From a virus (Duplodnaviria; Caudoviricetes), in IMG/VR virus record IMGVR_UViG_3300032007_000001: a DNA stretch of 64,000 bases; one strand, written 5' to 3'. Both the position numbers and the translations under genes were made by a program. Under the pieces are notes generated by a model. That model saw only the letters and a program-made list of their open reading frames with translations, made no database searches and was not told where the DNA came from. Below, piece by piece: positions 1-64,000 of the stretch. Positions within the stretch are counted from its first letter, which is position 1. Every line of letters starts with the position of its first letter.

Positions 1-178
1 CATCACTAAAATCTGTTTCATCAAATATAAATTCTTGTGCCTTATACGTATCATTACCAACTGCATCAAGAATACCTTTTATTACATTCTTAAAAGATTC
101 ATCCATTTCTTTTTCATTAACAGCAACAATAAAGGATGATGAACTGGAATTCGTTACAAAATCATTTCTTATTTTCAT
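1..178 (-). CDS. TNSSS-motif protein (3' end runs off window)
   Basis: Manual translation from ATG at 178: MKIRNDFVTNSSSSSFIVAVNEKEMDESF...; ATGA overlap with the stop of 175..630; not in ORF track. Confidence 0.85.
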   Translation of the reverse strand, partial: MKIRNDFVTNSSSSSFIVAVNEKEMDESFKNVIKGILDAVGNDTYKAQEFIFDETDFSD

Positions 179-630
179 AAGTTAATTCTCCTTATAATAT
201 TGCCATTGTTTTTGACAACTGTGGATTCAAAATCAAAACTAAATTCGTTGTCAACATTAATATTAAAAACATCTTTTGAATTATTAGAAATTATTTCTTT
301 ATATGTGTCAATATCCAAAAAATCACAATTTGTAAATTCATTAATAAGATGAATTTTTGCAAATGTTTTATCTTCAAAACTATAAAGAAATTGCAATATC
401 TTATCATCATCATGATATTTAATTTCTTTTTCCAAAGAACTATTATAATCCTCAATGAAAATAGAATTAAATATCCAATCAACGTAATCTTTTGGAGACT
501 TTATTGAAATCTTTTTCATTTCTCTCAAAAAATATTGCTTCATATAACTATCAAAATTTTGTCCTTTTTCAAAAGAAACCAAAAATTGAGTAGAAGAAGA
601 ATTTGTAATGAAATCATTTCTAATTTTCAT
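175..630 (-). CDS. TNSSS-motif protein
   Basis: Starts MKIRNDFITNSSSTQF; coupled (ATGA) to the upstream radical SAM gene. Confidence 0.85.
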   Translation of the reverse strand: MKIRNDFITNSSSTQFLVSFEKGQNFDSYMKQYFLREMKKISIKSPKDYVDWIFNSIFIEDYNSSLEKEIKYHDDDKILQFLYSFEDKTFAKIHLINEFTNCDFLDIDTYKEIISNNSKDVFNINVDNEFSFDFESTVVKNNGNIIRRINL

Positions 631-1772
631 TTTTTATATTTCTCCTTTTTATCACACAACACTATTTCATGTTTGATTGGACATCCACCCATGCATATAA
701 TTCTTTTATCGCAATTCATACAAGAATGCATAAGTCTGCTTCTAAAATCATTGAATTTATCAGATTCCCATGCTTCTTTTAATGTATGATTTCTTAAGTC
801 TACGCCCCATTTCATTTCTTGGTCAAAACTACATGGCATCATATGCATATTAGCAGAAATATAAGCAGAAAATCTACCACCTTCACAAGTATCTATGGAA
901 TTCTCATCTATGTCTTCTGAAAAATTTACAATTGCTGGAATAGAGCATGAATCAAATCCAATCTTAAACGGATGTTCTTTGGAAACCAAAAAAAAGAATT
1001 TTTGAATCTTTTCAGAATCGTTTTCCAACGTTAACATATTGTCAATTCTTCCAAGACCAACTGGTTTATATAACAAAAAAATAAATGCATTGATTGGATT
1101 TTCTTCAAAATTATAAATATAAATTTTATTATCGTCTTTCCATTGCAACATATGTTTTTCCAATAAATCAATTGCATCATTAATTGTCTCTTTTGAGAGA
1201 ACAAAATGTATATTCGTTTTACATCCAGCATCAATAAATTTTTTCAAAGCATCTACAGTAAATTTTTGATAATACCATGAAACAGCCACTGCACCACAAT
1301 ATTTTTTTGTAGTAACAACTGCGTCATCAGTCAAATCAATACCGGATGTAGTATAATTTGGAACGATATTATTGCTTCTTGTATATTCACATATTTCATT
1401 AAAATATTGATGGTCATTAGGATTACCAGCTCCACCAAGAGCTACTTGCATTAATCCGTTTTCTTTTCCTTCATCAATAATGGATTTATAATCATCTAAC
1501 TTCATGTCCTTCTCTGGGTCATATTTCCTTGCTCCTTGGTAGCAACCAGATATACTACCACCAGCACGACACAAACCCTTAGAAGCGGCCTTACAACCTC
1601 CCATGATACCGATGTCAAGCAACCCTGGAAAAGAACGCATAAATGGGTCTATGTCAGTATCTTTTCCATCTTTCAAAATTCCACTTCTTATATATTCACC
1701 TGTCAATGTATTAAAAACTTCTATAAATTTGAATTTATAATCAGAATATTTGAGAATATGATTGTTTTCCAA
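627..1772 (-). CDS. Radical SAM/SPASM protein with atypical Cys spacing
   Basis: C-x7-C-x8-C-YQ cluster motif, LGGAGNP, C-terminal SPASM (CEGG...PCSF...CMNC...CMGGC). Confidence 0.85.
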   Translation of the reverse strand: MENNHILKYSDYKFKFIEVFNTLTGEYIRSGILKDGKDTDIDPFMRSFPGLLDIGIMGGCKAASKGLCRAGGSISGCYQGARKYDPEKDMKLDDYKSIIDEGKENGLMQVALGGAGNPNDHQYFNEICEYTRSNNIVPNYTTSGIDLTDDAVVTTKKYCGAVAVSWYYQKFTVDALKKFIDAGCKTNIHFVLSKETINDAIDLLEKHMLQWKDDNKIYIYNFEENPINAFIFLLYKPVGLGRIDNMLTLENDSEKIQKFFFLVSKEHPFKIGFDSCSIPAIVNFSEDIDENSIDTCEGGRFSAYISANMHMMPCSFDQEMKWGVDLRNHTLKEAWESDKFNDFRSRLMHSCMNCDKRIICMGGCPIKHEIVLCDKKEKYKK

Positions 1773-1855
1773 GTTAAGTCCTCCTTAATTAAAAAAGCAT
1801 ACTTTGCAGTATGCTATTTTTTATAATTATACCATAAAATTAATCATAAATACAA

Positions 1856-2311
1856 TCATAATCCCAAATATAAAAGTTTTTTTGCTTTACAAGTTTTTAT
1901 ATTATCATCTATAAAATCCTGAATGAAAGTTGGAAAAGTAGTTATTCCTCCAGCAAATCCCTCATCGTATACATAGTGAATAGCTTTTGGTGATTCGTAT
2001 AAATCTCTTATGCTGTAAGTAACAGCATCATATCCGTAATATATATAAATTTTTGTTATTCCATTTCCATTTGATGGTCTATCATAATTTTTCCAATCAT
2101 TATCTATTCTTGATATATTTGAATATAATTCGTGAAATACTAAACAATCAATTAATGTTGGAATAAAACATTCTTGTATCTGTCTTCTTGTTGAATATAA
2201 GACTCTAGCCAAATCATTTCTATCGGCATCTGTCATATCTTCTTCCCATTGTTTTTCAAATTTATATTCTTGTTCTTTCAATTCAAAAAATTTTTTAAGA
2301 AGATTATTCAT
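1856..2311 (-). CDS. Hypothetical protein, C-terminal GL family
   Basis: 151-aa ORF ending LLYLGL. Confidence 0.7.
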   Translation of the reverse strand: MNNLLKKFFELKEQEYKFEKQWEEDMTDADRNDLARVLYSTRRQIQECFIPTLIDCLVFHELYSNISRIDNDWKNYDRPSNGNGITKIYIYYGYDAVTYSIRDLYESPKAIHYVYDEGFAGGITTFPTFIQDFIDDNIKTCKAKKLLYLGL

Positions 2312-2340
2312 ACACTATCACCAAGAATATTATATAAAAA

Positions 2341-2727
2341 TCAATGCGACATTGACATGAATTTATCAATAAATTCAAACGCTTCTCTTTCATTAACTTC
2401 TTTTTCTATAATTTCTTTTCTATAATTAGAAGCAAAAAATAAAGATATCATGTCTTCATAAATTTCTATTTCAAGATATCCAAAATTATTTTCTTTTTCT
2501 ATTTGAATAGTTTGATTTGCTGTGGGAAATATTTCTACTTCGCTATTCAATTGTCGTATAAATTTTTCTGTTTTTTCAATAATATCTATTGGTATTGGTT
2601 CTGCACCGTAACCATTCCAATTATATTTTAACGTTTTCATTTCGTTCAATCTTTTTAATGATTCTTCATGCATCATTATCATTCCTTTTTTACAGAAAAC
2701 CGCCACGCAGGCAGTGCGTGGCGGCAT
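2341..2727 (-). CDS. Conserved phage hypothetical protein (NWNGYGA motif); true start probably near 2680
   Basis: LKYNWNGYGAEPI motif; first residues of the track ORF fall in a terminator hairpin. Confidence 0.6.
   Translation of the reverse strand: MPPRTACVAVFCKKGMIMMHEESLKRLNEMKTLKYNWNGYGAEPIPIDIIEKTEKFIRQLNSEVEIFPTANQTIQIEKENNFGYLEIEIYEDMISLFFASNYRKEIIEKEVNEREAFEFIDKFMSMSH
2695..2724 (-). terminator. Intrinsic terminator downstream of tRNA-Arg
   Basis: 10-bp GC-rich stem CCGCCACGCA/TGCGTGGCGG followed by TTTT on the minus strand. Confidence 0.75.
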
Positions 2728-2784
2728 CTATAAAATAAAACAATAAAAGAAAGGAGAGAAAGAAAATTGTGGTATGAGAAATCT

Positions 2785-2859
2785 TGGCCTCCCTACATCG
2801 AATCGAACGATGATTAAGGGCTTAGAAGGCCCCTGTACTATCCATTATACTATAGGGAG
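2785..2859 (-). tRNA. tRNA-Arg (UCU)
   Basis: Cloverleaf CTCCCTA...TAGGGAG-G-CCA, anticodon loop CT-TCT-AA, GTTCGA T-loop. Confidence 0.92.
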
Positions 2860-2875
2860 TTATTCTTACATTTTT

Positions 2876-2903
2876 ATTTTATCATAAAAAAATGAAAAGT
2901 AAA
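2876..2903 (-). promoter_or_regulatory. Sigma70-like promoter for tRNA-Arg
   Basis: TTTACT-16-TAAAAT with TG extension. Confidence 0.5.
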
Positions 2904-3014
2904 TTATTTTTTTTAATTCAAATAATTTTCTTGCAAAAAATATATTATAATGTATAAAACAAATTATAAAAATTTTTACTTGTAGGTTATAATAAAACAA
3001 AAAAGAGTGATAAA

Positions 3015-3419
3015 ATGATAACATTTGAGACATTCGAACATAAAAATGTTGAATGCAAAACATTATTATCAACGCAAAAAACAATATATCAATATATTTG
3101 TAAATTTTCAATGTCATGCGAAACTCCATATCCGCATAGAACATTAAACCACTATAATGTAACGATTTATTTAAGTGATAATTTCAATTTAGCAATTACC
3201 ATTTATGATATTTTTTATGATGAATATGTATTGTCATTATCATCAGATAATATATTCGCTGAAAAAATAAATAAAAAAATGTTATTAAACGAAATCCAAG
3301 AAAATTGTTCTATAAATTGGATGATTAATAATATTGGAGCTAGTGTAATAGATGATTTAATGCAATGTTTAAGTATGTTTTTTGAACGTATAAACATTTT
3401 ACAAATAGCTGGATTATAA
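3015..3419 (+). CDS. Hypothetical protein, C-terminal GL family
   Basis: 134-aa ORF with RBS, ending ILQIAGL. Confidence 0.7.
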   Translation: MITFETFEHKNVECKTLLSTQKTIYQYICKFSMSCETPYPHRTLNHYNVTIYLSDNFNLAITIYDIFYDEYVLSLSSDNIFAEKINKKMLLNEIQENCSINWMINNIGASVIDDLMQCLSMFFERINILQIAGL

Positions 3420-3435
3420 TCATCAATAAATAAAT

Positions 3436-3464
3436 AAAAGAGCACTTAAGTGCTCTCATTTTTT
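3436..3464. terminator. Bidirectional terminator (GAGCAC type)
   Basis: AAAAGAGCAC-TTAA-GTGCTCT between a convergent gene and the tRNA operon. Confidence 0.7.
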
Positions 3465-3466
3465 CT

Positions 3467-3541
3467 TGGTAGTTCCAACGTGAATTGAACACGTATTTAG
3501 TCCTTGAAAGGGACTCGTCCTAACCATTAGACCATGGAACC
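3467..3541 (-). tRNA. tRNA-Glu (UUC)
   Basis: GGTTCCA...TGGAACT-A-CCA; anticodon arm AGTCC-CT-TTC-AA-GGACT. Confidence 0.92.
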
Positions 3542-3543
3542 AT

Positions 3544-4122
3544 TGGTGCCGAGGACCGGAATCGAACCGGTACGGTGTTGCCACCGAGGGATTTTCTTAC
3601 TACTCTTACTTATAGGGTGTTCAATCATCATATATCCTGGCCGCTCTTTACCCATTTCGTAAGCCATTCCACTAGAAACGTTGTAGTCCGGACTATGTTT
3701 TCACCATATATGATTTATCATCCATACTTAGGTGGTTGGTCTATAGTCTCTACACATTTACTATTAAAAGAAAATATATCACAGAAAGGAGGCTGCCTTC
3801 CAGAACACTGGAAATGTCTTATGTTGATTGTAAAAAACACTTAGATTTTTTAAGATCATATGTTCATCCATTTGTTTTGTGCTTTCGCAATTTCAATTAG
3901 AGAAGCGAACTAATTAAAATTACAAATGGCATTACAACATTTGACGTTTTCTTTTAATAGACTTAGCACGGCGTTCCCAATAATGCTTCACCGTTTTAGC
4001 CAACATTCACTCGAGATGTTTCCTGTCTCGGTGCTCAGACAATTATATTGTCTTGTTGAATTGTTGTGATTCAACAAATATTGGAAAAAGTCCCTTGCGT
4101 CTGCCAGTTCCGCCACCCCGGC
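3544..4122 (-). tRNA. tRNA-Leu (UAA) interrupted by a group I intron (exons 4122..4088 and 3595..3544)
   Basis: 5' exon GCCGGGGTGGCGGAACTGGCAGACGCAAGGGACTT joined to 3' exon AAAATCCCTCGG...GGTTCGATTCCGGTCCTCGGCACCA rebuilds AGGGA-CT-TAA-AA-TCCCT with a long variable arm. Confidence 0.92.
3596..4087 (-). ncRNA. Group I self-splicing intron (492 nt)
   Basis: Inserted after U34 and ends in terminal G; R element GTAGAGACTA (3744-3753) and S element AAAACATAGTCC (3690-3701) form P7. Confidence 0.88.
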
Positions 4123-4155
4123 ATATTCAGTTGTCAATGTACTCCAAACATTTAT

Positions 4156-4184
4156 ATTATAAAACAAAAAAAACACATTGTAAA
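4156..4184 (-). promoter_or_regulatory. Sigma70-like promoter of the tRNA-Leu/Glu operon
   Basis: TTTACA-17-TATAAT. Confidence 0.75.
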
Positions 4185-4225
4185 CATCGATTTATATAAA
4201 ATACAAAAATTTTGTAATTCATTGT

Positions 4226-4252
4226 AAAAAAGAGACTATATTGTCTCTTTTT
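4226..4252. terminator. Palindromic terminator after tail fibre gene
   Basis: AAAAAAGAGAC...GTCTCTTTTT. Confidence 0.65.
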
Positions 4253-4303
4253 ATTTTTAATGATTTTTTATCATAAACAAACCAAACAAATGTCTTAATA
4301 TTT

Positions 4304-5887
4304 TTAATCTGTTGTTTTTGTATATTGAATAGTAACATAAGATTTTGTGAAGTCAGAACTATCAGTAGTTCTTCCCATTAATTGAATAACAGCATTAGAT
4401 TGGTTTGAAAGCAATATAAATTGCACCGTAACATTTAAAGTTGTATAGTTGTCTTGTATCTTTGGTATACTTCTCCAATAGGGTTGACCAGAATTATAAT
4501 TATAGCAGATGCCTTTTATATCGATTATTTCCTTAACAATAGTTTTTTCTAAAGGTAAAGTTATTGTTTTTACTGTACTATTTGGTAATGCCCCACAATC
4601 AACTGTTATTTGATATATCGGCTTACCATCTATCCATGTACCTATTCTTTGTTCTTCTGTACTATAATTATTTTCTGGTGTAGATAATACTGATGTATTA
4701 TATTTAATGCAATATAATACAGAAGTATTTGTAGGACGGGAAGTATAGGCACGACGCACTTCAAAATTATCCGAACCAGTTGTAGTAGATGATTGCGCCC
4801 ATAATCTTCCCCCTGTGGTTTTAATAGCTTTATCTTCGGAAACTACAGCTAGTTTAGTTTCCGAAGTATTAACATCCATTTGTAATTTTGTTCCATTATA
4901 ATGAACATTAGGTATTTCAGTACCGTCTTGATGTACACCAACGTTACTCCCACTGCCTTGATTTGTGTGACTATTAGTCCCTGTGCCACGCAAAAATTCT
5001 CCGCGCAAATCTGGAACTGCAAAAGTGGTAGTTCCATCTCCACCAAAATAATTATAACTACCAAATTGTGCTTTAATATACTCTGCTAATTCTTTATAAT
5101 CTATTATATTATAGACTGTCCCGTCGCAAGCTAAATAATCTTTTGGAGCAGTATTACCCATATAAGAAATAACAGTTCCTATTGGAGTATCATTATAAAG
5201 AGTATTAGATGTATCTTTTCTATATTTTATCTGTGGTATTAATGTTATTGCTGGAGGTTGTACTGTATCTACTGAATCTGAATAGATAGAATTACTACTA
5301 TTTGCGCTAAATTTCATGTTCGTTTTATACTGCCCAGCACCGGTCGCTGTTGTAACTTGTTGGAGTTTCCCGACTGTTGCTGTGGCCTTAGAATTAGTAA
5401 ACGCGCCTGATTTTCCGCGAATATTTGCATCTTCTGACGATGGAGTTTCTAAAAACTCAGCAGACCCAAAATATTCGCCTTTTATATTAGGCAATCCTGC
5501 TTCTTTTTCTTCTACTGTACTACCACCTTGTAATACTAAATCTATATAATTTGGTAATGTTAATACATCTGTATTGCTATTATATTTGAATAAAGCTTTA
5601 TTAGAAGAATCATTAGTAATTAAATTATTATCTTGAGCATAATCTAATAATTCCTTATAATCTGTTGAAGCATCAGCTAAATTCGTACCATCTAATTTAA
5701 GATAGTCTCTTAATAGAGACATCTGCCAAGTTATATATCCAACCGGTGCATCTGATGCCACAACAGCACTAGATACATTAACATCTCCTAAATAATCATC
5801 TATATTATTTGACGTTAAATTTTTTACTACCTTAAATTTTGCAGAACCATAAGTTATAGTATCATTTAGCGCAGTCAATTTTTTCAC
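4304..5887 (-). CDS. Tail fibre protein with phage tail-collar domain
   Basis: PIGTVISYMG...YLACDG...FAVPDLRGEFLRG collar motif; IGTWIDGKPIY C-terminal module; N-terminus shared with 61697..63235. Confidence 0.85.
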   Translation of the reverse strand: MKKLTALNDTITYGSAKFKVVKNLTSNNIDDYLGDVNVSSAVVASDAPVGYITWQMSLLRDYLKLDGTNLADASTDYKELLDYAQDNNLITNDSSNKALFKYNSNTDVLTLPNYIDLVLQGGSTVEEKEAGLPNIKGEYFGSAEFLETPSSEDANIRGKSGAFTNSKATATVGKLQQVTTATGAGQYKTNMKFSANSSNSIYSDSVDTVQPPAITLIPQIKYRKDTSNTLYNDTPIGTVISYMGNTAPKDYLACDGTVYNIIDYKELAEYIKAQFGSYNYFGGDGTTTFAVPDLRGEFLRGTGTNSHTNQGSGSNVGVHQDGTEIPNVHYNGTKLQMDVNTSETKLAVVSEDKAIKTTGGRLWAQSSTTTGSDNFEVRRAYTSRPTNTSVLYCIKYNTSVLSTPENNYSTEEQRIGTWIDGKPIYQITVDCGALPNSTVKTITLPLEKTIVKEIIDIKGICYNYNSGQPYWRSIPKIQDNYTTLNVTVQFILLSNQSNAVIQLMGRTTDSSDFTKSYVTIQYTKTTD

Positions 5888-5920
5888 TCCTATACTTAAA
5901 AATCTGTCTCTTTATAAAAT

Positions 5921-5950
5921 AAAAGATAGACTGGAAATCCAGTCTATCTT
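5921..5950 (-). terminator. Intrinsic terminator
   Basis: AAGATAGACTGG/CCAGTCTATCTT stem. Confidence 0.7.
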
Positions 5951-5963
5951 GTTATCAATTAAT

Positions 5964-6119
5964 TTATTTTTTCATAAGTGCTTTTGAAATTAGACCTAAT
6001 CGTCTCTCTTTTTCTTTTTCTAATTTTTCCTTGTCTTTCAAAGCTTTTATAATATTTTCTTCAATAGGCAAACTGCTTATATGATTACCGTCTTTATCAT
6101 AAATTCCCAATTTTTTCAC
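5964..6119 (-). CDS. Small hypothetical protein (51 aa)
   Basis: GAGGT RBS + GTG; MKKLGIYDKDGNHISSLP...; below ORF-track cutoff. Confidence 0.5.
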   Translation of the reverse strand: MKKLGIYDKDGNHISSLPIEENIIKALKDKEKLEKEKERRLGLISKALMKK

Positions 6120-6289
6120 ACCTCAAAAATTAAATAGATTTACGCACTTCAAATTAAGAATAAATTTATTGAGTAAATCTATTTCAATGACCAGACATAA
6201 TGATTACCATATCTCTTATAAACATCAAAATGACCATCAAAACAAAAAATAAAATAATTACATTAAATTCGTATCTTGTAATCATTCAA

Positions 6290-6619
6290 TCACAATCCCT
6301 TTACAATCAAATTTATATTTTTCATTTTAGAAATACAATCGACAAATATTTTTGTATCATTTTTTATTTTGCATAAATCTTTGAACGAATTGCAAATAAA
6401 AGTGTTATTATAAGCATCAAATAACACAAACATATTATTAATCAAAAGATAGTTGGTAAATTGATTAAATAAAACTGAACACGTTTTTACAAACATATCA
6501 TCAATTTCGAAAACATATTGTTTTTCATTTTCTCTTATTTCTGAAATTATTTGTATAATATTAACATTTTCAACTTTATGTCTAACGCTTATATTAAAAG
6601 CTTCAAATGTATAATTCAT
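6290..6619 (-). CDS. Hypothetical protein, C-terminal GL family
   Basis: 109 aa ending LIVKGL; N-terminal TFExF as in 3015..3419. Confidence 0.65.
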   Translation of the reverse strand: MNYTFEAFNISVRHKVENVNIIQIISEIRENEKQYVFEIDDMFVKTCSVLFNQFTNYLLINNMFVLFDAYNNTFICNSFKDLCKIKNDTKIFVDCISKMKNINLIVKGL

Positions 6620-6646
6620 AATATTTCTAAAACAAAAAGATGAGAA

Positions 6647-7075
6647 TTACTCATCTTTTTTATTTTGTTCTTCAGCTTTTTCTTTTGTTTTTTCTATTAC
6701 TCTTTCAACTATTTCTTCGAGCACCGCGCCAATATCACACTGTTCTTCACCGTCTTTGCATTTTTCCAAATTCATAGACTTAAATAAACATTTTTCATTA
6801 CAAAACGTTTTATGCATTTCTTTATCCATAAAACCATTCATTGCTTCGAGATTTAAGGATAATTTATCAATCATATAACGATAAATAGTATTCCTTGCTT
6901 CGGCTAGTTCTTTACCTGCTCTTTCTGCGAGAATATCAGATACTTTTTGTAGATTATACTTCACAAATTCGCTATTCATAATAGCATCTACTACACTTTC
7001 TGATAGTTTCTTAATCATCTCACGGTCTTTTTCCAAATACTCCTTAGTAAGTTGTTTTGCATCGTGCTCTGTCAT
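6647..7075 (-). CDS. Hypothetical helical protein
   Basis: 142-aa ORF with AGGAGG RBS. Confidence 0.7.
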   Translation of the reverse strand: MTEHDAKQLTKEYLEKDREMIKKLSESVVDAIMNSEFVKYNLQKVSDILAERAGKELAEARNTIYRYMIDKLSLNLEAMNGFMDKEMHKTFCNEKCLFKSMNLEKCKDGEEQCDIGAVLEEIVERVIEKTKEKAEEQNKKDE

Positions 7076-7096
7076 TGTTTAACCCTCCTAAAAAAT

Positions 7097-7522
7097 TTAT
7101 AACCCCATAAAAATTGACTCGTCTCTATTGAAATCAATAGATTTGTCAATAAGAAAATCAAGAATTTCTTCTATAACATATGCATAATTATGCATAGATA
7201 AACAATAATCAACGTATGCTTTCTTTAGTTTTTTATAAAATCTTTTTTCGCCAATACTGCTAACTTCATAATCTTGATTAATCGAAAGAAAAAATGCATT
7301 GTTATTCAATGCATGACATAATGAAACACAAAACAAATTATCAAAAATATCTTTTATATTTGTTAAAGTAAAAAAACATAGATGGAATTTCTTAAAATTA
7401 TTTTCTATTGCGAATTGTTCTTCGACCATGAAATTTTTTGTTATTGTTGTTTTTGAATCCAACATCAAAACAGTTTTTCTATCTACAAAAAAATCAGATT
7501 CTAAATATTTCATGGATTTCAC
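7097..7522 (-). CDS. Hypothetical protein, C-terminal GL family
   Basis: 141 aa ending SIFMGL; own promoter. Confidence 0.65.
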   Translation of the reverse strand: MKSMKYLESDFFVDRKTVLMLDSKTTITKNFMVEEQFAIENNFKKFHLCFFTLTNIKDIFDNLFCVSLCHALNNNAFFLSINQDYEVSSIGEKRFYKKLKKAYVDYCLSMHNYAYVIEEILDFLIDKSIDFNRDESIFMGL

Positions 7523-7531
7523 CTATTGAGA

Positions 7532-7560
7532 ATTTTAATTCTTTTTCTAATCAATGTAAA
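7532..7560 (-). promoter_or_regulatory. Sigma70-like early promoter
   Basis: TTTACA-17-TAAAAT. Confidence 0.6.
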
Positions 7561-7570
7561 CAAATAATTA

Positions 7571-8656
7571 CTATTCATTAACTTTCCAGCATTGTGGGTC
7601 TGGACTATAGAAATTCCCGTTTGTTCCACAAGACACCGCTGGACATCCACGACAGAATGCAAGTAATTTGCAATCTTTACATTTTTCAAATTTATCAAAA
7701 TCTCTATAGTAATTCATTTTATCTCCAAGCCAAACTTCAGAAATATCATCTGTTAAAGCATTTCCAACAACAGAATCATTAATTCTTCTGCATGCCAACA
7801 AATCTCCATTTGGCAAGATTGTCATATGTCCAATTCCACAATGACAACCCGTATATATCGTATCATCATTTTCTTCTACATAATTTGGAGCATCCAATCT
7901 TCCAATTTCATAATGGAATAAATTCCATAGATGGTCCTTATATCTAAAACTCGTTGTACATCCAACACTTTCATAAAAATCAAAACGGTCTTGCATTTCT
8001 TCCAAAAATTTTCTATATCTTTCTGGAGTCAATCTATTGCTTTTATCTTCATAAACTGGAACGTATCTAGAAAACGTAAATCTTCTAGCTTTCCAAGCAA
8101 CCTCATCTACAAGCGATGGAATTTCATCGATATTCTTATCACTGACTGTAGACATAATAACACTATATAAATCATTTCTATTCAAACATTTTAATGCTTC
8201 AAATGTAGCATCATAACTTCCAGGTTTTCTAAACCAGTCGTGCGTTTCTTTTAATCCATCTAAAGACAATTGATATTTAGTACATCCACTATCTTTTAAT
8301 TTTTCAGCAACTTCGTCAGTTAAATGGAATGGATTGCCAAGAATAATAAATTCAATTTTATTTTTCTTTAATTCTTTTATCAAGTCCCAAAAATTCTTAT
8401 GAAGTAACGGGTCTCCACCAGTAATAGCAAACACTGGTACTCTATGTAATTTTTTACACGAACTAATAACATTATTCAAAACTTTTTGCATATTATCCCA
8501 TGACATTTCTACAAGATTTTTGTTTCCGCCATGGAAAATATAACAATGCTTGCATCTTTGGTCGCAATTATCCGTAATGTGCCATTGAAAAGATAATCCC
8601 ATTCTTATACTATCATCATTAGTCCAAGATTTCCACATATTTATGCGGTCTAACAA
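7571..8656 (-). CDS. Radical SAM/SPASM peptide maturase, ACGX-system (AcgM)-like
   Basis: FQWHITDNCDQRCKHCYIF CxxxCxxC, TGGDP, full SPASM (CHCG...ACRR...CKDC...CRGCP...DPQCW). Confidence 0.85.
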   Translation of the reverse strand: MLDRINMWKSWTNDDSIRMGLSFQWHITDNCDQRCKHCYIFHGGNKNLVEMSWDNMQKVLNNVISSCKKLHRVPVFAITGGDPLLHKNFWDLIKELKKNKIEFIILGNPFHLTDEVAEKLKDSGCTKYQLSLDGLKETHDWFRKPGSYDATFEALKCLNRNDLYSVIMSTVSDKNIDEIPSLVDEVAWKARRFTFSRYVPVYEDKSNRLTPERYRKFLEEMQDRFDFYESVGCTTSFRYKDHLWNLFHYEIGRLDAPNYVEENDDTIYTGCHCGIGHMTILPNGDLLACRRINDSVVGNALTDDISEVWLGDKMNYYRDFDKFEKCKDCKLLAFCRGCPAVSCGTNGNFYSPDPQCWKVNE

Positions 8657-8701
8657 TTAAATCTCCTCCAAACAAATCTTTTCAATATATTTTATATAAT
8701 T

Positions 8702-8731
8702 AAAACCCATCATTTTATTATGATGGGTTTT
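8702..8731 (-). terminator. Intrinsic terminator
   Basis: AAAACCCATCAT/ATGATGGGTTTT. Confidence 0.7.
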
Positions 8732-9119
8732 ATAATCCAAATCGAAATGGAAAATTGTTATTCAATTGCAAATAATTTTCTTTTATCCAAACTAAAATTT
8801 TTCTATTAATATCGCTTGTTTTATCATTTTTTATTTGATTATTTAATTTATTTTCAAATGAATTTTTATCATTAGTAATAATCCAAGCGCCATTAAAAAA
8901 TTTAATATTAAAAACATTTAATTTGTCATTCATTTCAAACAATGAATAAGAATACATATCATAAAGAAATACAAATGAATACATCCTTCTACAATTTCTT
9001 AAAATTTTTAAGTTACAAACAACTTCAATGCCTTCGCTTATTGTCTTAATAAACATAAAAACATTTATTGGAACAGTTGTGTGTTCTATTTTACTTTCCA
9101 ATGTTTTCACATCCCACAT
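8730..9119 (-). CDS. Hypothetical protein, C-terminal GL family
   Basis: 129 aa ending PFRFGL; DINRKILVWI resembles neighbour's DIQKNISNWV. Confidence 0.65.
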   Translation of the reverse strand: MWDVKTLESKIEHTTVPINVFMFIKTISEGIEVVCNLKILRNCRRMYSFVFLYDMYSYSLFEMNDKLNVFNIKFFNGAWIITNDKNSFENKLNNQIKNDKTSDINRKILVWIKENYLQLNNNFPFRFGL

Positions 9120-9514
9120 TTTTTGATAACATGAGTTTTTGCTTTATCTTTATCAAATATTAAATTATATCCTTTTTTCAAAACCCAATTACTTATGTTT
9201 TTTTGTATATCTGTTACATGATGATTGTGCTGTGTTAAAAGTTCTACATTTTCTAAAAAATCATCTTCATTTTTTCCTGATGTCGACCCTAAATCACAAA
9301 CATGACTAAAATTAAATATTTTATCGCTTACAAATAAAATCGAAATTATATCATCATGATTATAAAATTTTATTCTATGGCCAATTGAATAAAAAAAATC
9401 ATAAAAAATTTCATAAACACAAAAGTATGATACATTATCAATCGTTTGTAAAAAATTATTTTTGAAAACAACATTTTTATTATTAAAATCCAATTTAATC
9501 ACCCATAACAACAA
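9107..9514 (-). CDS. Hypothetical protein, probable paralog of 8730..9119 (ends GM)
   Basis: 135 aa ending IKKCGM. Confidence 0.6.
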   Translation of the reverse strand: MLLWVIKLDFNNKNVVFKNNFLQTIDNVSYFCVYEIFYDFFYSIGHRIKFYNHDDIISILFVSDKIFNFSHVCDLGSTSGKNEDDFLENVELLTQHNHHVTDIQKNISNWVLKKGYNLIFDKDKAKTHVIKKCGM

Positions 9515-9734
9515 ATATAACTATAGCAACAACAGAAATAAAAAACATTTGTTTTGATTGATTTCTAAATCTGAAGCAAGCCTGAGCGACTTTCTTTCCA
9601 ATCTCAGTATTTTTCTTTCTAAAAAACAAATATCCTAAAGCATTAGTTATCCAAAACGAATAACTAACAAATGCCAAAGATACTGCAAATGAATGAATTC
9701 TATTTATATCCAACATTATCATCTCCTTTGTCAT
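9495..9734 (-). CDS. Small two-TM membrane protein
   Basis: Two hydrophobic stretches. Confidence 0.6.
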   Translation of the reverse strand: MTKEMIMLDINRIHSFAVSLAFVSYSFWITNALGYLFFRKKNTEIGKKVAQACFRFRNQSKQMFFISVVAIVIFVVMGD

Positions 9735-9735
9735 T

Positions 9736-9764
9736 ATTATACCATAAAATATGAAAATTGTAAA
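9736..9764 (-). promoter_or_regulatory. Sigma70-like early promoter (extended -10)
   Basis: TTTACA-17-TATAAT with TG. Confidence 0.75.
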
Positions 9765-9795
9765 TAGTTTTAGGTATATTTATAATTAAAGGAAG

Positions 9796-10071
9796 GTGAT
9801 AAATATGTCAGAAATAACAAACATGATTGACGAAAAATTAAAAACCTCTGTATTTGATTTTCTCGCAAAAGAAACGTTACCTACGTTAAAAGAAACGATA
9901 GATAAGTTTGTTGAGAAATTAAAGCAAAAAGCAGAGATATCTAGTGGATGGGTAAAATTCAGAGATGGTTCATTGCTGCCATTCGCAATCAATACATCTT
10001 ATGCAATTATTAAATTGTTAGTCGAAAATGTTATAATCAACTTCACACGGTCAGCTGATATAAAATTGTGA
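9796..10071 (+). CDS. Hypothetical protein
   Basis: 91 aa, AAGGAAGG RBS, GWVKFRDG motif. Confidence 0.65.
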   Translation: MINMSEITNMIDEKLKTSVFDFLAKETLPTLKETIDKFVEKLKQKAEISSGWVKFRDGSLLPFAINTSYAIIKLLVENVIINFTRSADIKL

Positions 10072-10252
10072 TAAAAAATACTGTTTTCTTAAAAACTGTA
10101 AGATCTTAAGATTCAAAAAATCATAATAAAGACAATCATTTTTTGTGATTTTCCAAAATTTTTTATCGCTAATTATTGGATATGCATATAACAATATGCA
10201 ATAAAATGACTTAAATAAAAAGAGAAACAAATCAATGTTTCTCTTAATTTTT

Positions 10253-11632
10253 TTATTTTTCGATTAATTTATATTGAATAGAAATTGGAGTTATATAGCA
10301 ATCAATAAATTTCTTATCATTCAATTCTTCAATTTGTAAAAATTTATTAATTTGATTATTATTAATCAATCTACATATAGATGAAATAATATACTTAAAA
10401 GTATCTTTATCATATAATTTTAATTCATCTAATTTATATGCATATGCTTTGAAAAACAATTCGTTATTATTTGTTAGATTTTCAATTAAGTAATCTTTTG
10501 TTTTTACAATAATATCTTCAATATTAAATTGTTCTGAAGAATTTTGTATTGAACTTGATGCTGTTAATCTAAACGATATTTTATCATCATCAATATTTAG
10601 GTCTTTTAATGTAATATTACCAACCATATATCCCCAACGTTGTGCAATTTCATTAAATTTATTTTTATCAAAATTAAATATTTTTAAGTCAATGAAACTA
10701 TTGATATTATCATTAAAAAAATTTTGAAAAGATATATAAGAATTTTTTAATGAATCAATTGTATAATCATCAAATGTAATATTCGCGAATTTTTTATAAT
10801 AATCAAATGTAATTTCAAATTTCATTGTAAATGTTTTTTCAAATTTTGTTAAAAATGTGCATCTTGGCAATTTGAATTTTAATAAATGTATGTTTTTATA
10901 ATCCCATGCAAAATTATTTGTTAATTCATTTGATTTTTCATGTTCAATTATATTTGCAGAACATGATACAATTATACCATTTCTTGATTCTTCCTCAATA
11001 ACATGCAATGGCATGAACGTATTTTTATCTATTTTATATCCTAAGGTATCTGCTGCTGTAATAAATGAAAACAAATTTAAGTTAATATTATCTTTCATTT
11101 CATTATAAAAATTATAATATGACGATAAATAATTTATAAAACCAACCCAAAGATATATATTTTCTTCTTCAAAGTTTTTTGTTTCTTTTTCAAATGATTC
11201 TCTGGAAATATAAAAATCAATAGTTAGAATTGAAGAATTTATTGTATAATCTGATATACTATGTTTTAAGTTTAATATTGAAAAATCATAAAGCATAAAA
11301 ACATCAGCAAATGTTACATATATAATACAATCAGATTGTATAACAACATTTTTTACTTTTGAAGAAGTTATATCCTTATAACCTTTATCTTTGCACATAA
11401 AACTTACTTTTTCTGAATTAAAATTGAAAAAATTTATTGGATTATCGTAGAAATGCGATGCCATCAACTTAAAATTTTCCCATTCTTTTTCAAATTCACT
11501 TTCATTTATATTTTTTTGTTTTAATGCAAAGAAAAAATTTTCTTTCGTAAGTTCAAAATTAATTTTGCATTTGCGTGGTTGAAAATCTACTTCTATTATG
11601 TTATAATTAAAATCAAAATCATTATAATTCAT
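10253..11632 (-). CDS. Hypothetical protein (459 aa)
   Basis: Long ORF with AAGGAG RBS and promoter; no recognised motif. Confidence 0.75.
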   Translation of the reverse strand: MNYNDFDFNYNIIEVDFQPRKCKINFELTKENFFFALKQKNINESEFEKEWENFKLMASHFYDNPINFFNFNSEKVSFMCKDKGYKDITSSKVKNVVIQSDCIIYVTFADVFMLYDFSILNLKHSISDYTINSSILTIDFYISRESFEKETKNFEEENIYLWVGFINYLSSYYNFYNEMKDNINLNLFSFITAADTLGYKIDKNTFMPLHVIEEESRNGIIVSCSANIIEHEKSNELTNNFAWDYKNIHLLKFKLPRCTFLTKFEKTFTMKFEITFDYYKKFANITFDDYTIDSLKNSYISFQNFFNDNINSFIDLKIFNFDKNKFNEIAQRWGYMVGNITLKDLNIDDDKISFRLTASSSIQNSSEQFNIEDIIVKTKDYLIENLTNNNELFFKAYAYKLDELKLYDKDTFKYIISSICRLINNNQINKFLQIEELNDKKFIDCYITPISIQYKLIEK

Positions 11633-11664
11633 TTATGTGTCTCCTTTCACTATATCATGTATAT

Positions 11665-11693
11665 ATTCTATAACCAAAAAATAATTAAGTAAA
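11665..11693 (-). promoter_or_regulatory. Sigma70-like early promoter
   Basis: TTTACT-17-TAGAAT. Confidence 0.6.
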
Positions 11694-11727
11694 TATTTTT
11701 TTGATATGCTAAAATTTTTTCAGATTC

Positions 11728-14553
11728 TTGGATTATTCATTGATTAAAATAAACGAATGGCGTGTTTTTAGTATGGAAATTATAAATATTCTTACAAAAA
11801 ACGTAATTTCTTGCGATGAAAACAAAGTAATGCATAACATTGCTTATAAACGTAAAAAACAAGTGGTGACTATCTATGATGGCCGCCGTTTCGGCGTTGA
11901 AGAATATGAAGAACATATTAGAAACACCAATTTAATGATAAATACATTAAAGAAAAATTTGACAAAATCGTTTATAAAAGAACAAATAGATTTATTTGAA
12001 AAGAAACTTTTGTTCTTGAATTTGTTATATATTAAGAAGCCAGTAGTTTTCTTAAGATTCGAAAATAACATCAAATATTATTATGAAAACAATGGTTTGG
12101 ATGTAAAAATAACAAAAAGAATGTTTTATGGTAAAAAAGCAGATGAAAAATATCCAAATCGTTTTATAGCGGAGAATATAAAGATAGTTCCGCTTATTTT
12201 CAGTGATTGGTGTCAGGCAATCAATTTCATTAAAGAATGCATATATGAAATCAATGGACATGAAATCAAGGAATTAATTAACGTATATAATGTTATTCAC
12301 GAATTCCCTATTGTCAATACAGAAAAAATTCATCATTGCATTTCAGATAAAATGGACGACAAAGAAAAAAATAATGTATTAAACGATATAGCACATCAGA
12401 TTTTCGGAAGTCACGCATATAATACGCAAGAGATGGATGTTGTTAGAAAAGATGAAATGGTCAAATCAATTGTGCAAATTCCTTTGGATTTTGATATTTC
12501 CATAATCAAAAATAAAAAAGCATATCACATGAAAAATGAAAGACCAAAAAATAAACATAAAGAATCCATTATTGAAAATTTATTGAACAATAAATTCTTT
12601 TTGCCATATTCTATAACAGAAACACACAATGGTGAACAAGCATATATAGCACTAGATAAAAGATATAAGATTTGTGATGAAAATAACGGAAAAATACGTA
12701 AAAGCAATGATTGGCTTACAAAAGAAGGATATAAGAATTTAATAGAAGTGTTGATAGAATTCATAAATAAAAATATAGATAAGCACATAGATTGCAATGT
12801 AAAACATATAACTCAGATTATGCGTCAAGATATGTGTCTGCATTATAAGAAAGACAATAAATCCATAACAATGAATAAAATTGTGTACGTAGCAGAAAAA
12901 GAAGAATGCAATAAATATTCACCGGAAAAATTATTGGATATCATAGAAAAAGAATGCATACATAAAAACCAAATGCTTTTGGCAAAAAAAGCAGCTACAG
13001 CAAAACAGCTTCTTCGCAGAAATTTATTATTAAAAAATTTGATTAAAGACGACAAAAAACAGAAAATAATACGCAAGATAGCAAAAAAACATCGTTCTAT
13101 GGACTGCATAAATAATCTATCACATGATGATTTTCGTCTTCTTGTCGACAGCGTGAGAGAGCATGAAGGATATTCTGACTATCTAACAGATAAATTTATG
13201 TCAAACAAGAAATTAATGGATGAATTGAATAAATTTCCAATAGAATTATACTTAGACAAAAATGAAAACAATGAAATACTAGATAATAACAATTCTTTTT
13301 GCGCACCAATTTCAATATTTAGGAAAAATGAATGCCGTATATTGAGTGATACTGGAAGCAATACCAATGTTAATGTTTTGAATTTATTTGCTGGAATAGC
13401 AAAATTATCAAATAAAGATTTCTTAAAGTTTGTCAGAGAAAGTTTGGATATTAATTATTCCTATGATGGCGAAGGAGAACGTCTAACTCAAACAGCAAAA
13501 AAATTGGATTGGAATATAAAAAGAATTGAAAATGTTCTTAAAAATAGAAAAGGAAAAGAAAAAAAATATTTCACTTTAGCATTAAAATATTTGGATTTCT
13601 TAAAAAATGCAGTTATTGAAAATATTGATTATAGATATAATCAATTGTTCAAAAAAGATTACGTGATAATGAATTATAATTTGCTTAGCGAATTTGTAAA
13701 AACAAAAACAAATAGAAATACAAAATTTCACAATAATGATATTGGTTATATTATCATCAAATCTTTAGCCATGCTTGGAATTATTGAAATATTTAAGGGT
13801 AACAGAGACGTTAAATATATGTTTTCAGGCGGAGCAACCAGTAAACAATGTACTGTATTAAAGTTTAATGAATTATCAGAAAAAACATTAATAGAAAATA
13901 TGAAAAAGATTATTGAAAAAGAAGAAAATGCACATAATAAATCAGTGTCTATTTTTACAAGCACTTTTAAGTTTAAGTTTTTAGAAAAAAAATATGGAGA
14001 ACTGGCAATATCTTGTCAATCTAAATTGGTAAAAGAAAAAATGTTTTCATCATTAGGGTTGGAAGCTAGATATTGCGAAGAAAAAACAGAAATAGACCAA
14101 TTAAATTTATATGAACGAAATATATGTACCAAAATAAGATACATTATTCTTGGTTCTTTTGCCAAACATATTTCTTTTAAGAATATGACAAAAGACCAAT
14201 TAATGCAATTATATAAAACATACCAAACATGGTCTATAAGATGTTTACAATTGAATAATATACGAAATATGTCCATAGCAATAAAAAATATTGCTACTTT
14301 TGTGTATAACATTTTTAGTGAAACTATGCAGGTATTTTTGGATAAAAAAATAAAACCGAAAATTGATTATAGCAATTGGGTATATAAAAGCAATATTGGC
14401 ACAAGAAGTATAAATAAAAACAATTGCAAAAAGATTATAAGAGAATTATATACAAATAAAAAAATAAAGGAATACGACAATTTCATAAAGAATGTTTGCC
14501 CTATTCCTTTGGAATTTACGAAAATACACAATAACTTTGAATTGTGTGTTTAA
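11728..14553 (+). CDS. Large basic protein, possible degenerate AEP/RepB-primase-like replication protein
   Basis: 941 aa; LDFD ... ETHNGEQAY ... QIMR resemble AEP motifs I-III. Confidence 0.45.
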   Translation: MDYSLIKINEWRVFSMEIINILTKNVISCDENKVMHNIAYKRKKQVVTIYDGRRFGVEEYEEHIRNTNLMINTLKKNLTKSFIKEQIDLFEKKLLFLNLLYIKKPVVFLRFENNIKYYYENNGLDVKITKRMFYGKKADEKYPNRFIAENIKIVPLIFSDWCQAINFIKECIYEINGHEIKELINVYNVIHEFPIVNTEKIHHCISDKMDDKEKNNVLNDIAHQIFGSHAYNTQEMDVVRKDEMVKSIVQIPLDFDISIIKNKKAYHMKNERPKNKHKESIIENLLNNKFFLPYSITETHNGEQAYIALDKRYKICDENNGKIRKSNDWLTKEGYKNLIEVLIEFINKNIDKHIDCNVKHITQIMRQDMCLHYKKDNKSITMNKIVYVAEKEECNKYSPEKLLDIIEKECIHKNQMLLAKKAATAKQLLRRNLLLKNLIKDDKKQKIIRKIAKKHRSMDCINNLSHDDFRLLVDSVREHEGYSDYLTDKFMSNKKLMDELNKFPIELYLDKNENNEILDNNNSFCAPISIFRKNECRILSDTGSNTNVNVLNLFAGIAKLSNKDFLKFVRESLDINYSYDGEGERLTQTAKKLDWNIKRIENVLKNRKGKEKKYFTLALKYLDFLKNAVIENIDYRYNQLFKKDYVIMNYNLLSEFVKTKTNRNTKFHNNDIGYIIIKSLAMLGIIEIFKGNRDVKYMFSGGATSKQCTVLKFNELSEKTLIENMKKIIEKEENAHNKSVSIFTSTFKFKFLEKKYGELAISCQSKLVKEKMFSSLGLEARYCEEKTEIDQLNLYERNICTKIRYIILGSFAKHISFKNMTKDQLMQLYKTYQTWSIRCLQLNNIRNMSIAIKNIATFVYNIFSETMQVFLDKKIKPKIDYSNWVYKSNIGTRSINKNNCKKIIRELYTNKKIKEYDNFIKNVCPIPLEFTKIHNNFELCV

Positions 14554-14994
14554 TTATCCGCAAGATGTTTGCGAATCACCGCCGCTGCAACTGCATGAAC
14601 AAGACTAACTCGAACAATTTTGCGTGCAATTCGTTACTGGTGGATTTGGGTCTGAATTTTGTTCAGAAGAATCTATATTGTTTATAAAATTTTTAATTGT
14701 TTCGTCTGTTTTTATTAAGTCGATTATTTGCGATATGGCGTCATCCAATGACACTGGTTCATATCCAAGTGCGTCAACTATTTGATTTTTTGTCAGTTCT
14801 ATATTTTCTGAGTCGATTGATAAATTTTTAAGTATTAATTTTTGCAATCCATTTTTACTAAAAGTGTTTTTACTTAAATTCTTCATATAATATGTCATAT
14901 CTTTTATCTGATTAACTTCAGTTTCAAAATGATATGATTCCAATTCGTTCGTTGACGAATTGGGTAAGTTAAATTTAGATTTTTTTATTGACAT
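14554..14994 (-). CDS. Cys-tailed protein paralog 3; in-frame TAG at 14605-14607 (truncated or read-through)
   Basis: HFETEVNQI / ALGYEP N-terminal domain; frame continues SCSCSCSGGDSQTSCG to TAA at 14554. Confidence 0.75.
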
Positions 14995-15012
14995 ATTTCA
15001 TTCCTCTCGTTT

Positions 15013-15510
15013 TTAATTGTCGTTATCATCATTTGCGCTGCCGCAACTGCAACTACAACTATACGTACAATTCGTTTGCGTCGCTGTACATTGACTGCAT
15101 TCAATTGTATTTTTTATTGAATTACATTGTTTGCATTGTGTTTCTGTGCATTGATTACATTGTAGATATGTTGTTCCGCCTTTTGGTTTATTGTTTTTTA
15201 TGAATTCTTGTATTTCTTGATTTGTTTTTACAATATTGGTTACTTGTGCTTTAATTGTTTCCAATGTTGCCGGTTCATAACCAAGAACATCAATTATTTT
15301 ATTTTTTGATAATGATATATTATTGGAAGTAATTTCCATGTTTTCGGTAACAGAATTTTGCAATTCTTCTTTAGTTGTTATTGTTTTATTTAATTTTTTC
15401 ATATAAGAAGTCATATCTACTATTTGGTCGACTTCTGTTTCAAAATGATGTGGTTCGTATTCATTGGTTGAAGGATTTTGTAAGTAAATTACAGATTTTT
15501 TATTAGCCAT
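15013..15510 (-). CDS. Cys-tailed protein paralog 2
   Basis: HHFETEVDQI domain + CNQC..CKQC..CSQC..CTYSCSCSCGS tail. Confidence 0.85.
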   Translation of the reverse strand: MANKKSVIYLQNPSTNEYEPHHFETEVDQIVDMTSYMKKLNKTITTKEELQNSVTENMEITSNNISLSKNKIIDVLGYEPATLETIKAQVTNIVKTNQEIQEFIKNNKPKGGTTYLQCNQCTETQCKQCNSIKNTIECSQCTATQTNCTYSCSCSCGSANDDNDN

Positions 15511-15528
15511 TTTTCATTCCTCTCATTT

Positions 15529-16020
15529 TTAGCTTCCGCAATTTCCACAACTGCAGCTGCAACTGCATGAATAACTGCATTCCCGATAATTGCAATTATA
15601 ATATGTACAATCTTTACATTGTGTATAAGTACACTGGTTGCAATTTTTGCATTGAACCTGAGTTGCTGCGGCGTTTTCTGGTATTTCGTTTTTAATGTAA
15701 TCCTTAATTTCTTTATTTGTTGTAAATGTATTTATAATATTCGTTTTAATTGTTTCCAATGTTGATGGTTCATTTCCCAAAGCATTTACAATAGTATTTT
15801 TTGAAATTTCAAGGTCTTCAGAATTTGCTTCTATATTTTCCGAAAGTATATCACATAATTCATTTTCATTTTTTACTGTTTTATTCAATTCTTTCATATA
15901 ATCAGTCATATCTGCTATTTGGTCTACTTCAGTTTCGAAATGATGAGTATCAAACCCACTAGCAGAAGAATTTGGTAAATGCATCGTTGATTTTCTATTT
16001 GCCATTTTAATTCCTCTCAC
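15529..16020 (-). CDS. Cys-tailed protein paralog 1
   Basis: HHFETEVDQI domain + CKNCNQC..CKDC..CSYSCSCSCSCGNCGS tail. Confidence 0.85.
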   Translation of the reverse strand: MRGIKMANRKSTMHLPNSSASGFDTHHFETEVDQIADMTDYMKELNKTVKNENELCDILSENIEANSEDLEISKNTIVNALGNEPSTLETIKTNIINTFTTNKEIKDYIKNEIPENAAATQVQCKNCNQCTYTQCKDCTYYNCNYRECSYSCSCSCSCGNCGS

Positions 16021-16083
16021 ATTATTTTTTTAGCTCAATTACTTATTTATAAAATAAATAAGTGAAAAAAGAAAATATATAGG

Positions 16084-16500
16084 GTGATGTTAGTGAATAT
16101 AGATTTTAATGCAAATTATTTTATAGATTTAGATGAATTACATAATAATTTGTTAAATGATTTTTGTATAGAAAATACAGAAAAATGTTTGGATTCGTGT
16201 GAAAATCTTGGAATAGAATTAGGAATGTTTAATGATATATGTAGCATTTTCGAAATGGAAAAAATTGATATTGTGCCATTAGATGAAAGAAAGAATATTA
16301 ATAAAAATGATAAGTATATCGTTGAAACTATGAATTTGGATTTTTATTCAACAAATAAAAATTTTGAAAAAGAATTGAAAAAATTAGCTGAAAAGATGTA
16401 TAAAAAAATAATAGAAAAAATAGAAAATGAAGAAACGAAAGATTTATTTTCTTCATATACACTAAGTGCTATAGATTTATCGTTAATTGAAAAAGAATAA
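16084..16500 (+). CDS. Hypothetical acidic protein
   Basis: 138-aa ORF. Confidence 0.65.
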   Translation: MMLVNIDFNANYFIDLDELHNNLLNDFCIENTEKCLDSCENLGIELGMFNDICSIFEMEKIDIVPLDERKNINKNDKYIVETMNLDFYSTNKNFEKELKKLAEKMYKKIIEKIENEETKDLFSSYTLSAIDLSLIEKE

Positions 16501-16593
16501 TTTCTTTTACCTCATAAAAAACATAATTGTATTTATAATTAAAAAAATAAAAATATTGAATTAATGTATACAATTTATATGAGGTGAAAGAAA
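16501..16593 (+). promoter_or_regulatory. RBS-sequestering inverted repeat
   Basis: TTTCTTTTACCTCATA (16501-16516) pairs with TATGAGGTGAAAGAAA (16578-16593). Confidence 0.5.
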
Positions 16594-16694
16594 TGGAAAA
16601 GAAAAAAACAGAAAAAAAGAAACCAATCGTTGTTGGGTCAATTAAGGTATGGGATATTACTCAAAAGGAAGATAAGAAAAAGACTAACAAATAA
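16593..16694 (+). CDS. Small Lys-rich peptide (33 aa)
   Basis: GAGGTG RBS; MEKKKTEKKKPIVVGSIKVWDITQKEDKKKTNK; terminator overlaps its end. Confidence 0.55.
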   Translation: MEKKKTEKKKPIVVGSIKVWDITQKEDKKKTNK

Positions 16695-16759
16695 AATGTT
16701 AGTCTTTGTTTTTTTATTGTGTTTTCACATTATATATTTATAGAGAAAATAATTAGCGG

Positions 16760-17461
16760 GTGAAAATAATGTCAGTTCTTAGTAAAAAAATGACAATTGG
16801 AGATAAACAGGTTAGTTTTTATACAACTGCAGAAGAAGCTAGTGTATTTGGAGATTGCGGTCCAGCATTAGTAGATGGTGTCCAATGTTATTATCCATTA
16901 GGATTAGGAACATCAAGTGAAACTGGGATTGGATATAAAACTGCTCAAAAAGTGTTGAAAGATGGTAATGAGTATTTTATTCTTACTAAAGCTGAATCTA
17001 GTTCTGGTGAAACTACATATGAATGGACTTATAAATTTATTGTTCCAAATGGTAAATCACAAATTGATAATTTTGCACAAAAACTTGGTTTTAATGGTCC
17101 ATTTGACGAAGACGATTTCTTCGGTCCATATGTAGATGAGTTAGACGATTATGATTATGCAAATCGTAAAATTGAAATTTATTATCTCGGTTCAACGCTT
17201 CAAGATGTTAGTGATTTAAGTACAACAATTGATGAATCGCAAATTAAGAAAACAAACATAATTGATATGTATGGTGAACTTGGATTATCTGTTCCTTATA
17301 TGGCACAAGATGATAGTATAAAAGCAGAATTTACTTCAAAAGTTGAAGCAGCAACTGAATCAAGTATTACATCAATTGACTATGACCCAAGTAGCGACAT
17401 ATTATATTTTGAAGATATTACTCATTCCAATCAGATTTTCTTAATTAGAAAGAAAGCATAA
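16760..17461 (+). CDS. Putative virion protein; C-terminal domain shared with 45674..47686
   Basis: YEWTYKFIVPNGKSQIDNFAQKLG...LGSTLQDV closely similar in both. Confidence 0.7.
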   Translation: MKIMSVLSKKMTIGDKQVSFYTTAEEASVFGDCGPALVDGVQCYYPLGLGTSSETGIGYKTAQKVLKDGNEYFILTKAESSSGETTYEWTYKFIVPNGKSQIDNFAQKLGFNGPFDEDDFFGPYVDELDDYDYANRKIEIYYLGSTLQDVSDLSTTIDESQIKKTNIIDMYGELGLSVPYMAQDDSIKAEFTSKVEAATESSITSIDYDPSSDILYFEDITHSNQIFLIRKKA

Positions 17462-17463
17462 AT

Positions 17464-17489
17464 AAAAAGGAGCTAATTATTAGCTCCTT
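17464..17489. terminator. Bidirectional terminator
   Basis: AAGGAGCTAA/TTAGCTCCTT between convergent genes. Confidence 0.7.
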
Positions 17490-17754
17490 AAATTTTATTG
17501 ATTTTTACGATAACTGACGGGATATTTTGAACAAAATGAGCATCTGTACCTAAATTATCAAATACTTTCTTTATGTCTTTATTCAATATCGTTGCCAAAG
17601 AAATCATATTATCATTTACAGTAACAAAATTTCTTCCACATATAAATACTTTTCCTAAAAATATCTTAAATTGATTTAATGCTTCTTCATAATCATAAAA
17701 AGATTTTGCTTCTATTTTGTCCATATAAGAAAAAATTATAATATATTCATTCAT
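17488..17754 (-). CDS. Hypothetical protein
   Basis: 88 aa, AGGAGG RBS. Confidence 0.65.
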   Translation of the reverse strand: MNEYIIIFSYMDKIEAKSFYDYEEALNQFKIFLGKVFICGRNFVTVNDNMISLATILNKDIKKVFDNLGTDAHFVQNIPSVIVKINKI

Positions 17755-17842
17755 TTTATCTTCCTCCTATTTTAATGTCACTAATATGAAATAACATGAA
17801 TTAATTATTTTATTCAAAACAAATAAAATAATTTTAGAAAGG

Positions 17843-18133
17843 ATGATAAAATTGTTTTTTGTAGCATGCAATTTTGCAGATAAAGATAAAATATCAAAAG
17901 GAACAGTAAAAAACGATAGTATTATGATAAATAATGAAAAATATTTGGTTTTTAATTTACAAAAGCAGATATTTGAACGTGGCAACAGAATAATTTCTTT
18001 AGATAAAAACAAAAAAGAAGCAAATGATAGATTAATCAATTATTTGGAAAACAATAAAAAGAAATTGGAAAAAGAATTAGATATTATTAATATGAATTTA
18101 GAAATGTTGAAAGAAGATGAATGTAATGAATGA
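17843..18133 (+). CDS. Hypothetical protein
   Basis: 96-aa ORF with C-terminal coiled coil. Confidence 0.6.
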   Translation: MIKLFFVACNFADKDKISKGTVKNDSIMINNEKYLVFNLQKQIFERGNRIISLDKNKKEANDRLINYLENNKKKLEKELDIINMNLEMLKEDECNE

Positions 18134-18326
18134 TATTGATGCTGTAGTAATCTTAAAAAAAATAATTAATGAAAAACTTTCTAAAGCAAATCCAGATGAA
18201 ATAAATGCTATAAAATTAGGAATTGAAGCAATTGAAGAAAATAGAAAGTTAAAAGAAAAAATTTGCATGTTGGAAAGAGAAATTAGTTTATCAGATAATA
18301 AAAATATATATTTAATGTCAAAATAA
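18117..18326 (+). CDS. Hypothetical protein
   Basis: 69-aa ORF overlapping the upstream stop. Confidence 0.6.
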   Translation: MNVMNDIDAVVILKKIINEKLSKANPDEINAIKLGIEAIEENRKLKEKICMLEREISLSDNKNIYLMSK

Positions 18327-18349
18327 AAGAGAGGATTAAATCCTCTCTT
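18325..18349. terminator. Repeated bidirectional terminator (GAGAGGATT type, copy 1)
   Basis: GAGAGGATT-A-AATCCTCTC; also at 27961, 32161, 33631. Confidence 0.75.
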
Positions 18350-18354
18350 ATTTT

Positions 18355-19341
18355 TTAACTCCAAGGCAGATTTTTAAGTTTATCTGATAAACTTTGTATT
18401 CTTCCAGAAGAAAATCTTTGGTTTTGTTCATTAATTATCTTATTATCTTGTGTATGCAGATACATATTTGTATGTACACTGTGAGCAGTCAATCCAGCAA
18501 CTCTTTCCATTATTTTGGCTTCTCTATCTGCACCAGTTGTGACAATAGATGTTTCGAAGAATTCTGGATTGATATTATATTCCATGACTGGTAACATTTC
18601 GCCATTGAATGACATTGTCATGCCCTTGTAGTTTCTAATATGTTCGCACATGTTTTCTTCTGTAGTGCATTCATTACCACAAATAGAGCATATTGATTTT
18701 TCTACAGTGCATCCCATAGAAACGTCAGTAATCATTTGTGTACGTAATGCTTTTGCCAATTCTGGGAAAGCTACCTTATCAATAGCAAAAAGAATTTCTA
18801 CTAAATATTTATCAGGATTATAGACAACATCTAATATAATGCCTCTTGCATCTTCTACATTTTCGTTGTTATGGTCAACGAAAATTGATTTGCCGCGAAG
18901 CGTTTCAAATGGGCCATTCAGTTGTTCATAATTTAATTTCTTGCCAGTAGCGGCTTCGCAGGTTTTATCATTTGTAAGATGTTCATGCATAAAAGCATCG
19001 CCATTGTCATTGCTATTTCTGCAATACTTTGAATATTTTGCTAAATTTTTCTGATAAGTCTCAAAAGGAATCAATTCATAACTTCCATCTTCGTGCTCTA
19101 TAACGTTACCAGACGTTAATGCTACAGCACGATGATATTGGAAGTCATTTTCTTTTGGAGCAACCTGTATTACTTTCCCAGCTGTTTTTACCATAGCTGG
19201 GTCAATTAATGTTTTAGATTGCTTAAGTATATCCATTCTTAAGTTATGGTAATCTTTTAAAAGGCCTTCATACTTGTTAGCTTCTATTTTACCACGTATG
19301 TTTTTCTTTGTTATCAAGTATGACACCTCCATCCTCGTCAC
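18355..19341 (-). CDS. Prohead (capsid maturation) protease
   Basis: NDNGDAF, FVDH, VSMGC catalytic-type motifs with CSICGN..CEHI zinc finger; downstream of portal. Confidence 0.75.
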   Translation of the reverse strand: MTRMEVSYLITKKNIRGKIEANKYEGLLKDYHNLRMDILKQSKTLIDPAMVKTAGKVIQVAPKENDFQYHRAVALTSGNVIEHEDGSYELIPFETYQKNLAKYSKYCRNSNDNGDAFMHEHLTNDKTCEAATGKKLNYEQLNGPFETLRGKSIFVDHNNENVEDARGIILDVVYNPDKYLVEILFAIDKVAFPELAKALRTQMITDVSMGCTVEKSICSICGNECTTEENMCEHIRNYKGMTMSFNGEMLPVMEYNINPEFFETSIVTTGADREAKIMERVAGLTAHSVHTNMYLHTQDNKIINEQNQRFSSGRIQSLSDKLKNLPWS

Positions 19342-19663
19342 TGCAAAGATAACCGTTTTCTCTTAAATATTCTCTTGTCTTAAATAAACATTCTTTCCAA
19401 TATTTTTTGCAAGTATTTCTATCTGCTTCTACGCCAACAATATCATCAAACAACCCGTTCTTAATTTGGTCTCTTAAATCATATATTCTTTCACTTGTTG
19501 GAATCATTGGCATATCAGCAAGAAGCATTTTTGCCAATAGAAAACTTTCATCGCTTAAGTGTTTATTTGTTGAATTATTAATTACTATATCATTAATGAT
19601 ATGATGTATATATGGTGAGCCAAGTCCTTGGTCACTAGCCGTTTTCTTTCTAAGTCTTTTCAT
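19289..19663 (-). CDS. Putative head-associated protein (KRL..KTA N-terminus)
   Basis: MKRLRKKTAS; portal operon. Confidence 0.6.
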   Translation of the reverse strand: MKRLRKKTASDQGLGSPYIHHIINDIVINNSTNKHLSDESFLLAKMLLADMPMIPTSERIYDLRDQIKNGLFDDIVGVEADRNTCKKYWKECLFKTREYLRENGYLCSDEDGGVILDNKEKHTW

Positions 19664-20008
19664 TTAGGCGCTCATCTCTTCTTCATAGCCAGCAAGTTCT
19701 CTTAAAAACGCCTTCATACTTTTATCGCTTTCTTGAGTATGAAGATTGCTGACTTTATATTTTCTTGGAAGATGATAAGCAAGAGCTTTTAAGAATAAAT
19801 CATCTTTTGGCTCAAATGATTCTCTGCATAAACCATTATCCAATGATACTGTAAGAGACATAATTGGTTCATCAACAATATATTTAAGAACAGTTGCTAA
19901 CGATTCATCTTCCACTGGAATATATCCAAATTTGTTGTTTTCTTTATCAATACTGCAATAAGCAATAGTACGTTTATTTACCACGATTTCAAATACATCA
20001 TACTTCAT
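19664..20008 (-). CDS. Hypothetical protein in portal operon
   Basis: 114 aa, AAGGAG RBS. Confidence 0.65.
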   Translation of the reverse strand: MKYDVFEIVVNKRTIAYCSIDKENNKFGYIPVEDESLATVLKYIVDEPIMSLTVSLDNGLCRESFEPKDDLFLKALAYHLPRKYKVSNLHTQESDKSMKAFLRELAGYEEEMSA

Positions 20009-20072
20009 ATTTTTAGCTCCTTGTGTTAAGGTTTTTTTATTGATTGTAAAAGTATTTTTGCATTAAACCGTT

Positions 20073-20984
20073 TCAAACTATTGTTGTTAGAAAATAATTG
20101 TAGATATCTTCATCTACCAATTGCAAAGTTTCTCTATCAAGAATGAATGCAATTAATGATTCCAACAAATAATTAAACGAATTTTGTTCTGCTAGAAAAC
20201 TAATAAACCGATTGCTGCTAAAAGATTTCGTTTTTCTGTAAAAAAGTGCTTTCGTTCTTTCGTTTTCTTCTACTTTTAATAGATGTCTCAATAAATCTTT
20301 TTTATACGTAAATGCATCGAATTTCTGATAAATTTTCCTATCTTCAACGAACATTAACGTATCTTCCGATTTATTATAAGTCATTGGGTCGTTAAAGTAA
20401 GTTATTTTTAGATTTTTTTTTATTAAAAATTTATACCGCATCAACATAAAACGCATAAATGATTCAATTGCATTTTTATATTTTACAGGTACATTAAAAA
20501 ATTGATAATCATGTGTAATGATATTGATTGTATTTTCAAAGTTTTCTTTTAATTCCAAATAAGAATCACAATCATCATGTAAAAAATGGTCATCCAAATT
20601 TTTATTTGTACTCTTTAAGAATTTGCAAATATCACAACATTTATCGTTTACAACGAAATTGGTTTGTACATTTTTGCTATGCTCCAATTGGCAGTTCTTA
20701 AAAATATAGCTTAGCTCTCTTTCGAGAATTTGCTTAATAGCATCAAATGGAGCTGAAAAATCTACTTTTTCCATGTAAACTTTCGTTTCAGCGATATCGT
20801 AAGAATCAATGAATTTATGATTTTCTTCTTCCACTTTTAATGATTTTTGTGCACATGCATCTATTACTAATAGATTATTTGTAATGAAATTGCATATACT
20901 GTCTATCAATTCTTCTTTCGTTAATTTTGGAGAGAAATTATACAAAAATTCACTGAGTATGTTCTTAACAGAATTATTCATCAT
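20073..20984 (-). CDS. Possible degenerate MuF-like minor head protein
   Basis: Directly after portal; CCDIC...HDDCDS resembles the MuF CxxC..HPxCRC motif. Confidence 0.4.
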   Translation of the reverse strand: MMNNSVKNILSEFLYNFSPKLTKEELIDSICNFITNNLLVIDACAQKSLKVEEENHKFIDSYDIAETKVYMEKVDFSAPFDAIKQILERELSYIFKNCQLEHSKNVQTNFVVNDKCCDICKFLKSTNKNLDDHFLHDDCDSYLELKENFENTINIITHDYQFFNVPVKYKNAIESFMRFMLMRYKFLIKKNLKITYFNDPMTYNKSEDTLMFVEDRKIYQKFDAFTYKKDLLRHLLKVEENERTKALFYRKTKSFSSNRFISFLAEQNSFNYLLESLIAFILDRETLQLVDEDIYNYFLTTIV

Positions 20985-22689
20985 TTTCTCCTGTTACTAT
21001 TGGTTCTTTTTTCATTCCCATGTGTCTTCTAAATCTTGGTTTCACAGACGCTTCCGGAAGCCCAAAATCACTTGGATTGTTGTTTATGGATAATCCATTG
21101 CCTGTCATAGAAGGAGGCTCTGGTCGAGGCGTGGCGTCTTCTCCATAAGGTTGTTCTATTATACTACTACCAGTCTCAATATCATCTGGTTGTACCAAAC
21201 GTTTGCCTTCGTTTGGCAACGGACCTTCCTTAGGAGCGTTCGGGTCAAATATGGTGCCACGTTCTCTTTCAAGATTTTTCTTTTCTACTTCTGGGTCTAA
21301 TCCAATGATTGGATAAAGCGTTGTCTTAGACAACATGCCAGCTTCGCTAAGCTTTTCAAAGAAGCTCATAATAGAGTTATTGGAAGTTAAGTCTTGCTGT
21401 TGCCAAGTAATCTTTGGTACAATTAATTCAACTTCCTTGTTGGCTGCCATTTTTTTCAATTGTTTCCCACTATAACCAGCAATACTTCCACCGTGTCTAT
21501 GCTTATAAAATCCTTGTACTTCAGCTATTGGACGATAGACTTTATTTCTTACCCAAGATTCTAATCTCATACGGTAAGTCATATATCTTCTAGCTAAAGC
21601 GTCTACACCAACTTGAGCAGTGTTATATGTACTTCCATCACCATTTAATAATGCCGATGTTATTCCTAATCCCGCCATCAATTCTTTTTCTATGAAATCA
21701 AATTCAGTATTTAATGGCAAAATCTTTCCGCTTGAACCAACATATTCAAAACTTAATCCATAATGATAAACTAAGAAGAAGTTTGGGTCATCTTCACCAA
21801 TAAGAAGTATATCTCTAAAATTATCTATTTCTTCTTGAGATGGATAAGATTCTCCGGGTGTACCAAGTTTTGCTACTCTTAATGGAGTAATATGTCTATT
21901 GGCTATAGCATCTTGTGCTTGACGAAGTTTGTCTTTGTACATCAACGTCTTAAAACATCTCATCATTAACGGTGTTCCCCACATTTCATATGGAGATGCT
22001 TTATGAGCTATATGACTTACCAATCTATTGTCAAGCATAATGTTTTTGCCCATTTTGACTTGACGTATTATGTCTTCTGGGAATTGTTTGTATAATTCTG
22101 CGAATTCGCCAACTGGACCAGCTTTTATGATAGACATTACTTGGTCATCTGGTATCAATTCTATAATTTGGTCTTGAGCAAATATAGAAGAAGATATATT
22201 TACATAATCTGGATTTAATAATGTAAAACGTTCCCATTCGCCAGTTGTTTCATTGAATTGTCCGAATGGAAAAACATCACCTATTTTCCAGTATTCCAAT
22301 CCAATATCCAAAAGCAAATTAATAATATCTAATTTATCAAAAGCCAAATAATCAAAAAATTCTTTGACTTTTGGTTCAGAACATACGTTACTGAAACTAG
22401 AAATAGGAAATTCTGTATGTATATCTAATGCTGTTGCTACAACAGGCTCTGTTCGATAGTAGTGGCGCGCCCACTCATTTCTCTCGCGCCTATCTCTTGG
22501 AAGGAACATTGATAAGGCTTGGAACAGCGGATGAAAGAAATTCGGCGCGCCGAATTTCACATCCAGAGATGCTGCGGTGCGTTTCATATTTCTTTGGGTT
22601 TTTTGCGGGAGAGAATTAGAATCTATAATTGTATTAAACATTCCATTTTTAGCAATGGCAGCAGTTTTATTTATATGATTCCTTTTCAA
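20974..22689 (-). CDS. Portal protein
   Basis: 571 aa; YYRTEPVVATALDIHTEFP, LNPDYV, WGTPLM, LMAGLGI motifs typical of large-phage portals; upstream of protease. Confidence 0.8.
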   Translation of the reverse strand: MKRNHINKTAAIAKNGMFNTIIDSNSLPQKTQRNMKRTAASLDVKFGAPNFFHPLFQALSMFLPRDRRERNEWARHYYRTEPVVATALDIHTEFPISSFSNVCSEPKVKEFFDYLAFDKLDIINLLLDIGLEYWKIGDVFPFGQFNETTGEWERFTLLNPDYVNISSSIFAQDQIIELIPDDQVMSIIKAGPVGEFAELYKQFPEDIIRQVKMGKNIMLDNRLVSHIAHKASPYEMWGTPLMMRCFKTLMYKDKLRQAQDAIANRHITPLRVAKLGTPGESYPSQEEIDNFRDILLIGEDDPNFFLVYHYGLSFEYVGSSGKILPLNTEFDFIEKELMAGLGITSALLNGDGSTYNTAQVGVDALARRYMTYRMRLESWVRNKVYRPIAEVQGFYKHRHGGSIAGYSGKQLKKMAANKEVELIVPKITWQQQDLTSNNSIMSFFEKLSEAGMLSKTTLYPIIGLDPEVEKKNLERERGTIFDPNAPKEGPLPNEGKRLVQPDDIETGSSIIEQPYGEDATPRPEPPSMTGNGLSINNNPSDFGLPEASVKPRFRRHMGMKKEPIVTGENDE

Positions 22690-22718
22690 ACTATCACCAC
22701 CAAATAAATTTGATTAAA

Positions 22719-22766
22719 TCTATTGTATAAATAAGTTTTGATTTTTTATATGTTCTATTGTATAAA
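22719..22766 (-). promoter_or_regulatory. Tandem candidate late promoters
   Basis: 13-nt direct repeat TCTATTGTATAAA x2 (minus strand TTTATACAATAGA) upstream of portal. Confidence 0.45.
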
Positions 22767-22823
22767 ATAAATATAATAAAACAAACGAATAAGAATAATT
22801 AATTAAAAGTAAGGGATGATATT

Positions 22824-23297
22824 ATGACGCATTTAATTAAACAAAGTGTAAGTAGAACTACATTTAATTTTATTACAGATAAAGATGTAAGAGAATGGAT
22901 AACAAACAATGCAAATAAATTTAATGATGAAAATACTTACGTAGAAGTAAGTGATGGTGTTATGTATCTTGAAGATAGAGATACGCACGAAATTGCAGAG
23001 GTAAAAGCTGCTTTAGTTGGAAGATTTGGTGGTTTTATAGAATATGGGAAAAGGCATTTTTATGTAGTAGATGGTTATCAATTTAGTAAAAAAGAAAATG
23101 ATGGTAATATAGCGACAATTGCATTAGCTATAGAAATAGATGAAGATACAAAACAACCAAAAGGCAATATTTTTGGCGAAGTATTTGAAGATAAATTTGT
23201 AAAAGATGTTTTAACAACAAAGGAAATTATTACTATTAATGGCATCAAAATGAGATTAACCGATATGAGAGAATTATATAAATTTATGGAAAAATAA
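22824..23297 (+). CDS. Hypothetical protein
   Basis: 157-aa ORF with RBS. Confidence 0.7.
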   Translation: MTHLIKQSVSRTTFNFITDKDVREWITNNANKFNDENTYVEVSDGVMYLEDRDTHEIAEVKAALVGRFGGFIEYGKRHFYVVDGYQFSKKENDGNIATIALAIEIDEDTKQPKGNIFGEVFEDKFVKDVLTTKEIITINGIKMRLTDMRELYKFMEK

Positions 23298-23306
23298 TAA
23301 AAACTA

Positions 23307-23335
23307 TTTACATTTCTTTTTTTACGTGATATAAT
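23307..23335 (+). promoter_or_regulatory. Sigma70-like early promoter
   Basis: TTTACA-17-TATAAT with TG. Confidence 0.75.
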
Positions 23336-23347
23336 ATAACAAAAGAG

Positions 23348-23884
23348 GTGAGAAAGATGTTTGAAGAAATTACATTGACAGAGGAAAATATTGCAATTGG
23401 GAAATTAAATACTGAAATTGCAAATATAAGCAAAAAATTATATGAAATTTTAGAAAAAAATCATCATATTAGACTTTTTAGTGATGATAATCATATTGAC
23501 GGTTATAGAATAGCATCTTCTCGTCCATTACAACGTTTTGAAACCAATAATATTGGTGAAGATATTAAAAGAAAAAATCTTGATAATAGATTATTTGTTT
23601 CTGGAGATGAAGATAAAGAAAATAATACATTTAATATTATTTGTATTTCAAAATTAGATGAAAACAATGAATATCCTTATATAAAAATGTCAAGTAAAGA
23701 AAATTTCGATAGCAATATACATTTCGATTTATATATAACGTTTTATTTTCCATATTGGGATGATAAATTTATGAATTATATGGAAAGACAATTTGATATT
23801 GAATTGGAAAAATATGAAATGTTACATAATGAAATCTTTAAGTTAAAGAAAAAAGCAAAAGATTTATATGGTATTGATTTATGA
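23348..23884 (+). CDS. Hypothetical protein
   Basis: 178-aa ORF. Confidence 0.7.
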   Translation: MRKMFEEITLTEENIAIGKLNTEIANISKKLYEILEKNHHIRLFSDDNHIDGYRIASSRPLQRFETNNIGEDIKRKNLDNRLFVSGDEDKENNTFNIICISKLDENNEYPYIKMSSKENFDSNIHFDLYITFYFPYWDDKFMNYMERQFDIELEKYEMLHNEIFKLKKKAKDLYGIDL

Positions 23885-23889
23885 TAAAT

Positions 23890-23918
23890 AAAAAGAGCTA
23901 CATTAGTAGCTCTTTTTT
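23890..23918. terminator. Terminator (GAGCTAC type)
   Basis: AAGAGCTACATTAGTAGCTCTT; exact reverse complement at 24672-24693. Confidence 0.75.
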
Positions 23919-23921
23919 ATA

Positions 23922-23950
23922 TTTACATTCTTTTTGATTTTTGATAGAAT
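23922..23950 (+). promoter_or_regulatory. Sigma70-like early promoter
   Basis: TTTACA-17-TAGAAT with TG. Confidence 0.7.
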
Positions 23951-23971
23951 TTAGATATTGGAGGTGTAAAC

Positions 23972-24673
23972 ATGGTTGGAATTGCAGGAACATTGGCTGC
24001 TGTTATTGCATGCATAAGTAATAAAAGAAGAATGAGAGAAATGAGAAAACCAAAAACAATCAAAGAAATGCTTTATGCATTACATAATTTGAAAAAGAAA
24101 AATCAATATAATTGGAAATATATAGATAAAATTTTTGATAATATTAGTACAACATCAAATATTGGCGAATCAAATATAGAAGAAATGGCACATATGATAT
24201 TCAATTTTCATGACCATTTGGATTTGTTTGCTATACCAACATGGGAATGGGTAACAAACTTTTCAAAATTTTTGGAAAATAAAAAAGTACTAGAATTTGG
24301 TGCTGGTACTGGAATCATTTCTGCTATGCTTAAAAAATTAAATATTGATATTAGAGCTATAGACAACAACAACAGACACTTAAATATCTTATTTGATGAA
24401 ATTGAAATAACAGATGGGATAGAATACTTAAAAGAACACAAAAATGAATACGATGTATTGTTTTTTGCATGGCCAGAAATGAATGATACGTGCGTTAATG
24501 CATGTGATATCTTTTTAGATAATAATAAAAAAGTATACTATCTTGGAGAAGAAGAAGGTGGATGTACAGCAAGTGATACATTTTTTAATAAATATGATTT
24601 GAAATTTATTGATGCTCATTATACGCCCTTGTTTGGACTACATGATAATTTATTTGAAATAATCAAAAAATAA
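23972..24673 (+). CDS. Class I SAM-dependent methyltransferase-like protein
   Basis: VLEFGAGTG SAM-binding motif, FAWP, YLGEEEGGCTA. Confidence 0.7.
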   Translation: MVGIAGTLAAVIACISNKRRMREMRKPKTIKEMLYALHNLKKKNQYNWKYIDKIFDNISTTSNIGESNIEEMAHMIFNFHDHLDLFAIPTWEWVTNFSKFLENKKVLEFGAGTGIISAMLKKLNIDIRAIDNNNRHLNILFDEIEITDGIEYLKEHKNEYDVLFFAWPEMNDTCVNACDIFLDNNKKVYYLGEEEGGCTASDTFFNKYDLKFIDAHYTPLFGLHDNLFEIIKK

Positions 24674-24695
24674 GAGCTACTAATGTAGCTCTTTT
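24672..24695. terminator. Bidirectional terminator (GAGCTAC type)
   Basis: AAGAGCTACTAATGTAGCTCTTTT. Confidence 0.75.
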
Positions 24696-24712
24696 AATTT
24701 TTTAAGATTAAT

Positions 24713-25417
24713 TTATAATTTATAAGAAAGATTGTCGCAATTTAATATAAAATTTGAAATATTATATAATAATTCGTTTACAGTTGTTTTTATAATTCCC
24801 TTAAAATATCCGCGTTTTGATTCTAATGTACAATAAATTATATCATTTAAGTTATCTTTTGTTATTGGTATTTCTACTTTATATGAATCGTTTTCAAAAA
24901 ACAATTTTGAATCAATTTGTTTAATTCCATTTTTTTTAAGTTGTTCTATTACTTCATCGTAACCTAAGTTTATTTGTTCATTATTGTTATATTGTTTATC
25001 ATCGTATTCATCATTATACGCATTAGCAGCTTCTTCTGCAGCTTCTTCTGTTGAATATAAACATGCACAATTTTGAACGTCATTAAATGTTTCGTTGCTA
25101 TTATATGCATAAATTTCTTCCAAATTAACTTGTTCTTTAATTTCATTTGCAATATTGCTATTATTAGAATATAATTTTTCAAGAATTGTTTGCATAGAAT
25201 ATTCATCATATGATTTTATATCAAATGCATTTAATATTTCTTTTTGTTTTTTTGACGATAATGAATTATAATACTCTTCTAGTTGTTCTTCATTATATGA
25301 ATTACTCTCGTCAAATTCGTCAGTATCACTATCACTTAAATAATATGTAATTACTTCTTCAACACCATGCCATTCATTTGCTACTTTCTTTCTTAATCTT
25401 TTTGCTATTATGTTCAT
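24713..25417 (-). CDS. Acidic protein with KRL..KVA N-terminus (putative internal head protein)
   Basis: MNIIAKRLRKKVAN followed by an Asp/Glu/Tyr-rich body. Confidence 0.6.
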   Translation of the reverse strand: MNIIAKRLRKKVANEWHGVEEVITYYLSDSDTDEFDESNSYNEEQLEEYYNSLSSKKQKEILNAFDIKSYDEYSMQTILEKLYSNNSNIANEIKEQVNLEEIYAYNSNETFNDVQNCACLYSTEEAAEEAANAYNDEYDDKQYNNNEQINLGYDEVIEQLKKNGIKQIDSKLFFENDSYKVEIPITKDNLNDIIYCTLESKRGYFKGIIKTTVNELLYNISNFILNCDNLSYKL

Positions 25418-25433
25418 TGTTTTTTACCTCACT

Positions 25434-26450
25434 TTAATCTATAAAAATTTCTCGTAATTCTTTAATAGGCATAAAAAATTGTTTGCTTACATTACAAAAG
25501 TAATTATTCATAGTTTCAGTACTTTGTAGCATACATCCGCCTCTACAATATACATTAACATCGCAATTAATGCATTGTTCTTTTCTATGTTCTTTATAAA
25601 AATTTAATACCTTTTTTGTAATTAAATAATTATTATTCTTTACATTTCCTAAAACAATATCAGAATTATGACATAAATATAATTTACCATCATTGGTTAC
25701 GTTAATGATATTCATTCCATTCATGCATTTGGGAAATCTATAATCATATTTATGCAAATCTCTTTCTATAAGAGAATCAATATATAAGTCACTTGCTTCT
25801 ACATTTGTTTTTTCATCTTGTACATCAATATAATGATTGCATAATTCTTTCATTTGATTATATAATAAATTAGAATCTATGTTACTTAAATCATTTAAAT
25901 TATTATTATTTAGAAGCAAATCTAAGTTTGTTGTTACGTGTCTTTTATGTTTTTGAATATATTTTTTATTGAATTCTTTAATAGAATCAAACCAATCTTT
26001 TGGATAATTATATTTTGTAATAACACCTGTTAAACATAATCCTTTTATTTTTAAGAGTAAATCTTCTTTTTCTTTTAGAACGTTATACCCTCTAGTAATA
26101 TCAGAATTATTACCGTCATAACTAACACCAACAGAAAATAAATTCTTATTAAAGTAATTAACATATTCTTCATTTAATAATTTTCCATTCGTTACAATAT
26201 TGTATCTTATTTTTCTTTTGAATTCATTGACATATTTTTTTATATCTTCAAAAAAGATAAGCGGTTCTCCGCCAAAAAATGTTAATTTTGATTTTTCTTT
26301 TTGAGAAGATATGATTTTGTGAATATAATCAAAAACATTTGTATCAATTTCATGACTTAGTTGTTCATTGACTATATTATGTTGTATGCAATACTTACAA
26401 TTTAAATTGCATTCATGGCCAAGCATTATAAAAATATTTGCTATTTTCAT
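25434..26450 (-). CDS. Radical SAM/SPASM protein
   Basis: CNLNCKYC, FFGGEP, VTNG, SYDG, SPASM (CMNG...LCH...CINC...CRGGC...C). Confidence 0.88.
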   Translation of the reverse strand: MKIANIFIMLGHECNLNCKYCIQHNIVNEQLSHEIDTNVFDYIHKIISSQKEKSKLTFFGGEPLIFFEDIKKYVNEFKRKIRYNIVTNGKLLNEEYVNYFNKNLFSVGVSYDGNNSDITRGYNVLKEKEDLLLKIKGLCLTGVITKYNYPKDWFDSIKEFNKKYIQKHKRHVTTNLDLLLNNNNLNDLSNIDSNLLYNQMKELCNHYIDVQDEKTNVEASDLYIDSLIERDLHKYDYRFPKCMNGMNIINVTNDGKLYLCHNSDIVLGNVKNNNYLITKKVLNFYKEHRKEQCINCDVNVYCRGGCMLQSTETMNNYFCNVSKQFFMPIKELREIFID

Positions 26451-26523
26451 TATTTTTTACCCACTTTAATAAAAAAATTTTATTTGTTTATTCTATAAAT
26501 AGAAATGTTTTTTAAAATGAAAA

Positions 26524-27135
26524 TTGGTAGGTAATTATATGACAAAATATCATATTACGTGTAATTATTATAAAAATGATTATGAAAATATTAATGCATG
26601 GCAATTTAATAGTTGGTATGATATACCGGATTGGATAGATATTGATACAGAAAACGAATTAAAACGAAAAGTAAAAAATACATTGGACTATCTTTTTGAT
26701 GCGGATATTAGTACAAGAGGGAATATGTCGTTTGAAACAGATAAACAAATTAAAAAAGATATGGTTAAATTATTCACAGTAACATGTGATGAACCTAATA
26801 TGAGTAGAGAACCAAAATGTATCAATTATAAATATGGCGAATATAAATTGGATTTTATGTTGATTATTGAAAATCCAATTACTGGAGGAAAAACAAAAAT
26901 GAATAGAATTATAAAAAGAATTATAGCTGGTAGAGAACAAGATACGATTGAAATTCTAAGAGATTATAAACGATCATTAAAAGATATTTCTGAATTGGTA
27001 GAAGAAATAAATGATATCGTGGAAAATGAAAATATTGAAGATGATAGAGTTCTTGAATATTGGAAATTACCGTTAAAAAAAGTTGTAAAAGACTTAATTG
27101 AAATAAAAAGAGAATTATTTAATGAATATAAATGA
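26524..27135 (+). CDS. Hypothetical protein with internal in-frame start at 26899
   Basis: 203-aa ORF; GGAGG RBS at 26884 before MNRIIKRIIAG. Confidence 0.6.
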   Translation: MVGNYMTKYHITCNYYKNDYENINAWQFNSWYDIPDWIDIDTENELKRKVKNTLDYLFDADISTRGNMSFETDKQIKKDMVKLFTVTCDEPNMSREPKCINYKYGEYKLDFMLIIENPITGGKTKMNRIIKRIIAGREQDTIEILRDYKRSLKDISELVEEINDIVENENIEDDRVLEYWKLPLKKVVKDLIEIKRELFNEYK

Positions 27136-27144
27136 GGTGTAGTA

Positions 27145-27483
27145 ATGAAAAATAGAATTTTACAAAGAATATGTAAAAATGCGAAATTAAATAAAAAAGC
27201 AAGTTCTCCAATTGAATTAGCTGATTTATATGATAAAATTTATGAAACATGCATAGAGAACCGTGGAAATTATCCTGGTGGAATTGCTGTAAAAACAGAT
27301 ATATTTGATGAATATTTGAAAGAAGCAGATGAAATACTTTCAGATGTATTTGACGAAACCAATCCGGATTATGATATAGATGTAGCTTTTGATGAATATT
27401 TAGATGTGAATCCAGAAGGATTTAAAGAAGTAGATAGAAAAATGCACGAATTAATGAATAAAATTCAAGAAAGTATAAATTAA
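27145..27483 (+). CDS. Acidic protein with basic KKAS N-terminus
   Basis: MKNRILQRICKNAKLNKKASS. Confidence 0.65.
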   Translation: MKNRILQRICKNAKLNKKASSPIELADLYDKIYETCIENRGNYPGGIAVKTDIFDEYLKEADEILSDVFDETNPDYDIDVAFDEYLDVNPEGFKEVDRKMHELMNKIQESIN

Positions 27484-27495
27484 AATGGTGATATA

Positions 27496-27954
27496 ATGAA
27501 AAAAAATAATATTATTATAAAACGTCTTATGAAGCGTACAGCATCGAAAGAAAATGACATTGCAAATGCATTAGGTGGATTGTCGTTTGATAAACTTATT
27601 GATGTTATAATGGCTGTCAATGAAGTTTCTGGTGGATATGACCATTTAATTCCTCATCCAATGGAAGAACTTGGCGAATATGATTTTGGAATCGATAAAA
27701 ATGATACATATAAAGTTCTTCAATTTTTTAAGAAAGCTACAGACATAGATATTCAAAACGAATTTGATGTAATGAGTCCGTATTTTGTTATTGACGATAT
27801 GCAGCCAAGGTCCTGTACCAAGGATGTAATGAGAAGCTTTATATATGAATCAACAAACGATTTAATGGATTTAGCAGAAGTTATTGTTAGAAATATTGAT
27901 AGTAAATCATTTAGAGATTCATTACCAGAAAACATTAAAGAATTAGCAATGTAA
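27496..27954 (+). CDS. Acidic protein with KRL..RTAS N-terminus
   Basis: MKKNNIIIKRLMKRTAS. Confidence 0.65.
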   Translation: MKKNNIIIKRLMKRTASKENDIANALGGLSFDKLIDVIMAVNEVSGGYDHLIPHPMEELGEYDFGIDKNDTYKVLQFFKKATDIDIQNEFDVMSPYFVIDDMQPRSCTKDVMRSFIYESTNDLMDLAEVIVRNIDSKSFRDSLPENIKELAM

Positions 27955-27957
27955 AAT

Positions 27958-27984
27958 AAAGAGAGGATTAAATCCTCTCTTTTT
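27958..27984. terminator. Repeated bidirectional terminator (GAGAGGATT type, copy 2)
   Basis: Identical core to 18329-18347. Confidence 0.75.
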
Positions 27985-28426
27985 ACATTAAAGAACGATG
28001 TCTTAAATTTAATTTTTTTTCAAATAATGGTTGTTGTGTAGTTCGTTCATTACTTTCAATATCTATTTCTGGGAAAGATTCATAATTGATTTGTTCAAGT
28101 AGAGATAAAAAACAATTTGCTTCGTGAACATTTCTAAATCCTTTGATTGCTATATTTGAATGTACAGATAACAATGCCATGGCTAACATGCGCATTTCTC
28201 GTTTCCCATCGTGCTGATTTAAGAAAATTAGCATTTCATCGTGTGTTTTATCAAACATATTACATAACTTATCATAATAAGCATTGTCTGTACCAACATC
28301 ATTTATATATTCTTTTACCGACCCATAAGCTTTTGTATTTCTTGACCAGATTGTATGCGCTTGGTCCAAAAATACTCCAACCACAATGGCTCCAAAATTC
28401 CATTTCTTTTTTTTGACCATTTTCAT
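27983..28426 (-). CDS. Hypothetical protein
   Basis: 147-aa ORF. Confidence 0.65.
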   Translation of the reverse strand: MKMVKKKKWNFGAIVVGVFLDQAHTIWSRNTKAYGSVKEYINDVGTDNAYYDKLCNMFDKTHDEMLIFLNQHDGKREMRMLAMALLSVHSNIAIKGFRNVHEANCFLSLLEQINYESFPEIDIESNERTTQQPLFEKKLNLRHRSLM

Positions 28427-28523
28427 TACCTTTTATATTAAAATTTATTTCATTTATAAAATAATTTGATTAGCAAAAAAATTTCAATATATTAAACGTT
28501 CTAAATATAATCAATCAAGGAGG

Positions 28524-28907
28524 TTGTTATATATGACTGTATATGTATTGCCAAAATTATATGCTGATATTTTTGAATATTTAGCCAAAAAAATAAAAAT
28601 TAAAAAAGATATAGATTTATTAAAAAAAGGTTTTACTAATTATTATGAACCAGAATATTTTTTTAGCAGAGCAATAAAATATAACGATAATTACGATGTT
28701 TCGTTTTGTATTTCAGTTTCTAAAAAAACAACGAAAGTTAAAGAAGTATCTATAATTGATGAAAATTTTGGTCAGCCACATTTTTGCGATAAGATAGCAT
28801 TTGACCAAATTGTTGGTTATTTGAAAGATTTGATTAAAAAAGAAGCCATAGAAGAGATAGATTGGAAAGATATTGAAAAAAGAAAAATAAAACAATTTGG
28901 GCAATAA
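28524..28907 (+). CDS. Hypothetical protein
   Basis: 127 aa, AGGAGG RBS; IIDENFGQP motif. Confidence 0.65.
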   Translation: MLYMTVYVLPKLYADIFEYLAKKIKIKKDIDLLKKGFTNYYEPEYFFSRAIKYNDNYDVSFCISVSKKTTKVKEVSIIDENFGQPHFCDKIAFDQIVGYLKDLIKKEAIEEIDWKDIEKRKIKQFGQ

Positions 28908-28909
28908 TT

Positions 28910-29398
28910 ATGAATAATTGGATTAATAATATAGACGAAAACAATATAAAAGTAAAACGTTACTGCAAACAATGCCATAAGCCGATGGTTTATGTTGACA
29001 AAAATAATCACATGATATATAAAAATCATGATGACATTTGCAGTTTTTGTTATGATAAAAAATATCTATTATTTATTGATGATTATTATGTGTTAGGCAA
29101 AGATTTTGATATTGATGTAACAAAAATAAGAATAAGTATTAGGCATGCATTATCGGGTTATCATACGAGAAGCGGATATAAGATAGTTATATATTTTTAT
29201 GATAATAGTGAAAAAAATTGGTATATATCATTTTTATTTAAGTTTGAAGAATTAATTAAGCTAACATATAATCAATTGATTGAATATAGAAATAAAAACA
29301 AATACGATATATTAAACGATAAATTTATAAAATATTTATATGATTGTTCTGAAGAAACATTTAATAAATACGACTTAAAAATGTATATTGGATTGTAA
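28910..29398 (+). CDS. Hypothetical protein, C-terminal GL family, N-terminal CxxC..CxxC
   Basis: CKQC...CSFC; ends KMYIGL. Confidence 0.65.
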   Translation: MNNWINNIDENNIKVKRYCKQCHKPMVYVDKNNHMIYKNHDDICSFCYDKKYLLFIDDYYVLGKDFDIDVTKIRISIRHALSGYHTRSGYKIVIYFYDNSEKNWYISFLFKFEELIKLTYNQLIEYRNKNKYDILNDKFIKYLYDCSEETFNKYDLKMYIGL

Positions 29399-29441
29399 AA
29401 ACAAAAACAACCAAAACATTAATTTTGGTTGTTTTTGTTTT
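29399..29441. terminator. Long bidirectional hairpin terminator
   Basis: AAACAAAAACAACCAAAA/TTTTGGTTGTTTTTGTTT. Confidence 0.7.
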
Positions 29442-29635
29442 GTGGGTAAATCCATTATGAAATTTAGGAGGTTGTGGCTAACAACAATTTATTCTATACA
29501 AAAAATAAATATGTTTTTTAATTATATGCTTCGTCAATTTTATTTATAACTTCTTTATAAAAATTATTCGTGTTAAATACCTCTTTTTTTATTATTTTTA
29601 CTATTAAATACATAATATTTCTAATGTAAAAAATT

Positions 29636-30223
29636 TTAATTTATCCATTTTATAATTGTGTTTCCAGTAAATCCTTTTTCCCATACAAACCATGCATAAC
29701 ATACAGCAGAACCATTTGTAAATTTTCCGTTTTTTCCACATTCAAGTCTTGACGAACTTACATATATTGTTTTTGGTGGATTTGATAGAAAGAAATTTTT
29801 TCTTTTTTTCCCTTCTAAGAATTGAAGTTTCAAAAACATTGCCATTTTGTTTCCAGTATTTAATATTTCAATTCCTCTTTGACAAAATTCCAATGCATAT
29901 TTATATGGCGGATTTGTAATGATATCTCCATTAAAATCGTTTATTGGATTTTCTTCTAAAAAATCCATTTGCGTTCCAAATCCTCTGTAGTATAAATCGG
30001 TTGATACTACTTCATATCCATGTTTTTCCAATTCTTTTGATATGTGTCCTTCTCCGCATGCTGGTTCCCATATATTATGATTGAATTTTTCTACTTCCAA
30101 AAGTAACGTTACGGCTTTTGGGTCAGTTGCATAATAATCTTCTTTTTGTCTGTTTTCATATGAATGGTTTGATGCACCCAATGTCTTAAAAACAGATGTA
30201 CTATTTCCAGTCCAATCTTGCAC
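29636..30223 (-). CDS. Orphan DNA amino-(N6-adenine) methyltransferase
   Basis: DYYATD, WEPACGEG (motif I), IITNPPY (motif IV). Confidence 0.8.
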   Translation of the reverse strand: MQDWTGNSTSVFKTLGASNHSYENRQKEDYYATDPKAVTLLLEVEKFNHNIWEPACGEGHISKELEKHGYEVVSTDLYYRGFGTQMDFLEENPINDFNGDIITNPPYKYALEFCQRGIEILNTGNKMAMFLKLQFLEGKKRKNFFLSNPPKTIYVSSSRLECGKNGKFTNGSAVCYAWFVWEKGFTGNTIIKWIN

Positions 30224-30334
30224 TTATATTCCTCCTTTATTTATATTATTTAGTGTTATACAAATTTTATTTTTTTTAAGATAGAAGTTCAAAAATTTTG
30301 ATTTTTGATAGAATAATTTAGGAAGTGATGTGTT

Positions 30335-31144
30335 TTGTTGAAGTTAAATAACGATGATATAAAATTAATGAATCAATATATAGAGGAAACAAGAAATACC
30401 GTTGACGAAAATAGATATAAAGAAAATATCTTAAAAATTTTTAAGTTGGCAGTAAAAGGAGAATTGTTTGTATCTGCTGGATATGTATTGAATGTTGGTA
30501 ATTATTATGATTGGATTTGCGATGAAATACTTGATGTTTTTGAGAATTTTTTGAGTGAAAATGATATATTAAGTGATTTATATTTTTCATTAGATATTGA
30601 AAATGACATAGTATCTACAGATGATTTTGCGAAAGCTGTTGGAAATGCATTTAATATCATATGCGCAACGAAAAAAACAGCTGATGTAAAATTTTCTCCA
30701 GCACAGCAATCATTAAAAGCTCTTGGCGGAGAAGGTAAAAAGATATTACAACAATTGGAAGCATTTAAGTTTAAGCTTGAACAAGCCGCTAGAATTTCTG
30801 GAAATAATGAATCAGCTGCTAAAAAGATAATGCAAAATTCTGGTATTATCGACAAAATCATGTCTTCTTTATATTCTGTTGTATTTAATGTAACAAATAT
30901 TGATGTTGTTCCAGTATATGATAATGAACAAATTAATATAAGTAATGAATCCAAACCAGATGTTGAGAAGAACGAATATAATATAAAAGATGAATTACCA
31001 GAAGAAGAAGAACAAGAAGAAGAAATAGAAGAAATTGAAGAAACGCCAGAAGATAATAAAGAAGAAAATAATGAAGAAGAAGATATGAGAGAAGAAAACG
31101 AAGAAGAGGAAACAGAAGAAAAGGAAGAGAGTGAAGAATCTTGA
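30335..31144 (+). CDS. Putative head-assembly protein with Glu-rich tail
   Basis: Internal KKTAD; poly-Glu C-terminus. Confidence 0.55.
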   Translation: MLKLNNDDIKLMNQYIEETRNTVDENRYKENILKIFKLAVKGELFVSAGYVLNVGNYYDWICDEILDVFENFLSENDILSDLYFSLDIENDIVSTDDFAKAVGNAFNIICATKKTADVKFSPAQQSLKALGGEGKKILQQLEAFKFKLEQAARISGNNESAAKKIMQNSGIIDKIMSSLYSVVFNVTNIDVVPVYDNEQINISNESKPDVEKNEYNIKDELPEEEEQEEEIEEIEETPEDNKEENNEEEDMREENEEEETEEKEESEES

Positions 31145-32034
31145 AGCTTAGAATAACAAAAAAAGAAAAACCGTATATGAGAATATCATATGCAATGTTA
31201 TATCCTAAAAAAGCATTTAAGAAAAATGATAGAATTAAAAACAATGATAAATATGGAAGAATATCAAAAATAGAAAAAGAAAGTATTCAAATTACATATG
31301 ATGATAAATCAGTAGAAACAATAAATAAAAAAGATGCTAGTGCTATTTTAGAAATTGTTAATGTAACAACCGAAACAATTCCAGAACCAATAAAAGAAAA
31401 TAAAATTGTTGAAAAACCTAAAAAGGCAACTAAAAAGAAAAGCGTCGCAAAACCTAAAGATAGAATACAAGAAATACTTGAATTAGCTGTTAAAAAAGGT
31501 GAAATAGAAAAAGATGAAATGGACATCAAAAGAGTAGAATTGGAAATGCTTGATGATGACCAATTAAATGAATATGAAAGAAAAGTAATGGATTCTTATG
31601 ATGAAGATGTTTCTGTTGAAGATACAGTTGAAGAAGATATAGAAATGACTCCAGCAGAAAGAGCTTTAGCAGAATTAAGAGCAAATGGAAAAGCACAAAC
31701 AAGTACAGTTGCTTTTTCCAGTGATTCTGGTTCAAGGTCTTTATCTGAAGCTAAAATAGACCACGATATGGAAATGGAAGAATTAAAATCTATGATGAAT
31801 GCTGGAAACGTTACGAAAGATGGATTAACATTAGATTTTGGATTGGAAAATATGAATACTAATTTTATGAAAAGAAAAGCATCAGTCCAAAATGAATTTG
31901 TTAGACCAGAGACTCATTCAATGCAAAATTTACATGGTTTAACAACGCCATTGGTACAATCTTCTCCAACATCTTTTGATTCATTAAAAGACAGACTTGG
32001 ACAAATAGATTGGACTATGGGTAGTGGGAGATAA
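31141..32034 (+). CDS. Putative head-assembly protein
   Basis: 297 aa; KRKAS; C-terminal SLKDRLGQIDW resembles the protease C-terminus SLSDKLKNLPW. Confidence 0.55.
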   Translation: MKLRITKKEKPYMRISYAMLYPKKAFKKNDRIKNNDKYGRISKIEKESIQITYDDKSVETINKKDASAILEIVNVTTETIPEPIKENKIVEKPKKATKKKSVAKPKDRIQEILELAVKKGEIEKDEMDIKRVELEMLDDDQLNEYERKVMDSYDEDVSVEDTVEEDIEMTPAERALAELRANGKAQTSTVAFSSDSGSRSLSEAKIDHDMEMEELKSMMNAGNVTKDGLTLDFGLENMNTNFMKRKASVQNEFVRPETHSMQNLHGLTTPLVQSSPTSFDSLKDRLGQIDWTMGSGR

Positions 32035-32054
32035 AAAATAAAGAAGGTTTTTAC

Positions 32055-32171
32055 ATGGAAAATTTATTTGATACATTAGTCGGATTTATAGTCGGCGCGA
32101 TGATGGCATTTACATATAGAGACAGAATAGAATTTTTTATGAAAATGATGATAAATAAAAGAGAGGATTAA
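32055..32171 (+). CDS. Small membrane peptide (38 aa)
   Basis: MENLFDTLVGFIVGAMMAFTY... with RBS. Confidence 0.4.
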   Translation: MENLFDTLVGFIVGAMMAFTYRDRIEFFMKMMINKRED

Positions 32172-32184
32172 TTCCTCTCTTTTT
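32157..32184. terminator. Repeated terminator (GAGAGGATT type, copy 3)
   Basis: GAGAGGATTAATTCCTCTC. Confidence 0.7.
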
Positions 32185-32284
32185 GTTTGATTATATAAAT
32201 TATTTTTTTGTTTTTAAGTGAGAATCTTGTGATATTTTGTTAAAAATAGGAGAAGTAGTTTTAAGGTTTCGCAATTAAAGGAGA

Positions 32285-32887
32285 GTGTTTAACATGGATG
32301 TTAAAGCAATTTCTAGTATCAATCTTTATGCAAATTATGAACAAAAGTACACAAAACAATCGAAACAAGAAGAGAAAAAAGACGAAGCGTTTGAAGTAGA
32401 AATATCTGAAGAAGCCAAAGAAATACAAAAAGGATTGTCTACTGATGAAGTAAATGCTTTACAGGATAGTATAGCAAAAAGCCAAGAAGTAATGATTCAA
32501 GTATTGACTGAACAAAATGCAAAAATTCAAGGTTGGCTGGATGAAGGAATTACAAAATTTAATTTTGAAGGTCTTCAAATAGACGTATCTAGATTTGATT
32601 TTCCAGAGATAGCCACAACACCAGAAGAAGCGCAAAAAGCAATTTCAGAAGGTGGAGAATGGTCTGTTAATGCTGTAAGTGATAGGATTTTTGGATTAGC
32701 AGAAGCATTAGCTGGTGGAGATAAAAACAAATTGGAAGAAATGAGAGCAGCTGTTGAAGAAGGATTTAAGCAAGCTGGAATTTCATGGAAAAATATTACA
32801 GACCAAAATGATATGCCACAAATAACAAAAGATACTCATGATGAAATAATGAAACGATTTGATAATGCTTTGCAAGGGGATGACTAG
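32285..32887 (+). CDS. Host-like conserved protein (DUF5610-like)
   Basis: TPEEAQKAISEGGEWSVNAVSDRIFGLAEALAGGD...GFKQA motif known from flagellated anaerobes. Confidence 0.6.
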   Translation: MFNMDVKAISSINLYANYEQKYTKQSKQEEKKDEAFEVEISEEAKEIQKGLSTDEVNALQDSIAKSQEVMIQVLTEQNAKIQGWLDEGITKFNFEGLQIDVSRFDFPEIATTPEEAQKAISEGGEWSVNAVSDRIFGLAEALAGGDKNKLEEMRAAVEEGFKQAGISWKNITDQNDMPQITKDTHDEIMKRFDNALQGDD

Positions 32888-32888
32888 A

Positions 32889-33626
32889 ATGTACAACGTT
32901 TCTTCGTTATCAAAAACTTTAATTTCAATGAATAGTCTTCCTTTCAAAAATTCTGTCATAAAAAACAATATTCCATCGGATTCATTTTTTGAAGTTAATA
33001 CTAACTTTAAGAATATTGAAAGCGATTATAATAAAGCAAAAGAAACATTCAATAAAGAATTAAATTCCAATATTGATAGTCTTAAAAAATCTTCAAAAGA
33101 CTTAAAGAAAACAGATTTCAATTTTTCAAAAGATGATTTAACTGAAGAGAAAAAAGATGGAAAAACAGTTACTAAAAAAAGTGATAAATTAAAAGATACG
33201 CTTAAGAAAATTGGAAATTTTTTAAGCGATAGAAATGACATTAATGATTTTTTGAAAGAAAATAAAGAAATATCAAAAAGAGTTTCAAATCTACATAATT
33301 CTTTTTCCGATACTATATATAAATCAAAACAATTGTCAGAAATCGGAATTCATGTTGATAGAGATGGCAATATGAAAGTCGATGAAGATAAATTGGCTGA
33401 TAGTTTAGTAAAGGATTCAAAAAAGACAGAAGATATTATCAAAAATCTTGTGGATAAGACAATTGATAAAACTACGTCTTTGGAATCACAAAAGGAAAAG
33501 TTATTCCCAAATATATCGGCAATGATGGGAAAGGATTATGATAGAGCTAAAACATACACAGGACAATCTTTACTCAATATCGCTTCATACTCTTATCTCG
33601 GAAATATGTTTGAAATGTATGCTTAA
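32889..33626 (+). CDS. FliD C-terminal-like (flagellar cap related) protein
   Basis: LSEIGIHVDRDGNMKVDEDKLADSL matches the FliD_C-type motif. Confidence 0.55.
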   Translation: MYNVSSLSKTLISMNSLPFKNSVIKNNIPSDSFFEVNTNFKNIESDYNKAKETFNKELNSNIDSLKKSSKDLKKTDFNFSKDDLTEEKKDGKTVTKKSDKLKDTLKKIGNFLSDRNDINDFLKENKEISKRVSNLHNSFSDTIYKSKQLSEIGIHVDRDGNMKVDEDKLADSLVKDSKKTEDIIKNLVDKTIDKTTSLESQKEKLFPNISAMMGKDYDRAKTYTGQSLLNIASYSYLGNMFEMYA

Positions 33627-33653
33627 AAAAGAGAGGATTCAATCCTCTCTTTT
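33625..33653. terminator. Repeated bidirectional terminator (GAGAGGATT type, copy 4)
   Basis: GAGAGGATT-C-AATCCTCTC. Confidence 0.75.
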
Positions 33654-34740
33654 ATATTTTTAATTCCAATTTATATGGCTTAAAATTTTCTTTTTCAACG
33701 GTCATTGTATAAATGCCTTCATCTAAATTTAATGTAAATGTTCCGTCAATTCCAGTATACGTTTCACCAATCATTTGATTGTCTTTATATACTACTAAAT
33801 GAGCATTTGCTATTCCATTCCCATGAGCATCTTGTACTACATCACTAATAGATTTATTTCCGACAGTGGTATTAATACCAGAGAGTACAGTAGAAGATGA
33901 TGAAGAAAACTCTTCAATGGTCTTTTCTCCATTGTTAGAAATATTCATCTTGAACTTCTTTTGTGTTCCTGATGGTAATTCTATTTTAACGATATAAGCT
34001 CCTTCATCTAAAAATGCTTTCCATTTACCTTTTTCTCCAGTTTTTACAGAAAGCAATAAATTATCTGGCTCATCTAATTTATAAAAATCTATTTTTACAT
34101 TTTCCAATCCTAACCCAGTTTTATCTGTAAAAGTATCTTCTATTTGGAAAAATCCTACGCCAAGTTTTTTATCGTTTTTATGTTCCAACGAAATAGTATT
34201 AAATTGTACTTCGCTATTTTCGTCTCCAATTTGGACTCTTACATTTTTAGTTTCGTAATTGTCTAATGAAAAAACAAATTCAAATTCTCCAGGATATGCA
34301 TATGCTTCCCATCCACCAGAATAATCTGTTTGCGTTGTATAAACAATATTATTGTCTATAAGATTAACAATTTTTATATTAACGTGTTCAAGTAATTTAT
34401 TACTTGTCATATCATCAACGATACCATATATTTTTATAGCATCGTTTGCGATTTCGTTTTTATTTGTTAATGTAATCGTTACTATATTATTTATTTTTTC
34501 ATTATTATATGTTCCTTCATATACAACTACATAATCTCCAGTTGATTCACATATGTTAGAGTCAAATTGATAGATATATCCATCATCCATTGGAGACATT
34601 TCTTTCCATGGCATATCTTCATATACTTTTCCATCTTTTTCGTGTAATACTCTAACTCTTGGCCCATCAACTAAAACAACGTTATCTTCTGACTTAAATT
34701 CTATATATAAAGGTATTTGGTCGCCTTTGAAGTGTTTCAA
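33652..34740 (-). CDS. Beta-sandwich repeat protein (carboxypeptidase-regulatory-like), probably virion
   Basis: Three repeats of D..G..L.NV.I...T...G.W...L.EG.Y. Confidence 0.65.
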   Translation of the reverse strand: MKHFKGDQIPLYIEFKSEDNVVLVDGPRVRVLHEKDGKVYEDMPWKEMSPMDDGYIYQFDSNICESTGDYVVVYEGTYNNEKINNIVTITLTNKNEIANDAIKIYGIVDDMTSNKLLEHVNIKIVNLIDNNIVYTTQTDYSGGWEAYAYPGEFEFVFSLDNYETKNVRVQIGDENSEVQFNTISLEHKNDKKLGVGFFQIEDTFTDKTGLGLENVKIDFYKLDEPDNLLLSVKTGEKGKWKAFLDEGAYIVKIELPSGTQKKFKMNISNNGEKTIEEFSSSSSTVLSGINTTVGNKSISDVVQDAHGNGIANAHLVVYKDNQMIGETYTGIDGTFTLNLDEGIYTMTVEKENFKPYKLELKI

Positions 34741-34761
34741 GGTCTATCTCTCCTTAAAATT

Positions 34762-34792
34762 AAAAAAGTGGAAGCATTATGCTTCCACTTTT
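34762..34792 (-). terminator. Intrinsic terminator after scaffold-like gene
   Basis: AAAAGTGGAAGC/GCTTCCACTTTT. Confidence 0.75.
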
Positions 34793-34799
34793 AATTATC

Positions 34800-36191
34800 T
34801 TAGAACTTGAATTGCAGACCTTCAGCACCGAGTCTGGAAGCTACACGACGCTGAATACGACGAGTAGCAACTTTGCTACCAGATTCGAATTCCTTAGAAG
34901 CAATTACATCAATTGCTTTCTTGCACTGTTCGATTGTATCTTCGGTTTCGTCAACAACAGCTTCTGCAATCTTTCTAATAGCTTCATCACATTCTGCTTT
35001 TGTAATATCACTTGAAGCTGTCTTGCGAATAGCTTCACGGCTTACTTTCTTATCAAATGTGCATTCAATACCTTCCTTGCAGAGGATATTGGAAAGACGA
35101 GTAAGTGAAGCAGAAACGTACTTAGCTGGGAATTCAGCCTTTACTAATTCTTCCGCATCCGAGAGGATTTTTTCCATCTGATTGTCAAGCTTTTCAGCTA
35201 CACGAGCTGAAATCTTTGCAATCTTTTCAGAATTAGCTGTATGAACAGCAGCTGCTTTCTTTATCTGTTCTTCTTTTTCTTTCTTTTTGCCAAGGATAGA
35301 AGCAATAATTGGATTTTCTCTCTTCATTGGCTTCTTTTCAACTTCGGCAGTTTTTTCTTTAACCTTTTCTACCTTTTCAGCAATCTTTTCTTCTTTTTCA
35401 GCAACCTTTTCAGAACACTGGTCGCCGCATTCTTTTTCAGCTTCCATATCATGTTCTGCTGGAACTTCTTCAGTTTCAGCCGTAACTTCTTCTACTGGAG
35501 TTTCTTCAACTTCGGCAGTAACTTCTTCAGCGGCTGCTTCTTTAACTTCTTCTTCTTTTTCCTCTTCAACAGGAGCCTCTTCAGCAGGAACTTCCTCTAC
35601 AGGTGCTTCTTCAGTAACTTCTTCAACTGGAGCTTCTTCTTCAGCTGGTACTTCTTCGGCAGGAGCTTCCTCAACTGGAGCTTCTTCAACGATTTCATTG
35701 AAGACACCAAGTTCTTCTGCTTTATAAGGATTTGTAGCGCGACCAGCTGGTGTTGTGCGGTCTACTGCATTTTCCTGTGCAATCTTTTCTTCTGTTTCTG
35801 TTGCGGTTTGCTGCATTTCGGGAACTTCATATGAATCACGAACTTCGTAATCATAAACGTTACCAGGGTCAACACAAGCCTTTTCAGCTGGGTCAGTTAC
35901 CTTCTTATCTGAAATCTCAGCAATCTTTTGAAGGACAATACCCTCACCCTTCTTATCTTTGTAAGAAGCATTTACAACCTTCCAACCAAAACCTTTATAG
36001 GCAACAGTGTTGCCATTCTGAGCCTTTGGAACGAGGTCTTTGCGAATAATAACTCTCTTTGCGAGCTTAACTTTTTCGCTAGCGGTTTTTTCTTCGACTT
36101 TCTTAGCAGAAGCTGTCTTCTGAAGTTTTTGTTCCTGTTTCTTCTTCAGGTCTTCTGCAACTTTGTCGAGCCACGAAATCTTACGATTCAT
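34800..36191 (-). CDS. Scaffold/prohead core-like protein
   Basis: EEAPVEE low-complexity repeats, many KTA/KVA/KIA motifs, highly expressed-type codon bias. Confidence 0.6.
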   Translation of the reverse strand: MNRKISWLDKVAEDLKKKQEQKLQKTASAKKVEEKTASEKVKLAKRVIIRKDLVPKAQNGNTVAYKGFGWKVVNASYKDKKGEGIVLQKIAEISDKKVTDPAEKACVDPGNVYDYEVRDSYEVPEMQQTATETEEKIAQENAVDRTTPAGRATNPYKAEELGVFNEIVEEAPVEEAPAEEVPAEEEAPVEEVTEEAPVEEVPAEEAPVEEEKEEEVKEAAAEEVTAEVEETPVEEVTAETEEVPAEHDMEAEKECGDQCSEKVAEKEEKIAEKVEKVKEKTAEVEKKPMKRENPIIASILGKKKEKEEQIKKAAAVHTANSEKIAKISARVAEKLDNQMEKILSDAEELVKAEFPAKYVSASLTRLSNILCKEGIECTFDKKVSREAIRKTASSDITKAECDEAIRKIAEAVVDETEDTIEQCKKAIDVIASKEFESGSKVATRRIQRRVASRLGAEGLQFKF

Positions 36192-36754
36192 TTATGTTCA
36201 ACTCCATTGTTATCTTTTTTAGAACCTTTTTTGTTCTTTTTGGGTTTCTCTTCTTTTTGTTCTTCCTTAGCTGTTTCTTTTTCAGCTTTTGGCAGAACAT
36301 CTTGTACGACGTTTCCGTTATTGTCAACACGTACGGATTTTTTATCTTCTTCTGAAATAACATTCTTTTCAGAAGAAGCACCATCTGCAACTACAATATC
36401 GTCGTCTTTCTTAACTTCATCTTTTGTTTTTTTGATAACATCTTCTGTACGAATAATATCATCTGTTTTGGGATGTTCTTTGTTTTCAATGATAACGCGG
36501 TCTTTCCCACCAACATCTTCAATTTTCGTTTTTACAGCTTCTTTTTCTTGAGGCTTTTCAACAGAAGCCTGTTTCTTTGGAAGTTTAACATCTACATGTT
36601 CAGCTTCCAAAAATTGTCCAAGATACTTCTTGATATCTTCTGATTTTTCAAAATCTTCATCAGAAATCATTCGTTCGGGACGATTATGTGCAAAAACTAA
36701 AGATAAGTCATTAACAATGACATTATAATTACCTGTCACTTTAATCTTATACAT
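36188..36754 (-). CDS. Hypothetical late protein
   Basis: 188 aa, coupled to the scaffold-like gene. Confidence 0.65.
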   Translation of the reverse strand: MYKIKVTGNYNVIVNDLSLVFAHNRPERMISDEDFEKSEDIKKYLGQFLEAEHVDVKLPKKQASVEKPQEKEAVKTKIEDVGGKDRVIIENKEHPKTDDIIRTEDVIKKTKDEVKKDDDIVVADGASSEKNVISEEDKKSVRVDNNGNVVQDVLPKAEKETAKEEQKEEKPKKNKKGSKKDNNGVEHK

Positions 36755-36874
36755 TAATTTTCCCCTTCAATCTATAAAATAATATTAGGAACACTTTTTA
36801 ACTCTATCAAGTTTATATTTCAAAATGATGATAGAACCTTTCATTAAAAAAAATAAGTTAAGTGTGCTTTTTTA

Positions 36875-37255
36875 TTATAACTTTTCAACAGTTTTGAATA
36901 TTTTTATATTCAAGATATCATTTTGAACGTTGTCAAGATGTTCATCCACAGCACTTAAAGAACTTTTAATGTCGTCTATATCGTTTTGAATTCCGCTAAT
37001 CAAAATAGCAGAATCTTTCACATAAGCTTGATTTTTTTGTAAATCACTTTGAAGTTGTAAAAATTTGTTATTTATATTTGACTGATTTTTTATTATTTCT
37101 CGTAATGTATTAACAACACCCTCTAGAATCAAATCGTTTTTTTTAGATAATGATTCTAATTTAGAATTTATTTCTTTTGATAAAGATTCTAATTTAGAGT
37201 TTATTTCTTTAATGAAATTTTTTGTATTGTTATCATCAAAATTTTCCAATCCCAT
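36875..37255 (-). CDS. Coiled-coil protein with an 11-aa tandem duplication
   Basis: KEINSKLESLS x2. Confidence 0.6.
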   Translation of the reverse strand: MGLENFDDNNTKNFIKEINSKLESLSKEINSKLESLSKKNDLILEGVVNTLREIIKNQSNINNKFLQLQSDLQKNQAYVKDSAILISGIQNDIDDIKSSLSAVDEHLDNVQNDILNIKIFKTVEKL

Positions 37256-37446
37256 TACATTCTTTCAGTCGCAGAATAACTAACTACAACTTCTCCCTTG
37301 CTGTTGATTTTGGCCGAAGCTTTCTTACTCGCACCGTCATCGACAGAAATCTTCTGGAGATTATTGCCAACAAGGAAATTAATAAGTTCACCCTTGGCAA
37401 ACTTCTCCCATTCTACATTTGACATTACAGTTGAATTATCAGACAT
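37255..37446 (-). CDS. Small hypothetical protein
   Basis: 63 aa, AAGGAG RBS. Confidence 0.65.
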   Translation of the reverse strand: MSDNSTVMSNVEWEKFAKGELINFLVGNNLQKISVDDGASKKASAKINSKGEVVVSYSATERM

Positions 37447-37480
37447 AAATTTGTCTCCTTTCTCTTTTTGTTTATTTTAT

Positions 37481-39976
37481 TCATTGTAAACTAACTTCCA
37501 TTTCTTGTAAGAAAGAATTTCTGTTTTTGATATTTAATGGATATTGTGTATTATAAGAACATGTAAAAGAATTAATATCTTTATCAAAATTTGCATTTAT
37601 AGGAATAACTTTTTCCATTGGAAAACTATTTGTACTTGATTCATGAACAAACAGATTTTCATAATCACTCAATGAATAGAAATACATTGTTCTATCAACA
37701 AACTCATTTTGTTTTGCAATGCTTAATATGTTTGAGAATTTTTCAAGTTGTTCATCATTTAATTGATATAAATATTGACAAATGATTTTCGAATCAAAAA
37801 TATATTGATGCAATCTTTGAGCAGTTGATGTTCTTATTTCATTACAAATAATTTGATTATCTTTCATAACAAAAACAAAATGAACATCTGACGACAATTC
37901 TACAACTCTCATTCTCGCGACATCGTTATATCCAAATGAATTTTCCAAAAGGAAATCATTTGGAGTAAATCTATAAATCAATCCGGTTTGTTTATACAAT
38001 TCGCAAGATGTATATTTACCATAATCATTTTTATTTGATGTTTTCAATGAATTGCTTAACTTAATGAAATAATTTTCATTTAATTGTTCCATTATGTTCA
38101 TTGGTTTTTGATTATATGCTTCGTTTTCTGTTTGTTTATCACCAATTTTATAATTCATATCTATTTTTTCAATAGAATATGCATCCTTTGTCATATTAAC
38201 CGTACAATTTATTGACAATATACAATCTGTTTCCTCATCATTTATTACAGTTGTAGTCGATATTGCAACTTTGAACTGATACATGAAAAATCCTTGCACA
38301 AAATTATCAAAATTCATACTTTCGAATAGCTGTTCTTGAATTAGATAATTTCTGTTAAATGAAATTACAGTTCCATCTTCCAATTCATACGTTTCATTTA
38401 GTTTATTTAGCAGTTTCGTTCTTAAATAATTGAATATTTCCGAAACATGAGAATTGCATGATTCTATTGTCAAATTATTATCTTTTACAGTTATGATTTC
38501 TAGATTTTTTGTTAAATCATAATTAATGAAATTAAATTCCAATTGGCTCAACGAATCAAATCTGAAAAATACGTTGTTTTTTATATTTGTTAATGTTGGT
38601 TCATAAATATCCAATTTGAAAGTAAAAGTATCATAATTGATTCCATCAAAAACTATGACGTTAATTCCTTGACTTGTATATGTTATGAAATAAAAATTAT
38701 ATTGATTGTACGTTACGAAATCGCAAGACTTAAATAATGAATCTATCATACTTAAATCAATTGGGACTATAACATTACTATTTGTTTGTTTGAAATATCT
38801 TAAATCATTTTTATATATTAAAAATCCAGGATATCTAACATTTGATATTGTTTTGTCTTCAAAATCTTCCGTTGCATCCATAAACATGTTCTTAAATCTA
38901 ACAACATTATTATACGTTTTTTCTGTTGACAATGCTAAATCACTATCATTCTCAGGAACTATATTGAATGTTATATATATGTCATTACCACAAACCAACG
39001 ACAAATTAAAATTAGCTACGTCTTGTTTTGTTTCGCCTGTAATAGCATCAACAAGTTTTGTTATAATTCCAACACCAGAAATTTCAAATTTGTTAGGATA
39101 TGCATTTGTTTGCGCAGAAACAAAATTATTTGGAAGAACCAATTTATATTTTTCGGCATAAAATTTATAATTTTTTTCTTTCAATTCAATGCTTAAATAT
39201 TTATTGTTAGACGTATCAAAAATAAGTTCGAATACATCATTGTGATATTGTGTTAAATTCGCTATGATATGTCCAACAATTCCGCCACGGATATTATAAT
39301 TTTTTGTTCTAGTATCTCCAATATAGGCAATTGAATTAATAGAAAAAGAATTTGTATAGATTGGAACTTCTATCGTTTCTTCTTTTTTCAATCCATTGCT
39401 TGTTAAAATAGATACTTTATATAATACATTACTTTCTTTATTCAAAGATATGTCAAATGGCATATCTTTATATATATATCCATAAATCGATTGAGACATT
39501 TCACCAAGATATTCCCAATCTTTATTTACAAATTTTCTATATAATTTCACAGAATGAATATTATATTCCGTTTCAACTTTTAATAAAACATTTAAGTAAT
39601 TGAAATTTTCATGTAATCCTTGCGTTGAAAAATGAACGATTTTAATATCGTTTTTTATGTAATTATTTTGAATTTTTAAGTAAAAACCATTCTTAAATAC
39701 GCTACCATCATTTATAGTAACTTTTACACCATAATGATAGTTACCTTTATTTATAATCTCAAGGTCTCTTACAAAGTATGTATTTGCATCTGTATTATTA
39801 ACAATTACATTTTCGTATGGTTCACCATTTTTGAATATTTCAATGTTTCTTATTGAATCGGTCGTATTAATGTATACCTTAAAAGAAAAATCATAAATGT
39901 ATTCTCTTTTTGAAAAGACATTTCCAATGTTTTCATAATCATTCGATAAAATGAATGTTATATCTTTGTTATTCAA
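37481..39976 (-). CDS. Large beta-rich hypothetical protein (possible virion/baseplate)
   Basis: 831-aa ORF with Ig/FN3-like N-terminal segments. Confidence 0.6.
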   Translation of the reverse strand: MNNKDITFILSNDYENIGNVFSKREYIYDFSFKVYINTTDSIRNIEIFKNGEPYENVIVNNTDANTYFVRDLEIINKGNYHYGVKVTINDGSVFKNGFYLKIQNNYIKNDIKIVHFSTQGLHENFNYLNVLLKVETEYNIHSVKLYRKFVNKDWEYLGEMSQSIYGYIYKDMPFDISLNKESNVLYKVSILTSNGLKKEETIEVPIYTNSFSINSIAYIGDTRTKNYNIRGGIVGHIIANLTQYHNDVFELIFDTSNNKYLSIELKEKNYKFYAEKYKLVLPNNFVSAQTNAYPNKFEISGVGIITKLVDAITGETKQDVANFNLSLVCGNDIYITFNIVPENDSDLALSTEKTYNNVVRFKNMFMDATEDFEDKTISNVRYPGFLIYKNDLRYFKQTNSNVIVPIDLSMIDSLFKSCDFVTYNQYNFYFITYTSQGINVIVFDGINYDTFTFKLDIYEPTLTNIKNNVFFRFDSLSQLEFNFINYDLTKNLEIITVKDNNLTIESCNSHVSEIFNYLRTKLLNKLNETYELEDGTVISFNRNYLIQEQLFESMNFDNFVQGFFMYQFKVAISTTTVINDEETDCILSINCTVNMTKDAYSIEKIDMNYKIGDKQTENEAYNQKPMNIMEQLNENYFIKLSNSLKTSNKNDYGKYTSCELYKQTGLIYRFTPNDFLLENSFGYNDVARMRVVELSSDVHFVFVMKDNQIICNEIRTSTAQRLHQYIFDSKIICQYLYQLNDEQLEKFSNILSIAKQNEFVDRTMYFYSLSDYENLFVHESSTNSFPMEKVIPINANFDKDINSFTCSYNTQYPLNIKNRNSFLQEMEVSLQ

Positions 39977-39981
39977 TCATA

Positions 39982-40284
39982 TCACCTTGCCAAAAAGAGT
40001 TTATTTTCTTTTAATCCTCTTGGAATTATATTACGCAATTCTTCTACCAATTTATTTGCTTTTTCATAAGTTTGAAAATGCATTATATTATTCTTTGATT
40101 TTTCATCACTTTCAAATTCATAAATAAGCCAATCTTTATAGTCTTTTTCTAAAAAATTTAGGATATTGGAAATTGCTTTATTTGTAACATATTCCGTTTC
40201 TATTCCATCTATTATTCTATAAAGAACAACGTAATATCCAAAACAATCTTTTTTTATTTTAGCATCTAATGTCATATCTTTCAC
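39982..40284 (-). CDS. Hypothetical protein
   Basis: 100-aa ORF. Confidence 0.6.
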   Translation of the reverse strand: MKDMTLDAKIKKDCFGYYVVLYRIIDGIETEYVTNKAISNILNFLEKDYKDWLIYEFESDEKSKNNIMHFQTYEKANKLVEELRNIIPRGLKENKLFLAR

Positions 40285-40319
40285 CTAATTAAAAAATAGG
40301 TAGTGTAGGCACTACCTAT

Positions 40320-40568
40320 TTATACCATTTGCGCCAACATCCAAGCGTAAACAAACTTATCCGTCAATAAATTGGGTTGTTTTGCCACTAATGACCAATT
40401 GCTTCCTATTTTTCTGTTTTTATAGCATGTGAAAGTTGGACCGGTGTACATAACGCTAATGCGAATGTCACCCTTATTAAAATATAGTCCAAGGTCATCA
40501 CTTGAAAAAACCCAACCTAATTTTTTGAAATGATTTATAATTTCATGACCAAATTTCAATTTTGCCAT
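40320..40568 (-). CDS. Hypothetical protein
   Basis: 82-aa ORF with RBS. Confidence 0.6.
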   Translation of the reverse strand: MAKLKFGHEIINHFKKLGWVFSSDDLGLYFNKGDIRISVMYTGPTFTCYKNRKIGSNWSLVAKQPNLLTDKFVYAWMLAQMV

Positions 40569-40571
40569 AAT

Positions 40572-41102
40572 TTATTCCTTTCCTTTGTAAACGTCTAATA
40601 AATCCTTGTTGTTGGTGAACATTTTTGAAAAATTCATCATTAATTTTTTAGGGAAAATTTTATCGCTATGTTTTCTTAATTCTGCTAATGACTTGTCATG
40701 CGTCAATCCTTTTATTCTATTCGTATCATATATGTCACAAATACGAACTATCATTGGAAACAAATGCATATTTTCATCTGTCATTTTTAATGGGCCAGAA
40801 CCATCTATATTTTCAGAACATTGCATAATGAAATCTGCTATTTTATGATATTCTTCGTGAGAACGTACAATAGCTGCAGAAACAAGAGAACATTCTTCTA
40901 TATTCGTTTTATATTTTCCAATATCATGAAATAATGCTACAAAATATAGCCTATTCATTAAATTATTTGAAACTTCCAAATGTTTTCCCAATGCCATAGA
41001 AAGCATTGCTACTCTTTCGCAATGGTCAATTAATTGTGGTTCTTCTTTGGTTATTTCATCTAATAAGTTTTTCATTGGTTGTATATTCAAAAGAATCACC
41101 AT
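40572..41102 (-). CDS. Degenerate HD-GYP domain protein
   Basis: HCERVA, FHDIGK, ENIDGSGP, ICDIYD; HHE and GYP motifs altered. Confidence 0.7.
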   Translation of the reverse strand: MVILLNIQPMKNLLDEITKEEPQLIDHCERVAMLSMALGKHLEVSNNLMNRLYFVALFHDIGKYKTNIEECSLVSAAIVRSHEEYHKIADFIMQCSENIDGSGPLKMTDENMHLFPMIVRICDIYDTNRIKGLTHDKSLAELRKHSDKIFPKKLMMNFSKMFTNNKDLLDVYKGKE

Positions 41103-41205
41103 ATTATATAAATTTGATTTCTAATATAAAATATGAAAACATTACACATTAAAAACAGTTTTCTAAAAATTTTTTACAATAACTTAGAAAATCGAGGAGA
41201 AAAAT

Positions 41206-41889
41206 ATGCCAAAGATAATTTTAGACAAGGACTATGACGGTTATGCAAAAGATTTAGCTGATATACAAAGACTCACTGATATATGCAGAAAAAAATTAGA
41301 AGAATATCAAAAGTCCATAAAAATCAATATCAATCGGTTGACAATATATGTAAGAAATCAATTCAAAAGTGATTATTTAATAGAAAAACATGTAATGTTA
41401 TTCAGAAGAGACGATAAAATAGAAATAAGAACAGCCGAAGAAGTCGAATTGGCAAAGAAAAAATATGATGAATATAAAGATGCAGAAGACGATTCATGGC
41501 TTTTAAAAGAATTAGAAATGGTAAATAGTGAATTCGATATCATACCATTAGTTATGATGAACGATGGAGATGATTTTGAAGAATTTTATAATACATATGA
41601 TAAAATAAAGCAATATCTTCCTGAAACAAAAGACGTTTATGAAGTAACTAAAGACCAAAAAGAAAAATTAAAAGAATTGATAAAATCTTGTGATAGTCCG
41701 CAATATCATTTTTTAATAGAAAAAATGGAAGCATTACAAGAATCTTATATGGATATTGTTGATGAAGTTTTAGATAATCTAAATGAGAGTGAGTACGATT
41801 TTGATATATCAACAGATGAATTGAGCACAGTTAGAAACGAAAAGGATTTAACTTGGAGACTTGTCATAGAAAAGAACAAAGAAAAATGA
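41206..41889 (+). CDS. Hypothetical acidic protein
   Basis: 227 aa, GAGGAG RBS. Confidence 0.7.
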   Translation: MPKIILDKDYDGYAKDLADIQRLTDICRKKLEEYQKSIKININRLTIYVRNQFKSDYLIEKHVMLFRRDDKIEIRTAEEVELAKKKYDEYKDAEDDSWLLKELEMVNSEFDIIPLVMMNDGDDFEEFYNTYDKIKQYLPETKDVYEVTKDQKEKLKELIKSCDSPQYHFLIEKMEALQESYMDIVDEVLDNLNESEYDFDISTDELSTVRNEKDLTWRLVIEKNKEK

Positions 41890-41906
41890 GCTGTAAACAA
41901 AACAGC

Positions 41907-42272
41907 TCATTTTTTATATGTTTTTATTAAATTTTCAGTTTCTTGTCTAGAAAGTAATCTTAAATATTTTTGATTTATATTTTTCATTACTACGAGTTGC
42001 CATCTTTTTTCTAATGGTTCTTCAGATGTTCCAAATGGCCAACCAGCATCTTCCCAACTTAATTCAGATAAATCAACAGCAAATGTTGAAAAATCTTTTT
42101 CTAAAGTAAACGGTAAAGTGCTTACATATATCCTATCTTCAGATGATGTTTGAAATGTTGGTATACTGAATATTTTTAATCCTTCTTTTGAAATTTTATC
42201 TACCAACCCATTAAGTGTAGAATGGTACCAAATGTAAGACTTTGTCTTGTGATTCCAAATTCCTTTTTTCAA
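41907..42272 (-). CDS. ADP-ribosyltransferase-fold (Tpt1/KptA-like) protein
   Basis: WYHST...ISKEGLK...RIYVS pattern. Confidence 0.5.
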   Translation of the reverse strand: MKKGIWNHKTKSYIWYHSTLNGLVDKISKEGLKIFSIPTFQTSSEDRIYVSTLPFTLEKDFSTFAVDLSELSWEDAGWPFGTSEEPLEKRWQLVVMKNINQKYLRLLSRQETENLIKTYKK

Positions 42273-42528
42273 CGCAATTTCCTTCTTTACGTTGATTTCT
42301 TATGTTTTCAACGAATTCTCTAATATGTTGTGGGAGAAAAACATCGAAATCATAATTATCAACCATTTGATGAGATAATTTTTCAAGGAAATCGTCTCCA
42401 ACTTTTACATTATAAATATCGGCAATGTCCAACAATTCATCATCGCTGATGTGTTTTTCCAAATATTCGAAAAATTGGTTTTCCCATGAAAAGTTACTTT
42501 TAACTAATTTAGAAAAATTCTTCTTCAT
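42211..42528 (-). CDS. Hypothetical acidic protein
   Basis: AAGGAG RBS before MKKNFSKLVKSNF. Confidence 0.6.
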   Translation of the reverse strand: MKKNFSKLVKSNFSWENQFFEYLEKHISDDELLDIADIYNVKVGDDFLEKLSHQMVDNYDFDVFLPQHIREFVENIRNQRKEGNCVEKRNLESQDKVLHLVPFYT

Positions 42529-44197
42529 TGTTTTTCTCCTTATCCATAGCTTTGATTCCATTCATAAATTTATTCAAATCGAAATTATCATAAGAAATAA
42601 GGCGTTGTGCAAAATAAGGGAGATATCTCTTAAAATTATTCCAAATACGAATGAATCCTTTGTCAAGAACATATGTAACAGACCAATCATCTTCCGAACG
42701 AGTGCTCCTACCGCAGGCCTGAACAAATTCTCTAAGCATTTTAATAGCGTAGAAAGTAAAATTTGTTTTGGAAATGTACTGAATACGCGGGTCAGAAAGG
42801 CTTGCATAAGGAAGTTTCATAATGATTTGAAACCGAGACAAGTCCTCCTTTAAATCAACGCCGCTCATCATAGAAGGAGAAACCAAAATAGAAGCAACTT
42901 TTGCTTTTTCATGTACTTTAACAAGATATTCATTACTAGCATTATTTTGTTTGTAAATAAAACGTTTTGAAGGAATACGATTTACAAGGAAATTCATTAC
43001 TTTATAATTTCCAGTGTGAATGATTCCTTTTGAATTTTTATGAGTAGCAATAATATCTTTTACAATATTTTTTGCTTTATCAACGGTTTTATCATATTCT
43101 CCCATTTTGAAAGAAAGAATGGGATTGAGCACAACTGGCGAACGATGTGGGTCGAAAGTACTTTGTTCTGAAATGTACATCGTTTTATCTGGGTCAATAC
43201 CAAGTTCTTGGCAGAAGTTATTTTTGCCAAAAATCGTAGCAGACATAAAAAGTACTTTTTTAATTGCTTTTCTATCAATGAATTCCTTAAACATTGTTTT
43301 AGAAGCAATAGGAAGACAAAGAATGGAAGTACCTTCACATTTAGTAATCCAATTACCAGAATCGTATGTTTCTACATAATTAAAAATGCGACGAGTATAC
43401 TCTTCCATTTCTTCTTTTTCTTTATATTTTTCAAACAATTCTTTTTTAAGTTCTTTATCTTCTGTACCAATCAGATTGGAAATACGTATTTTGTTTTCCT
43501 GAATGCGTTTTTCCAACATTTCATTGATAGTACGAAGTATTTCAATGTTTTTTTCATCATCATTGGAAAAAGTTTTATGAAAATAGCATTCTTCTCTAAA
43601 AGACAAGTTAGCTTCTGCAAAGAATTTCTTTTCAATATCTTCCAAGTCAACATCTACTTTTGCCAAATCAACGAGAGTGTCATCAAGAAGATGACATTCA
43701 TCAATAACAATAATATCTCTCGGCACAAGCGTATCTTTCGTTTTTTTATGAGAAGCAAATGAAAGGAACAATGCATAAGAACTAATGAACATTTCCGAAC
43801 GCATTGCTTGGTCAAAAGCATTTGAATATGGGCAACGATTGAATTTATTGCAAGTTGCTTTCGTTCCAGCTGTTTCAAGGCATTTACCATGAGCACAAGA
43901 CATCTTGGGGTCAAGAGCACAAGCATAATTGCCTTTTCCTTTCAAAAGAGAAACATCAAAATTTTTGAATTCATTTTCATATTGTTCTTGAAGCATTTTT
44001 GTGGAAGTTAAAACGTAGCTATTGCCAAAATAACCGGAAAGAGTTTTGGCAATAGCAGATTTGCCAATACCAGTACCAGCTTCAAGCACAATGTAACGAA
44101 TATTATTGTTGTCAACACATTCTTCAATTTTATTCAAAATTTTATCTTGAACCGGACGGATTTCTTTATGAGGAAAAAATCGTGTAAGTTTATTCAT
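42509..44197 (-). CDS. DinG/XPD-family SF2 helicase
   Basis: EAGTGIGKS, Fe-S cysteines, DECH, MSAT, QACGRSTR; start moved to MNKLTRFF because the track start overlaps the promoter. Confidence 0.85.
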   Translation of the reverse strand: MNKLTRFFPHKEIRPVQDKILNKIEECVDNNNIRYIVLEAGTGIGKSAIAKTLSGYFGNSYVLTSTKMLQEQYENEFKNFDVSLLKGKGNYACALDPKMSCAHGKCLETAGTKATCNKFNRCPYSNAFDQAMRSEMFISSYALFLSFASHKKTKDTLVPRDIIVIDECHLLDDTLVDLAKVDVDLEDIEKKFFAEANLSFREECYFHKTFSNDDEKNIEILRTINEMLEKRIQENKIRISNLIGTEDKELKKELFEKYKEKEEMEEYTRRIFNYVETYDSGNWITKCEGTSILCLPIASKTMFKEFIDRKAIKKVLFMSATIFGKNNFCQELGIDPDKTMYISEQSTFDPHRSPVVLNPILSFKMGEYDKTVDKAKNIVKDIIATHKNSKGIIHTGNYKVMNFLVNRIPSKRFIYKQNNASNEYLVKVHEKAKVASILVSPSMMSGVDLKEDLSRFQIIMKLPYASLSDPRIQYISKTNFTFYAIKMLREFVQACGRSTRSEDDWSVTYVLDKGFIRIWNNFKRYLPYFAQRLISYDNFDLNKFMNGIKAMDKEKNNEEEFF

Positions 44198-44227
44198 GAT
44201 ATTCTCTCCTTTTCCGATCTTTTCCAT

Positions 44228-44256
44228 ATTATACCACAAGTTGATATAATTGTAAA
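44228..44256 (-). promoter_or_regulatory. Sigma70-like early promoter
   Basis: TTTACA-17-TATAAT with TG. Confidence 0.75.
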
Positions 44257-44293
44257 TAGAAAAGAGAACGTTTTTTCGTTCTCTTTTAAGTAA

Positions 44294-45076
44294 TCAATAA
44301 CCATAGAATTGCCTTTGAATATTCTCAACATTTTTTGTAATATATATATCTTTAATTTCTGTTTTGTCCATTGTGAGAATACAAAGATTCATAAAAGCAA
44401 AGAACACACCAGCAAATGCATGATAAAGTTTTCCCATATCTATCTTATCATTTGGTTTCTTCCAATGTTTCCAAGAAATTTGTTGTCTTACTAGAGCACA
44501 CATATCGGATAAACTACATACTGCTTTTAAGATAGATAAATCATAATTGTTATCTAATTTAAGAAAATTTTTAATACCATAGTGTTGGAATTCGTACGAA
44601 ATGTCCAACAAATCTCCTTTGTCTGTTATTTCAAAACGTTTGCGATAAGCTTGCTCTATTTCTTTCGCAGACGCATTACCACAAATGAACATATCCATAA
44701 CAAAATGAAGAATGTCAATAACTTCTTTTTTAAGTTCTTCTTTATTATTTACTTTTGGTTCTGCATAAATATTTAAGTATTCTCTAATTTCTCTTATTTC
44801 ATCTTCTATGCATACAAGATATCTATCAATCCAATGGTCCATTTCTTCTTTATTGATATTGTTTATATCGTGAAAACGAGATTCAAATTTTTGTTGCATT
44901 GAAAAAATAAGTTCCCATGCAGGAAGAGATGTATTGAAATGATTTGATGTTAAAATTTCATTGACTTTTCTTGGGTCGCTGGCATCTTTATAAGCAAAGA
45001 ATTTTGGACACGGACATTTGATATCTTCACATTTCTTTTCAAGATACGGACAATCTTTTTTGTTGAAATCACTCAT
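44294..45076 (-). CDS. Dimeric (all-alpha) dUTPase
   Basis: EDEIRE, KEVIDILHF, WKHWKK, YITKNVENIQRQ motifs. Confidence 0.8.
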   Translation of the reverse strand: MSDFNKKDCPYLEKKCEDIKCPCPKFFAYKDASDPRKVNEILTSNHFNTSLPAWELIFSMQQKFESRFHDINNINKEEMDHWIDRYLVCIEDEIREIREYLNIYAEPKVNNKEELKKEVIDILHFVMDMFICGNASAKEIEQAYRKRFEITDKGDLLDISYEFQHYGIKNFLKLDNNYDLSILKAVCSLSDMCALVRQQISWKHWKKPNDKIDMGKLYHAFAGVFFAFMNLCILTMDKTEIKDIYITKNVENIQRQFYGY

Positions 45077-45174
45077 TGTTTTTCTTCCTTTCCAATGTTT
45101 TAAGCAACAAGTTATTTTATTATTTTTTTGATTAACTATATCTTATACAAAATTTTTGTTTAAAATAAATTTGG

Positions 45175-45612
45175 GTGATATTTATGGTAATACCAAATGA
45201 AATAATGGATAAAGCAATTAGAACATTAGATAGAATGTTTGATTATATTAACAATCAAGATGTTTCTTTCCTTGTATATATGAATAAAGATTTTCCATTA
45301 AGTAAGGTTTTTGTTAAAGGAATCAATGAATTGAAAAATTATAAAATTCCATTTCATTTTCGTTGTGTAGATGATATAAAGGGTTATACAAAAGATTCTA
45401 AAATGATTGTATTTACGATACTTATAAATGATTTTGGAATTAATGATGTTATATATAAACACAATGATATTTCAAATTTATATGAAACGAAATATAAAAA
45501 AGAAATTTTTCAAATTTTTGTAAATTGCCAATATACTAATTATAGATTAATGATGCAAATGTTTGAAGACGCTATTCATAGAGTTATTGAAAAAAGATTT
45601 ATCAAGCTATAA
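45175..45612 (+). CDS. Hypothetical protein
   Basis: 145-aa ORF. Confidence 0.65.
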   Translation: MIFMVIPNEIMDKAIRTLDRMFDYINNQDVSFLVYMNKDFPLSKVFVKGINELKNYKIPFHFRCVDDIKGYTKDSKMIVFTILINDFGINDVIYKHNDISNLYETKYKKEIFQIFVNCQYTNYRLMMQMFEDAIHRVIEKRFIKL

Positions 45613-45673
45613 ACTTTTTTGCATATTAAAATTATTTATTTTAAGAGAACAATGACGCAATGGAGTGATATAG

Positions 45674-47686
45674 ATGAAATATCTTGACTTGGAACATCTA
45701 ACAATGAAATTAGATGGCCAAGCTGTAGCGTTGTCAAACTATAAAATTTTTGTTAATGGAAAAATAAATAATTTAGATTCTTTTAAGTCAAGTAATGAAT
45801 CAAATTTAAATAAATTAAATTCTATTATTACAAATGGTATTTCTATTTCTGATTTTGAAAGTGAATTAAGAACAAACCTTGAATCAGCTATAAACGTTGA
45901 AACAGATTTGACTGAATTGGTTAATAGAGATACATACCTTGACAACATAAAGGCAAATAAAAGTAATGTATATACAAAAACAGAGTCAGACAATAAATTA
46001 TCTGATTTTTACACAAAAACAGAAATTGATGAAAAAGTTGATTCTGTAAGAGAAAATATTAATGACAACAATTTATTAGGTGAATTACAGGCAACATTTG
46101 ATGCATATAGAAGAGATGCTGAATTGGCAATCAATTCATTACAACAACAAATTAATGAATTAAAAGCATTGAACGTAGCAGAAGGTTTTAATATTGAAAG
46201 TATTGAAATTATAGAAGATATGTCAGTTGAAATTGGAACCGATGCATTAGAAAATTTACCTGAAACAATTAATGTTACTTTAGCAAATGGTAATGTTGTA
46301 AGTGTTCCAATTACATGGAAAACAAATACTTATGATAAAGATACTGAAGGAACATATGTTGTTGAAGGTATATTAAATTTACCAGCAAATATATCAAACT
46401 CAAATAATTTATATCCTGTATTTAATGTAATTGTTAATGATTCATCTCTTAAAATTGTTAGTGTAGATGATATAGAAGATGTTTACGTTGAATATATGGC
46501 ATCGGTTTCTGAAATTTTAGCAAAACTTCCCAATGTTGTTAACGTTACATTGAGTGATAATTCAACTGCACAAGCAACAATCAATTGGGATGCAAGATAT
46601 TATTCAGAAACTTCAATTAATGACCAAACAATTACAGGTTCATTAAATATTGAAAACGTTAAAAATCCGAATAAATTAAAGGCTCAAGTTGTTGTTAAAA
46701 CGATTATTCATGATATTTCAACTTCAACGTTAGCTGAACAAACATATGAAAGAGATTATAGTATAAATTTTGTTTTACCAGAAACAGTTAACGTTACATT
46801 GGATAACGATTCTGTAATATCACTTCCAGTTAATTGGAATACAACGGAATCAATTGATACAAAAACAATTGGGGAAGTAAGTGTTACTGGTGAATTTACA
46901 GATTTGCCAGTAAATGTTAAAAATACTAATAATATAAATACTTCCTGCACAATTAATTTGATTGAAAATCAAAACAATATATCATCTGTTATAAATGCTG
47001 ACGGCGTTACGATTCCATTAAATATAACATTTGAAAATGTTAAATTAGACAAACAAGCAACTGTTACTTTAGTAAGTGGTGAAGTTAAAAAATGTGATAT
47101 CGTATGGGATGGAACTGGATATGATAGAACAACACCAGGGTCCTATACAGTATATGGTGATTTAGTATTAGGAAACTTAAAGAATTTCAATAACTTAAGA
47201 ATTTCTAGTGTTATTGTTATAAGTGAAGACGCAACAGATAATTATGAATGGAGTTATAAATTTATAGTTCCAAATGGTGCATCTCAAATAGAAAATTTTG
47301 CACAAAAACTTGGAGTAACAATTACAGAAGATGAATTCTATGGTCCATGGAGTAATGAATTAGATGACTATGATTATGCTGGACGTAAAATAGAACTTCG
47401 TTATCTTGGTTCAACGCTTCAAGATGTTGATGATTTATCTACTGATATTGATAAAACACAAATTAAGAAAACTGGTATAATAGATGCATATGGAAATGAA
47501 GGATTATTGATTCCATATATGTCACAAGAAGAATCAATGAAAGACGAATTTGACAATAACGTTGTTAATGCTGGAGAACCAAACAGTAATAGAGCCGTCG
47601 ATTATTATGACGACAGCGATATTTTATTATTTGAAAGCAAAGCATTGTCAAATCAAATTTATTTAATTAGAAAAATTGGCGAGTGA
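45674..47686 (+). CDS. Virion protein with four Big_4-type Ig-like domains
   Basis: Repeated LPETxNVTLxxG..PIxW...G.Y.V.G; YTKTExD fibre repeats; C-terminal domain shared with 16760..17461. Confidence 0.75.
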   Translation: MKYLDLEHLTMKLDGQAVALSNYKIFVNGKINNLDSFKSSNESNLNKLNSIITNGISISDFESELRTNLESAINVETDLTELVNRDTYLDNIKANKSNVYTKTESDNKLSDFYTKTEIDEKVDSVRENINDNNLLGELQATFDAYRRDAELAINSLQQQINELKALNVAEGFNIESIEIIEDMSVEIGTDALENLPETINVTLANGNVVSVPITWKTNTYDKDTEGTYVVEGILNLPANISNSNNLYPVFNVIVNDSSLKIVSVDDIEDVYVEYMASVSEILAKLPNVVNVTLSDNSTAQATINWDARYYSETSINDQTITGSLNIENVKNPNKLKAQVVVKTIIHDISTSTLAEQTYERDYSINFVLPETVNVTLDNDSVISLPVNWNTTESIDTKTIGEVSVTGEFTDLPVNVKNTNNINTSCTINLIENQNNISSVINADGVTIPLNITFENVKLDKQATVTLVSGEVKKCDIVWDGTGYDRTTPGSYTVYGDLVLGNLKNFNNLRISSVIVISEDATDNYEWSYKFIVPNGASQIENFAQKLGVTITEDEFYGPWSNELDDYDYAGRKIELRYLGSTLQDVDDLSTDIDKTQIKKTGIIDAYGNEGLLIPYMSQEESMKDEFDNNVVNAGEPNSNRAVDYYDDSDILLFESKALSNQIYLIRKIGE

Positions 47687-47700
47687 GAGGTGAGTAACAT

Positions 47701-48321
47701 ATGCCAACATTTGATACAGACACAATGAATGAAATACAAGACAAAGTATTAACTAATAATGTTACTGACAACCCATTAATGCCATATAGTAAAGTTGCCA
47801 GAAAAAATAAGCAGCTAAATACAAACAATAAAGCAGTTGTATCAGCTGTTAACGAATTGTTTTCAAAAAGTACTCAGGTTGAAAAATATACAACTGATTC
47901 TGTAATAGCTCAAAATAAAATTATTGGTGACGCTATAAATGACCCAGATATGTTAAATAAATTAAAAAGCGTTGCACCAACAATTATTGATGCACTAGTA
48001 GATACAAAAAATAAAATAGATGATTTACTCAATTTCATATTGGATGATTATGAAGATGTATTTACTGTAACAACCAAGGTTTCAAATTTTCCATTGACTC
48101 ATACTCCAATTGGAAAAATTAAAATGTTTATAAATGGAATGCGTCAATTTAGAACGACGTTTGAATATGATAAAGATACCAATTCTATTAATTGGTTATT
48201 TGTTCCTGATAAAGGCGGATTTGATATAGAAGATTCGGAAGTTGTATTCGAATATGATTACAATAGAGAATTGGAACAGGAACAAGAACAAGAAGAGGAA
48301 GAGGTAGAAAACAATGGCTGA
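47701..48321 (+). CDS. Putative fibre-associated structural protein
   Basis: LNTNNKAVVSAVNEL; C-terminal KMFING domain shared with 51237..53186. Confidence 0.6.
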   Translation: MPTFDTDTMNEIQDKVLTNNVTDNPLMPYSKVARKNKQLNTNNKAVVSAVNELFSKSTQVEKYTTDSVIAQNKIIGDAINDPDMLNKLKSVAPTIIDALVDTKNKIDDLLNFILDDYEDVFTVTTKVSNFPLTHTPIGKIKMFINGMRQFRTTFEYDKDTNSINWLFVPDKGGFDIEDSEVVFEYDYNRELEQEQEQEEEEVENNG

Positions 48322-49456
48322 TGTATTAAATCAATTGCCAGGCGTAAAATCGAGAGTAGTAAATTTACAATCGAAAGTATCTGCGCTTCAAACACAATCT
48401 GGCCAAATGGGATTGTTTGTTTGGGAAACAGACGAAAATGGAGACTTAATGCCTCCAAGAAAATTAACAAATAAAAAAATAGCTTCGCATGTAATGGGTA
48501 TGGTGTTAACTCAAGAAGGTGGAGGAAATGGTACATGGGTAAGAATAAACGAAAATTATGAGACAGTACCATTTGATTTTAACCATGGAACCTGGACTAA
48601 CATGAAATCAATTACAACTGATAGAGGAGCCTTTGTAGAAATACCAATTACATATGTAAAAACAGAAACAATAACGAGTGGTATTTATTCTGGTAAAAAA
48701 TGTTGGTGGATAGCAGACGGTTATGCAGAAGGTTTTCATATTCATCCAGTATTTATTGGAAGCGATGGACAACCACATAATTTACAAATAGCTTCTTATA
48801 TTGCATCAAAAGACAATGAAAATTTACCATGTTCTGCTGATGTTGCCAATGAAAGTGATTATTGGACAGATATTGAATATAGTGATGTTCGTTCAACCGC
48901 ATTAACAGCAAATTCAATAACTGAAAATGGATATAGAGCATATAACATCTATGACCATCATTTTCTCGCCAGAATGATGTTAACTGAATTCGGAACACCA
49001 AATGTTCAATCACTTACAATAAATAACGTTGCTTGGACTGGTACAAATAGAATTAATTATCATGGAATTTATGATTTGTTTGGTACACCAAACTATGGAA
49101 CTTATTGTTGGATAGATGGTTTTTCAACGATTGATGGAACGTATCAAGTTATGTCTGCTACTGGTTCTGGTTTGATTATTGAAACAGAAATCGATTGCGT
49201 CAATGCAAGCGTTTGGCCAATTACATGTAGAATTGATAAAGTAAATGGAATCGATTTTGGTGATTTATTTATAGCAAGCGCATCAAATGCAACTGAAAAC
49301 AATGGTAGTTTTTCAGATTATCAATACTTAAATTCTGGCAAAGCATTTGTTGTATCTTGGGGCACAGAATCAAATCAAGGCGCATTTTGTTTGTTGGATA
49401 GTTTACCAACAACAAGTGCTCCAACAGTTGGTTGGAGATTGGTAAAATGCAGTTAA
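48314..49456 (+). CDS. Receptor-binding protein with C-type lectin (Mtd/FGE-like) fold
   Basis: FVEIP, GFHIHPVF, YHGIYDLFG, terminal VGWRL. Confidence 0.6.
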   Translation: MADVLNQLPGVKSRVVNLQSKVSALQTQSGQMGLFVWETDENGDLMPPRKLTNKKIASHVMGMVLTQEGGGNGTWVRINENYETVPFDFNHGTWTNMKSITTDRGAFVEIPITYVKTETITSGIYSGKKCWWIADGYAEGFHIHPVFIGSDGQPHNLQIASYIASKDNENLPCSADVANESDYWTDIEYSDVRSTALTANSITENGYRAYNIYDHHFLARMMLTEFGTPNVQSLTINNVAWTGTNRINYHGIYDLFGTPNYGTYCWIDGFSTIDGTYQVMSATGSGLIIETEIDCVNASVWPITCRIDKVNGIDFGDLFIASASNATENNGSFSDYQYLNSGKAFVVSWGTESNQGAFCLLDSLPTTSAPTVGWRLVKCS

Positions 49457-49484
49457 AAAAAGAGCACTTAATTGTGCTCTTTTT
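49455..49484. terminator. Bidirectional terminator (GAGCAC type)
   Basis: AAAAAAAGAGCAC...GTGCTCTTTTT. Confidence 0.75.
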
Positions 49485-49487
49485 ATT

Positions 49488-49952
49488 TTAGAATTCTATA
49501 CTATGCGTTAATCTTCCATCTGTATATATTCTAGCAGTATTGCTTGTTAAAATAGTACCATCATCCAATGTAATTTGTGGAGTTGAATCTTCGGCTGGCA
49601 CATCTCCATCAGAAGAAATCCATACAGAATCAGCAACGCTTGGTTGCGTTTGAGAATAACTAGATGTTGTAATATTTTGTGTTTGTATACTTTCTGATGG
49701 TCCACCAAAATTTGAATCAATGTTATCTGTAACACCAGATGAAATACATAACAATCTGTAGAAAAATGGTAATTTATCAGAATATACCAATTCATCTTCT
49801 TCATATAACATATTTCTTTCTAATAATTTAGCGCCGTATCTTGTATGAAGAACGAAATTGTTTACAGATTGTTCTGTGAGGAAAAAATTTTTCATTTCCT
49901 CTATATATGCAATTAATGTTTCTCTTTGTATTGCTTGTATATCTTCGGCCAT
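49488..49952 (-). CDS. Short fibre-module protein (modules A+C)
   Basis: LERNxxYEExExVYS..LLCISSGVT shared with 50294..50542. Confidence 0.6.
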   Translation of the reverse strand: MAEDIQAIQRETLIAYIEEMKNFFLTEQSVNNFVLHTRYGAKLLERNMLYEEDELVYSDKLPFFYRLLCISSGVTDNIDSNFGGPSESIQTQNITTSSYSQTQPSVADSVWISSDGDVPAEDSTPQITLDDGTILTSNTARIYTDGRLTHSIEF

Positions 49953-49965
49953 TTATGTGCACCTC

Positions 49966-50280
49966 TCAAGCATTTCTAAAAATTTCTCTTGCTTCATCAG
50001 AACTCATAACGTCCGTTACGCGCAAAGAAATATTTATATCTTGCGTTCCGTCAAAATCAACGCCATTTATTTTTACAGGTGTTGCTAATTTTGACGCCGT
50101 CGCTGCGTTTCCAGCTATTCCATTTTCATGAGCAGTAGCCAATTCATTATGTTCATTAATTTTATTATCTACTAATGGTATGTGATTTACATATAAATGA
50201 CCCCAAGGTTTTTCTGGTATTCCTAATGAACCTTCGCCAGCTGCTCTTGGTACTATATTTTTTGTTGCCAAATTAATCAC
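49966..50280 (-). CDS. Short fibre-module protein (module B)
   Basis: TKNIVPRAAGEG; GNAATASKLATPVKINGVDFDGTQDI tail-fibre repeat. Confidence 0.7.
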   Translation of the reverse strand: MINLATKNIVPRAAGEGSLGIPEKPWGHLYVNHIPLVDNKINEHNELATAHENGIAGNAATASKLATPVKINGVDFDGTQDINISLRVTDVMSSDEAREIFRNA

Positions 50281-50293
50281 TTCCTAAAAATTT

Positions 50294-50542
50294 TTAACGA
50301 AGTTCAACTGGTTCTTGCATTCCAGAAACACCAGATTGTACACAAATCAATTTATATCCTTCTGGAATTAATTCAGAATAAACAGTTTCTCCTTCTTCAT
50401 ATTGTGTATTTCTTTCCAATACTTTAGTACCTTGTCTAGTTTTATAATATATTTTTCTCACCAAACTTTCAGTAATGAAATAATCTTTCATTTCTTTAGT
50501 AAATCCATCTAAAGCTACTTCTGTTACTGGTGTTTCAAACAT
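50294..50542 (-). CDS. Short fibre-module protein (module A)
   Basis: Paralog of the N-half of 49488..49952. Confidence 0.6.
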   Translation of the reverse strand: MFETPVTEVALDGFTKEMKDYFITESLVRKIYYKTRQGTKVLERNTQYEEGETVYSELIPEGYKLICVQSGVSGMQEPVELR

Positions 50543-50606
50543 ATTTACACCTCTCTAATTACAATGTCATATTTTTACTCAAATTCAAAATAAAAGAATT
50601 TGATAA

Positions 50607-51212
50607 ATGAATTACATGAAAATAAAAAAACTTTTTTGGGTGTATATTTCGCTTAAAAAATATTATTTTATTTTTGAGTTCAATAAAAGAGGTGATTATG
50701 TTTTGCCTACTAAAAATATAGTTCCTCGCGCTGATGGTGAGGGAGGATTTGGAAGAGTAGATAAACCATGGGGAAGTATTTATGCAAATGATATTCCTTA
50801 TATGAGTGAGCATGTAAATATTCATAATTCAACTCCCGAATCAACACATATTGAAGGTATTAGTGGAAACGCCGCGTCGGCATCTGGGTTCTATAATCCA
50901 GTTAGAATTAATACAATTTTGTTTAGAGGGGACGAGGATATAAGCATTCCATTAGCAAATGAAAATTTTATGGATGCACAAGATGTTATAGATGCATGGA
51001 ATACTGTATGGGAAGCAAATATCGAAACTGTATCATTAATACAATCTCCAACCGTAACAGATACAAACAATGCTATTGTTGTATCTGATGTTGATGCGAC
51101 ATCAGATGTTCAACATGCAGATGTAGTTATTACAGATAGCGGAACTACACTAACAGATTGTATTGGTAGAGTATCTTTAAGCGATGGTTCAACAATACAA
51201 ATTAATTTATAA
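50607..51212 (+). CDS. Short fibre-module protein (modules B+C); start probably 50703
   Basis: TKNIVPRADGEG paralog of 49966..50280; C-terminal DSGTTLT like 49488..49952. Confidence 0.65.
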   Translation: MNYMKIKKLFWVYISLKKYYFIFEFNKRGDYVLPTKNIVPRADGEGGFGRVDKPWGSIYANDIPYMSEHVNIHNSTPESTHIEGISGNAASASGFYNPVRINTILFRGDEDISIPLANENFMDAQDVIDAWNTVWEANIETVSLIQSPTVTDTNNAIVVSDVDATSDVQHADVVITDSGTTLTDCIGRVSLSDGSTIQINL

Positions 51213-51236
51213 AAAATTATAAAGGGTGATAAATAA

Positions 51237-53186
51237 ATGTTAGCGAATCTTGCTCAAATTAAAGGCGGTTTGAAATTACGCGAAGATGTTGATTCTTTAC
51301 TTAATTTTCAACGTCAATTAAGTGCAACTCAGATTATTACAACGATTGTAAAGGATGATACTACAAATCCTGTTACAAATTGGAACGTTGATGATATCTT
51401 AAAAGCTATTATCGATAGTTCAGAAATTGATGGTGCTAATAAGGTTACTCTTGCAACATTAAATACTGCTTTAAGCAATTTCAAGGATAAGCAAATTAAA
51501 GACGTTGTTAGAGTACAACTTGCTGCCGTAAAAGAAGAAGAACCTAATGAAGGTTTTACTGTAGATGTAACCGGTGTTGATTCCGGATTAAAGGTGGCAG
51601 CAAACGATGCACTCCCAGTTTATACTACAGACGGTAGAGTTGTTTATGCTGATGCTGGTATTACTCAATTAACCATTAACCTTTCAACTGGCGCATTCCC
51701 AGTTGGTGCCGTTCCTCAGGTTATGGTTGATAATACAGCCGATAGAACACAAAATGAAACCGAAGTTGGTGTTACTCATTATACAGCTTTAGATGATGAC
51801 TTCAATTTCAAGGTTTTCGCAACTGGTACATTTACATTAAATACATTACCAACAGACGCATTACTTGATAATCAGGAAATGCAGTCACTCGCTTATGACC
51901 AAGCAATTGATAAGATTGTATTGAAGTTGGCTTCTGACGAAGATATTATTGCTTCAATTTCAGCTTTGGTTGGTCAAACAGCCGTTCAACAACAGATTGA
52001 AAGTGTAACAAATACATTATATAGATATTCCGCTATTCAAGGTACTCCTGCAGTTGAAGAAAGCGGCACTGAAGGAGAAGACGATTACGTTGCTCCAGTT
52101 GCTGCTGAAACGATTACAGCTAATACTCATGTTTATTCAGCAAATAGAGTTGACCAGTTAATTACTGCGGCAACTGCTCATTCAAATGCCGAAATTGATA
52201 AAAAGCATAATTTCGCAGCAATTAATACGGCTGTTGCAGCTGAAGAAATTGCAGTTGTAAGCACGATTGGTCAAGTTGATTATGTTGCTCCTCAGGCTGC
52301 CGTTGTACAAGAAGCTCCAGCAAATGCAAACACTCCGGTAGATTCAAGTGCAGTCGTAACTTCTAAGATTAATGCTGCTATTAAAGCATCTCTTGAAGAT
52401 GTATCTGCTGCTATTTACGCTGTTGATGCAAAAACTTATGATTTTGCACACATTGTTGGCGCGCAGTCTGTAGCTGCTGTTGGCGAAGAAGGACAACCTG
52501 GTTATGTAGCCGCCGTTCCAGCAGAAACAGTAACAGAGACTACAGCGGTATATTCAAAAGCAGCTGTTGACCAGTTATTCTCTGGCGTTGCTGGTCAAAT
52601 TTCGGATGCATTAACTACTACAGTTAAACTGACACAATTAGTTGGTGGCGCACAACAACTTGGCGAAGATGGCGTAACCGTAACGCGTGCAGCAGAACAA
52701 ATTTCTCAGAGCACACAGGTTTATACGAAACAGGCCGTTGATGACGCAATCGAAGCCGCAACTGGCGATATGCTTACAAATGCTCTTGCATATTCGCAGG
52801 AAAATGCTGCTCGTATTGATGCGGTACAAACTGCATGTGTACCTGTTATTGATGAAATTGCAATTTCTAGTGCAAGCGCTGTAACTTCATTTAACTTAAC
52901 GGCTACTCCAAATGCTACAAAAGTTAAGATGTTCATCAATGGTGCAACGTATTGGGAAGGCGAGGAATTTACAGTTGACCGCACAAACAATACCGTTGCT
53001 TGGACATTCACTGCTCAAACAAATCTTGACGGCACTCCAGTTAGCGGACATGAAGAAGGCGTTGATGGATTTACGATTACAAATGCTCTTACAAATAAGG
53101 TTCGTTTCGAATATTACACCGGTACATTTGTAACACGTACAGTTCCAGTTCCAACACCAGCTTCTCCAGAACCGTCCGGAGACTAA
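51237..53186 (+). CDS. Abundant fibre-like virion protein with internal repeats
   Basis: Four G.EG..DYVA..AE....VYS..VD repeats; C-terminal KMFING domain; expressed-type codon bias. Confidence 0.65.
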   Translation: MLANLAQIKGGLKLREDVDSLLNFQRQLSATQIITTIVKDDTTNPVTNWNVDDILKAIIDSSEIDGANKVTLATLNTALSNFKDKQIKDVVRVQLAAVKEEEPNEGFTVDVTGVDSGLKVAANDALPVYTTDGRVVYADAGITQLTINLSTGAFPVGAVPQVMVDNTADRTQNETEVGVTHYTALDDDFNFKVFATGTFTLNTLPTDALLDNQEMQSLAYDQAIDKIVLKLASDEDIIASISALVGQTAVQQQIESVTNTLYRYSAIQGTPAVEESGTEGEDDYVAPVAAETITANTHVYSANRVDQLITAATAHSNAEIDKKHNFAAINTAVAAEEIAVVSTIGQVDYVAPQAAVVQEAPANANTPVDSSAVVTSKINAAIKASLEDVSAAIYAVDAKTYDFAHIVGAQSVAAVGEEGQPGYVAAVPAETVTETTAVYSKAAVDQLFSGVAGQISDALTTTVKLTQLVGGAQQLGEDGVTVTRAAEQISQSTQVYTKQAVDDAIEAATGDMLTNALAYSQENAARIDAVQTACVPVIDEIAISSASAVTSFNLTATPNATKVKMFINGATYWEGEEFTVDRTNNTVAWTFTAQTNLDGTPVSGHEEGVDGFTITNALTNKVRFEYYTGTFVTRTVPVPTPASPEPSGD

Positions 53187-53196
53187 TATAAATAAC

Positions 53197-53224
53197 AAAG
53201 GAGGTTCTTTTATGAACCTCCTTT
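53197..53224 (+). terminator. Intrinsic terminator
   Basis: AAAGGAGGTTC/GAACCTCCTTT. Confidence 0.75.
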
Positions 53225-53238
53225 AATTATATAAAAAG

Positions 53239-53502
53239 GTGATTAGTTTGAACGTTTCGTTTAGTAAAAAAACGTATTTTATAATTGGATTTTTAGTAAC
53301 AATAATTGGAACAATGATATTCCAAAATTTATTATTAGGAATAGCCATAGGTTTTGTTATTGGTGCTATAAAAGTAATTAAAGATAAGATGTTATATAAT
53401 TTCTTTGATATAAAAATTATGTTGACAACTTTGTTAGGCAGTTTATTTGCTATAGTAATTATGTATTTATGTATTGTATCAACGTTAATTAACTTTGGAT
53501 AA
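53239..53502 (+). CDS. Small three-TM membrane protein
   Basis: Hydrophobic segments throughout. Confidence 0.6.
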   Translation: MISLNVSFSKKTYFIIGFLVTIIGTMIFQNLLLGIAIGFVIGAIKVIKDKMLYNFFDIKIMLTTLLGSLFAIVIMYLCIVSTLINFG

Positions 53503-53534
53503 GAGAAAATATTAAAGAGCTAAGATAAAAAGTC

Positions 53535-54026
53535 TTAGCTCTTTATTTCATATAAAACGATTTTATTGTTTTTTAATGATTCTTGTACATTTATTATTCT
53601 TTGATTTTTTGACCCTTTAAATTGAAGTGATATATCTCTTTGTTCTACAATAAATTTTCCATCTACTAATACATCAATATATTTTAGCATTTCATATTTG
53701 TCTTTATCTTTTAAGAGTTCTTCAAAATCATATCCAGTATAAGCCCATATATTATATTTCTCGTGTACTTTTTTTACTAATGAAAGTAATTCTATAGATT
53801 GTTCAAATGGGTCTCCTCCTGAAAGTGTCAGACCATCTAAAAGAGGATTTTGTTCCATTAATGTATAAATGCTTTCTGGTGAATATAAATGATTATATTC
53901 AAAACTCCAGGTTTCTAGATTTTGGCATTCTTTACAATGATGCTTGCATCCTTGACAAAATATTACTAATCTGATACCTTCACCATCGACTATTGATTCT
54001 TCTACTATATCATATACATTAATCAT
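53535..54026 (-). CDS. nrdG: Anaerobic ribonucleotide reductase activating protein
   Basis: ESIVDGEGIR..FCQGCKHHCKECQN, LSGGDP, DVLVDGKF, FKGSKNQRII. Confidence 0.93.
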   Translation of the reverse strand: MINVYDIVEESIVDGEGIRLVIFCQGCKHHCKECQNLETWSFEYNHLYSPESIYTLMEQNPLLDGLTLSGGDPFEQSIELLSLVKKVHEKYNIWAYTGYDFEELLKDKDKYEMLKYIDVLVDGKFIVEQRDISLQFKGSKNQRIINVQESLKNNKIVLYEIKS

Positions 54027-54535
54027 TTAATTGTCACCTGACAACTTTTCATCACTTTTAATGCTGCATTATGATTTGGTTTTGTTGTTCCAGCACAACA
54101 TTTTTTGTCAATAATAATTTCTTTTTCTGGATAAAACATCTTAAGCATCAATGCATTTGCTATTACGCAAATATCAGTACATACTCCAATTAATTCGATG
54201 CTATCATAATCTTTTGTAAGAGTAACAAGAGAAAATCCACCAAAAGTATCTTTCTCTGCTATATATTTTGCTTTTCCTAAGAATTCTGCCAATTGCGGAA
54301 TGATATGCCAACCTTTTGTGTCTTTAATACAATGCTCAATTGGAAGATTTTTTCCTTCTTGTGTTTTAAGATAATCTTTATCGTGTGTGTCCATTGTAAA
54401 AATTAAATCTTTTTTATTTTTCTTTAATTTTATTATAATCTTTGGTACAATTAATTCAGCGTCTTTATTTGCTAATGAACCAGTAACAAAATCATTTTGC
54501 ATATCAACAATAATAAGTACTTCTTTTTTCCCCAT
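54023..54535 (-). CDS. pncA: Nicotinamidase / isochorismatase-family cysteine hydrolase
   Basis: IVDMQNDF, TMDTH, HCI, KDTFG, GVCTDICV. Confidence 0.82.
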   Translation of the reverse strand: MGKKEVLIIVDMQNDFVTGSLANKDAELIVPKIIIKLKKNKKDLIFTMDTHDKDYLKTQEGKNLPIEHCIKDTKGWHIIPQLAEFLGKAKYIAEKDTFGGFSLVTLTKDYDSIELIGVCTDICVIANALMLKMFYPEKEIIIDKKCCAGTTKPNHNAALKVMKSCQVTIK

Positions 54536-54536
54536 T

Positions 54537-54869
54537 TTATTCTCCCCATTCCAAAATAAATTTTTCTACAAACAAATCAAATAATATTTCATATTTTTTC
54601 ATATCAAAATTAAAATCTTTTCCAGTAAGACATCTATTTGACTTTATTTCAAAAATAAAGTCTCTTTTTTTATAAATGCATATATCAAATATATATATTT
54701 TTTCTTTTTCTAAAAAAATAAATGGTTTTATTTCTCTATTAAAAGAGAAACCGAAACTATCCTTAAATGCTTCTGCTAACCAAGTAGCTTCTGATTCTTT
54801 ATCAAATTTATTAAATAATACCATCATTTCTATTGAATCATTATGTGATTCACACATTTTTATTTTCAT
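54537..54869 (-). CDS. Hypothetical protein
   Basis: 110-aa ORF in operon. Confidence 0.6.
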   Translation of the reverse strand: MKIKMCESHNDSIEMMVLFNKFDKESEATWLAEAFKDSFGFSFNREIKPFIFLEKEKIYIFDICIYKKRDFIFEIKSNRCLTGKDFNFDMKKYEILFDLFVEKFILEWGE

Positions 54870-54871
54870 GG

Positions 54872-55339
54872 TTAATGATTGTTTTGATAAATGATAATTG
54901 TGCCATTTTCATATTCGTTTTTTATAAAAACAGAATCTCTATCCATTTCGGCTTCTAAAATTCCGCCATCATCTCCAAATTCACCTTGGAAAAAATGTTT
55001 GCCTTTAAGTTTTTCAAATAATTCTTTGCTTTTTTTCTCTGCATATTTTAATGATTCTTCTTCTTTTTCTTCGTAACTTAATGGAACATCATAATCCCAA
55101 ACTGGAGAACTATATTTACGATGTTCAATAATTTCTTTTTTAGCCGTTTCTTCATCTATTTCGCTTAAATAATTTTTTAATAAATTTTTTAAGCATTCAA
55201 ATTCATTGTCTACTTGCGTATATCGTGGATAAACATCGTCCTTTAATTCATTTTCAATAAAATCGTCAAAATTATTATTTGTAGCAATAATATAAGAACT
55301 AGAACTTGAATTTGTAACAAAATCTTTTCTAATTTTCAT
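54872..55339 (-). CDS. TNSSS-motif protein
   Basis: MKIRKDFVTNSSSSSYII. Confidence 0.85.
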   Translation of the reverse strand: MKIRKDFVTNSSSSSYIIATNNNFDDFIENELKDDVYPRYTQVDNEFECLKNLLKNYLSEIDEETAKKEIIEHRKYSSPVWDYDVPLSYEEKEEESLKYAEKKSKELFEKLKGKHFFQGEFGDDGGILEAEMDRDSVFIKNEYENGTIIIYQNNH

Positions 55340-55353
55340 TGTTTACACTCCAA

Positions 55354-55668
55354 TCAATTTACAATTACTGGCCTTGGCATTTTCGCTGGAATTTCAACGT
55401 TTTGCGTAAAAGTATTTTTCGTTACTTTACCTTTGAATTCTTTATTTGGCGCTGGAGAAATTGAAGTAATTCCAGACTTGAATGCCAAACTAACTCCATT
55501 TTTCCCAAGCAATTGAATTGTAAACTGGTCAAATGATACTATCTTTCCAATTAAGTATCTTCCATCTGTAAAATTAATTTGTACTTTTTCATTTTTTGTT
55601 CTTAAATCATTTAAAAATTTGTCTTGCGAACGATGACCTTGATTAGCGACTTCTACTTGTACTGCCAT
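55354..55668 (-). CDS. hfq: RNA chaperone Hfq homolog
   Basis: QDKFLNDLR...G..LIGKIVSFDQFTI...FKSGITSISP (Sm1/Sm2). Confidence 0.82.
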   Translation of the reverse strand: MAVQVEVANQGHRSQDKFLNDLRTKNEKVQINFTDGRYLIGKIVSFDQFTIQLLGKNGVSLAFKSGITSISPAPNKEFKGKVTKNTFTQNVEIPAKMPRPVIVN

Positions 55669-55683
55669 AACTTTCTTCCTTTC

Positions 55684-55857
55684 TTACAAACCATACTTTA
55701 AGTAAAAGCGTTTTCTTATAGATTTATTGAAAAATTTTTTAATGAAGCTATAAGATTCTTTTTTACATGATAAAAATTGATTTTCAAATTTTTCTTTTCC
55801 ATGAGATTCTATTAAATGTAAAACAGCAATGTGAGTACTATTAAATCCATCTTCCAT
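55684..55857 (-). CDS. Small protein, C-terminal GL family (possibly the frameshifted 3' part of 55860..56129)
   Basis: Manual translation MEDGFNSTHIAVLHL...RKRFYLKYGL (57 aa). Confidence 0.55.
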   Translation of the reverse strand: MEDGFNSTHIAVLHLIESHGKEKFENQFLSCKKESYSFIKKFFNKSIRKRFYLKYGL

Positions 55858-55859
55858 AA

Positions 55860-56129
55860 TTAATATCCTAAATTAATAACGAATGTTTCAACTTTTGTTT
55901 GTTTCTTAAAAAAGAAATTAGATAATTTTTCCAATAAACTTTTCTTTTTATTTATTTCGGTTATTACTTCATCAAACATTATTTCTATAATAGACCGTTT
56001 ATCCATCAATATATCCCATGAATTCCTATCAAAATCAAAATTAATATCAAACATATTCCTCACCCTACATTTACCAATTGTGAATATTTCATAATCCATA
56101 TCTCTTGGAATTCTCATAGTTTTTCCCAT
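55860..56129 (-). CDS. Hypothetical protein
   Basis: 89-aa ORF. Confidence 0.55.
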   Translation of the reverse strand: MGKTMRIPRDMDYEIFTIGKCRVRNMFDINFDFDRNSWDILMDKRSIIEIMFDEVITEINKKKSLLEKLSNFFFKKQTKVETFVINLGY

Positions 56130-57010
56130 ATCTCCATATAATTACTTTTATATTTATCTTTTATTATTGAATCAAAACTATTTGTTTTTATAAATCCTTT
56201 TTCTGTAAAAGAACCAATGTGTTTTATTCTATTTGTTTCAATACTTTTCATAATCAGAAGTTCGTCCAATCCATAATTTCTTTGAGATTTTTCAACTTCT
56301 TTTTCAAAATCTTTACTATAATATTGGTTTTTCATATAAAAATGTTTCCAATACATTGAAGAATATTTCTTCAAATCTTCAGAATTTATCCATCGATTAT
56401 ATTCTTCTTCATTTTCTGCTACACACATACAAAATCCGCTAAGACCTTCACTTCCAATTCCCCAATTCAAATCTTTAATATCAATAGCATATAATTCGTT
56501 ATCTTTTCTATCGCATTCATCTTTATGTAAATTAATTTCATGAAAAGAAAAAAATGGATATGTATATACACATGCAGTACGAAAAAATTCTTTTGGTATT
56601 TTTCTTGCTTTATGACTATCCAAATATAAACTAGCAAACATAACATCAAAATTGACATCACCATTTGCTATTAACCCATTTTTCATGATATTTTTATGAT
56701 TATCTTTATGAGATATATGATAAACAATATTTTCATCCAGGTTCTTTAAGAAATTTTCATGATTATAGAATATGCTATCATATCGTTTGTTTTGTTTAAT
56801 TACATTTTCATCAATAAATTCTTTTAACGTATCATAAGGTCTATTCGTTGTAAAATGAATAAGCTTTTCGTTTATTACATCATCTTCTATGCAAATATGT
56901 TTTCTATCATTTTTTTTATAGAAGTACGTTACGTTATAATCGTATATTTTTATTTTTTTTGACATAACATCATTTTTGAATCGCCAAAGCACTTCTTCAA
57001 ACGTTAACAT
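56114..57010 (-). CDS. Protein with possible ADP-ribosyltransferase-fold domain
   Basis: VYHISH...NIMKNGL...CVYTY...DELLI pattern. Confidence 0.45.
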   Translation of the reverse strand: MLTFEEVLWRFKNDVMSKKIKIYDYNVTYFYKKNDRKHICIEDDVINEKLIHFTTNRPYDTLKEFIDENVIKQNKRYDSIFYNHENFLKNLDENIVYHISHKDNHKNIMKNGLIANGDVNFDVMFASLYLDSHKARKIPKEFFRTACVYTYPFFSFHEINLHKDECDRKDNELYAIDIKDLNWGIGSEGLSGFCMCVAENEEEYNRWINSEDLKKYSSMYWKHFYMKNQYYSKDFEKEVEKSQRNYGLDELLIMKSIETNRIKHIGSFTEKGFIKTNSFDSIIKDKYKSNYMEIWEKL

Positions 57011-57075
57011 TTTTGCACCTCAATGTAATTATACCATATTTGAAATAAAAAGAGAACAAAAATTTGTCCTCTTTG

Positions 57076-57807
57076 TTAATCACAAATACAATAACGATTT
57101 ATATAATCTTCTATCATATTCAAAACATTAAATCTATCAATATTTTTATAAGACGTTTTCAATCCCAATCCTTCACAATGCGTAATAAAATCTTTTGTCG
57201 TTGTCAATCTTTCTTTGAAAAATTCTTCTTTTTTGATTTTTATACGTTCCAATAAATTGCTTTCATTAATTATTTGTTGTTGCAATTCGTTAATAGTATT
57301 CATAATGTTTGGTTTTATTTGTTTTATGTTTTTCAATGGAGAAAAATTACATTTTGTGATTCCATACATTAGTAATTCAAAAAATATAAAAATTGTTGGT
57401 TTTGTAAGATTTTTACTCAATTCATTCATATATTTTTTCTTTTGTTCTATGCGTTCATATTTTATTGCGATTAGATTTGAATAATTTTCGTCAAATTTAT
57501 CTTTGTTAATATTATGATTAAATACAATCAATTTTTTGTATAACGGATTGATAACTCCAATCTCTGAATTTTTATATAAAATTTTATAATTAAAGTCATC
57601 CATTTTTACATATTTCATATTTTTGAATAACGAAAGAACATACTTGTTGATATATTCATCACAACATTGTCTTACATAAAAATATACTTTATTTTCAAGT
57701 TCAACTAAACATTCGTTGAATTCGTTCAATTTATTTATCTTTTCTAATGATAATACATCTATTTGCAATGATTCAAAAAAACTATTCGATATTTCCATCA
57801 TAAACAC
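57076..57807 (-). CDS. Hypothetical protein
   Basis: 243-aa ORF. Confidence 0.65.
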   Translation of the reverse strand: MFMMEISNSFFESLQIDVLSLEKINKLNEFNECLVELENKVYFYVRQCCDEYINKYVLSLFKNMKYVKMDDFNYKILYKNSEIGVINPLYKKLIVFNHNINKDKFDENYSNLIAIKYERIEQKKKYMNELSKNLTKPTIFIFFELLMYGITKCNFSPLKNIKQIKPNIMNTINELQQQIINESNLLERIKIKKEEFFKERLTTTKDFITHCEGLGLKTSYKNIDRFNVLNMIEDYINRYCICD

Positions 57808-58180
57808 CTTTGTTCAAAACATTTAATTGCACTTCAAATAAGCTATCTTCCATAGAAGGAATATATATATTCTTACATGTATCGCATACTTTCGCTTGGT
57901 TCAGTCTTTCTCTATTTTTAATTTGATAAGAAATTTCTCCACAATATGGACATTTCAAGATATATAAATAATTGATTATTTTTTGCATTTTTAATTTATG
58001 AATAATTCTATCTAACATGTCAGCATCTAATGATTGGCAATTTGATATTGATATTTCTCTTTTTAATAATCCACTTAATCTAACTAATTCAACACCATCT
58101 AAATTAAATATATCTATAATATCTTTCATCATAGAATCTAAATCCATTGTCTGAAAATCTTGCATAGTTTTTAACTCCAA
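57782..58180 (-). CDS. Zinc-ribbon protein
   Basis: CPYC...CDTC. Confidence 0.6.
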   Translation of the reverse strand: MELKTMQDFQTMDLDSMMKDIIDIFNLDGVELVRLSGLLKREISISNCQSLDADMLDRIIHKLKMQKIINYLYILKCPYCGEISYQIKNRERLNQAKVCDTCKNIYIPSMEDSLFEVQLNVLNKGVYDGNIE

Positions 58181-58289
58181 TCGATTTTCTAATATAAATT
58201 ATTCTAATAAAAAAATAGAACGAGTGACATTATTTTTGCTTTTCGTTTTTTTATTTTGAAAATAGAAAAATTTAATTGGAAGTGAAAAA

Positions 58290-58541
58290 ATGAAAAGATT
58301 AAAAAGAGCTAATGACTCAGAATTTATAAAAAAACAATTATATGATTTTGAACAATTTTATTTTATCGCAATTACAAATTTAAATAGTGCGATAGAAGCA
58401 ATATCATATGCGTGTGATAAAGCTTATGGAAGCAAAAGTCATAACGACCCTCATTGGAAACATATAGATAATTTGAAAAAAGCAAGAGAATTATTACGAG
58501 AATCGTATCGCGAATTAAATAAAATTAGTGGTGATTATTGA
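58290..58541 (+). CDS. Small protein with KRLKRA N-terminus
   Basis: MKRLKRANDS. Confidence 0.6.
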   Translation: MKRLKRANDSEFIKKQLYDFEQFYFIAITNLNSAIEAISYACDKAYGSKSHNDPHWKHIDNLKKARELLRESYRELNKISGDY

Positions 58542-59196
58542 TATTATGAAATATGAAGAATTAAATCCTAAAATACAACAAAAGGTTAAAGAAAAAATTA
58601 TAGATTGGTATTTTGATGATGAATTGTGGTATAAAGATGCTCTTATAAATTTTGTGCAAGATATGAATAATAAATATGATTTTGATTTAGAAGAAAAAAA
58701 TGTAGAATTTAATATTTCTTATAGTCAGAGCGATTATGCAATGATTCAAATAGATTCAAGCTTGAAACAAAGCATAATGATTCCATATATGAAAGAAATA
58801 GCAAATAATGTTAAAGATATGGAAAATAAAAAACTTATAGAAAAAGAACTTACTAATATAGATTGTATTAAGTGGTTAAGAATTAGTTCGAAAATTTATA
58901 ATAAACCTCGTCAAGAAGAATTTGATTATTATGATTTTGATGAAGTAAGTAATATTTTAAGTATTTTATTTGATAATGGCGATATTTCTGAACAAAGTCA
59001 CGATGAAGCTATGGATATGATTGATGAAGTTGGAGATAAAATGTCTCATGAATTGTATAAAAAAATGAGTGAAGATGTTGAAAAATTTTATCGTTCATTA
59101 CAAAATGAAATTGAATATTTTTGGGAAGAAGAACATGTTATTGAATATATAAATGATTGTGGATATGAATTTGATGAAAACGGAAATATTCTTTAA
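58528..59196 (+). CDS. Acidic conserved phage protein
   Basis: YEEL...W N-terminus and YEFDENG C-terminus. Confidence 0.65.
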   Translation: MVIIDIMKYEELNPKIQQKVKEKIIDWYFDDELWYKDALINFVQDMNNKYDFDLEEKNVEFNISYSQSDYAMIQIDSSLKQSIMIPYMKEIANNVKDMENKKLIEKELTNIDCIKWLRISSKIYNKPRQEEFDYYDFDEVSNILSILFDNGDISEQSHDEAMDMIDEVGDKMSHELYKKMSEDVEKFYRSLQNEIEYFWEEEHVIEYINDCGYEFDENGNIL

Positions 59197-59199
59197 GAG

Positions 59200-59604
59200 A
59201 TGGTGAAATATATGAATTGTATAAAAAAACGTTTAGAAGCTAATCTTACAAAAGAACAAACAACAGATTTTTATGAATTATGGTTTTCAAAAATAGCAGA
59301 ACAAATAAAATATACAAATAAAGCATTTAACGAAATGGTAAATGCTTATAAAAGCAACAAAGATGTTGGAGATTTAAGTAAAGGATTATCTTCTGATGAT
59401 GTTAAAAAATGCATAGAAAATGGAATGTTTACTCAGTATCTTGGTCCAAAAAATCATGGGACACATACAAATTTAAGCGCCATTGGAGATGCGATAGCAG
59501 CAAATAAAAAATTTAGTAATGAACTTTCAAATCTTTATCAAATTTATTCATCTTTTGCAAAAAATTATGAACAACTTCCAGATGACCCATATGTAGAAAA
59601 ATGA
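59200..59604 (+). CDS. Hypothetical protein with KKRLEA N-terminus
   Basis: MNCIKKRLEAN (start probably 59212). Confidence 0.6.
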   Translation: MVKYMNCIKKRLEANLTKEQTTDFYELWFSKIAEQIKYTNKAFNEMVNAYKSNKDVGDLSKGLSSDDVKKCIENGMFTQYLGPKNHGTHTNLSAIGDAIAANKKFSNELSNLYQIYSSFAKNYEQLPDDPYVEK

Positions 59605-59736
59605 AAATATATAAAAAATCATTTATTTAATTATAAAAAAGACTAATTAATCAATTGGTCTTTTTATTTTTTTCTAAAATAAACAAAAATTTAAGTTTTT
59701 AGAAATAATTTACTATTTTTGTTATTATTTAATAAC

Positions 59737-59910
59737 TGAAACAGGAAAATCGTTTTCTTGTATAACTTAGAAAACAATCTACTTTTCGGCTGAGCTCGAG
59801 ACGGTGTGTAGATAATATTCGTTTACTGCAATTATACTTCTCATCGGACTGTTTTTCTGGTGACGCACCTCCGACTTAGCATTTGCCGTGCTCTTATTAG
59901 AGCAAAAAAT
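59737..59910 (+). ncRNA. Candidate structured leader RNA of the capsid operon
   Basis: GC-elevated non-coding stretch with several pairings (ATCTAC/GTAGAT, TCGGA/TCCGA, GCTCT/AGAGC). Confidence 0.4.
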
Positions 59911-59941
59911 TTTTTATTATTCTACGGAGGTGTATCACCCA

Positions 59942-60463
59942 ATGAGCGATTATTATAACGCGCAAGCAGGTGGACATTTTGTCTTCGGCCCAACGTATAA
60001 TTCGACTAACTACGTTCGTGCCGCTATTGAAGGAAGCCTCAATGGTTTCCACGAAGTCGACGTAGAAGCTGCACAGGCCGTTAATGGCGAACTCGCTGGT
60101 AAGATTGCTGCCATCACTGCTGATGGTAAAGTTGGTCTTGCTGGTGCCGACGGTGCCGGTGCTGTTGGCCTCTTCCGTGAAGACTTAAAGGATATGGTCA
60201 ACGCTTCTAACAATGCTACTTTCTATTTCCGCGGTGGCGAATACCACATCGCAGAATCCCGCCTTGGTGAAACAATTGATAAGTTCACACTTGGCAGCTA
60301 TGTTACTACGGACGCTAATGGTGCGCTTGTTCACACAGCAGACGCAACAAAGGCTGTTGGTATTGTTATTGAAAACGAAGTTTATCCTGCCGGTAACATG
60401 TATCGCTTCGCTGGCGAACAGATGAATGGCGGTAAGATGCTCGGAATTCTGCTCAAGCTGTAA
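59942..60463 (+). CDS. Capsid decoration/cement protein
   Basis: GGAGGT RBS; Gly/Ala-rich beta protein immediately upstream of MCP; strong codon bias. Confidence 0.65.
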   Translation: MSDYYNAQAGGHFVFGPTYNSTNYVRAAIEGSLNGFHEVDVEAAQAVNGELAGKIAAITADGKVGLAGADGAGAVGLFREDLKDMVNASNNATFYFRGGEYHIAESRLGETIDKFTLGSYVTTDANGALVHTADATKAVGIVIENEVYPAGNMYRFAGEQMNGGKMLGILLKL

Positions 60464-60480
60464 TTTGGAGGGAAAATATT

Positions 60481-61323
60481 ATGATGACTCAAGAAGAAAA
60501 AGAATATTTGATCTCCAATGCACTGGAGACAGATGAGGGACGTAAGTCTCTTGCCTCAGCTATGGCTAACCCAATCCGTACTTCTCTGGATTATCAGGGT
60601 GTTGCTCGTAAGCTGTTAGTTGTTGACCCACTGCCTCAGGGCGCTCTCCCCGTTTATGACCGCGATGTTGATGCCAAGGCTTTCGTCGTTGGCAAGCGCG
60701 GTGCTGCTCCACAGCAGATTATCGAAGGCGAGAGAATTCAGGTTCCAACTTTCGAAATCGTCGCTAACCCACAGGTTCGTATGAGCCAGGTTAAGGAACG
60801 TCGTTTCAATATCATTGACCGTGCTCAGCAACGTGCTAAGAGCGATATCATGGCAGTCGAAGACTCCAACGCTTTTGCTCTTATCGATGCAGCTGCTTCC
60901 TCAGTCAATGGCGTAACTCTTTCCGGTACTTCTCTTACTCGTGATGCTCTCACAGCTGCATTCGCAGAAGTTGAAAAGCATGACCTTGCTGTTACGAAGA
61001 TCGTCATGAACGCTCAGGCATTCGCAGATATTCGTAAATGGGGCCGCAACGAGTTTGACCCAGTAACCCAGCACGAAATCTTGAACACTGGCGTATTCGG
61101 TCGTCTTTGGACAGCTGATGTTATCATCTCTAAGATGGTTCCTCTCAACACTGTCTATGTACTTGCCGACCCAGAATTCGTTGGCGTTATGCCAATCCGC
61201 ACGGACATCAACGTAATTCCAAGTGATGAGCCCAAGAATTTGCGTCTCGGATGGGTCATCTTCGAAGAAATTGGTCTCTGCGTTGTCAATGCTCTTGGCG
61301 TTGCTAAGATTACTATTCAGTAA
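60481..61323 (+). CDS. Major capsid protein (HK97 fold)
   Basis: LASAMANPIRTSLDYQGVARKLLVVDPLPQGALPVYD...GWVIFEEIG; GGAGG RBS; strong codon bias; terminator follows. Confidence 0.85.
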   Translation: MMTQEEKEYLISNALETDEGRKSLASAMANPIRTSLDYQGVARKLLVVDPLPQGALPVYDRDVDAKAFVVGKRGAAPQQIIEGERIQVPTFEIVANPQVRMSQVKERRFNIIDRAQQRAKSDIMAVEDSNAFALIDAAASSVNGVTLSGTSLTRDALTAAFAEVEKHDLAVTKIVMNAQAFADIRKWGRNEFDPVTQHEILNTGVFGRLWTADVIISKMVPLNTVYVLADPEFVGVMPIRTDINVIPSDEPKNLRLGWVIFEEIGLCVVNALGVAKITIQ

Positions 61324-61345
61324 TATAAATATTGATATAAAACAT

Positions 61346-61375
61346 AAAAGAAGTGCTATTTTAGCACTTCTTTTT
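61346..61375. terminator. Bidirectional terminator
   Basis: AAAAGAAGTGCTA/TAGCACTTCTTTT. Confidence 0.8.
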
Positions 61376-61382
61376 ATTTTTA

Positions 61383-61700
61383 TTAATTTTGTAATTTTCG
61401 ATACTCTTCGTCATACCATTTTTCAAGTGCAGCCATATCTATTTTATCTTTTGCTATTGCTTCGGTATCTTCATGAAGCATATCATCGGTGTACTGCTCA
61501 ATGAGCAAAGCTTTCTGCCATGTGTATTTGGCATCTAGTTCTGCAATCTTGTCCTCTTTCGACGGAGCAGGATTTTCAACCACCTCGTAGTACTCGCCTT
61601 TGTCCTCAATATGCGCGTTATTTGCATTACACCATTGAGCCGTCTCCGTGTACTGCTCCATATCATCTTTGTTATTCTTGTATAACTTATCACCTATCAT
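61383..61700 (-). CDS. Tail fibre assembly/chaperone-like protein
   Basis: ATGA-coupled to the fibre gene; AQWCNANNAHIEDKGEYYEVV. Confidence 0.6.
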   Translation of the reverse strand: MIGDKLYKNNKDDMEQYTETAQWCNANNAHIEDKGEYYEVVENPAPSKEDKIAELDAKYTWQKALLIEQYTDDMLHEDTEAIAKDKIDMAALEKWYDEEYRKLQN

Positions 61701-63235
61701 ACACTCGCCCCCATTCCTGCAACGTACCATATCGAGTAAGCCGTATAACCTAATATAGTTACTGTCGTTGTCGTTTTGGTTTGCACGCACGGCAAATATA
61801 CACCGCCTAGTGAATATCTACGTGAAGTCAATACCATATACTTATCGTCCGCCATCGCTTTAAGTAAATTTACTGTCACAGTCTGATTGTCTGTTGTAGC
61901 AACCTCTCCTCCTTGCTCAATCCACCCGTCCGCGTACTCACGCCACCAATCGCCCGTCGCGCTGTCGTAGTAGCTATCTACAACAACGTGCGCGAAACGA
62001 GCTTCGCCAGTCGCGTTGAGATTCGACAAACTTCTGTCAGCCTTGTTGGACAAATCGCTTGCGTACTGCGAAATGTCAATCCATGCATTAGTCTGTATTA
62101 CGCCGTCGTAGGCTTTGATGATGTAGTGAATGTCGGAGGAAGCTGCATCGGAAAGGTCGGTATATACATTGGAATCGACACTATCAGAAGAACTTGGGAA
62201 ATTGAACCCACTTCCCGAAGTAGCCGATTGTGAATCAGCGATACCATATGTATTTTTAAACACGTTATAAAAAGAGCCAGATCGAGCTGGAGCAGACGCT
62301 CCAAGCTTAAACGTCATAACGGAATTGTCTTTTCCGTAAACCGATACTGCAATTCCCTTCAAAAATTTCTCGTCCGGCAGATTAAATGTCGTACTTCCAT
62401 CGCCCGGCCCGTAGGTCGTTCCAATAGCCGCAAACAAATCGGGGTACATGGTACGCGATACCGCCGAGCCGTCGCAAGCCAAGAAGCCTGTCGGGGGAGT
62501 CGTTACGTCACCAGCAAATGGGAACAGCGTACCGACAGGGATTCCCGCTGAGCCAGCGTAGGATTCGGCCGCCTGAGCCGCTGCGCGTGCTTGGCTCGCG
62601 GAGGTTGCCGCAGAAGCATCGGATTCAGACGTAGAGGCAACAAACTTGATGATGTAACGGACTGTCAAAGATTTCGGCTGAACGGTATCGCTCGCGCCGT
62701 AAATGAGGTTAGATTCAGAAGCGTCAAATGTTATTGGGTATGCCGTATTACCTCCTGGATTACCAGCTACAGACCCAACTACTGGTGTTGCTGTTGTATC
62801 TATATCAAATGCTCCAGTATGAGTGGTTGGAGCAATTTCTGTATATCCACAATGACCCTGAAATGCCCATTGCAAACTACCCTCAATATTCGGCACGCCC
62901 GCCGCTTTCGCCACGCCTGCCGTGTTCGAACCTTCGAGAAATACGCCATTCGTCAGATCAGGAAGATTAAAAGTAGTACTTCCATCTCCATCGCCATAAG
63001 TAGTTCCAATTACATTAAATAAATCACCATATGTTTCTCTAGATAGAGCACTACCATCACAAAAAAGAAAACATGATGGAGGAGTATTTCCATTATTAAT
63101 GTAAGGAACAATAGTACCGATTGGTATCCCGTTTCCATTAGAACAGCCAATATTTTTTATATCTTCTGATGTTAAATTCTTTACTACTTTGAATTTAGCA
63201 GTTCCATAATTAATTACGTCATTTAGATTTGACAT
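61697..63235 (-). CDS. Tail fibre protein with two tail-collar domains
   Basis: IPIGTI..FLFCDGS..TTFNLPDL and IPVGTL..FLACDGS..TTFNLPD; WWREYADGWIEQGG C-terminal module. Confidence 0.88.
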   Translation of the reverse strand: MSNLNDVINYGTAKFKVVKNLTSEDIKNIGCSNGNGIPIGTIVPYINNGNTPPSCFLFCDGSALSRETYGDLFNVIGTTYGDGDGSTTFNLPDLTNGVFLEGSNTAGVAKAAGVPNIEGSLQWAFQGHCGYTEIAPTTHTGAFDIDTTATPVVGSVAGNPGGNTAYPITFDASESNLIYGASDTVQPKSLTVRYIIKFVASTSESDASAATSASQARAAAQAAESYAGSAGIPVGTLFPFAGDVTTPPTGFLACDGSAVSRTMYPDLFAAIGTTYGPGDGSTTFNLPDEKFLKGIAVSVYGKDNSVMTFKLGASAPARSGSFYNVFKNTYGIADSQSATSGSGFNFPSSSDSVDSNVYTDLSDAASSDIHYIIKAYDGVIQTNAWIDISQYASDLSNKADRSLSNLNATGEARFAHVVVDSYYDSATGDWWREYADGWIEQGGEVATTDNQTVTVNLLKAMADDKYMVLTSRRYSLGGVYLPCVQTKTTTTVTILGYTAYSIWYVAGMGASV

Positions 63236-63247
63236 TATATCACCTAT

Positions 63248-64000
63248 TTATAATTTTCCAATTTTCCAAACTTTTACTCTGCAAGGCAGTTGGTTGCCAA
63301 CGTTACCACCAATTCCAAACGATGAACCAGATACTTGCGAAGGAGCAATTAAACAACTATCGTTACCAGTTTGTATAACAATGTTGTTATTATCATGCAT
63401 ATATGTTTTAACACCTCTTGCATAACCAGTACCATTTAATTCAAATGTATACCAACCAGCACTTCCCCATTGATTGTTATATAAGACTTCAACATCACAT
63501 TTTACAATGTAACCAGGAAAAGGATTGGATTCAACGTAACGACTATTAATTGATATATTTACTGGATTTTGTTCTGTTCCATTATTTGGATAAATATAAC
63601 AAAAATCTCTTTCAAGAAAATGGTCTTCACCAGTTTGTGTTAAGTTATTCAATCCTTTTGAAGCTTTATTGTTTAATGTATTTACATATTGTTCAATACT
63701 AATTAAAGTACTATCAACAGTTTGACCATTAAATACTTTTATGATGTATCGTACTGTAACTGATTTCGGTTGAACAGTAGAAGAATTACCATATATAGAA
63801 GAACTTCTAGAAGCATCAAAATCTATTGAATAAACCATTTGAGAATATGACCCACTTGGATTTAATCCTCCAAATGTTTTCCCAGATGAATATCTAAATG
63901 CACCCTCTGAATTATCTAATATATAAAATGGTGCAACATAATTGTTTCCACTTTCTGTTTCTCTTGATACTTTACCTGTAATATTAGGAAGACCAGCGTT
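63248..64000 (-). CDS. Tail fibre protein (5' end beyond window)
   Basis: Frame open to window end: NAGLPNITG...FDASRSSSIYGNSSTVQPKSVTVRYIIK. Confidence 0.8.
   Translation of the reverse strand, partial: NAGLPNITGKVSRETESGNNYVAPFYILDNSEGAFRYSSGKTFGGLNPSGSYSQMVYSIDFDASRSSSIYGNSSTVQPKSVTVRYIIKVFNGQTVDSTLISIEQYVNTLNNKASKGLNNLTQTGEDHFLERDFCYIYPNNGTEQNPVNISINSRYVESNPFPGYIVKCDVEVLYNNQWGSAGWYTFELNGTGYARGVKTYMHDNNNIVIQTGNDSCLIAPSQVSGSSFGIGGNVGNQLPCRVKVWKIGKL

Follow-up and report, generated by a model that had tools for sequence, protein, structure and literature searches.

A radical SAM/SPASM gene heads a row of tagged genes

The window is a stretch of 64,000 nucleotides from the 504,279-bp virus record of an uncultured phage (Caudoviricetes). 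At its left end, a gene for a radical SAM/SPASM enzyme is followed by genes whose products, here called clients, begin with the same short motif, the tag (Table 1). The whole record holds six tagged genes. Four stand in tandem behind the enzyme (151, 110, 166 and 199 aa), in a row that is cut by the left edge of the window, and two are dispersed, one about 96 kb from the enzyme in one direction and the other about 54 kb away in the opposite direction. An earlier note on this DNA, made from the letters alone, had listed two coupled copies of the tag and a third some 54 kb off. That third copy starts at 55339 on the minus strand, and a degenerate DNA pattern for the tag matched the window exactly three times (starts 178, 630 and 55339, all minus) and not once in 100 shuffles. 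The coupling was also found as described, with ATGA start/stop overlaps at 627-630 (enzyme and client A) and 175-178 (clients A and B). With the hairpin upstream of the enzyme, a separate transcription unit begins. The dispersed client F is flanked by an Hfq-like gene and isochorismatase/NrdG-like genes.

Table 1. Positions of the enzyme gene, its flanking signals and the tagged genes in the window
Feature	Position	Strand	Description
Radical SAM/SPASM enzyme	627..1772	-	381 aa; Cx7Cx8C, GGxG[DN]P, full SPASM CX2CX5CX3C, Lys185
AGGAGG ribosome-binding site	1780..1785	-	7 nt upstream of the enzyme TTG start at 1772; read from the sequence
Terminator-like hairpin	1796..1815	-	Between the upstream gene and the enzyme
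Client A	175..630	-	151 aa, starts MKIRNDFITNSSSTQF, pI 4.9; start overlaps the enzyme stop codon (ATGA)
Client B	1..178	-	N-terminal 59 of 110 aa, starts MKIRNDFVTNSSSSSF; rest left of the window (genome 385283-385615)
Client F	54872..55339	-	155 aa, starts MKIRKDFVTNSSSSSY, pI 4.7; dispersed copy

The enzyme scored above the cut-offs of both SPASM models, Pfam PF13186 (E-value 2.6e-7, 31.3 bits against 21.5) and TIGR04085 (29.7 bits against 27), which bears out the SPASM domain proposed in the earlier note. Its score against Radical_SAM PF04055 was only 24.2 bits, below the cut-off of 29.5. The three cluster cysteines, recognized before as C-x7-C-x8-C, are C60, C68 and C77, followed by YQG. 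A complete CX2CX5CX3C is found at the C-terminus (C351, C354, C360 and C364), with further cysteines at C276, C296, C314 and C373. C296, C314, C351, C354, C360, C364 and C373 are invariant in the enzyme homologues and conform to the C-terminal motif of the SPASM subfamily (CX9-15GX4C ... CX2CX5CX3C ... C), which serves two auxiliary clusters. Across thousands of homologues, the three cluster cysteines, GGxG[DN]P, CYQ and all eight SPASM cysteines are invariant or nearly so. The sole match in PHROGs was PHROG 7293, which carries no functional annotation, and the anti-phage defence profiles of PADLOC-DB 2.0 gave no enzyme match. Identity between the enzyme and its counterparts in the nearest megaphages is 67-70%. 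Where client bodies are detectably related to theirs at all, identity does not exceed 42%. A megablast search against phage records matched a tRNA only.

The AlphaFold2 model of the enzyme (pLDDT 92.6) most closely matched SuiB (Z 26.2, with 320 residues aligned, N-domain included), followed by SkfB (Z 23.6), CteB (Z 21.4) and anSMEcpe (Z 21.3 over 287 residues); PqqE and ChlB were matched as well. Compared with SuiB, SkfB, anSME, PqqE, viperin and MoaA, it gave Z scores of 17-26. SkfB was the only significant PDB match by sequence. The model contains the partial (beta/alpha)6 TIM barrel and, with the invariant GGxG[DN]P, the GGE-type SAM motif, although PF04055 stays below its cut-off. As modelled, the enzyme's fold class is that of SPASM peptide and protein maturases such as SuiB, SkfB, CteB and anSME. 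Its predicted N-domain aligned with the N-terminal part of SuiB (VIA alignment, model residues 1-375 to chain residues 2-439) and is only about half the size. The first 50 residues of the model comprise three short strands and no helix; the N-terminal winged-helix RRE, which binds the leader in RiPP maturases, has three strands and three helices.

The tag is nearly invariant on unrelated proteins

The tag is a serine-rich stretch of 16 residues with the general form M-K-[IVF]-[RK]-x-D-F-V-T-N-S-S-S-(S-S)-[FY], which in this phage reads MKIRxDFVTNSSSSS[FY]. We computed its conservation on 306 unique neighbour proteins (clients). Thr9 and Ser11-13 were present in 100%, Lys2, Arg4 and Asn10 in 99%, Met1 and Phe/Tyr16 in 98%, Val8 in 97%, Ser14 and Ser15 in 94% each, Phe7 in 93% and Asp6 in 82% (Gly in 15%). 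In our experience, this places the tag among the most invariant short motifs. It contains no conserved cysteine, so the donor cysteine of sactisynthase and ranthipeptide substrates has no counterpart here, nor does the tag contain the anSME substrate motif C/S-x-P/A-x-R. A tag profile searched against 1.84 billion protein clusters matched 20,734 clusters (50% identity), with almost all matches beginning at residue 1. In a few database proteins the tag core is located internally, and a free N-terminus may therefore not be needed. These more than 20,000 tagged clusters are all annotated as hypothetical and lie nearly always beside one unannotated enzyme family.

Without the tag, client bodies fell into 53 unrelated BLAST groups, and HHalign profile-profile comparison of the subfamilies detected no similarity. 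They range from 82 to 918 aa and include LRR_5, BRCT and PQQ-propeller domains as well as zinc-ribbon and membrane-like bodies. As the earlier note had remarked of the copies in the window, the clients of this phage are acidic without exception (pI 4.3-5.3), and past residue 18 no two of them are significantly similar. Searches of the clients against Pfam, NCBIfam, PHROGs and PADLOC returned nothing meaningful; in PADLOC-DB 2.0, four of the five clients tested had no match and client B had two at chance level only (E about 1e-3). No relatives of client A were found outside the tag. A word-based homologue search with client F found only five relatives, since the tag is too short for the word index.

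Client B belongs to the largest client subfamily. In its AlphaFold2 model, residues 1-13 are unstructured (pLDDT <50 at residues 6-11) and S14-V20 form strand 1 of a ferredoxin-like domain. Fold searches with this model gave generic ferredoxin-like matches only (Z at most 5.9), and its ESM Atlas neighbours were viral 'hypothetical protein' clusters. Of the two structures envisaged before, an exposed leader and a buried Ntn-like strand, the model favours the leader, and the tag is predicted to be an exposed, disordered N-terminal extension. We find it scarcely credible that the clients are instead paralogues with one highly diverged fold in common, in which the tag would be buried as a catalytic or structural element, for example an Ntn-like or self-processing one. 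A Ser/Thr-rich N-terminus does resemble nucleophile motifs, and tandem arrays suggest duplication, but residues 1-13 are modelled as unstructured, the subfamilies share no detectable similarity once the tag is removed, and the tag heads bodies as different as LRR, BRCT, propeller, zinc-ribbon and membrane-like ones.

Tag and enzyme occur together across genomes

Of 160 enzyme loci that we examined in genomes from IMG/VR and GTDB, 148 had at least one tagged ORF within 6 kb of the enzyme. Nearly all tagged ORFs were on the strand of the enzyme (394 of 397), with up to eight per locus, and the loci without one were mostly on short contigs. Had the motif commonly occurred without the enzyme, the proposed link would have failed. 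Instead, profile searches of 502 bacterial genomes detected tag and enzyme in exactly the same 11. Both were present in 5 of the 201 genomes of one order and in 6 of the 301 of a second order, and neither was detected without the other. These searches replaced an earlier degenerate DNA pattern, which had given false positives (G038, G040, G087 and G200) and missed a variant (G089). In the 11 genomes, all tags but one were no more than about 3 kb away from the enzyme, the exception being at about 10 kb. Another ten genomes, drawn from six phyla, had tag matches at the enzyme locus only. The pair is also present in non-phage bacterial contexts and in CPR bacteria, and cultured hosts with clients include Ruminococcus sp. 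YRD2003, Butyrivibrio sp. XPD2006 and Clostridiales bacterium CCNA10.

The surroundings of the enzyme bear on a RiPP-like arrangement, in which the tag, as a leader, would do no more than recruit the enzyme; modification would then affect residues of the variable bodies further downstream, or a peptide would be released. The closest folds, SuiB, SkfB and CteB, are indeed RiPP maturases with N-terminal leader-binding domains, and at bacterial loci a client of 120-130 aa is often located directly upstream of the enzyme, in the manner of a precursor gene. However, 110 non-redundant loci contained no recurring second enzyme, nor a recurring protease or transporter as in RiPP clusters. Clients of up to 918 aa with folded LRR, BRCT or propeller domains are not short precursors, their bodies share no motif that could serve as a core, and the tag continues straight into the first strand of the fold. 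We therefore consider this arrangement quite unlikely.

Tag residue 6 covaries with enzyme residue 185

Lys or Arg was found at enzyme position 185 in 130 of the 132 enzymes whose tags have only Asp at position 6, while 24 of the 25 enzymes with non-Asp tags had Thr or Leu. By far the top-ranked enzyme column, position 185 departed from the consensus in eight of ten non-Asp lineages, compared with four for the next-best column. The switch at tag residue 6 is common to all clients of a genome, including members of orthologous subfamilies that have Asp elsewhere. Extra IMG/VR scans extended the sample with some new lineages, and the covariation amounts to roughly 5-6 independent transitions. A formal test gave p = 0.25 and was underpowered, since it could use only three well-supported pairs. 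Three loci are exceptions to the rule (L039, L132 and L285) and one is mixed (L343). A further 36 enzyme homologues, from the set P0001-P0120, also lack Lys/Arg185. Based on the covariation, we propose that tag Asp6 contacts Lys/Arg185 of the enzyme, a pairing that can be tested directly; residue 185 was placed relative to the active site from secondary structure only.

Co-occurrence and the Asp6-Lys/Arg185 covariation together indicate that, for enzymes of this clade, the motif acts as a recognition tag on otherwise unrelated folded proteins, as the earlier note had suggested. The tag could alternatively be a sorting, packaging, secretion or degradation signal for other machinery, with the enzyme merely co-inherited. 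The capsid-targeting sequences of T4 internal proteins are likewise short N-termini shared by hypervariable phage proteins, and two of the six clients in this phage lie far from the enzyme. Against this stand the identical distribution in 11 of 502 genomes, the pairs outside phages and in CPR bacteria, and the correspondence between tag residue 6 and enzyme residue 185; the loci contained no further conserved partner gene. This makes such a signal very unlikely.

The cluster cysteines form a graded spacing series

The spacing Cx7Cx8C departs from the canonical radical SAM motif CX3CX2C, which coordinates the [4Fe-4S] cluster that cleaves SAM, and the earlier note called it atypical. Within the enzyme family, however, the spacings form a graded series: Cx3Cx2C (n=27), Cx3Cx3C (n=12), Cx5Cx3C (n=5), Cx7Cx6C (n=137, the commonest) and Cx7Cx8C (n=2). 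A sister clade has kept the canonical CX3CX2C and uses an identical DFVTNSSS tag. Considering this series, three cysteines are retained with the canonical spacing lost, and Cx7Cx8C, although correctly described, is better read as a loop-expanded canonical motif at the long end of an insertion series than as an atypical one. An HMM alignment to SkfB had instead paired C68 and C77 with Cys1 and Cys3, implying loss of the middle cysteine; because the graded series ends in CX3CX2C, we set this reading aside and take all three cysteines to be kept, with insertions in the loops between them. To our knowledge, a gap of six to eight residues between Cys2 and Cys3 is without precedent.

Given the sub-cut-off Radical_SAM score and the expanded Cys2-Cys3 spacing, catalysis may have been lost. 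The protein would then be a degenerate radical SAM enzyme that binds the tag without radical chemistry and serves tagged proteins as a chaperone, as an adaptor for assembly or packaging, or as a holder that senses redox state. Co-occurrence and covariation demand binding alone, and the spacing is non-canonical both here and in most members (Cx7Cx6C). Yet the cluster cysteines, GGxG[DN]P, CYQ and the eight SPASM cysteines are conserved across thousands of homologues, the canonical sister clade shares the tag, and the invariance of TNSSS exceeds what docking usually needs. We regard pure binding as unlikely, though less so than the alternatives above.

A proposed one-enzyme, many-clients modification system

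Enzyme-tag co-occurrence and one co-varying residue pair suggest a previously undescribed system, with a single enzyme that docks on many different proteins and probably modifies them. Our literature searches found no description of the motif or of such a phage SPASM system in searchable papers. We consider it probable, if not strongly so, that this is a two-component protein-modification system in which a radical SAM enzyme of the SPASM-maturase type recognizes an exposed N-terminal tag on many clients.

In such a system, Lys2 to Val8 of the tag may rest against one face of the barrel as well as the N-terminal beta domain, with Asp6 pairing with Lys/Arg185. The invariant small polar residues Thr9-Ser13 would then loop into the active site, and the [FY]-[IV]-[IVLC] that follows the polar stretch would already be the first strand of the client's folded domain. 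The 5'-deoxyadenosyl radical would take a hydrogen atom from a residue within Thr9-Ser13, and the tag is most likely modified within TNSSS. Most probably, a Ser or Thr side chain would be oxidized to a carbonyl that provides a handle of the formylglycine type, as happens with radical SAM dehydrogenases that have SPASM or twitch domains. Next most likely would be a C-C or C-O cross-link with Phe7 or [FY]16. The phage clients, which are fast-evolving, small, acidic and arrayed, are probably infection-stage effectors that need the mark.

It is possible, but doubtful, that the tag is a portable, genetically encodable address, by which one radical SAM enzyme could equip any protein with an N-terminal reactive carbonyl or radical cross-link. 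In phages, this would serve to arm arrays of small acidic effectors that diversify rapidly, such as inhibitors that act covalently on host defence or resist proteases, and bacteria and mobile elements would put the same mark on LRR, BRCT or propeller binding proteins.

If the enzyme modifies the tag, this would be a new class of radical SAM post-translational modification, acting on whole unrelated proteins via a transferable tag, and it would add a new cluster-motif variant to the radical SAM field. It could provide an orthogonal tagging tool for biotechnology. It would also account for the small, acidic, fast-evolving proteins that form arrays in megaphages and gut prophages and that are prime candidates for factors in anti-defence or host takeover.

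Comparison with known systems

The anSMEs (AtsB, anSMEcpe and ChuR) are likewise radical SAM/SPASM enzymes in which one enzyme acts on a short, near-N-terminal motif of many whole client proteins, rather than on an exported peptide, and oxidizes a Ser or Cys side chain. Their clients, however, are all sulfatases carrying C/S-x-P/A-x-R inside one fold, whereas here an N-terminal tag is found on unrelated clients. Besides its expanded cysteine spacing, the enzyme scored 17.4 bits against the anSME model TIGR03942 (cut-off 349), and the anSME pair C276-D277 aligned to C314-S315. This places a Ser at the position of Asp277, a residue adjoining an Aux I Cys that we take to be catalytic. The anSME-like Ser oxidation suggested previously is thus one candidate only, and identity with anSME does not hold.

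The best matches by structure are SuiB/StrB, which cross-links Lys and Trp in streptide, and two sactisynthases, SkfB and CteB. They share three [4Fe-4S] sites and recognition of a substrate segment. Their substrates are short, dedicated Cys- or Trp-containing peptides with a protease and an exporter in the cluster, while this tag has neither Cys nor Trp and no protease or exporter recurs at the loci.

QhpD is a SPASM radical SAM enzyme shown or proposed to act on a protein-sized substrate encoded adjacently. A protein-sized substrate encoded next door has also been shown or proposed for the SPASM enzyme CrpC, with CrpA, of Methanococcus voltae (PMC13692751). These systems differ from the present one in forming thioether links on a single dedicated, Cys-rich protein, whereas here many unrelated substrates share a Cys-free tag.

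Finally, the capsid-targeting sequence of T4 internal proteins is a short conserved N-terminal peptide on clustered, hypervariable small proteins. There, the prohead scaffold and protease recognize the signal, which has no radical SAM partner and is limited to T4-like phages, whereas the tag described here also occurs on bacterial chromosomes and always together with the enzyme.

Tagged genes in the phage genome

The virus record is 504,279 bp long with a G+C content of 29.7%, and the window covers its bases 385,438-449,437. The earlier note had described a radical SAM enzyme translationally coupled to proteins that share an N-terminal motif (here the tag, about 16 residues, MKIRxDFVTNSSSSS[FY]; we call its bearers clients). 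The ORFs, their ATGA overlaps and three matches to a degenerate DNA version of the tag (versus none in 100 shuffles) bear this out, with the enzyme and the tagged genes of the window all on the minus strand. The tagged gene set exceeds what could be seen from the window, as the row of clients continues outside it and a second dispersed gene lies elsewhere in the record. After the row come an untagged ORF of 116 aa and then large structural-looking genes. All six tagged proteins are acidic (pI 4.3-5.3), and none of their pairwise comparisons past residue 18 was significant.

Features of the operon and its surroundings, in window coordinates
Feature	Position	Strand	Remarks
Terminator-like hairpin	1796-1815	-	Precedes enzyme gene
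AGGAGG site and TTG start	5' of enzyme ORF	-	Read from the sequence
Enzyme ORF (381 aa)	627-1772	-	Read from the sequence
Client A (151 aa)	175-630	-	ATG overlaps enzyme stop as ATGA
Client B (110 aa in whole genome)	Starts at 178, exits window	-	ATGA overlap with client A
Third client of row (166 aa)	3' of client B, outside window	-	Tagged, zinc-ribbon-like, 7 Cys
Fourth client of row (199 aa)	After 166-aa client, outside window	-	Tagged
Client F, dispersed	54872-55339	-	In window
Second dispersed tagged gene	~96 kb from operon, outside window		Whole-record search
tRNA-Arg(TCT)	2785-2859	-	Just upstream of operon
tRNA-Glu(TTC)	3467-3541	-	Just upstream of operon
527-aa protein	4304-5887	-	Phage Tail Collar domain PF07484, E 3e-16
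Neighbours of client F	53535-55668	-	NrdG-like activase (Fer4_12, E 2e-43), isochorismatase-family protein (E 4e-21), phage Hfq homologue (E 4e-13)

Beyond the window, shortly after the client row, come genes for large structural-looking proteins (652 and 592 aa). With these on one side and the Tail Collar protein on the other, the operon therefore lies amid tail-fibre-like genes. The only megablast match to known phages in the first 6 kb was the tRNA-Glu region (Staphylococcus phage, 89%). The stretch 3540-4300 is richer in G+C, has no convincing ORFs and holds tRNA-like fragments, for example the translation AGVAELADARD at ~4090-4130. A match to a tmRNA 3' end at 3555-3571 is at chance level (E 0.1), and ARAGORN and Rfam called nothing further in this stretch.

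A conserved tag on unrelated proteins

The survey covered 160 enzyme loci, half of them (80) from IMG/VR and the other 80 from prokaryote genomes, one per species. A tagged ORF was found within 6 kb of the enzyme in 148 of these; the seemingly tagless loci were short contigs or had tags with G or S as residue 6. There were up to eight tagged ORFs per locus, and 394 of 397 were on the enzyme strand. Among 306 unique clients, T9 and S11-S13 were present in 100%, K2, R4 and N10 in 99%, M1 and F/Y16 in 98%, V8 in 97%, S14 and S15 in 94% each, F7 in 93% and D6 in 82% (G in 15%). A hydrophobic stretch comes after F/Y16.

Without their tags, the clients fell into 53 BLAST components, and profile-profile comparison of the 12 largest revealed essentially no relationship. 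The long clients of bacteria contain LRR (BspA-type), BRCT or PQQ beta-propeller domains, and other clients have membrane-like segments. Compared with the enzymes on the nearest megaphage contigs, the phage enzyme shows 67-70% identity. Its client bodies reach at best 42% (for the zinc-ribbon client) or 28%, or lack a detected counterpart there. The tag is unchanged throughout. In Schaedlerella arabinosiphila DSM 106076 (locus L096), the sole client, at 5907, is cut by a TAG codon after 26 residues next to an intact enzyme, and this system may be decaying.

Run against 1.84 billion proteins, a 35-column tag profile matched 20,734 cluster representatives (clusters at 50% identity), and nearly all of the matches begin at residue 1. 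A few database proteins are double-tagged (P0131, P0132, P0135, P0139 and P0133). Most look like fusions of adjacent client genes, because the internal tag copy still starts with M; in P0133 the internal copy is DFVTNSSSTSF without the MKIK part. The variant GFVSNSSSSSF, with Thr9 replaced by Ser, was also found among database proteins.

The tag and the enzyme occur together

The earlier note had asked whether tagged proteins commonly occur without the enzyme. Instead, the tag and enzyme profiles matched the same five genomes out of 201 in a sample of the order that contains Schaedlerella, and the same six out of 301 in the order to which Ruminococcus sp. YRD2003 belongs. The tag was present in 11/11 enzyme genomes versus 0/491 others, counts that are uncorrected for relatedness, yet the systems are dispersed across the sampled genomes. 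The two lie about 3 kb or less apart, with one tag copy at ~10 kb. A DNA-pattern version of this test gave false positives, which were discarded on inspection in favour of the profiles. In ten more genomes, including Anaerolinea, Bacteroidales, Desulfobacterales, Coriobacteriales and one Kaiserbacteria, every genome-wide tag match was at the enzyme locus.

We searched for third partners by clustering every ORF in the surroundings of 110 non-redundant enzymes. On the enzyme strand, nothing recurred but client subfamilies and an XRE-like HTH protein (18 bacterial loci), and no recurrent protease, transporter or second enzyme was found in these loci. The HTH protein (L133:7095 and 17 other bacterial loci), the sole recurrent non-client neighbour, has ~114 aa, and its gene immediately follows the enzyme gene in Lachnospiraceae-type loci.

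Family and fold of the enzyme

Searches of Pfam and NCBIfam placed the SPASM domain above cut-off and Radical_SAM below threshold. The top equivalog scores (W-cofactor maturase, PqqE, MftC and anSME) were all far under their cut-offs, and the enzyme is not an anSME. PHROGs returned only family 7293, annotated as function unknown. The family comprises 4,778 clusters at 90% identity (E ≤ 0.001), with many members on contigs of 150-500 kb, and its named relatives carry merely labels such as 'SPASM domain-containing protein'. A confident AlphaFold2 model from 54 homologues (pLDDT 92.6) was closest to SuiB (Z 26.2, rmsd 3.2 Å over 320 residues, N-terminal domain covered), followed by SkfB (23.6), CteB (21.4), anSMEcpe (21.3), PqqE (21.1), ChlB (20.9) and TigE (19.6). 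By these structural matches, the enzyme is a radical SAM/SPASM protein of the peptide- or protein-maturase type. Its SPASM pattern consists of eight invariant cysteines (C276, C296, C314, C351, C354, C360, C364 and C373).

The unusual cysteine motif pointed out in the earlier note reads C60-x7-C68-x8-C77-YQG. Among 188 unique family members from the collected loci, the spacing was Cx7Cx6C in 137, Cx3Cx2C in 27, Cx3Cx3C in 12, Cx5Cx3C in five and Cx7Cx8C in two. The 27 canonical Cx3Cx2C enzymes form a sister clade (~40% identity) in which the motif reads GIMGHCxNxCxFCYQG; the C-terminus of these enzymes is shorter and twitch-like and lacks CX2CX5CX3C. The loci of this clade (L187-L201 and L205-L208 on IMG/VR contigs; bacterial genomes G280 and G371) have at most five clients each, with the tag MKIKxDFVTNSSSxx[FY], so the universal tag core is DFVTNSSS. 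We infer that the odd motif probably keeps three cluster ligands with insertions between them, rather than marking loss of the cluster. To our knowledge, a Cys2-Cys3 spacing of 6-8 residues is unprecedented.

Tag residue 6 covaries with enzyme position 185

Clients of one locus share the residue at tag position 6, which was only D in 91 loci, only G in 24, only S in four and mixed in three. Orthologous client subfamilies have D in D-type and G in G-type genomes. When every enzyme column was scanned against this trait, position 185 held Lys/Arg in 130/132 D-only enzymes (…AGC-K-TNIHFVL) and Thr/Leu in 24/25 non-D enzymes. It departed from the D-type consensus in 8/10 non-D lineages, compared with four for the runner-up column, a pattern that speaks for direct contact of tag and enzyme. 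The tree contains six tag changes and seven changes at 185. Three independent pairs on well-supported branches were all concordant, and because there are only three, the sign test is underpowered (p = 0.25). Exceptions are L039, L132, L285 and the mixed provirus locus L343 (record G208, 214 kb), which has two Gly6 tags, one Asp6 tag, Thr185 and a Cx5Cx6C motif and may represent a transitional state. Columns 36, 38, 222, 226, 228 and 270 were more weakly associated; by the secondary structure of the model, they fall in a loop of the N-domain and where barrel strands have their N-terminal ends, which would form one barrel face.

Tag exposure and possible chemistry

The earlier note had left two placements for the tag, an exposed leader or a buried Ntn-like strand. 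An AlphaFold2 model of client B (51 subfamily members, pLDDT 77.7) favours the exposed leader and speaks against the buried strand: residues 1-13 are unstructured (pLDDT <50 at 6-11), and S14-V20 form strand 1 of a small ferredoxin-like alpha/beta domain with only generic structural neighbours.

Enzyme and tag very probably constitute a two-component system based on physical recognition of the tag by the enzyme. Covalent modification of the tag is somewhat probable, given the class of the enzyme, the fact that all its cluster ligands are kept and the extremely high conservation of TNSSS. The SPASM enzyme anSME and the twitch enzyme BtrN are alcohol dehydrogenases, and in the tags of both clades positions 9 and 11-13 remain hydroxyl residues. 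On these grounds Ser/Thr oxidation would rank first, if only tentatively (the earlier note had named Ser oxidation as an example), and a cross-link via Phe7 or F/Y16 would come second. As the tag is free of Cys, thioether chemistry is excluded. The phage clients, small acidic proteins that evolve fast and are encoded in arrays, may be infection-stage effectors; bacterial clients bear binding domains.

A search of the accessible literature for the motif or the enzyme-tag pairing found no description. For a radical SAM/SPASM enzyme that acts on a protein encoded next to it, the nearest published precedent is CrpC/CrpA (PMC13692751).

Follow-up and report, generated by a model that had tools for sequence, protein, structure and literature searches.

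A constant glycine-hydrophobic C-terminal end in one gene in six of a cattle-gut megaphage

About 120 genes (17% of ORFs, or one gene in six) in a 504,279-bp cattle-gut phage genome related to Bacillus phage G encode small proteins that end in glycine followed by a hydrophobic residue, most often leucine (GL). The proteins are typically 85-130 aa long and most of their genes lie in tandem arrays close to both ends of the 504-kb genome. We consider it somewhat probable (roughly 55%) that the set is one clade-specific, massively expanded and fast-diverging accessory family in which the C-terminal end is constant, and that the genes in the window, a 64,000-nucleotide part of this genome, are dispersed members of it.

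The original prediction named eight small proteins in the window with such an end and judged GL ends to exceed what residue frequencies suggest. All eight C-termini translate as it gave them (Table 1), and the excess was confirmed by counting. Seven of the 90 ORFs in the window (greedy ORF set) end in GL (binomial P = 4e-8 against a frequency of 0.0036 for GL dipeptides within proteins), and genome-wide 82 of 704 ORFs do so compared to 2.5 expected (P = 1.8e-93). Glycine occupies position -2 in 154 ORFs compared to about 22 ORFs for any one position from -3 to -8, and 121 of the 704 ORFs end in glycine plus a hydrophobic residue. The excess is limited to this combination (Leu 82, Tyr 14, Phe 12, Val 5, Met 3, Ile 2). 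The motif was at the true end of the chain in 89 cases and was followed by 1-8 extra residues in three. In contrast, none of the 677 ORFs of phage G, which has the same GC content and was treated with the same ORF caller, ends in GL (Fisher P = 9e-26).

In the window, a ninth, GY-ending member was absent from the first list, and all nine proteins stop directly after hydrophobic-Gly-Leu/Phe/Tyr/Met. These members are small ORFans with neither a Pfam domain nor a phage G homologue. Likewise, the GL proteins as a whole lack Pfam domains and homologues in phage G; their homologues are limited to close relatives, where the end is kept. Genes are referred to below by the first coordinate, which is the start for the two + strand genes (3015 and 28910) and the stop for the others.

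Table 1. Window genes encoding proteins with the Gly-hydrophobic end.
Coordinates	Strand	Product	C-terminal end	Basis and remarks
1856..2311	-	151-aa ORFan protein	...KKLLYLGL	Translation; no Pfam family
3015..3419	+	134-aa ORFan protein	...NILQIAGL	Translation; no Pfam family
6290..6619	-	109-aa ORFan protein	...NLIVKGL	Translation; no Pfam family
7097..7522	-	141-aa ORFan protein	...ESIFMGL	Translation; no Pfam family; GTG start (ORF list)
8730..9119	-	129-aa ORFan protein	...NFPFRFGL	Translation
9107..9514	-	135-aa ORF	...VIKKCGM	Translation; TTG start (uncertain); Gly-Met tail variant
28910..29398	+	162-aa zinc-ribbon GL family member	...KMYIGL	BLAST cluster, alignment A2
55684..55857	-	57-aa ORF	...RFYLKYGL	Translation
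55860..56129	-	89-aa ORF	...FVINLGY	Ninth member, adjacent to the 57-aa gene

Paralogue pairs in the Gly-hydrophobic families have their last two residues in common in 69-78% of cases, compared to about 10% in other paralogue families of the same genome. Orthologues or close variants of five window proteins also keep the end: the orthologue of 1856 (P0016, 84% identical) keeps the last 10 residues, the end of 3015 is kept in P0029 and P0030 and that of 6290 in P0032, the Gly-Leu of 8730 is kept in P0033 (…FRIGL) and P0034, and the orthologues of 28910 keep KMYIGL. A profile of array family A (…FYPL..Y….GL) matched only 13 proteins among 1.84 billion representatives. Eleven of these are small and full-length (86-111 aa), and every one has a GL or GF end; a fragment of 70 aa and a weak match, spread over several stretches of a 1179-aa protein, make up the rest.

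The original interpretation is partly supported. The expectation of an expanded, very fast-evolving set with highly divergent bodies held, at about 120 genes genome-wide rather than eight. With the tails removed, weak matches run from GL protein to GL protein far above expectation, profile scores against family A are higher in G-hydrophobic proteins (P = 4e-5), and structural neighbours are held in common (see below); however, 56 of the 82 GL proteins are singletons by BLAST and 40 by the sensitive phmmer. Iterative profiles of GL proteins stall at nine members. The alignments of two GL families, A2 and A3, gave an hhalign probability of 0.07%, and family A against the window bodies, tail removed, gave at most 0.6% for all members. 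Seven of the eight window proteins have no sequence link to any GL family, and the argument for their descent is therefore limited to the tail and the size class. The remaining one, 28910, belongs to a zinc-ribbon family (CxxC...CxxC, then sheet, two helices and tail) in which C19, C22, C44, C47, G161 and L162 are invariant in alignment A2. Its paralogues lie at 119.7-123 kb of the genome, and two of them carry a four-residue insertion just before GL. None of the other seven window proteins matched this family.

AlphaFold models of 28910 and of one array-type member, both of moderate confidence (pLDDT 69 and 75, the latter for 28910), agree with the beta-rich then helical layout that had been predicted: both families are modelled with an N-terminal four-stranded sheet followed by helices. 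Of their top 50 PDB neighbours, drawn from 48,161 chains, these two sequence-unrelated GL families have 17 in common, matched over the same ranges of each chain (e.g. 1fiq_B 415-528, 3hrd_G 181-292 and 5o2c_A 407-496); the matches are weak (Z 5-6, noise range). From the models, the two families appear to have one fold. The array-type model predicts a last helix (89-95) that ends exactly one residue ahead of the glycine, followed by G96 and L97, whereas the last nine residues of the 28910 model are non-helical and of low confidence.

Ahead of the end, the set has in common a basic, amphipathic, helix-like stretch with helix periodicity and a depletion of Gly and Pro. In a leave-one-out profile of positions -15 to -3, its mean score was +1.35 compared to -7.96 for other proteins (P = 3e-22), and positions -6 and -3 are both hydrophobic in 50% compared to 17% of other proteins. 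The window set was intermediate, all eight proteins scoring above the median of other proteins (group P = 6e-4). Only 9107 and 55684 exceeded the 95th percentile, 9107 at the 96th percentile of non-Gly proteins and 55684, the highest in the window set, at the 98th. The Schellman loop, with its X-x-x-X-G-X 'hydrophobic triangle', is the commonest alpha-helix C-cap (PMC9951308, there citing Aurora and Rose 1998). Like this loop, the GL tail has glycine at C' (-2) and hydrophobics at C3, Ccap and C'' (-6, -3 and -1), and it fits an ordinary helix-closing glycine cap, which needs no partner. The cap sequence pattern is present in 1856, 3015, 9107 and 55684. The GL tail differs from the Schellman loop in that the chain always stops at C'', that nothing but the cap is invariant among more than 100 paralogues, and that the preceding helix is probably absent in some members (the 28910 family and 8730). 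The cap geometry is not universal, because the tail of the 28910 model is non-helical, two of its paralogues carry insertions before GL, and 8730 has Pro at -6, which makes a helical tail unlikely in that protein.

In the expanded-family reading that we favour, one ancestral fold would lie behind the set, with sequence similarity lost and fold and tail kept. We infer support for such descent from the tandem arrays and the narrow size class. The tail would form a Schellman-type glycine cap, its last residue folding back on the hydrophobics at -3 and -6, and most likely would also serve as a constant handle for a shared, putative partner; this role is suggested because the tail is the only element that stays constant while the bodies diversify. 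The variable bodies may meet different targets, possibly in the host. The leading candidate for the partner is the phage's own ClpX, because the loop residues that read C-terminal tags are lost from it; against this reading, phage G also has a ClpX yet no GL tails. In jumbo phages and giant viruses, small accessory or host-takeover genes have undergone lineage-specific expansion, although our literature search found no specific paper on such expansions. The present set resembles them in its tandem small ORFan paralogues near the genome ends, its extreme divergence and its restriction to one clade, and differs in the identical two-residue end in one gene in six. Phage G, the nearest cultivated relative, has no counterpart of the GL set.

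In this half-megabase phage, one gene in six carries an invariant two-residue end on bodies that have diverged beyond recognition, a pattern as in effector repertoires, where one handle is constant and the rest is varied. If the handle has a reader, its identification would give more than 100 uncharacterized proteins a common logic at once, and could reveal a phage-specific C-terminal recognition code. If it is only a helix cap, the set would still be striking as an explosive expansion of a gene family in a megaphage, with no counterpart in phage G, and would be a useful marker of the clade.

We weighed this reading against several others. A cause at the level of nucleic acid or translation (Shine-Dalgarno, start-stop coupling, or a terminator or promoter element), or a role as radical SAM/SPASM substrates, is scarcely credible. 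The start of the next gene overlaps 18 GL genes by 4 nt (ATGA), the terminal glycine shows some preference for GGA and GGG (83% compared to 67% in internal Gly-Leu), and radical SAM genes adjoin three window GL genes, including 1856 (beside a radical SAM/SPASM gene at 627-1772) and 7097 (directly downstream of a second one at 7571-8656). However, the 82 GL genes use all four terminal Gly codons (GGA 51, GGG 17, GGT 10, GGC 4) and all six Leu codons (TTA 48, TTG 17, CTA 8, CTT 6, CTG 2, CTC 1), TGA, TAA and TAG all occur as stops after GL, and the downstream DNA differs from gene to gene. Because the terminal codons are varied and the downstream DNA differs between genes, the end is selected at the protein level, as the original prediction had proposed from the unconserved downstream DNA. 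On this codon diversity, the nucleic-acid explanation appears largely refuted. In addition, the GGR bias is the same with or without a close following gene (82% vs 74%, P = 0.36), and separate ribosome-binding sites are visible downstream of GL genes. The window GL proteins were rejected as radical SAM/SPASM substrates since the co-location is not conserved (in the related contig G001, the enzyme gene is kept at 67% identity but has no GL neighbour) and most GL genes are nowhere near a radical SAM gene. MinD and FtsA are targeted to the membrane by an amphipathic C-terminal helix. A similar targeting to the host membrane would suit tails that are basic and aromatic/aliphatic, with a raised hydrophobic moment at 90-100 degrees of 1.01 compared to 0.81 in other proteins, but is very improbable: the final helix of the array-type model has only about 7 residues, after a conserved Pro, and the invariant glycine would be left unexplained. 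We also regard as unlikely that the end is purely structural, an inherited Schellman helix cap with no partner and no signalling role. The commonest helix C-cap pattern (PMC9951308), the modelled helix ahead of G96 and L97, and the helix periodicity with its Gly and Pro depletion all speak for it. Yet caps are usually replaceable, whereas more than 100 proteins, otherwise diverged beyond recognition, have no invariant element other than this one; next to no member has even one residue after it, and Gly-Leu is kept in probably non-helical tails and despite indels just before it.

Alternatively, the end could be a portable C-terminal tag or degron, independently acquired by unrelated proteins and read by one reader, which is a real possibility though not a probable one. 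Candidate readers are a host factor, an AAA ATPase, and a remodelled phage ClpX, which would work as an unfoldase or together with host ClpP; the outcome would be timed protein removal or adaptor use. GL is the only invariant feature over sequence-unrelated proteins, the chain stops exactly one residue past the glycine in nearly all, and the end survives indels just before it and non-helical-looking tails. The zinc-ribbon GL array has an AAA gene (PF00004) directly upstream. The phage also encodes a full ClpX (425 bits; zinc domain, GYVG and IGF loop), in which Gly, Lys and Thr align with Thr199, Arg228 and His230 of the E. coli protein; phage G ClpX keeps TRDV and GGRKHP. Thr199 and His230 contact the Ala-Ala-COO- end of ssrA, a tag that is not read by human ClpX, in which both residues differ (PMC7652416). 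Against a portable tag, no GL-ending protein has a recognisable domain, and the tag would thus never be found on a known fold; one fold apparently common to two sequence-unrelated GL families favours descent; and the tail is compatible with a helix cap that is self-contained. For ClpX, the link is a correlation from a single genome pair, whose ClpX proteins have only 41% identity and are no nearer to each other than to bacterial ClpX, and the phage gave no match to ClpP (PF00574). Quite unlikely is a private targeting system in which the altered ClpX would read hydrophobic-Gly-Leu-COO- on about 120 phage proteins; a large, diversifying host-directed repertoire would then be cleared on schedule or act as adaptors bringing host targets to an unfoldase or protease.

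Several known systems resemble the GL end in part. Like the ssrA degron (PMC7652416), it is short and C-terminal, its last residues are non-polar and its carboxylate is free, and the phage has a ClpX. The GL end differs in closing with Gly-Leu or Gly-Met and not Ala-Ala-COO-, on which ground an ssrA-like ClpX degron was rejected; the phage also lacks ClpP, and its ClpX lacks Thr199, Arg228 and His230 and would therefore read a different end, if any. The IGF/IGL loops of Clp ATPases dock in ClpP pockets. They have the same aliphatic-Gly-Leu/Phe tripeptide pattern; however, they are internal AAA+ loops, whereas here the pattern is at the free C-terminus of small non-ATPases, and a ClpP-docking IGF loop was rejected because the GL proteins have no ATPase domain and the phage no ClpP. 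PDZ class II ligands end in hydrophobic-x-hydrophobic-COOH. GL ends fit this pattern, and the phage, checked for the PDZ_2 (PF13180) and S41 tail-specific protease (PF03572) models only, matched neither. In SspB, a short C-terminal peptide docks on ClpX. By analogy, many different bodies could dock on an unfoldase through the same short peptide at their C-termini; however, the GL proteins show no sequence similarity to SspB, and the phage has about 120 of them compared to a single adaptor. SspB is described as an adaptor tethering to ClpX (PMC9963277).

The original prediction also gave several of the window genes their own sigma70-like promoters. This was not confirmed, promoter-like matches being at chance level (64 found compared to 60.6 +/- 7.1 in shuffles). 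Terminator-like hairpins follow 1856 (1815-1796) and 3015 (3439-3456), and a terminator-like hairpin with a T-run, missing from the consensus scan list, lies directly downstream of 8730. The 55684 gene is tightly packed between its neighbours.

The window covers positions 385438-449437 of one 504,279-bp contig (29.7% GC), and carries genes for a portal, a tail-collar protein, a helicase and two radical SAM/SPASM proteins. The portal shares 61.5% identity with its counterpart in Bacillus phage G, whose genome is 497,513 bp, and because of this sequence match the source genome is classified as that of a phage-G-like megaphage. The window and genome sequences differ at one base, position 18625 (C in the window, T in the genome).

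ORFs of at least 50 aa were called greedily and without overlap, giving 704 ORFs that covered 92% of the genome. All eight small ORFs originally singled out, named 1856, 3015, 6290, 7097, 8730, 9107, 28910 and 55684 by window coordinate, translated with the C-termini first read for them. Gly-Leu (GL) ends were found on 82 of the 704 ORFs compared to 2.5 predicted from the internal Gly-Leu dipeptide frequency (P = 1.8e-93), and on 7 of the 90 ORFs in the window (P = 4e-8). The excess over residue frequencies, at first a rough judgement, is thus borne out by the terminal-dipeptide count. Glycine occupied position -2 in 154 ORFs compared to ~22 at each neighbouring position, and the residues in excess after it were exclusively hydrophobic (L 82, Y 14, F 12, V 5, M 3, I 2), with Gly-polar ends at the same level as in phage G. 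When ORFs were called identically on the complete phage G genome, none of 677 ended in GL, which excludes an AT-rich or ORF-caller artefact and, with the binomial test, chance. The GL-end phenomenon is therefore real, highly non-random and genome-wide. Window features that bear on the set, and two ATPases elsewhere in the genome, are listed below.

Coordinates of features in the window and in the whole phage genome (G000)
Feature	Location	Strand	Remarks
Further member, 89 aa, ends NLGY	window 55860-56129		absent from the original list
dUTPase_2 enzyme	window 44294-45076		GY end unrelated to the set; phage G orthologue also ends GY
Radical SAM/SPASM genes	window 627-1772 and 7571-8656	- / -	each adjoins GL genes
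tRNA-Arg(TCT) and tRNA-Glu(TTC)	window 2785-2859 and 3467-3541	-	on either side of GL gene 3015-3419
163-aa ORF	window 15529-16020	-	Cys-Ser repeat at end, …SCSCSCSCGNCGS
ClpX, full-length	G000:C1:151795-152988	-	locus L059; 425 bits vs 370.75-bit cut-off
Classic AAA (PF00004) ATPase, 355 aa	G000:C1:123031-124098	-	directly upstream of zinc-ribbon GL array

At the terminal positions, each of the four glycine codons and each of the six leucine codons is represented, and none of the three stops goes unused. The DNA 3' of the GL genes differs from gene to gene, as had been noted for the window. Because codons and stops vary and the downstream DNA diverges, the constraint acts on the protein, in agreement with the original prediction. 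In GL genes, 83% of the terminal Gly codons are GGA or GGG, compared to 67% of internal Gly codons before Leu and 48% of all Gly codons. This excess showed no dependence on how far away the following gene lies and is therefore not a ribosome-binding-site effect; the equal bias of genes that have a near downstream neighbour and genes that lack one, together with the codon diversity, rules out a DNA, ribosome-binding-site or coupling cause. The sigma70-like promoters ascribed to several of these genes received no support, since promoter-like sites were at chance level (64 compared to 60.6 +/- 7.1 in shuffled sequence). Terminator-like hairpins were enriched (14 compared to 2.2 in shuffled sequence) and lie after at least genes 1856 and 3015, by which some GL genes are predicted to end transcription units.

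The 121 proteins ending in Gly plus a hydrophobic residue (the G-hydrophobic set) are small, with length quartiles of 97, 109 and 128 aa, and their genes cluster at 0-56 kb, 100-130 kb and 450-500 kb of the genome, largely in head-to-tail arrays. None of the 82 GL proteins had a BLAST homologue in phage G, compared to 112 of the other proteins. Pfam and PHROGs gave no match for the eight window proteins or ten array members, and a Pfam search of the whole G-hydrophobic set found no domain in any of the 82 GL proteins, the matches being confined to GV- and GY-ending housekeeping enzymes. When the largest GL family, the array family (family A), was run as a profile against 1.84 billion cluster representatives, only 13 proteins were retrieved: one truncated fragment, one long protein that matched weakly, and otherwise proteins of the phage itself or of close relatives, all ending in GL or GF. 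Orthologues or close variants of 1856, 3015, 6290, 8730 and 28910 all retain the end, which at 82-95% identity is weak evidence; stronger evidence is that family A homologues at or below ~50% identity retain it too. Among the sequences bearing orthologues are two ENA/Logan contigs, of 20.8 kb (P0020) and 11.3 kb (P0012). Within this genome, the last two residues were the same in 69-78% of paralogue pairs of G-hydrophobic families compared to ~10% in all other paralogue families. Searches of viral contigs for loci related to 1856, 28910, ClpX and the protein P0005, and of metagenome contigs for loci related to the protein P0015, found none, and we found no report of the motif in the literature on jumbo phages.

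The protein bodies are as divergent as first described: 56 of the 82 GL proteins were singletons by BLAST and 40 remained so by sensitive phmmer. Iterated profile searches within the genome stalled at nine members. By hhalign, the zinc-ribbon GL family (28910 and its paralogues at 119.7-123 kb of the genome; alignment A2) had no profile similarity to family A (alignment A3; probability 0.07%), and the window protein bodies scored at background against the family A profile. Despite this fragmentation, there are signs of a common origin in the sequences. With tails removed, the weak matches of GL proteins fell on other GL proteins far above the 15% share expected; G-hydrophobic proteins scored higher than others against the family A profile (P = 4e-5); and leave-one-out scoring of positions -15 to -3 revealed a common pattern (P = 3e-22), with the window set intermediate (P = 6e-4). 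AlphaFold modelled an array member (97 aa, pLDDT 68.6) as four strands followed by three helices, and 28910 (162 aa, pLDDT 75.1) as a zinc ribbon, a sheet and then helices. Both models match the beta-rich-then-helical order that had been proposed and support a common layout of the two families. When the whole array model and residues 53-162 of the 28910 model were each compared with 48,161 PDB chains, 17 of their top 50 neighbours coincided, over the same chain ranges, e.g. xanthine oxidase 415-528, nicotinate dehydrogenase 181-292 and WNK CCT domains. The neighbour Z-scores of 5-6 (maximum 5.9) are in the noise range and too low for naming a fold; only the overlap of the lists was used, and it suggests that the two families are built alike. 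Foldseek found no significant match in PDB or BFVD, and an ESM Atlas search with 1856 gave no usable match.

Our preferred reading, to which we give a probability of about 0.55, is that the GL set is a single family of small accessory proteins that is specific to its clade and has diversified explosively. The C-terminal end would stay constant in this family as a predicted glycine-capped helix, which probably doubles as a shared handle. The last ~18 residues have helix periodicity with few Gly and Pro, and 50% of GL proteins are hydrophobic at both -6 and -3 compared to 17% of others. Adding Gly at -2 and Leu at -1 gives the X-x-x-X-G-X pattern of the Schellman loop with hydrophobic triangle, which is the most frequent helix C-cap (PMC9951308), and the final helix of the array-type model (89-95) is followed by G96 and L97. 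A purely structural cap, which these features would allow, is a less likely alternative. Not every member suits a cap: the last nine residues of the 28910 model form a low-confidence coil, two 28910 paralogues have a four-residue insertion immediately before GL, and 8730 has Pro at -6. The tail-like motif occurred with 1-8 extra residues in 3 cases compared to 89 at the true end, by a profile that was not leave-one-out.

A convergent portable tag read by an altered ClpX or another candidate factor is likewise a less likely alternative, about as probable as the purely structural cap. The phage ClpX, a candidate partner of the end, has the zinc domain, GYVG pore loop and IGF loop, but aligned to E. 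coli ClpX it has Gly for Thr199 and Lys-Asn-Thr for Arg228-Lys229-His230, whereas phage G ClpX retains the canonical TRDV and GGRKHP. The ssrA tag ends in Ala-Ala-COO-, with which Thr199 and His230 make contact; human ClpX, which differs at both positions, does not read this tag (PMC7652416). Since these ssrA-contacting residues are replaced, the C-terminal tag specificity of ClpX is probably changed in the GL-bearing phage and canonical in the GL-free phage G. This correlation is a single genome comparison between ClpX proteins that are only 41% identical, and the search for a closer ClpX yielded only phage matches of ~43% identity, none sharing the altered loops by close kinship. ClpP, S41 tail-specific protease and PDZ_2 had no match in the phage. 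The AAA ATPase has five zinc-ribbon GL/GF paralogues directly downstream on the same strand and lacks an evident orthologue in phage G. Upstream of the ATPase gene is one resembling CCA-adding/poly(A) polymerase genes.

A related viral contig, G001 (68 kb), has a portal ~76% identical and carries mostly structural genes. Five of its 87 ORFs have a G-hydrophobic end, a modest rise over the rate in phage G (P = 0.007). The contig retains the window's radical SAM gene without a GL neighbour, and the radical SAM-GL adjacency is thus not conserved there. The portal match in G001 extends over 2494 nt for 556 residues (L035:10001-12494; G001 59888-62435) and is split into two ORFs of 80 and 485 aa with ~850 nt between them. 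This arrangement suggests an intron, intein or mobile insertion in the portal gene.

Follow-up and report, generated by a model that had tools for sequence, protein, structure and literature searches.

Tandem fibre-type proteins with cysteine-rich tails in a cattle-gut megaphage and a candidate radical SAM/SPASM enzyme for their modification

Gene structure of the three paralogs

The window analysed here is a stretch of 64,000 nucleotides from the 504-kb genome of a phage of the cattle gut. It contains three small fibre-type genes which lie in tandem on the minus strand and are referred to below as the trio. The original prediction described them as three tandem paralogs with a common N-terminal domain, and the alignments agree: the proteins are 42-51% identical to one another, have about 110 N-terminal residues in common and possess an invariant motif (HFETEV.QI.DMT.YMK) in addition to an ALG.EP motif. 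Genes for a prohead protease and a portal protein are located at a distance of 2.3-5 kb.

Paralog 1 (15529-16005, minus strand) comprises 158 aa when read from the ATG at 16005 and is made up of a fibre module at its N-terminus, a single ALG.EP fibre unit with a helix, and a Cys tail. The ORF list gives a GTG start at 16020 and a length of 163 aa instead. The ATG is most likely the true start, because GAGAGGAAT then precedes the ATG as a common RBS by 4-5 nt in all three genes and because a database protein with 96% identity to paralog 1 (P0001) is also 158 aa long. Paralog 2 (15013-15510, minus strand; 165 aa) has the same architecture, and a second database protein (P0002), which shows 48% identity to the paralog 1 query, aligns with it nearly letter for letter. 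Paralog 3 (14605-14994, minus strand) is shorter with 129 aa, as a TAG codon (14605-14607) cuts the tail where the (S-C)n part begins. The remnant of this tail (14554-14604, minus strand) extends for 16 codons beyond the TAG (S-C-S-C-S-C-S-G-G...S-C-G) and is followed by a TAA at 14554-14556.

The statement that each of the three proteins ends in a Cys tail is therefore correct for paralogs 1 and 2, with 12 and 10 Cys, and incorrect for paralog 3. In paralogs 1 and 2 the TAG is aligned with a TAT (Tyr) codon, and TAT is also found at the position of the TAG in metagenome contigs from the bovine and the sheep gut. A further apparent difference, TGC versus TGA, concerns position 14626. The SCSCSCSGG...SCG tail is encoded only if the TAG is read through up to the TAA. 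Because the genome has no suppressor tRNA and because ORFs of at least 100 aa already cover 90% of it under table 11, an alternative genetic code was rejected; the TAG is a stop in the sequenced genome and the remnant is untranslated under table 11. In the sheep-gut variant of the remnant three out of four changes are synonymous and every Cys is kept.

A single contig from a rumen metatranscriptome (211 nt, one mismatch) spans positions 14814-15024, which is not proof of transcription. In a scan of 14300-16800 the number of promoter-like sites stayed below that in shuffled sequences, and a terminator scan of the same region gave a single hairpin (16679-16707), which lies outside the trio.

Fibre modules

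The first ~55 residues of the trio proteins form a module (N-module) which also heads two tail-fibre-type proteins of the same phage. One of them is a 626-aa protein with Collar and Gly-rich domains, the other a 270-aa fibre-type protein whose gene adjoins those of the tail sheath and of two virion structural proteins. Residues ~55-95 correspond to a unit that recurs in long fibres; this unit, 'N..I...ALGYEP + helix', is found as repeats in the 1202-aa protein of this phage, in which the Pfam profile Phage_head_fibr matched in five stretches. When 1.84 billion representatives were searched exhaustively with profiles, 26 matches in all were obtained. In these the N-module always starts from residue 1 and belongs to fibre-like proteins, and the middle unit occurs in up to 8 repeats in fibres of up to 2549 aa. 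Judged from these sequence matches, the modules of the trio are common to recognised fibre proteins, in line with the earlier assignment of the N-terminal part as a fibre or virion module.

Outside these modules few similarities were obtained. A tblastn search of 50,697 phage records with paralog 1 gave no match, and a scan of IMG/VR with the trio alignment gave 125 pattern matches, none of which was confirmed. Matches of the trio to Ssu72, GvpU and phrog_6631 (Pfam, PHROGs, NCBIfam) were each below their cut-off and were rejected as noise. The trio profile found nothing in four related large phage records; therefore a IHYETDVDSIVDL stretch in the tail fibre of locus L018, spotted by eye as a relative of the N-module, is unsupported. 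The AlphaFold2 monomer of paralog 1 has a mean pLDDT of 48.8 and a tail without structure. The ESM Atlas contained no feature matches for this protein, and its structural neighbours had TM values below 0.4.

Cysteine-rich tails

The tail of paralog 1 (15532-15651, minus strand) has 12 Cys in 40 residues with C-x2-C and C-x4-C spacing, followed by (S-C)4-G-N-C-G-S. In paralog 2 (15016-15159, minus strand) the tail contains 10 Cys in 48 residues and ends with (S-C)3-G-S-A-N-D-D-N-D-N. The share of Cys in the long ORFs of the phage is 1.6%, so that the tails exceed this background by a factor of 15-20; they are far beyond chance. Four ORFs in the 504-kb genome possess at least 10 Cys in any 40 residues, and all four bear a tail of the (S-C)n-G type: paralogs 1 and 2, and two adjacent Ig-like proteins encoded 80 kb from the trio. 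Over 24 aa the tail of paralog 1 is 67% identical to the tail of a distant Ig-like protein. The S-C-G motif is present at least once in four of the five tails, the exception being paralog 3, where it lies after the TAG and would require read-through.

Because its codons are mixed, the (S-C)n run is not a DNA microsatellite. In variants of the paralog 1 tail from other metagenomes all Cys are retained, one Cys codon with a synonymous change. Tails of this type form a portable module composed of a Cys run, a terminal (x-C)n-G and then Gly, Asp or Ser.

Radical SAM enzymes of the phage

The SPASM radical SAM genes that had been predicted at 627, 7571 and 25434 are all present. Three such genes in the window carry little weight by themselves, since about 14 radical SAM genes were counted in the entire genome; nine of these have SPASM matches, seven of them over the Pfam cut-off. 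The suggestion that the three act as one maturation system is not supported. The 627 enzyme, which has a CX7CX8C motif, is paired with a protein set of its own, whose members start with a TNSSS motif. The 7571-8656 enzyme scores 480.6 bits against TIGR04340 (cut-off 400) and is hence a true member of the ACGX family, ~55% identical to thousands of enzymes from Clostridia; it is lacking in five other phage records with the cassette described below. Neither enzyme is linked to the tails.

The candidate maturase is encoded at 25434-26450 (minus strand). This radical SAM/SPASM protein of 338 aa is CteB/PapB-like, has no N-terminal RRE and shows a CX3CX2C motif and a seven-Cys SPASM pattern, both of which are conserved in its clade. 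Its best PDB match is the thioether-forming CteB (5WGG/5WHY), with an alignment that begins at CteB residue 96. Of the NCBIfam models the best is PapB (NF047865) with 104 bits at a cut-off of 340, and the SCIFF model (CteB, TIGR03974) gives 85 bits at a cut-off of 425. A paralog of this enzyme (46% identity) is encoded at 478594-479619 of the genome, 1.2 kb upstream of the two tailed Ig-like genes.

Several observations speak against a role of the 25434 enzyme in modifying the tails. It stays far under every NCBIfam equivalog cut-off, its neighbour gene encodes an acidic protein without Cys, and although it is the nearest enzyme of its clade, its gene is not adjacent to the trio, from which it is separated by 9.4 kb. 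The gene had been placed among late-type genes, but no recognisable late genes surround it. A predicted complex of the enzyme with residues 80-163 of paralog 1 received a score of 0.00, which argues neither for nor against binding. In favour of the reading proposed below, the lack of a transporter and of a leader peptidase, noted before for the window, extends to the whole 504-kb genome, which contains neither a C39 peptidase nor an ABC transporter scoring above its cut-off.

A similar cassette in other phages and prophages

Full-length homologs of the 25434 enzyme were found in 32 phage and prophage loci, which are not independent because many of them are related to one another, and in 26 of these an ORF with a Cys run or an (x-C)n tail is located on the same strand within 1.5 kb. 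Most of these ORFs lie 0-50 bp from the enzyme gene, usually in a tail-fibre module, against a background of two such tailed ORFs in 236 kb of flanks. The loci derive from IMG/VR phages (28-50% GC) and from prophages of Acidaminococcus, Succiniclasticum, Megasphaera, Selenomonadales and others, and their interrelatedness lowers the weight of the count for the reading proposed here. In locus L014 the cassette lies between the endolysin gene and a group of tape measure, Dit and tail fibre genes. In L038, L042 and L043 the gene immediately upstream of the enzyme encodes a tail protein or fibre to which the Cys tail is fused. This neighbourhood, together with the position of the second enzyme gene upstream of the two tailed Ig-like genes, supports the earlier choice of the 25434 enzyme as the best candidate partner.

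The two paralogous enzymes of the megaphage belong to the same RRE-less, CteB/PapB-like 'IFIMLG..CN..C.YC' radical SAM/SPASM clade as the cassette enzymes, with which they share 28-38% identity over their full length of about 330 aa. The tails also agree with those of the cassettes in having a C-terminal Cys run which ends with (x-C)n-G, followed by Gly, Asp or Ser; this is a match of pattern, with homology unproven. Alignment of the phage tails with foreign tails by hhalign covered the terminal motif alone (6-13 columns, probability 43-48%), and BLAST gave no homology between the trio tails and foreign Cys-tailed proteins. Membership in this class of tails is thus a matter of pattern, as no homology could be shown outside the terminal (x-C)n-G motif, and this counts against the proposed reading. 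The same is true of the companion genes of the cassettes, a ~280-aa 'KIKLGRKWYEVWNEY' protein, a second radical SAM enzyme and a ~220-aa protein, for which tblastn of the 504-kb genome revealed no orthologs. The two Ig-like proteins are encoded within about 1.5 kb of an enzyme of the clade, as in the cassettes, and the trio is not. The Cys-tailed proteins of the other phages are without the N-module of the trio.

Proposed function and alternative explanations

Because Cys tails adjoin the same type of enzyme in many other phages, an enzymatic cross-linking of the tails is probable. We therefore lean, by a small degree and on the basis of sequence comparisons, towards reading the trio as putative virion fibre proteins whose tails would be cross-linked by enzymes of the 25434 clade. 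The N-module of ~55 residues, which is also present on other fibres of the phage, is most likely the part by which the protein is attached to the particle. The single 'N..I...ALGYEP + helix' unit, repeated in long head and tail fibres, probably trimerises, and the third part would be the Cys-dense tail of 40-50 residues with its (S-C)n-G end. In the mechanism that seems most likely, the enzyme would act in the anaerobic host, abstract hydrogen from side-chain or backbone carbons of the tail and then join Cys sulfurs to these carbons, which would result in thioether staples within or between the chains. Such staples would convert the otherwise flexible tail into a compact knot at the distal fibre end, resistant to reduction and to proteases.

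Alternatively, the tails could remain unmodified at the tip of a trimeric fibre, where their Cys would ligate a metal (Zn, Fe or an Fe-S cluster) or pair as disulfides, and the radical SAM genes would then serve other ends. We regard this as unlikely, although C-x2-C spacing is typical of metal sites, no enzyme is adjacent to the trio, and several of the about 14 radical SAM genes have likely substrates of their own. Other phage fibres carry metal sites along their axis, and the 270-aa fibre-type protein has H-x-H motifs, which we take to resemble these sites. However, unmodified tails do not account for the fact that such tails lie no more than 50 bp from one radical SAM/SPASM clade in most of the loci examined, and disulfides would be unreliable in the anoxic gut. 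Metal binding and stapling are compatible, as a stapled tail could still hold metal. It appears improbable that the partner is instead the ACGX-family enzyme (7571-8656), acting on the S-C-G-x ends of the tails. This enzyme passes the TIGR04340 cut-off in a genome without a TIGR04341 peptide, and a bacterial ACGX peptide consists of S-A-C-G-S/A repeats, to be compared with the S-C-G of four out of five tails. But the tails have no match to TIGR04341 at E ≤0.1, the 7571 gene is located amid unrelated small genes, and an ACGX peptide of the host would be an equally possible target. Moreover, no enzyme of this family was detected in five other phage records with a Cys-tail cassette, two of which are at least 98% complete (best score 31 bits).

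Still a little less probable is that the trio proteins, instead of being virion parts, give rise to a RiPP-like product, either released or intracellular, with the shared N-terminal region as leader. A conserved N-terminus combined with a variable, Cys-rich C-terminus is indeed the layout of RiPPs and is also seen in CrpA and CrpB. Against this, the N-module is found on the 626-aa Collar-domain fibre and on further fibre-like proteins lacking a Cys tail, the Cys-tailed proteins of other phages do without it, the middle unit is a fibre repeat, and neither a protease nor an exporter was found in the genome. We give hardly any credence to the tails being functionless low-complexity sequence that has survived by chance in a fast-evolving gene family. 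Such an origin would fit the tail without structure in the AlphaFold model and the truncation of paralog 3, which may have occurred independently in a second strain as well; since paralog 3 has no tail in the sequenced genome, a tail is not essential on every copy, and this weighs against cross-linked tails too. But the Cys density of 15-20 times the background, the mixed codons, the retention of Cys across variants with synonymous changes, and the recurrence of the tail on unrelated N-domains are difficult to reconcile with chance survival.

If fibre tails are cross-linked as proposed, the megaphage could be one case of something more general, a view that we put forward tentatively and with somewhat less confidence than we have in the reading of the trio. 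Phages of anaerobic habitats might finish their fibre tips by RiPP-type radical SAM chemistry, in which an RRE-less CteB-like enzyme staples a portable (x-C)n-G tail; here, the tail would have been transferred to two or more types of carrier domain, among them a fibre anchor module and Ig-like domains, and the enzyme would have been duplicated. This would represent a general class of covalent virion maturation that has not been described, and a literature search returned no published description of a phage radical SAM/Cys-tail fibre system of this kind. So far, radical SAM thioether chemistry has been described for small secreted peptides and, from 2026 on, for a single archaeal protein. If true, cross-linking of fibre tails would join proteolysis and isopeptide bonds as a new form of covalent virion maturation and would help to explain the abundance of radical SAM genes in phages of gut and rumen. 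The tail could possibly also be used as a compact, reduction-proof tag that is transferable between proteins.

Comparison with known radical SAM systems

As in the ranthipeptide/SCIFF systems (CteB with SCIFF peptides, PapB with PapA, freyrasin), the radical SAM enzyme of the phage has a complete SPASM domain, and its candidate substrates are Cys-rich, with Gln, Asn, Thr, Asp and Glu interspersed among the Cys. Unlike CteB, the 25434 enzyme is without the RRE of ~95 N-terminal residues, and the scores of the curated families are not reached. Furthermore, the candidate substrates are proteins of 129-206 aa with fibre or Ig-like domains rather than leader-plus-core peptides, and in a phage without protease or exporter the product would remain on the virus particle.

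The ACGX system (TIGR04340 enzyme, TIGR04341 repeat peptide) is represented by the 7571-8656 enzyme, a member by score, and the S-C-G-x ends of the phage tails recall A-C-G-x. Nothing in the entire 504-kb sequence matched the TIGR04341 peptide at E ≤10, and the tails did not match it at E 0.1. In the CXXX-repeat system (TIGR04114/TIGR04117 targets, TIGR04115 maturase) a phage radical SAM enzyme likewise stands beside fibre-tied Cys-repeat proteins. However, the Cys spacing of the phage tails is 2 to 4 and then 1, and the regular spacing of 3 is absent. None of the NCBIfam target models matched the tails at E ≤0.1, and the 25 top-scoring models of the 25434 enzyme do not include TIGR04115.

A precedent for whole proteins as substrates of radical SAM enzymes is CrpC/CrpA from Methanococcus voltae, described in 2026, in which a SPASM radical SAM enzyme introduces thioethers into a large Cys-rich protein (PMC13692751). 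CrpC differs in belonging to family TIGR04463 and in having an RRE, and CrpA is built of 17-residue repeats; the system is cellular and non-viral, with no function assigned. In common with CrpC/CrpA and with QhpD/QhpC, the candidate substrate in the phage is a large Cys-rich protein and not a short peptide, with Cys motifs beside Gln or Asp.

The radical SAM and Cys-run-tail cassette of phages and prophages (L012-L047) has no curated family. The megaphage differs from it in that the enzyme is duplicated, the trio is 9.4 kb away and the companion genes are missing. The carriers of its tails are a fibre N-module and Ig-like domains, and in the tails Ser takes the place of the Asn, Asp or Gln of the cassette tails. 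Common to both are the enzyme clade, a Cys-run tail with a terminal (x-C)n-G followed by Asp, Gly or Ser, and the linkage to fibre genes.

Fibre-type proteins encoded by three tandem genes

The window comprises bases 385438-449437 of the 504,279-bp IMG/VR virus record (29.7% GC), which CheckV rates as complete, and the stretch is contained in runs from bovine and sheep gut metagenomes. In its first 23 kb structural genes are mixed with small genes of unknown function. Three tandem ORFs on the minus strand, paralog 1 (15529-16020 in the ORF list), paralog 2 (15013-15510) and paralog 3 (14605-14994), lie 2.3-5 kb away from the prohead protease (18355-19341, minus) and portal protein (20974-22689, minus) genes; a 527-aa Collar-domain fibre protein is encoded at 4304-5887 (minus). 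The three ORFs share 42-51% identity across ~110 N-terminal residues. Because GAGAGGAAT sits 4-5 nt upstream of an ATG in all three, paralog 1 most likely starts at 16005 and encodes 158 aa, in agreement with the database protein P0001, which also has 158 aa.

The first ~55 residues (N-module) also head two other proteins of this phage, one of 626 aa with the Pfam domains Collar, Gly_rich_2 and DUF6273, and one of 270 aa with the motifs G-M-M-S-S-V-D-K-T-K-L-D and H-x-H, which we take to be typical of tail fibres; the gene of the latter adjoins a tail sheath gene and two virion structural protein genes. An exhaustive search of 1.84 billion representatives with a profile of the three paralogs matched only 26 proteins. 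The N-module starts at residue 1 in every case, as in P0015 (a Collar-plus-Gly-rich fibre) and P0018 (a coiled tail-fibre protein), and the ALGYEP unit (profile positions 53-95) matches repeats that reach eight copies, in fibres as long as 2549 aa. This unit is also present in a 1202-aa protein of the phage, where Pfam Phage_head_fibr matched in five stretches. None of the foreign proteins from this search carries a Cys tail. The sharing with the Collar protein and the matches to fibre repeats bear out the fibre-like N-terminal domain of the original prediction. Judged by sequence, we conclude that these are short fibre-type particle proteins, which would trimerise and reside in the virion.

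Cysteine tails and their loss in paralog 3

The tail of paralog 1 contains 12 Cys and ends in (S-C)4-G-N-C-G-S, that of paralog 2 contains 10 and ends in (S-C)3-G-S-A-N-D-D-N-D-N, compared with a Cys content of 1.6% in the long ORFs of the genome. Codons are mixed along the S-C run and selection therefore acts at the protein level, not on a DNA repeat. Pfam and NCBIfam hold no model covering these tails, and structure prediction of paralog 1 gave no usable model.

In the original prediction all three paralogs end in such a tail, but paralog 3 stops at a TAG (14605-14607); hypothetical read-through would add 16 residues with an S-C-S-C-S-C tail up to a TAA (14554-14556). The phage genome carries genes for a tmRNA and 17 clear tRNAs, with one further uncertain call (genome 2930-6468 and 486508-487692); tRNA-Cys(GCA) is among them. 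Since no suppressor tRNA is encoded and table 11 already gives good ORF coverage, the TAG is a stop in this genome. It aligns with a TAT (Tyr) in the other paralogs, and TAT also occupies this position in contigs of two other studies, one from bovine and one from sheep gut. The tail remnant of the sheep variant shows four changes, three of them synonymous, and retains every Cys. The bovine contig, of a depth of only 2.3, restores Tyr at 14605 and changes TGC to TGA at Cys123 (14626). This may be an error; if real, it is a second, independent truncation right before the tail. The tail loss in paralog 3 is recent and has possibly occurred more than once.

Four ORFs of the 504 kb reach at least ten Cys in 40 residues, and all four carry such a tail; besides paralogs 1 and 2 these are a pair of neighbouring genes 80 kb from the trio. 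One of the pair encodes a 206-aa protein (genome 480850-481470) with an Ig-like N-domain, a weak He_PIG match, whose unit recurs in a BspA-type repeat protein; the other (genome 481488-481835) encodes 115 aa, Ig-like by eye only and without a family match. Their ends, S-C-S-C-G and (S-C)4-G-G-G-G-D, are of the same kind as those of the trio. The tail of the 206-aa protein is 67% identical to that of paralog 1 over 24 residues, more than paralog 1 shares with its neighbour's tail. By these comparisons the tail is a portable module.

Radical SAM enzymes of the phage

The genome contains about 14 radical SAM genes, nine with SPASM matches (seven above the Pfam cut-off), so that three in one window are uninformative alone. 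The SPASM genes starting at 627, 7571 and 25434 are confirmed, but a joint system of the three is not supported. The enzyme at 627-1772 (minus) has C-x7-C-x8-C instead of CX3CX2C, and its gene overlaps downstream genes (175-630 and 2-178, minus) whose products begin MKIRNDF[IV]TNSSS, a separate candidate enzyme-substrate set. The enzyme at 7571-8656 (minus) belongs to the ACGX family (TIGR04340, 480.6 bits, cut-off 400) and shares ~55% identity with thousands of Clostridia enzymes; its closest homologs suggest a Clostridia-type host. A neighbouring peptide from a bacterium is built of S-A-C-G-S/A repeats; no such peptide occurs anywhere in the phage genome, and the enzyme family is absent from five other phage records carrying Cys-tail cassettes, as we call related radical SAM genes with Cys-run-tailed proteins in tail-fibre modules. 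Possible substrates of the enzyme at 7571 are a host peptide or the S-C-G tail ends.

For the enzyme at 25434-26450 the nearest models are PapB and SCIFF, with scores far below the cut-offs. The best solved relative is CteB, and since the alignment begins at CteB residue 96 the phage enzyme lacks the RRE. It is not adjacent to the trio. Its paralog at genome 478594-479619 (46% identity) lies 1.2 kb upstream of the Ig-like tailed genes. In this region (genome 478594-485000, beyond the window end) three more genes follow the pair: two paralogs of 343 and 399 aa with an S-G-G-I-S/T-S PP-loop-like motif and no family match, and a Peptidase_U32-like protein of 329 aa. These three may serve further maturation or, unrelated to it, tRNA modification. 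A PP-loop-like gene (S-G-G-L-D-S, by eye) also lies ~2 kb upstream of the enzyme in locus L044.

Cysteine-tailed neighbours of the enzyme clade

IMG/VR was scanned with an alignment of the two enzyme paralogs. Nearly every full-length homolog is directly followed by one or two small proteins with (C-Q-x-C-Q-x)n runs and ends such as C-D-C-N-C-G-D-D-G-G-G-G; in the exception, L020, the contig stops within the enzyme gene. Among 185,579 bacterial species genomes the closest homologs belong to prophages of Acidaminococcus, Succiniclasticum, Megasphaera, Selenomonadales, Phascolarctobacterium, Ruminococcus and Elusimicrobiota. An ORF with a Cys run or (x-C)n tail lies on the same strand within 1.5 kb in 26 of the 32 loci with full-length homologs, a ratio that overstates independence, the loci being partly related; they nevertheless cover several bacterial phyla and GC contents of 28-57%. 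Artefacts account for two of the six misses (L020, with its contig end, and L015, which has a Cys-tailed protein missed by the criterion). The more distant flanks, 236 kb in all, contain only two such ORFs, and seven of 36 loci with remote radical SAM matches have one. Together with the paralog beside the Ig-like tailed genes, this upholds the enzyme at 25434 as the best candidate partner of the tails.

In L038, L042 and L043 a (N/D-C)n-G-D-D tail is borne by the tail protein or fibre immediately upstream of the enzyme, and the L014 cassette is flanked by tape measure, Dit and tail fibre genes on one side and by an endolysin gene on the other. The companions of prophage cassettes (a ~280-aa protein, a second radical SAM and a ~220-aa protein) are absent from our phage genome, and no homology to foreign tails is demonstrable beyond a terminal aromatic-x-C-x-C-x-C-G motif.

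At 42509-45076 (minus) the window encodes proteins of 576 and 260 aa, 37% and 52% identical to the products of genes after the cassette in L012 and L015, two related phages of large size; the surroundings of the cassette have therefore been rearranged in the megaphage. Five radical SAM genes cluster at genome 459297-469644. Over its C-terminal ~150 aa, the protein encoded ahead of them shares 48% identity with the C-terminal domain of tail fibres encoded before the cassettes of L014 and L018. A 346-aa phage protein (L023:5265-6305) consists nearly entirely of a seven-residue C-D-C-N-Y-C-T repeat with Gly runs at the end; a further radical SAM/SPASM gene lies 3.3 kb upstream of it. Eight genome contigs of Limnohabitans, Burkholderiales, Paraburkholderia and Rhizobium (L071, L072, L076, L087, L088, L099, L103, L104) encode proteins with terminal (N-C)n runs, N-C-N-C-N-C-N-C-C-G-C-C being one example, at a distance of 0.2-5 kb from genes of more remote radical SAM relatives. 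Given this pairing the contigs may be prophages, and the dipeptide-Cys tail theme thus extends to Proteobacteria.

Proposed maturation of the tails

By analogy with CteB, PapB and CrpC, the enzyme would most likely join the Cys sulfurs of the tail to carbons of neighbouring residues. The C-terminal end of a fibre is usually the distal one, and such links would fix a knot there. In agreement with the original prediction, which noted no transporter or leader peptidase, neither a C39 peptidase nor an ABC transporter above cut-off is encoded anywhere in the genome; this fits a product remaining on the protein. A serious rival is that the tails, unmodified or partly modified, bind metal, and this may coexist with cross-linking. 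The cross-linking reading has a parallel in CrpC, which installs ranthionine thioethers at C-x-x-Q/D motifs of the large Cys-rich protein CrpA (PMC13692751).

Our literature search found no account of phage fibre proteins as substrates of radical SAM enzymes. Maturation of Cys-rich substrates by SPASM radical SAM enzymes is of a known kind; in the variant described here virion fibre proteins are the candidate substrates, and the megaphage carries enzyme and candidate substrates in duplicate and unlinked.
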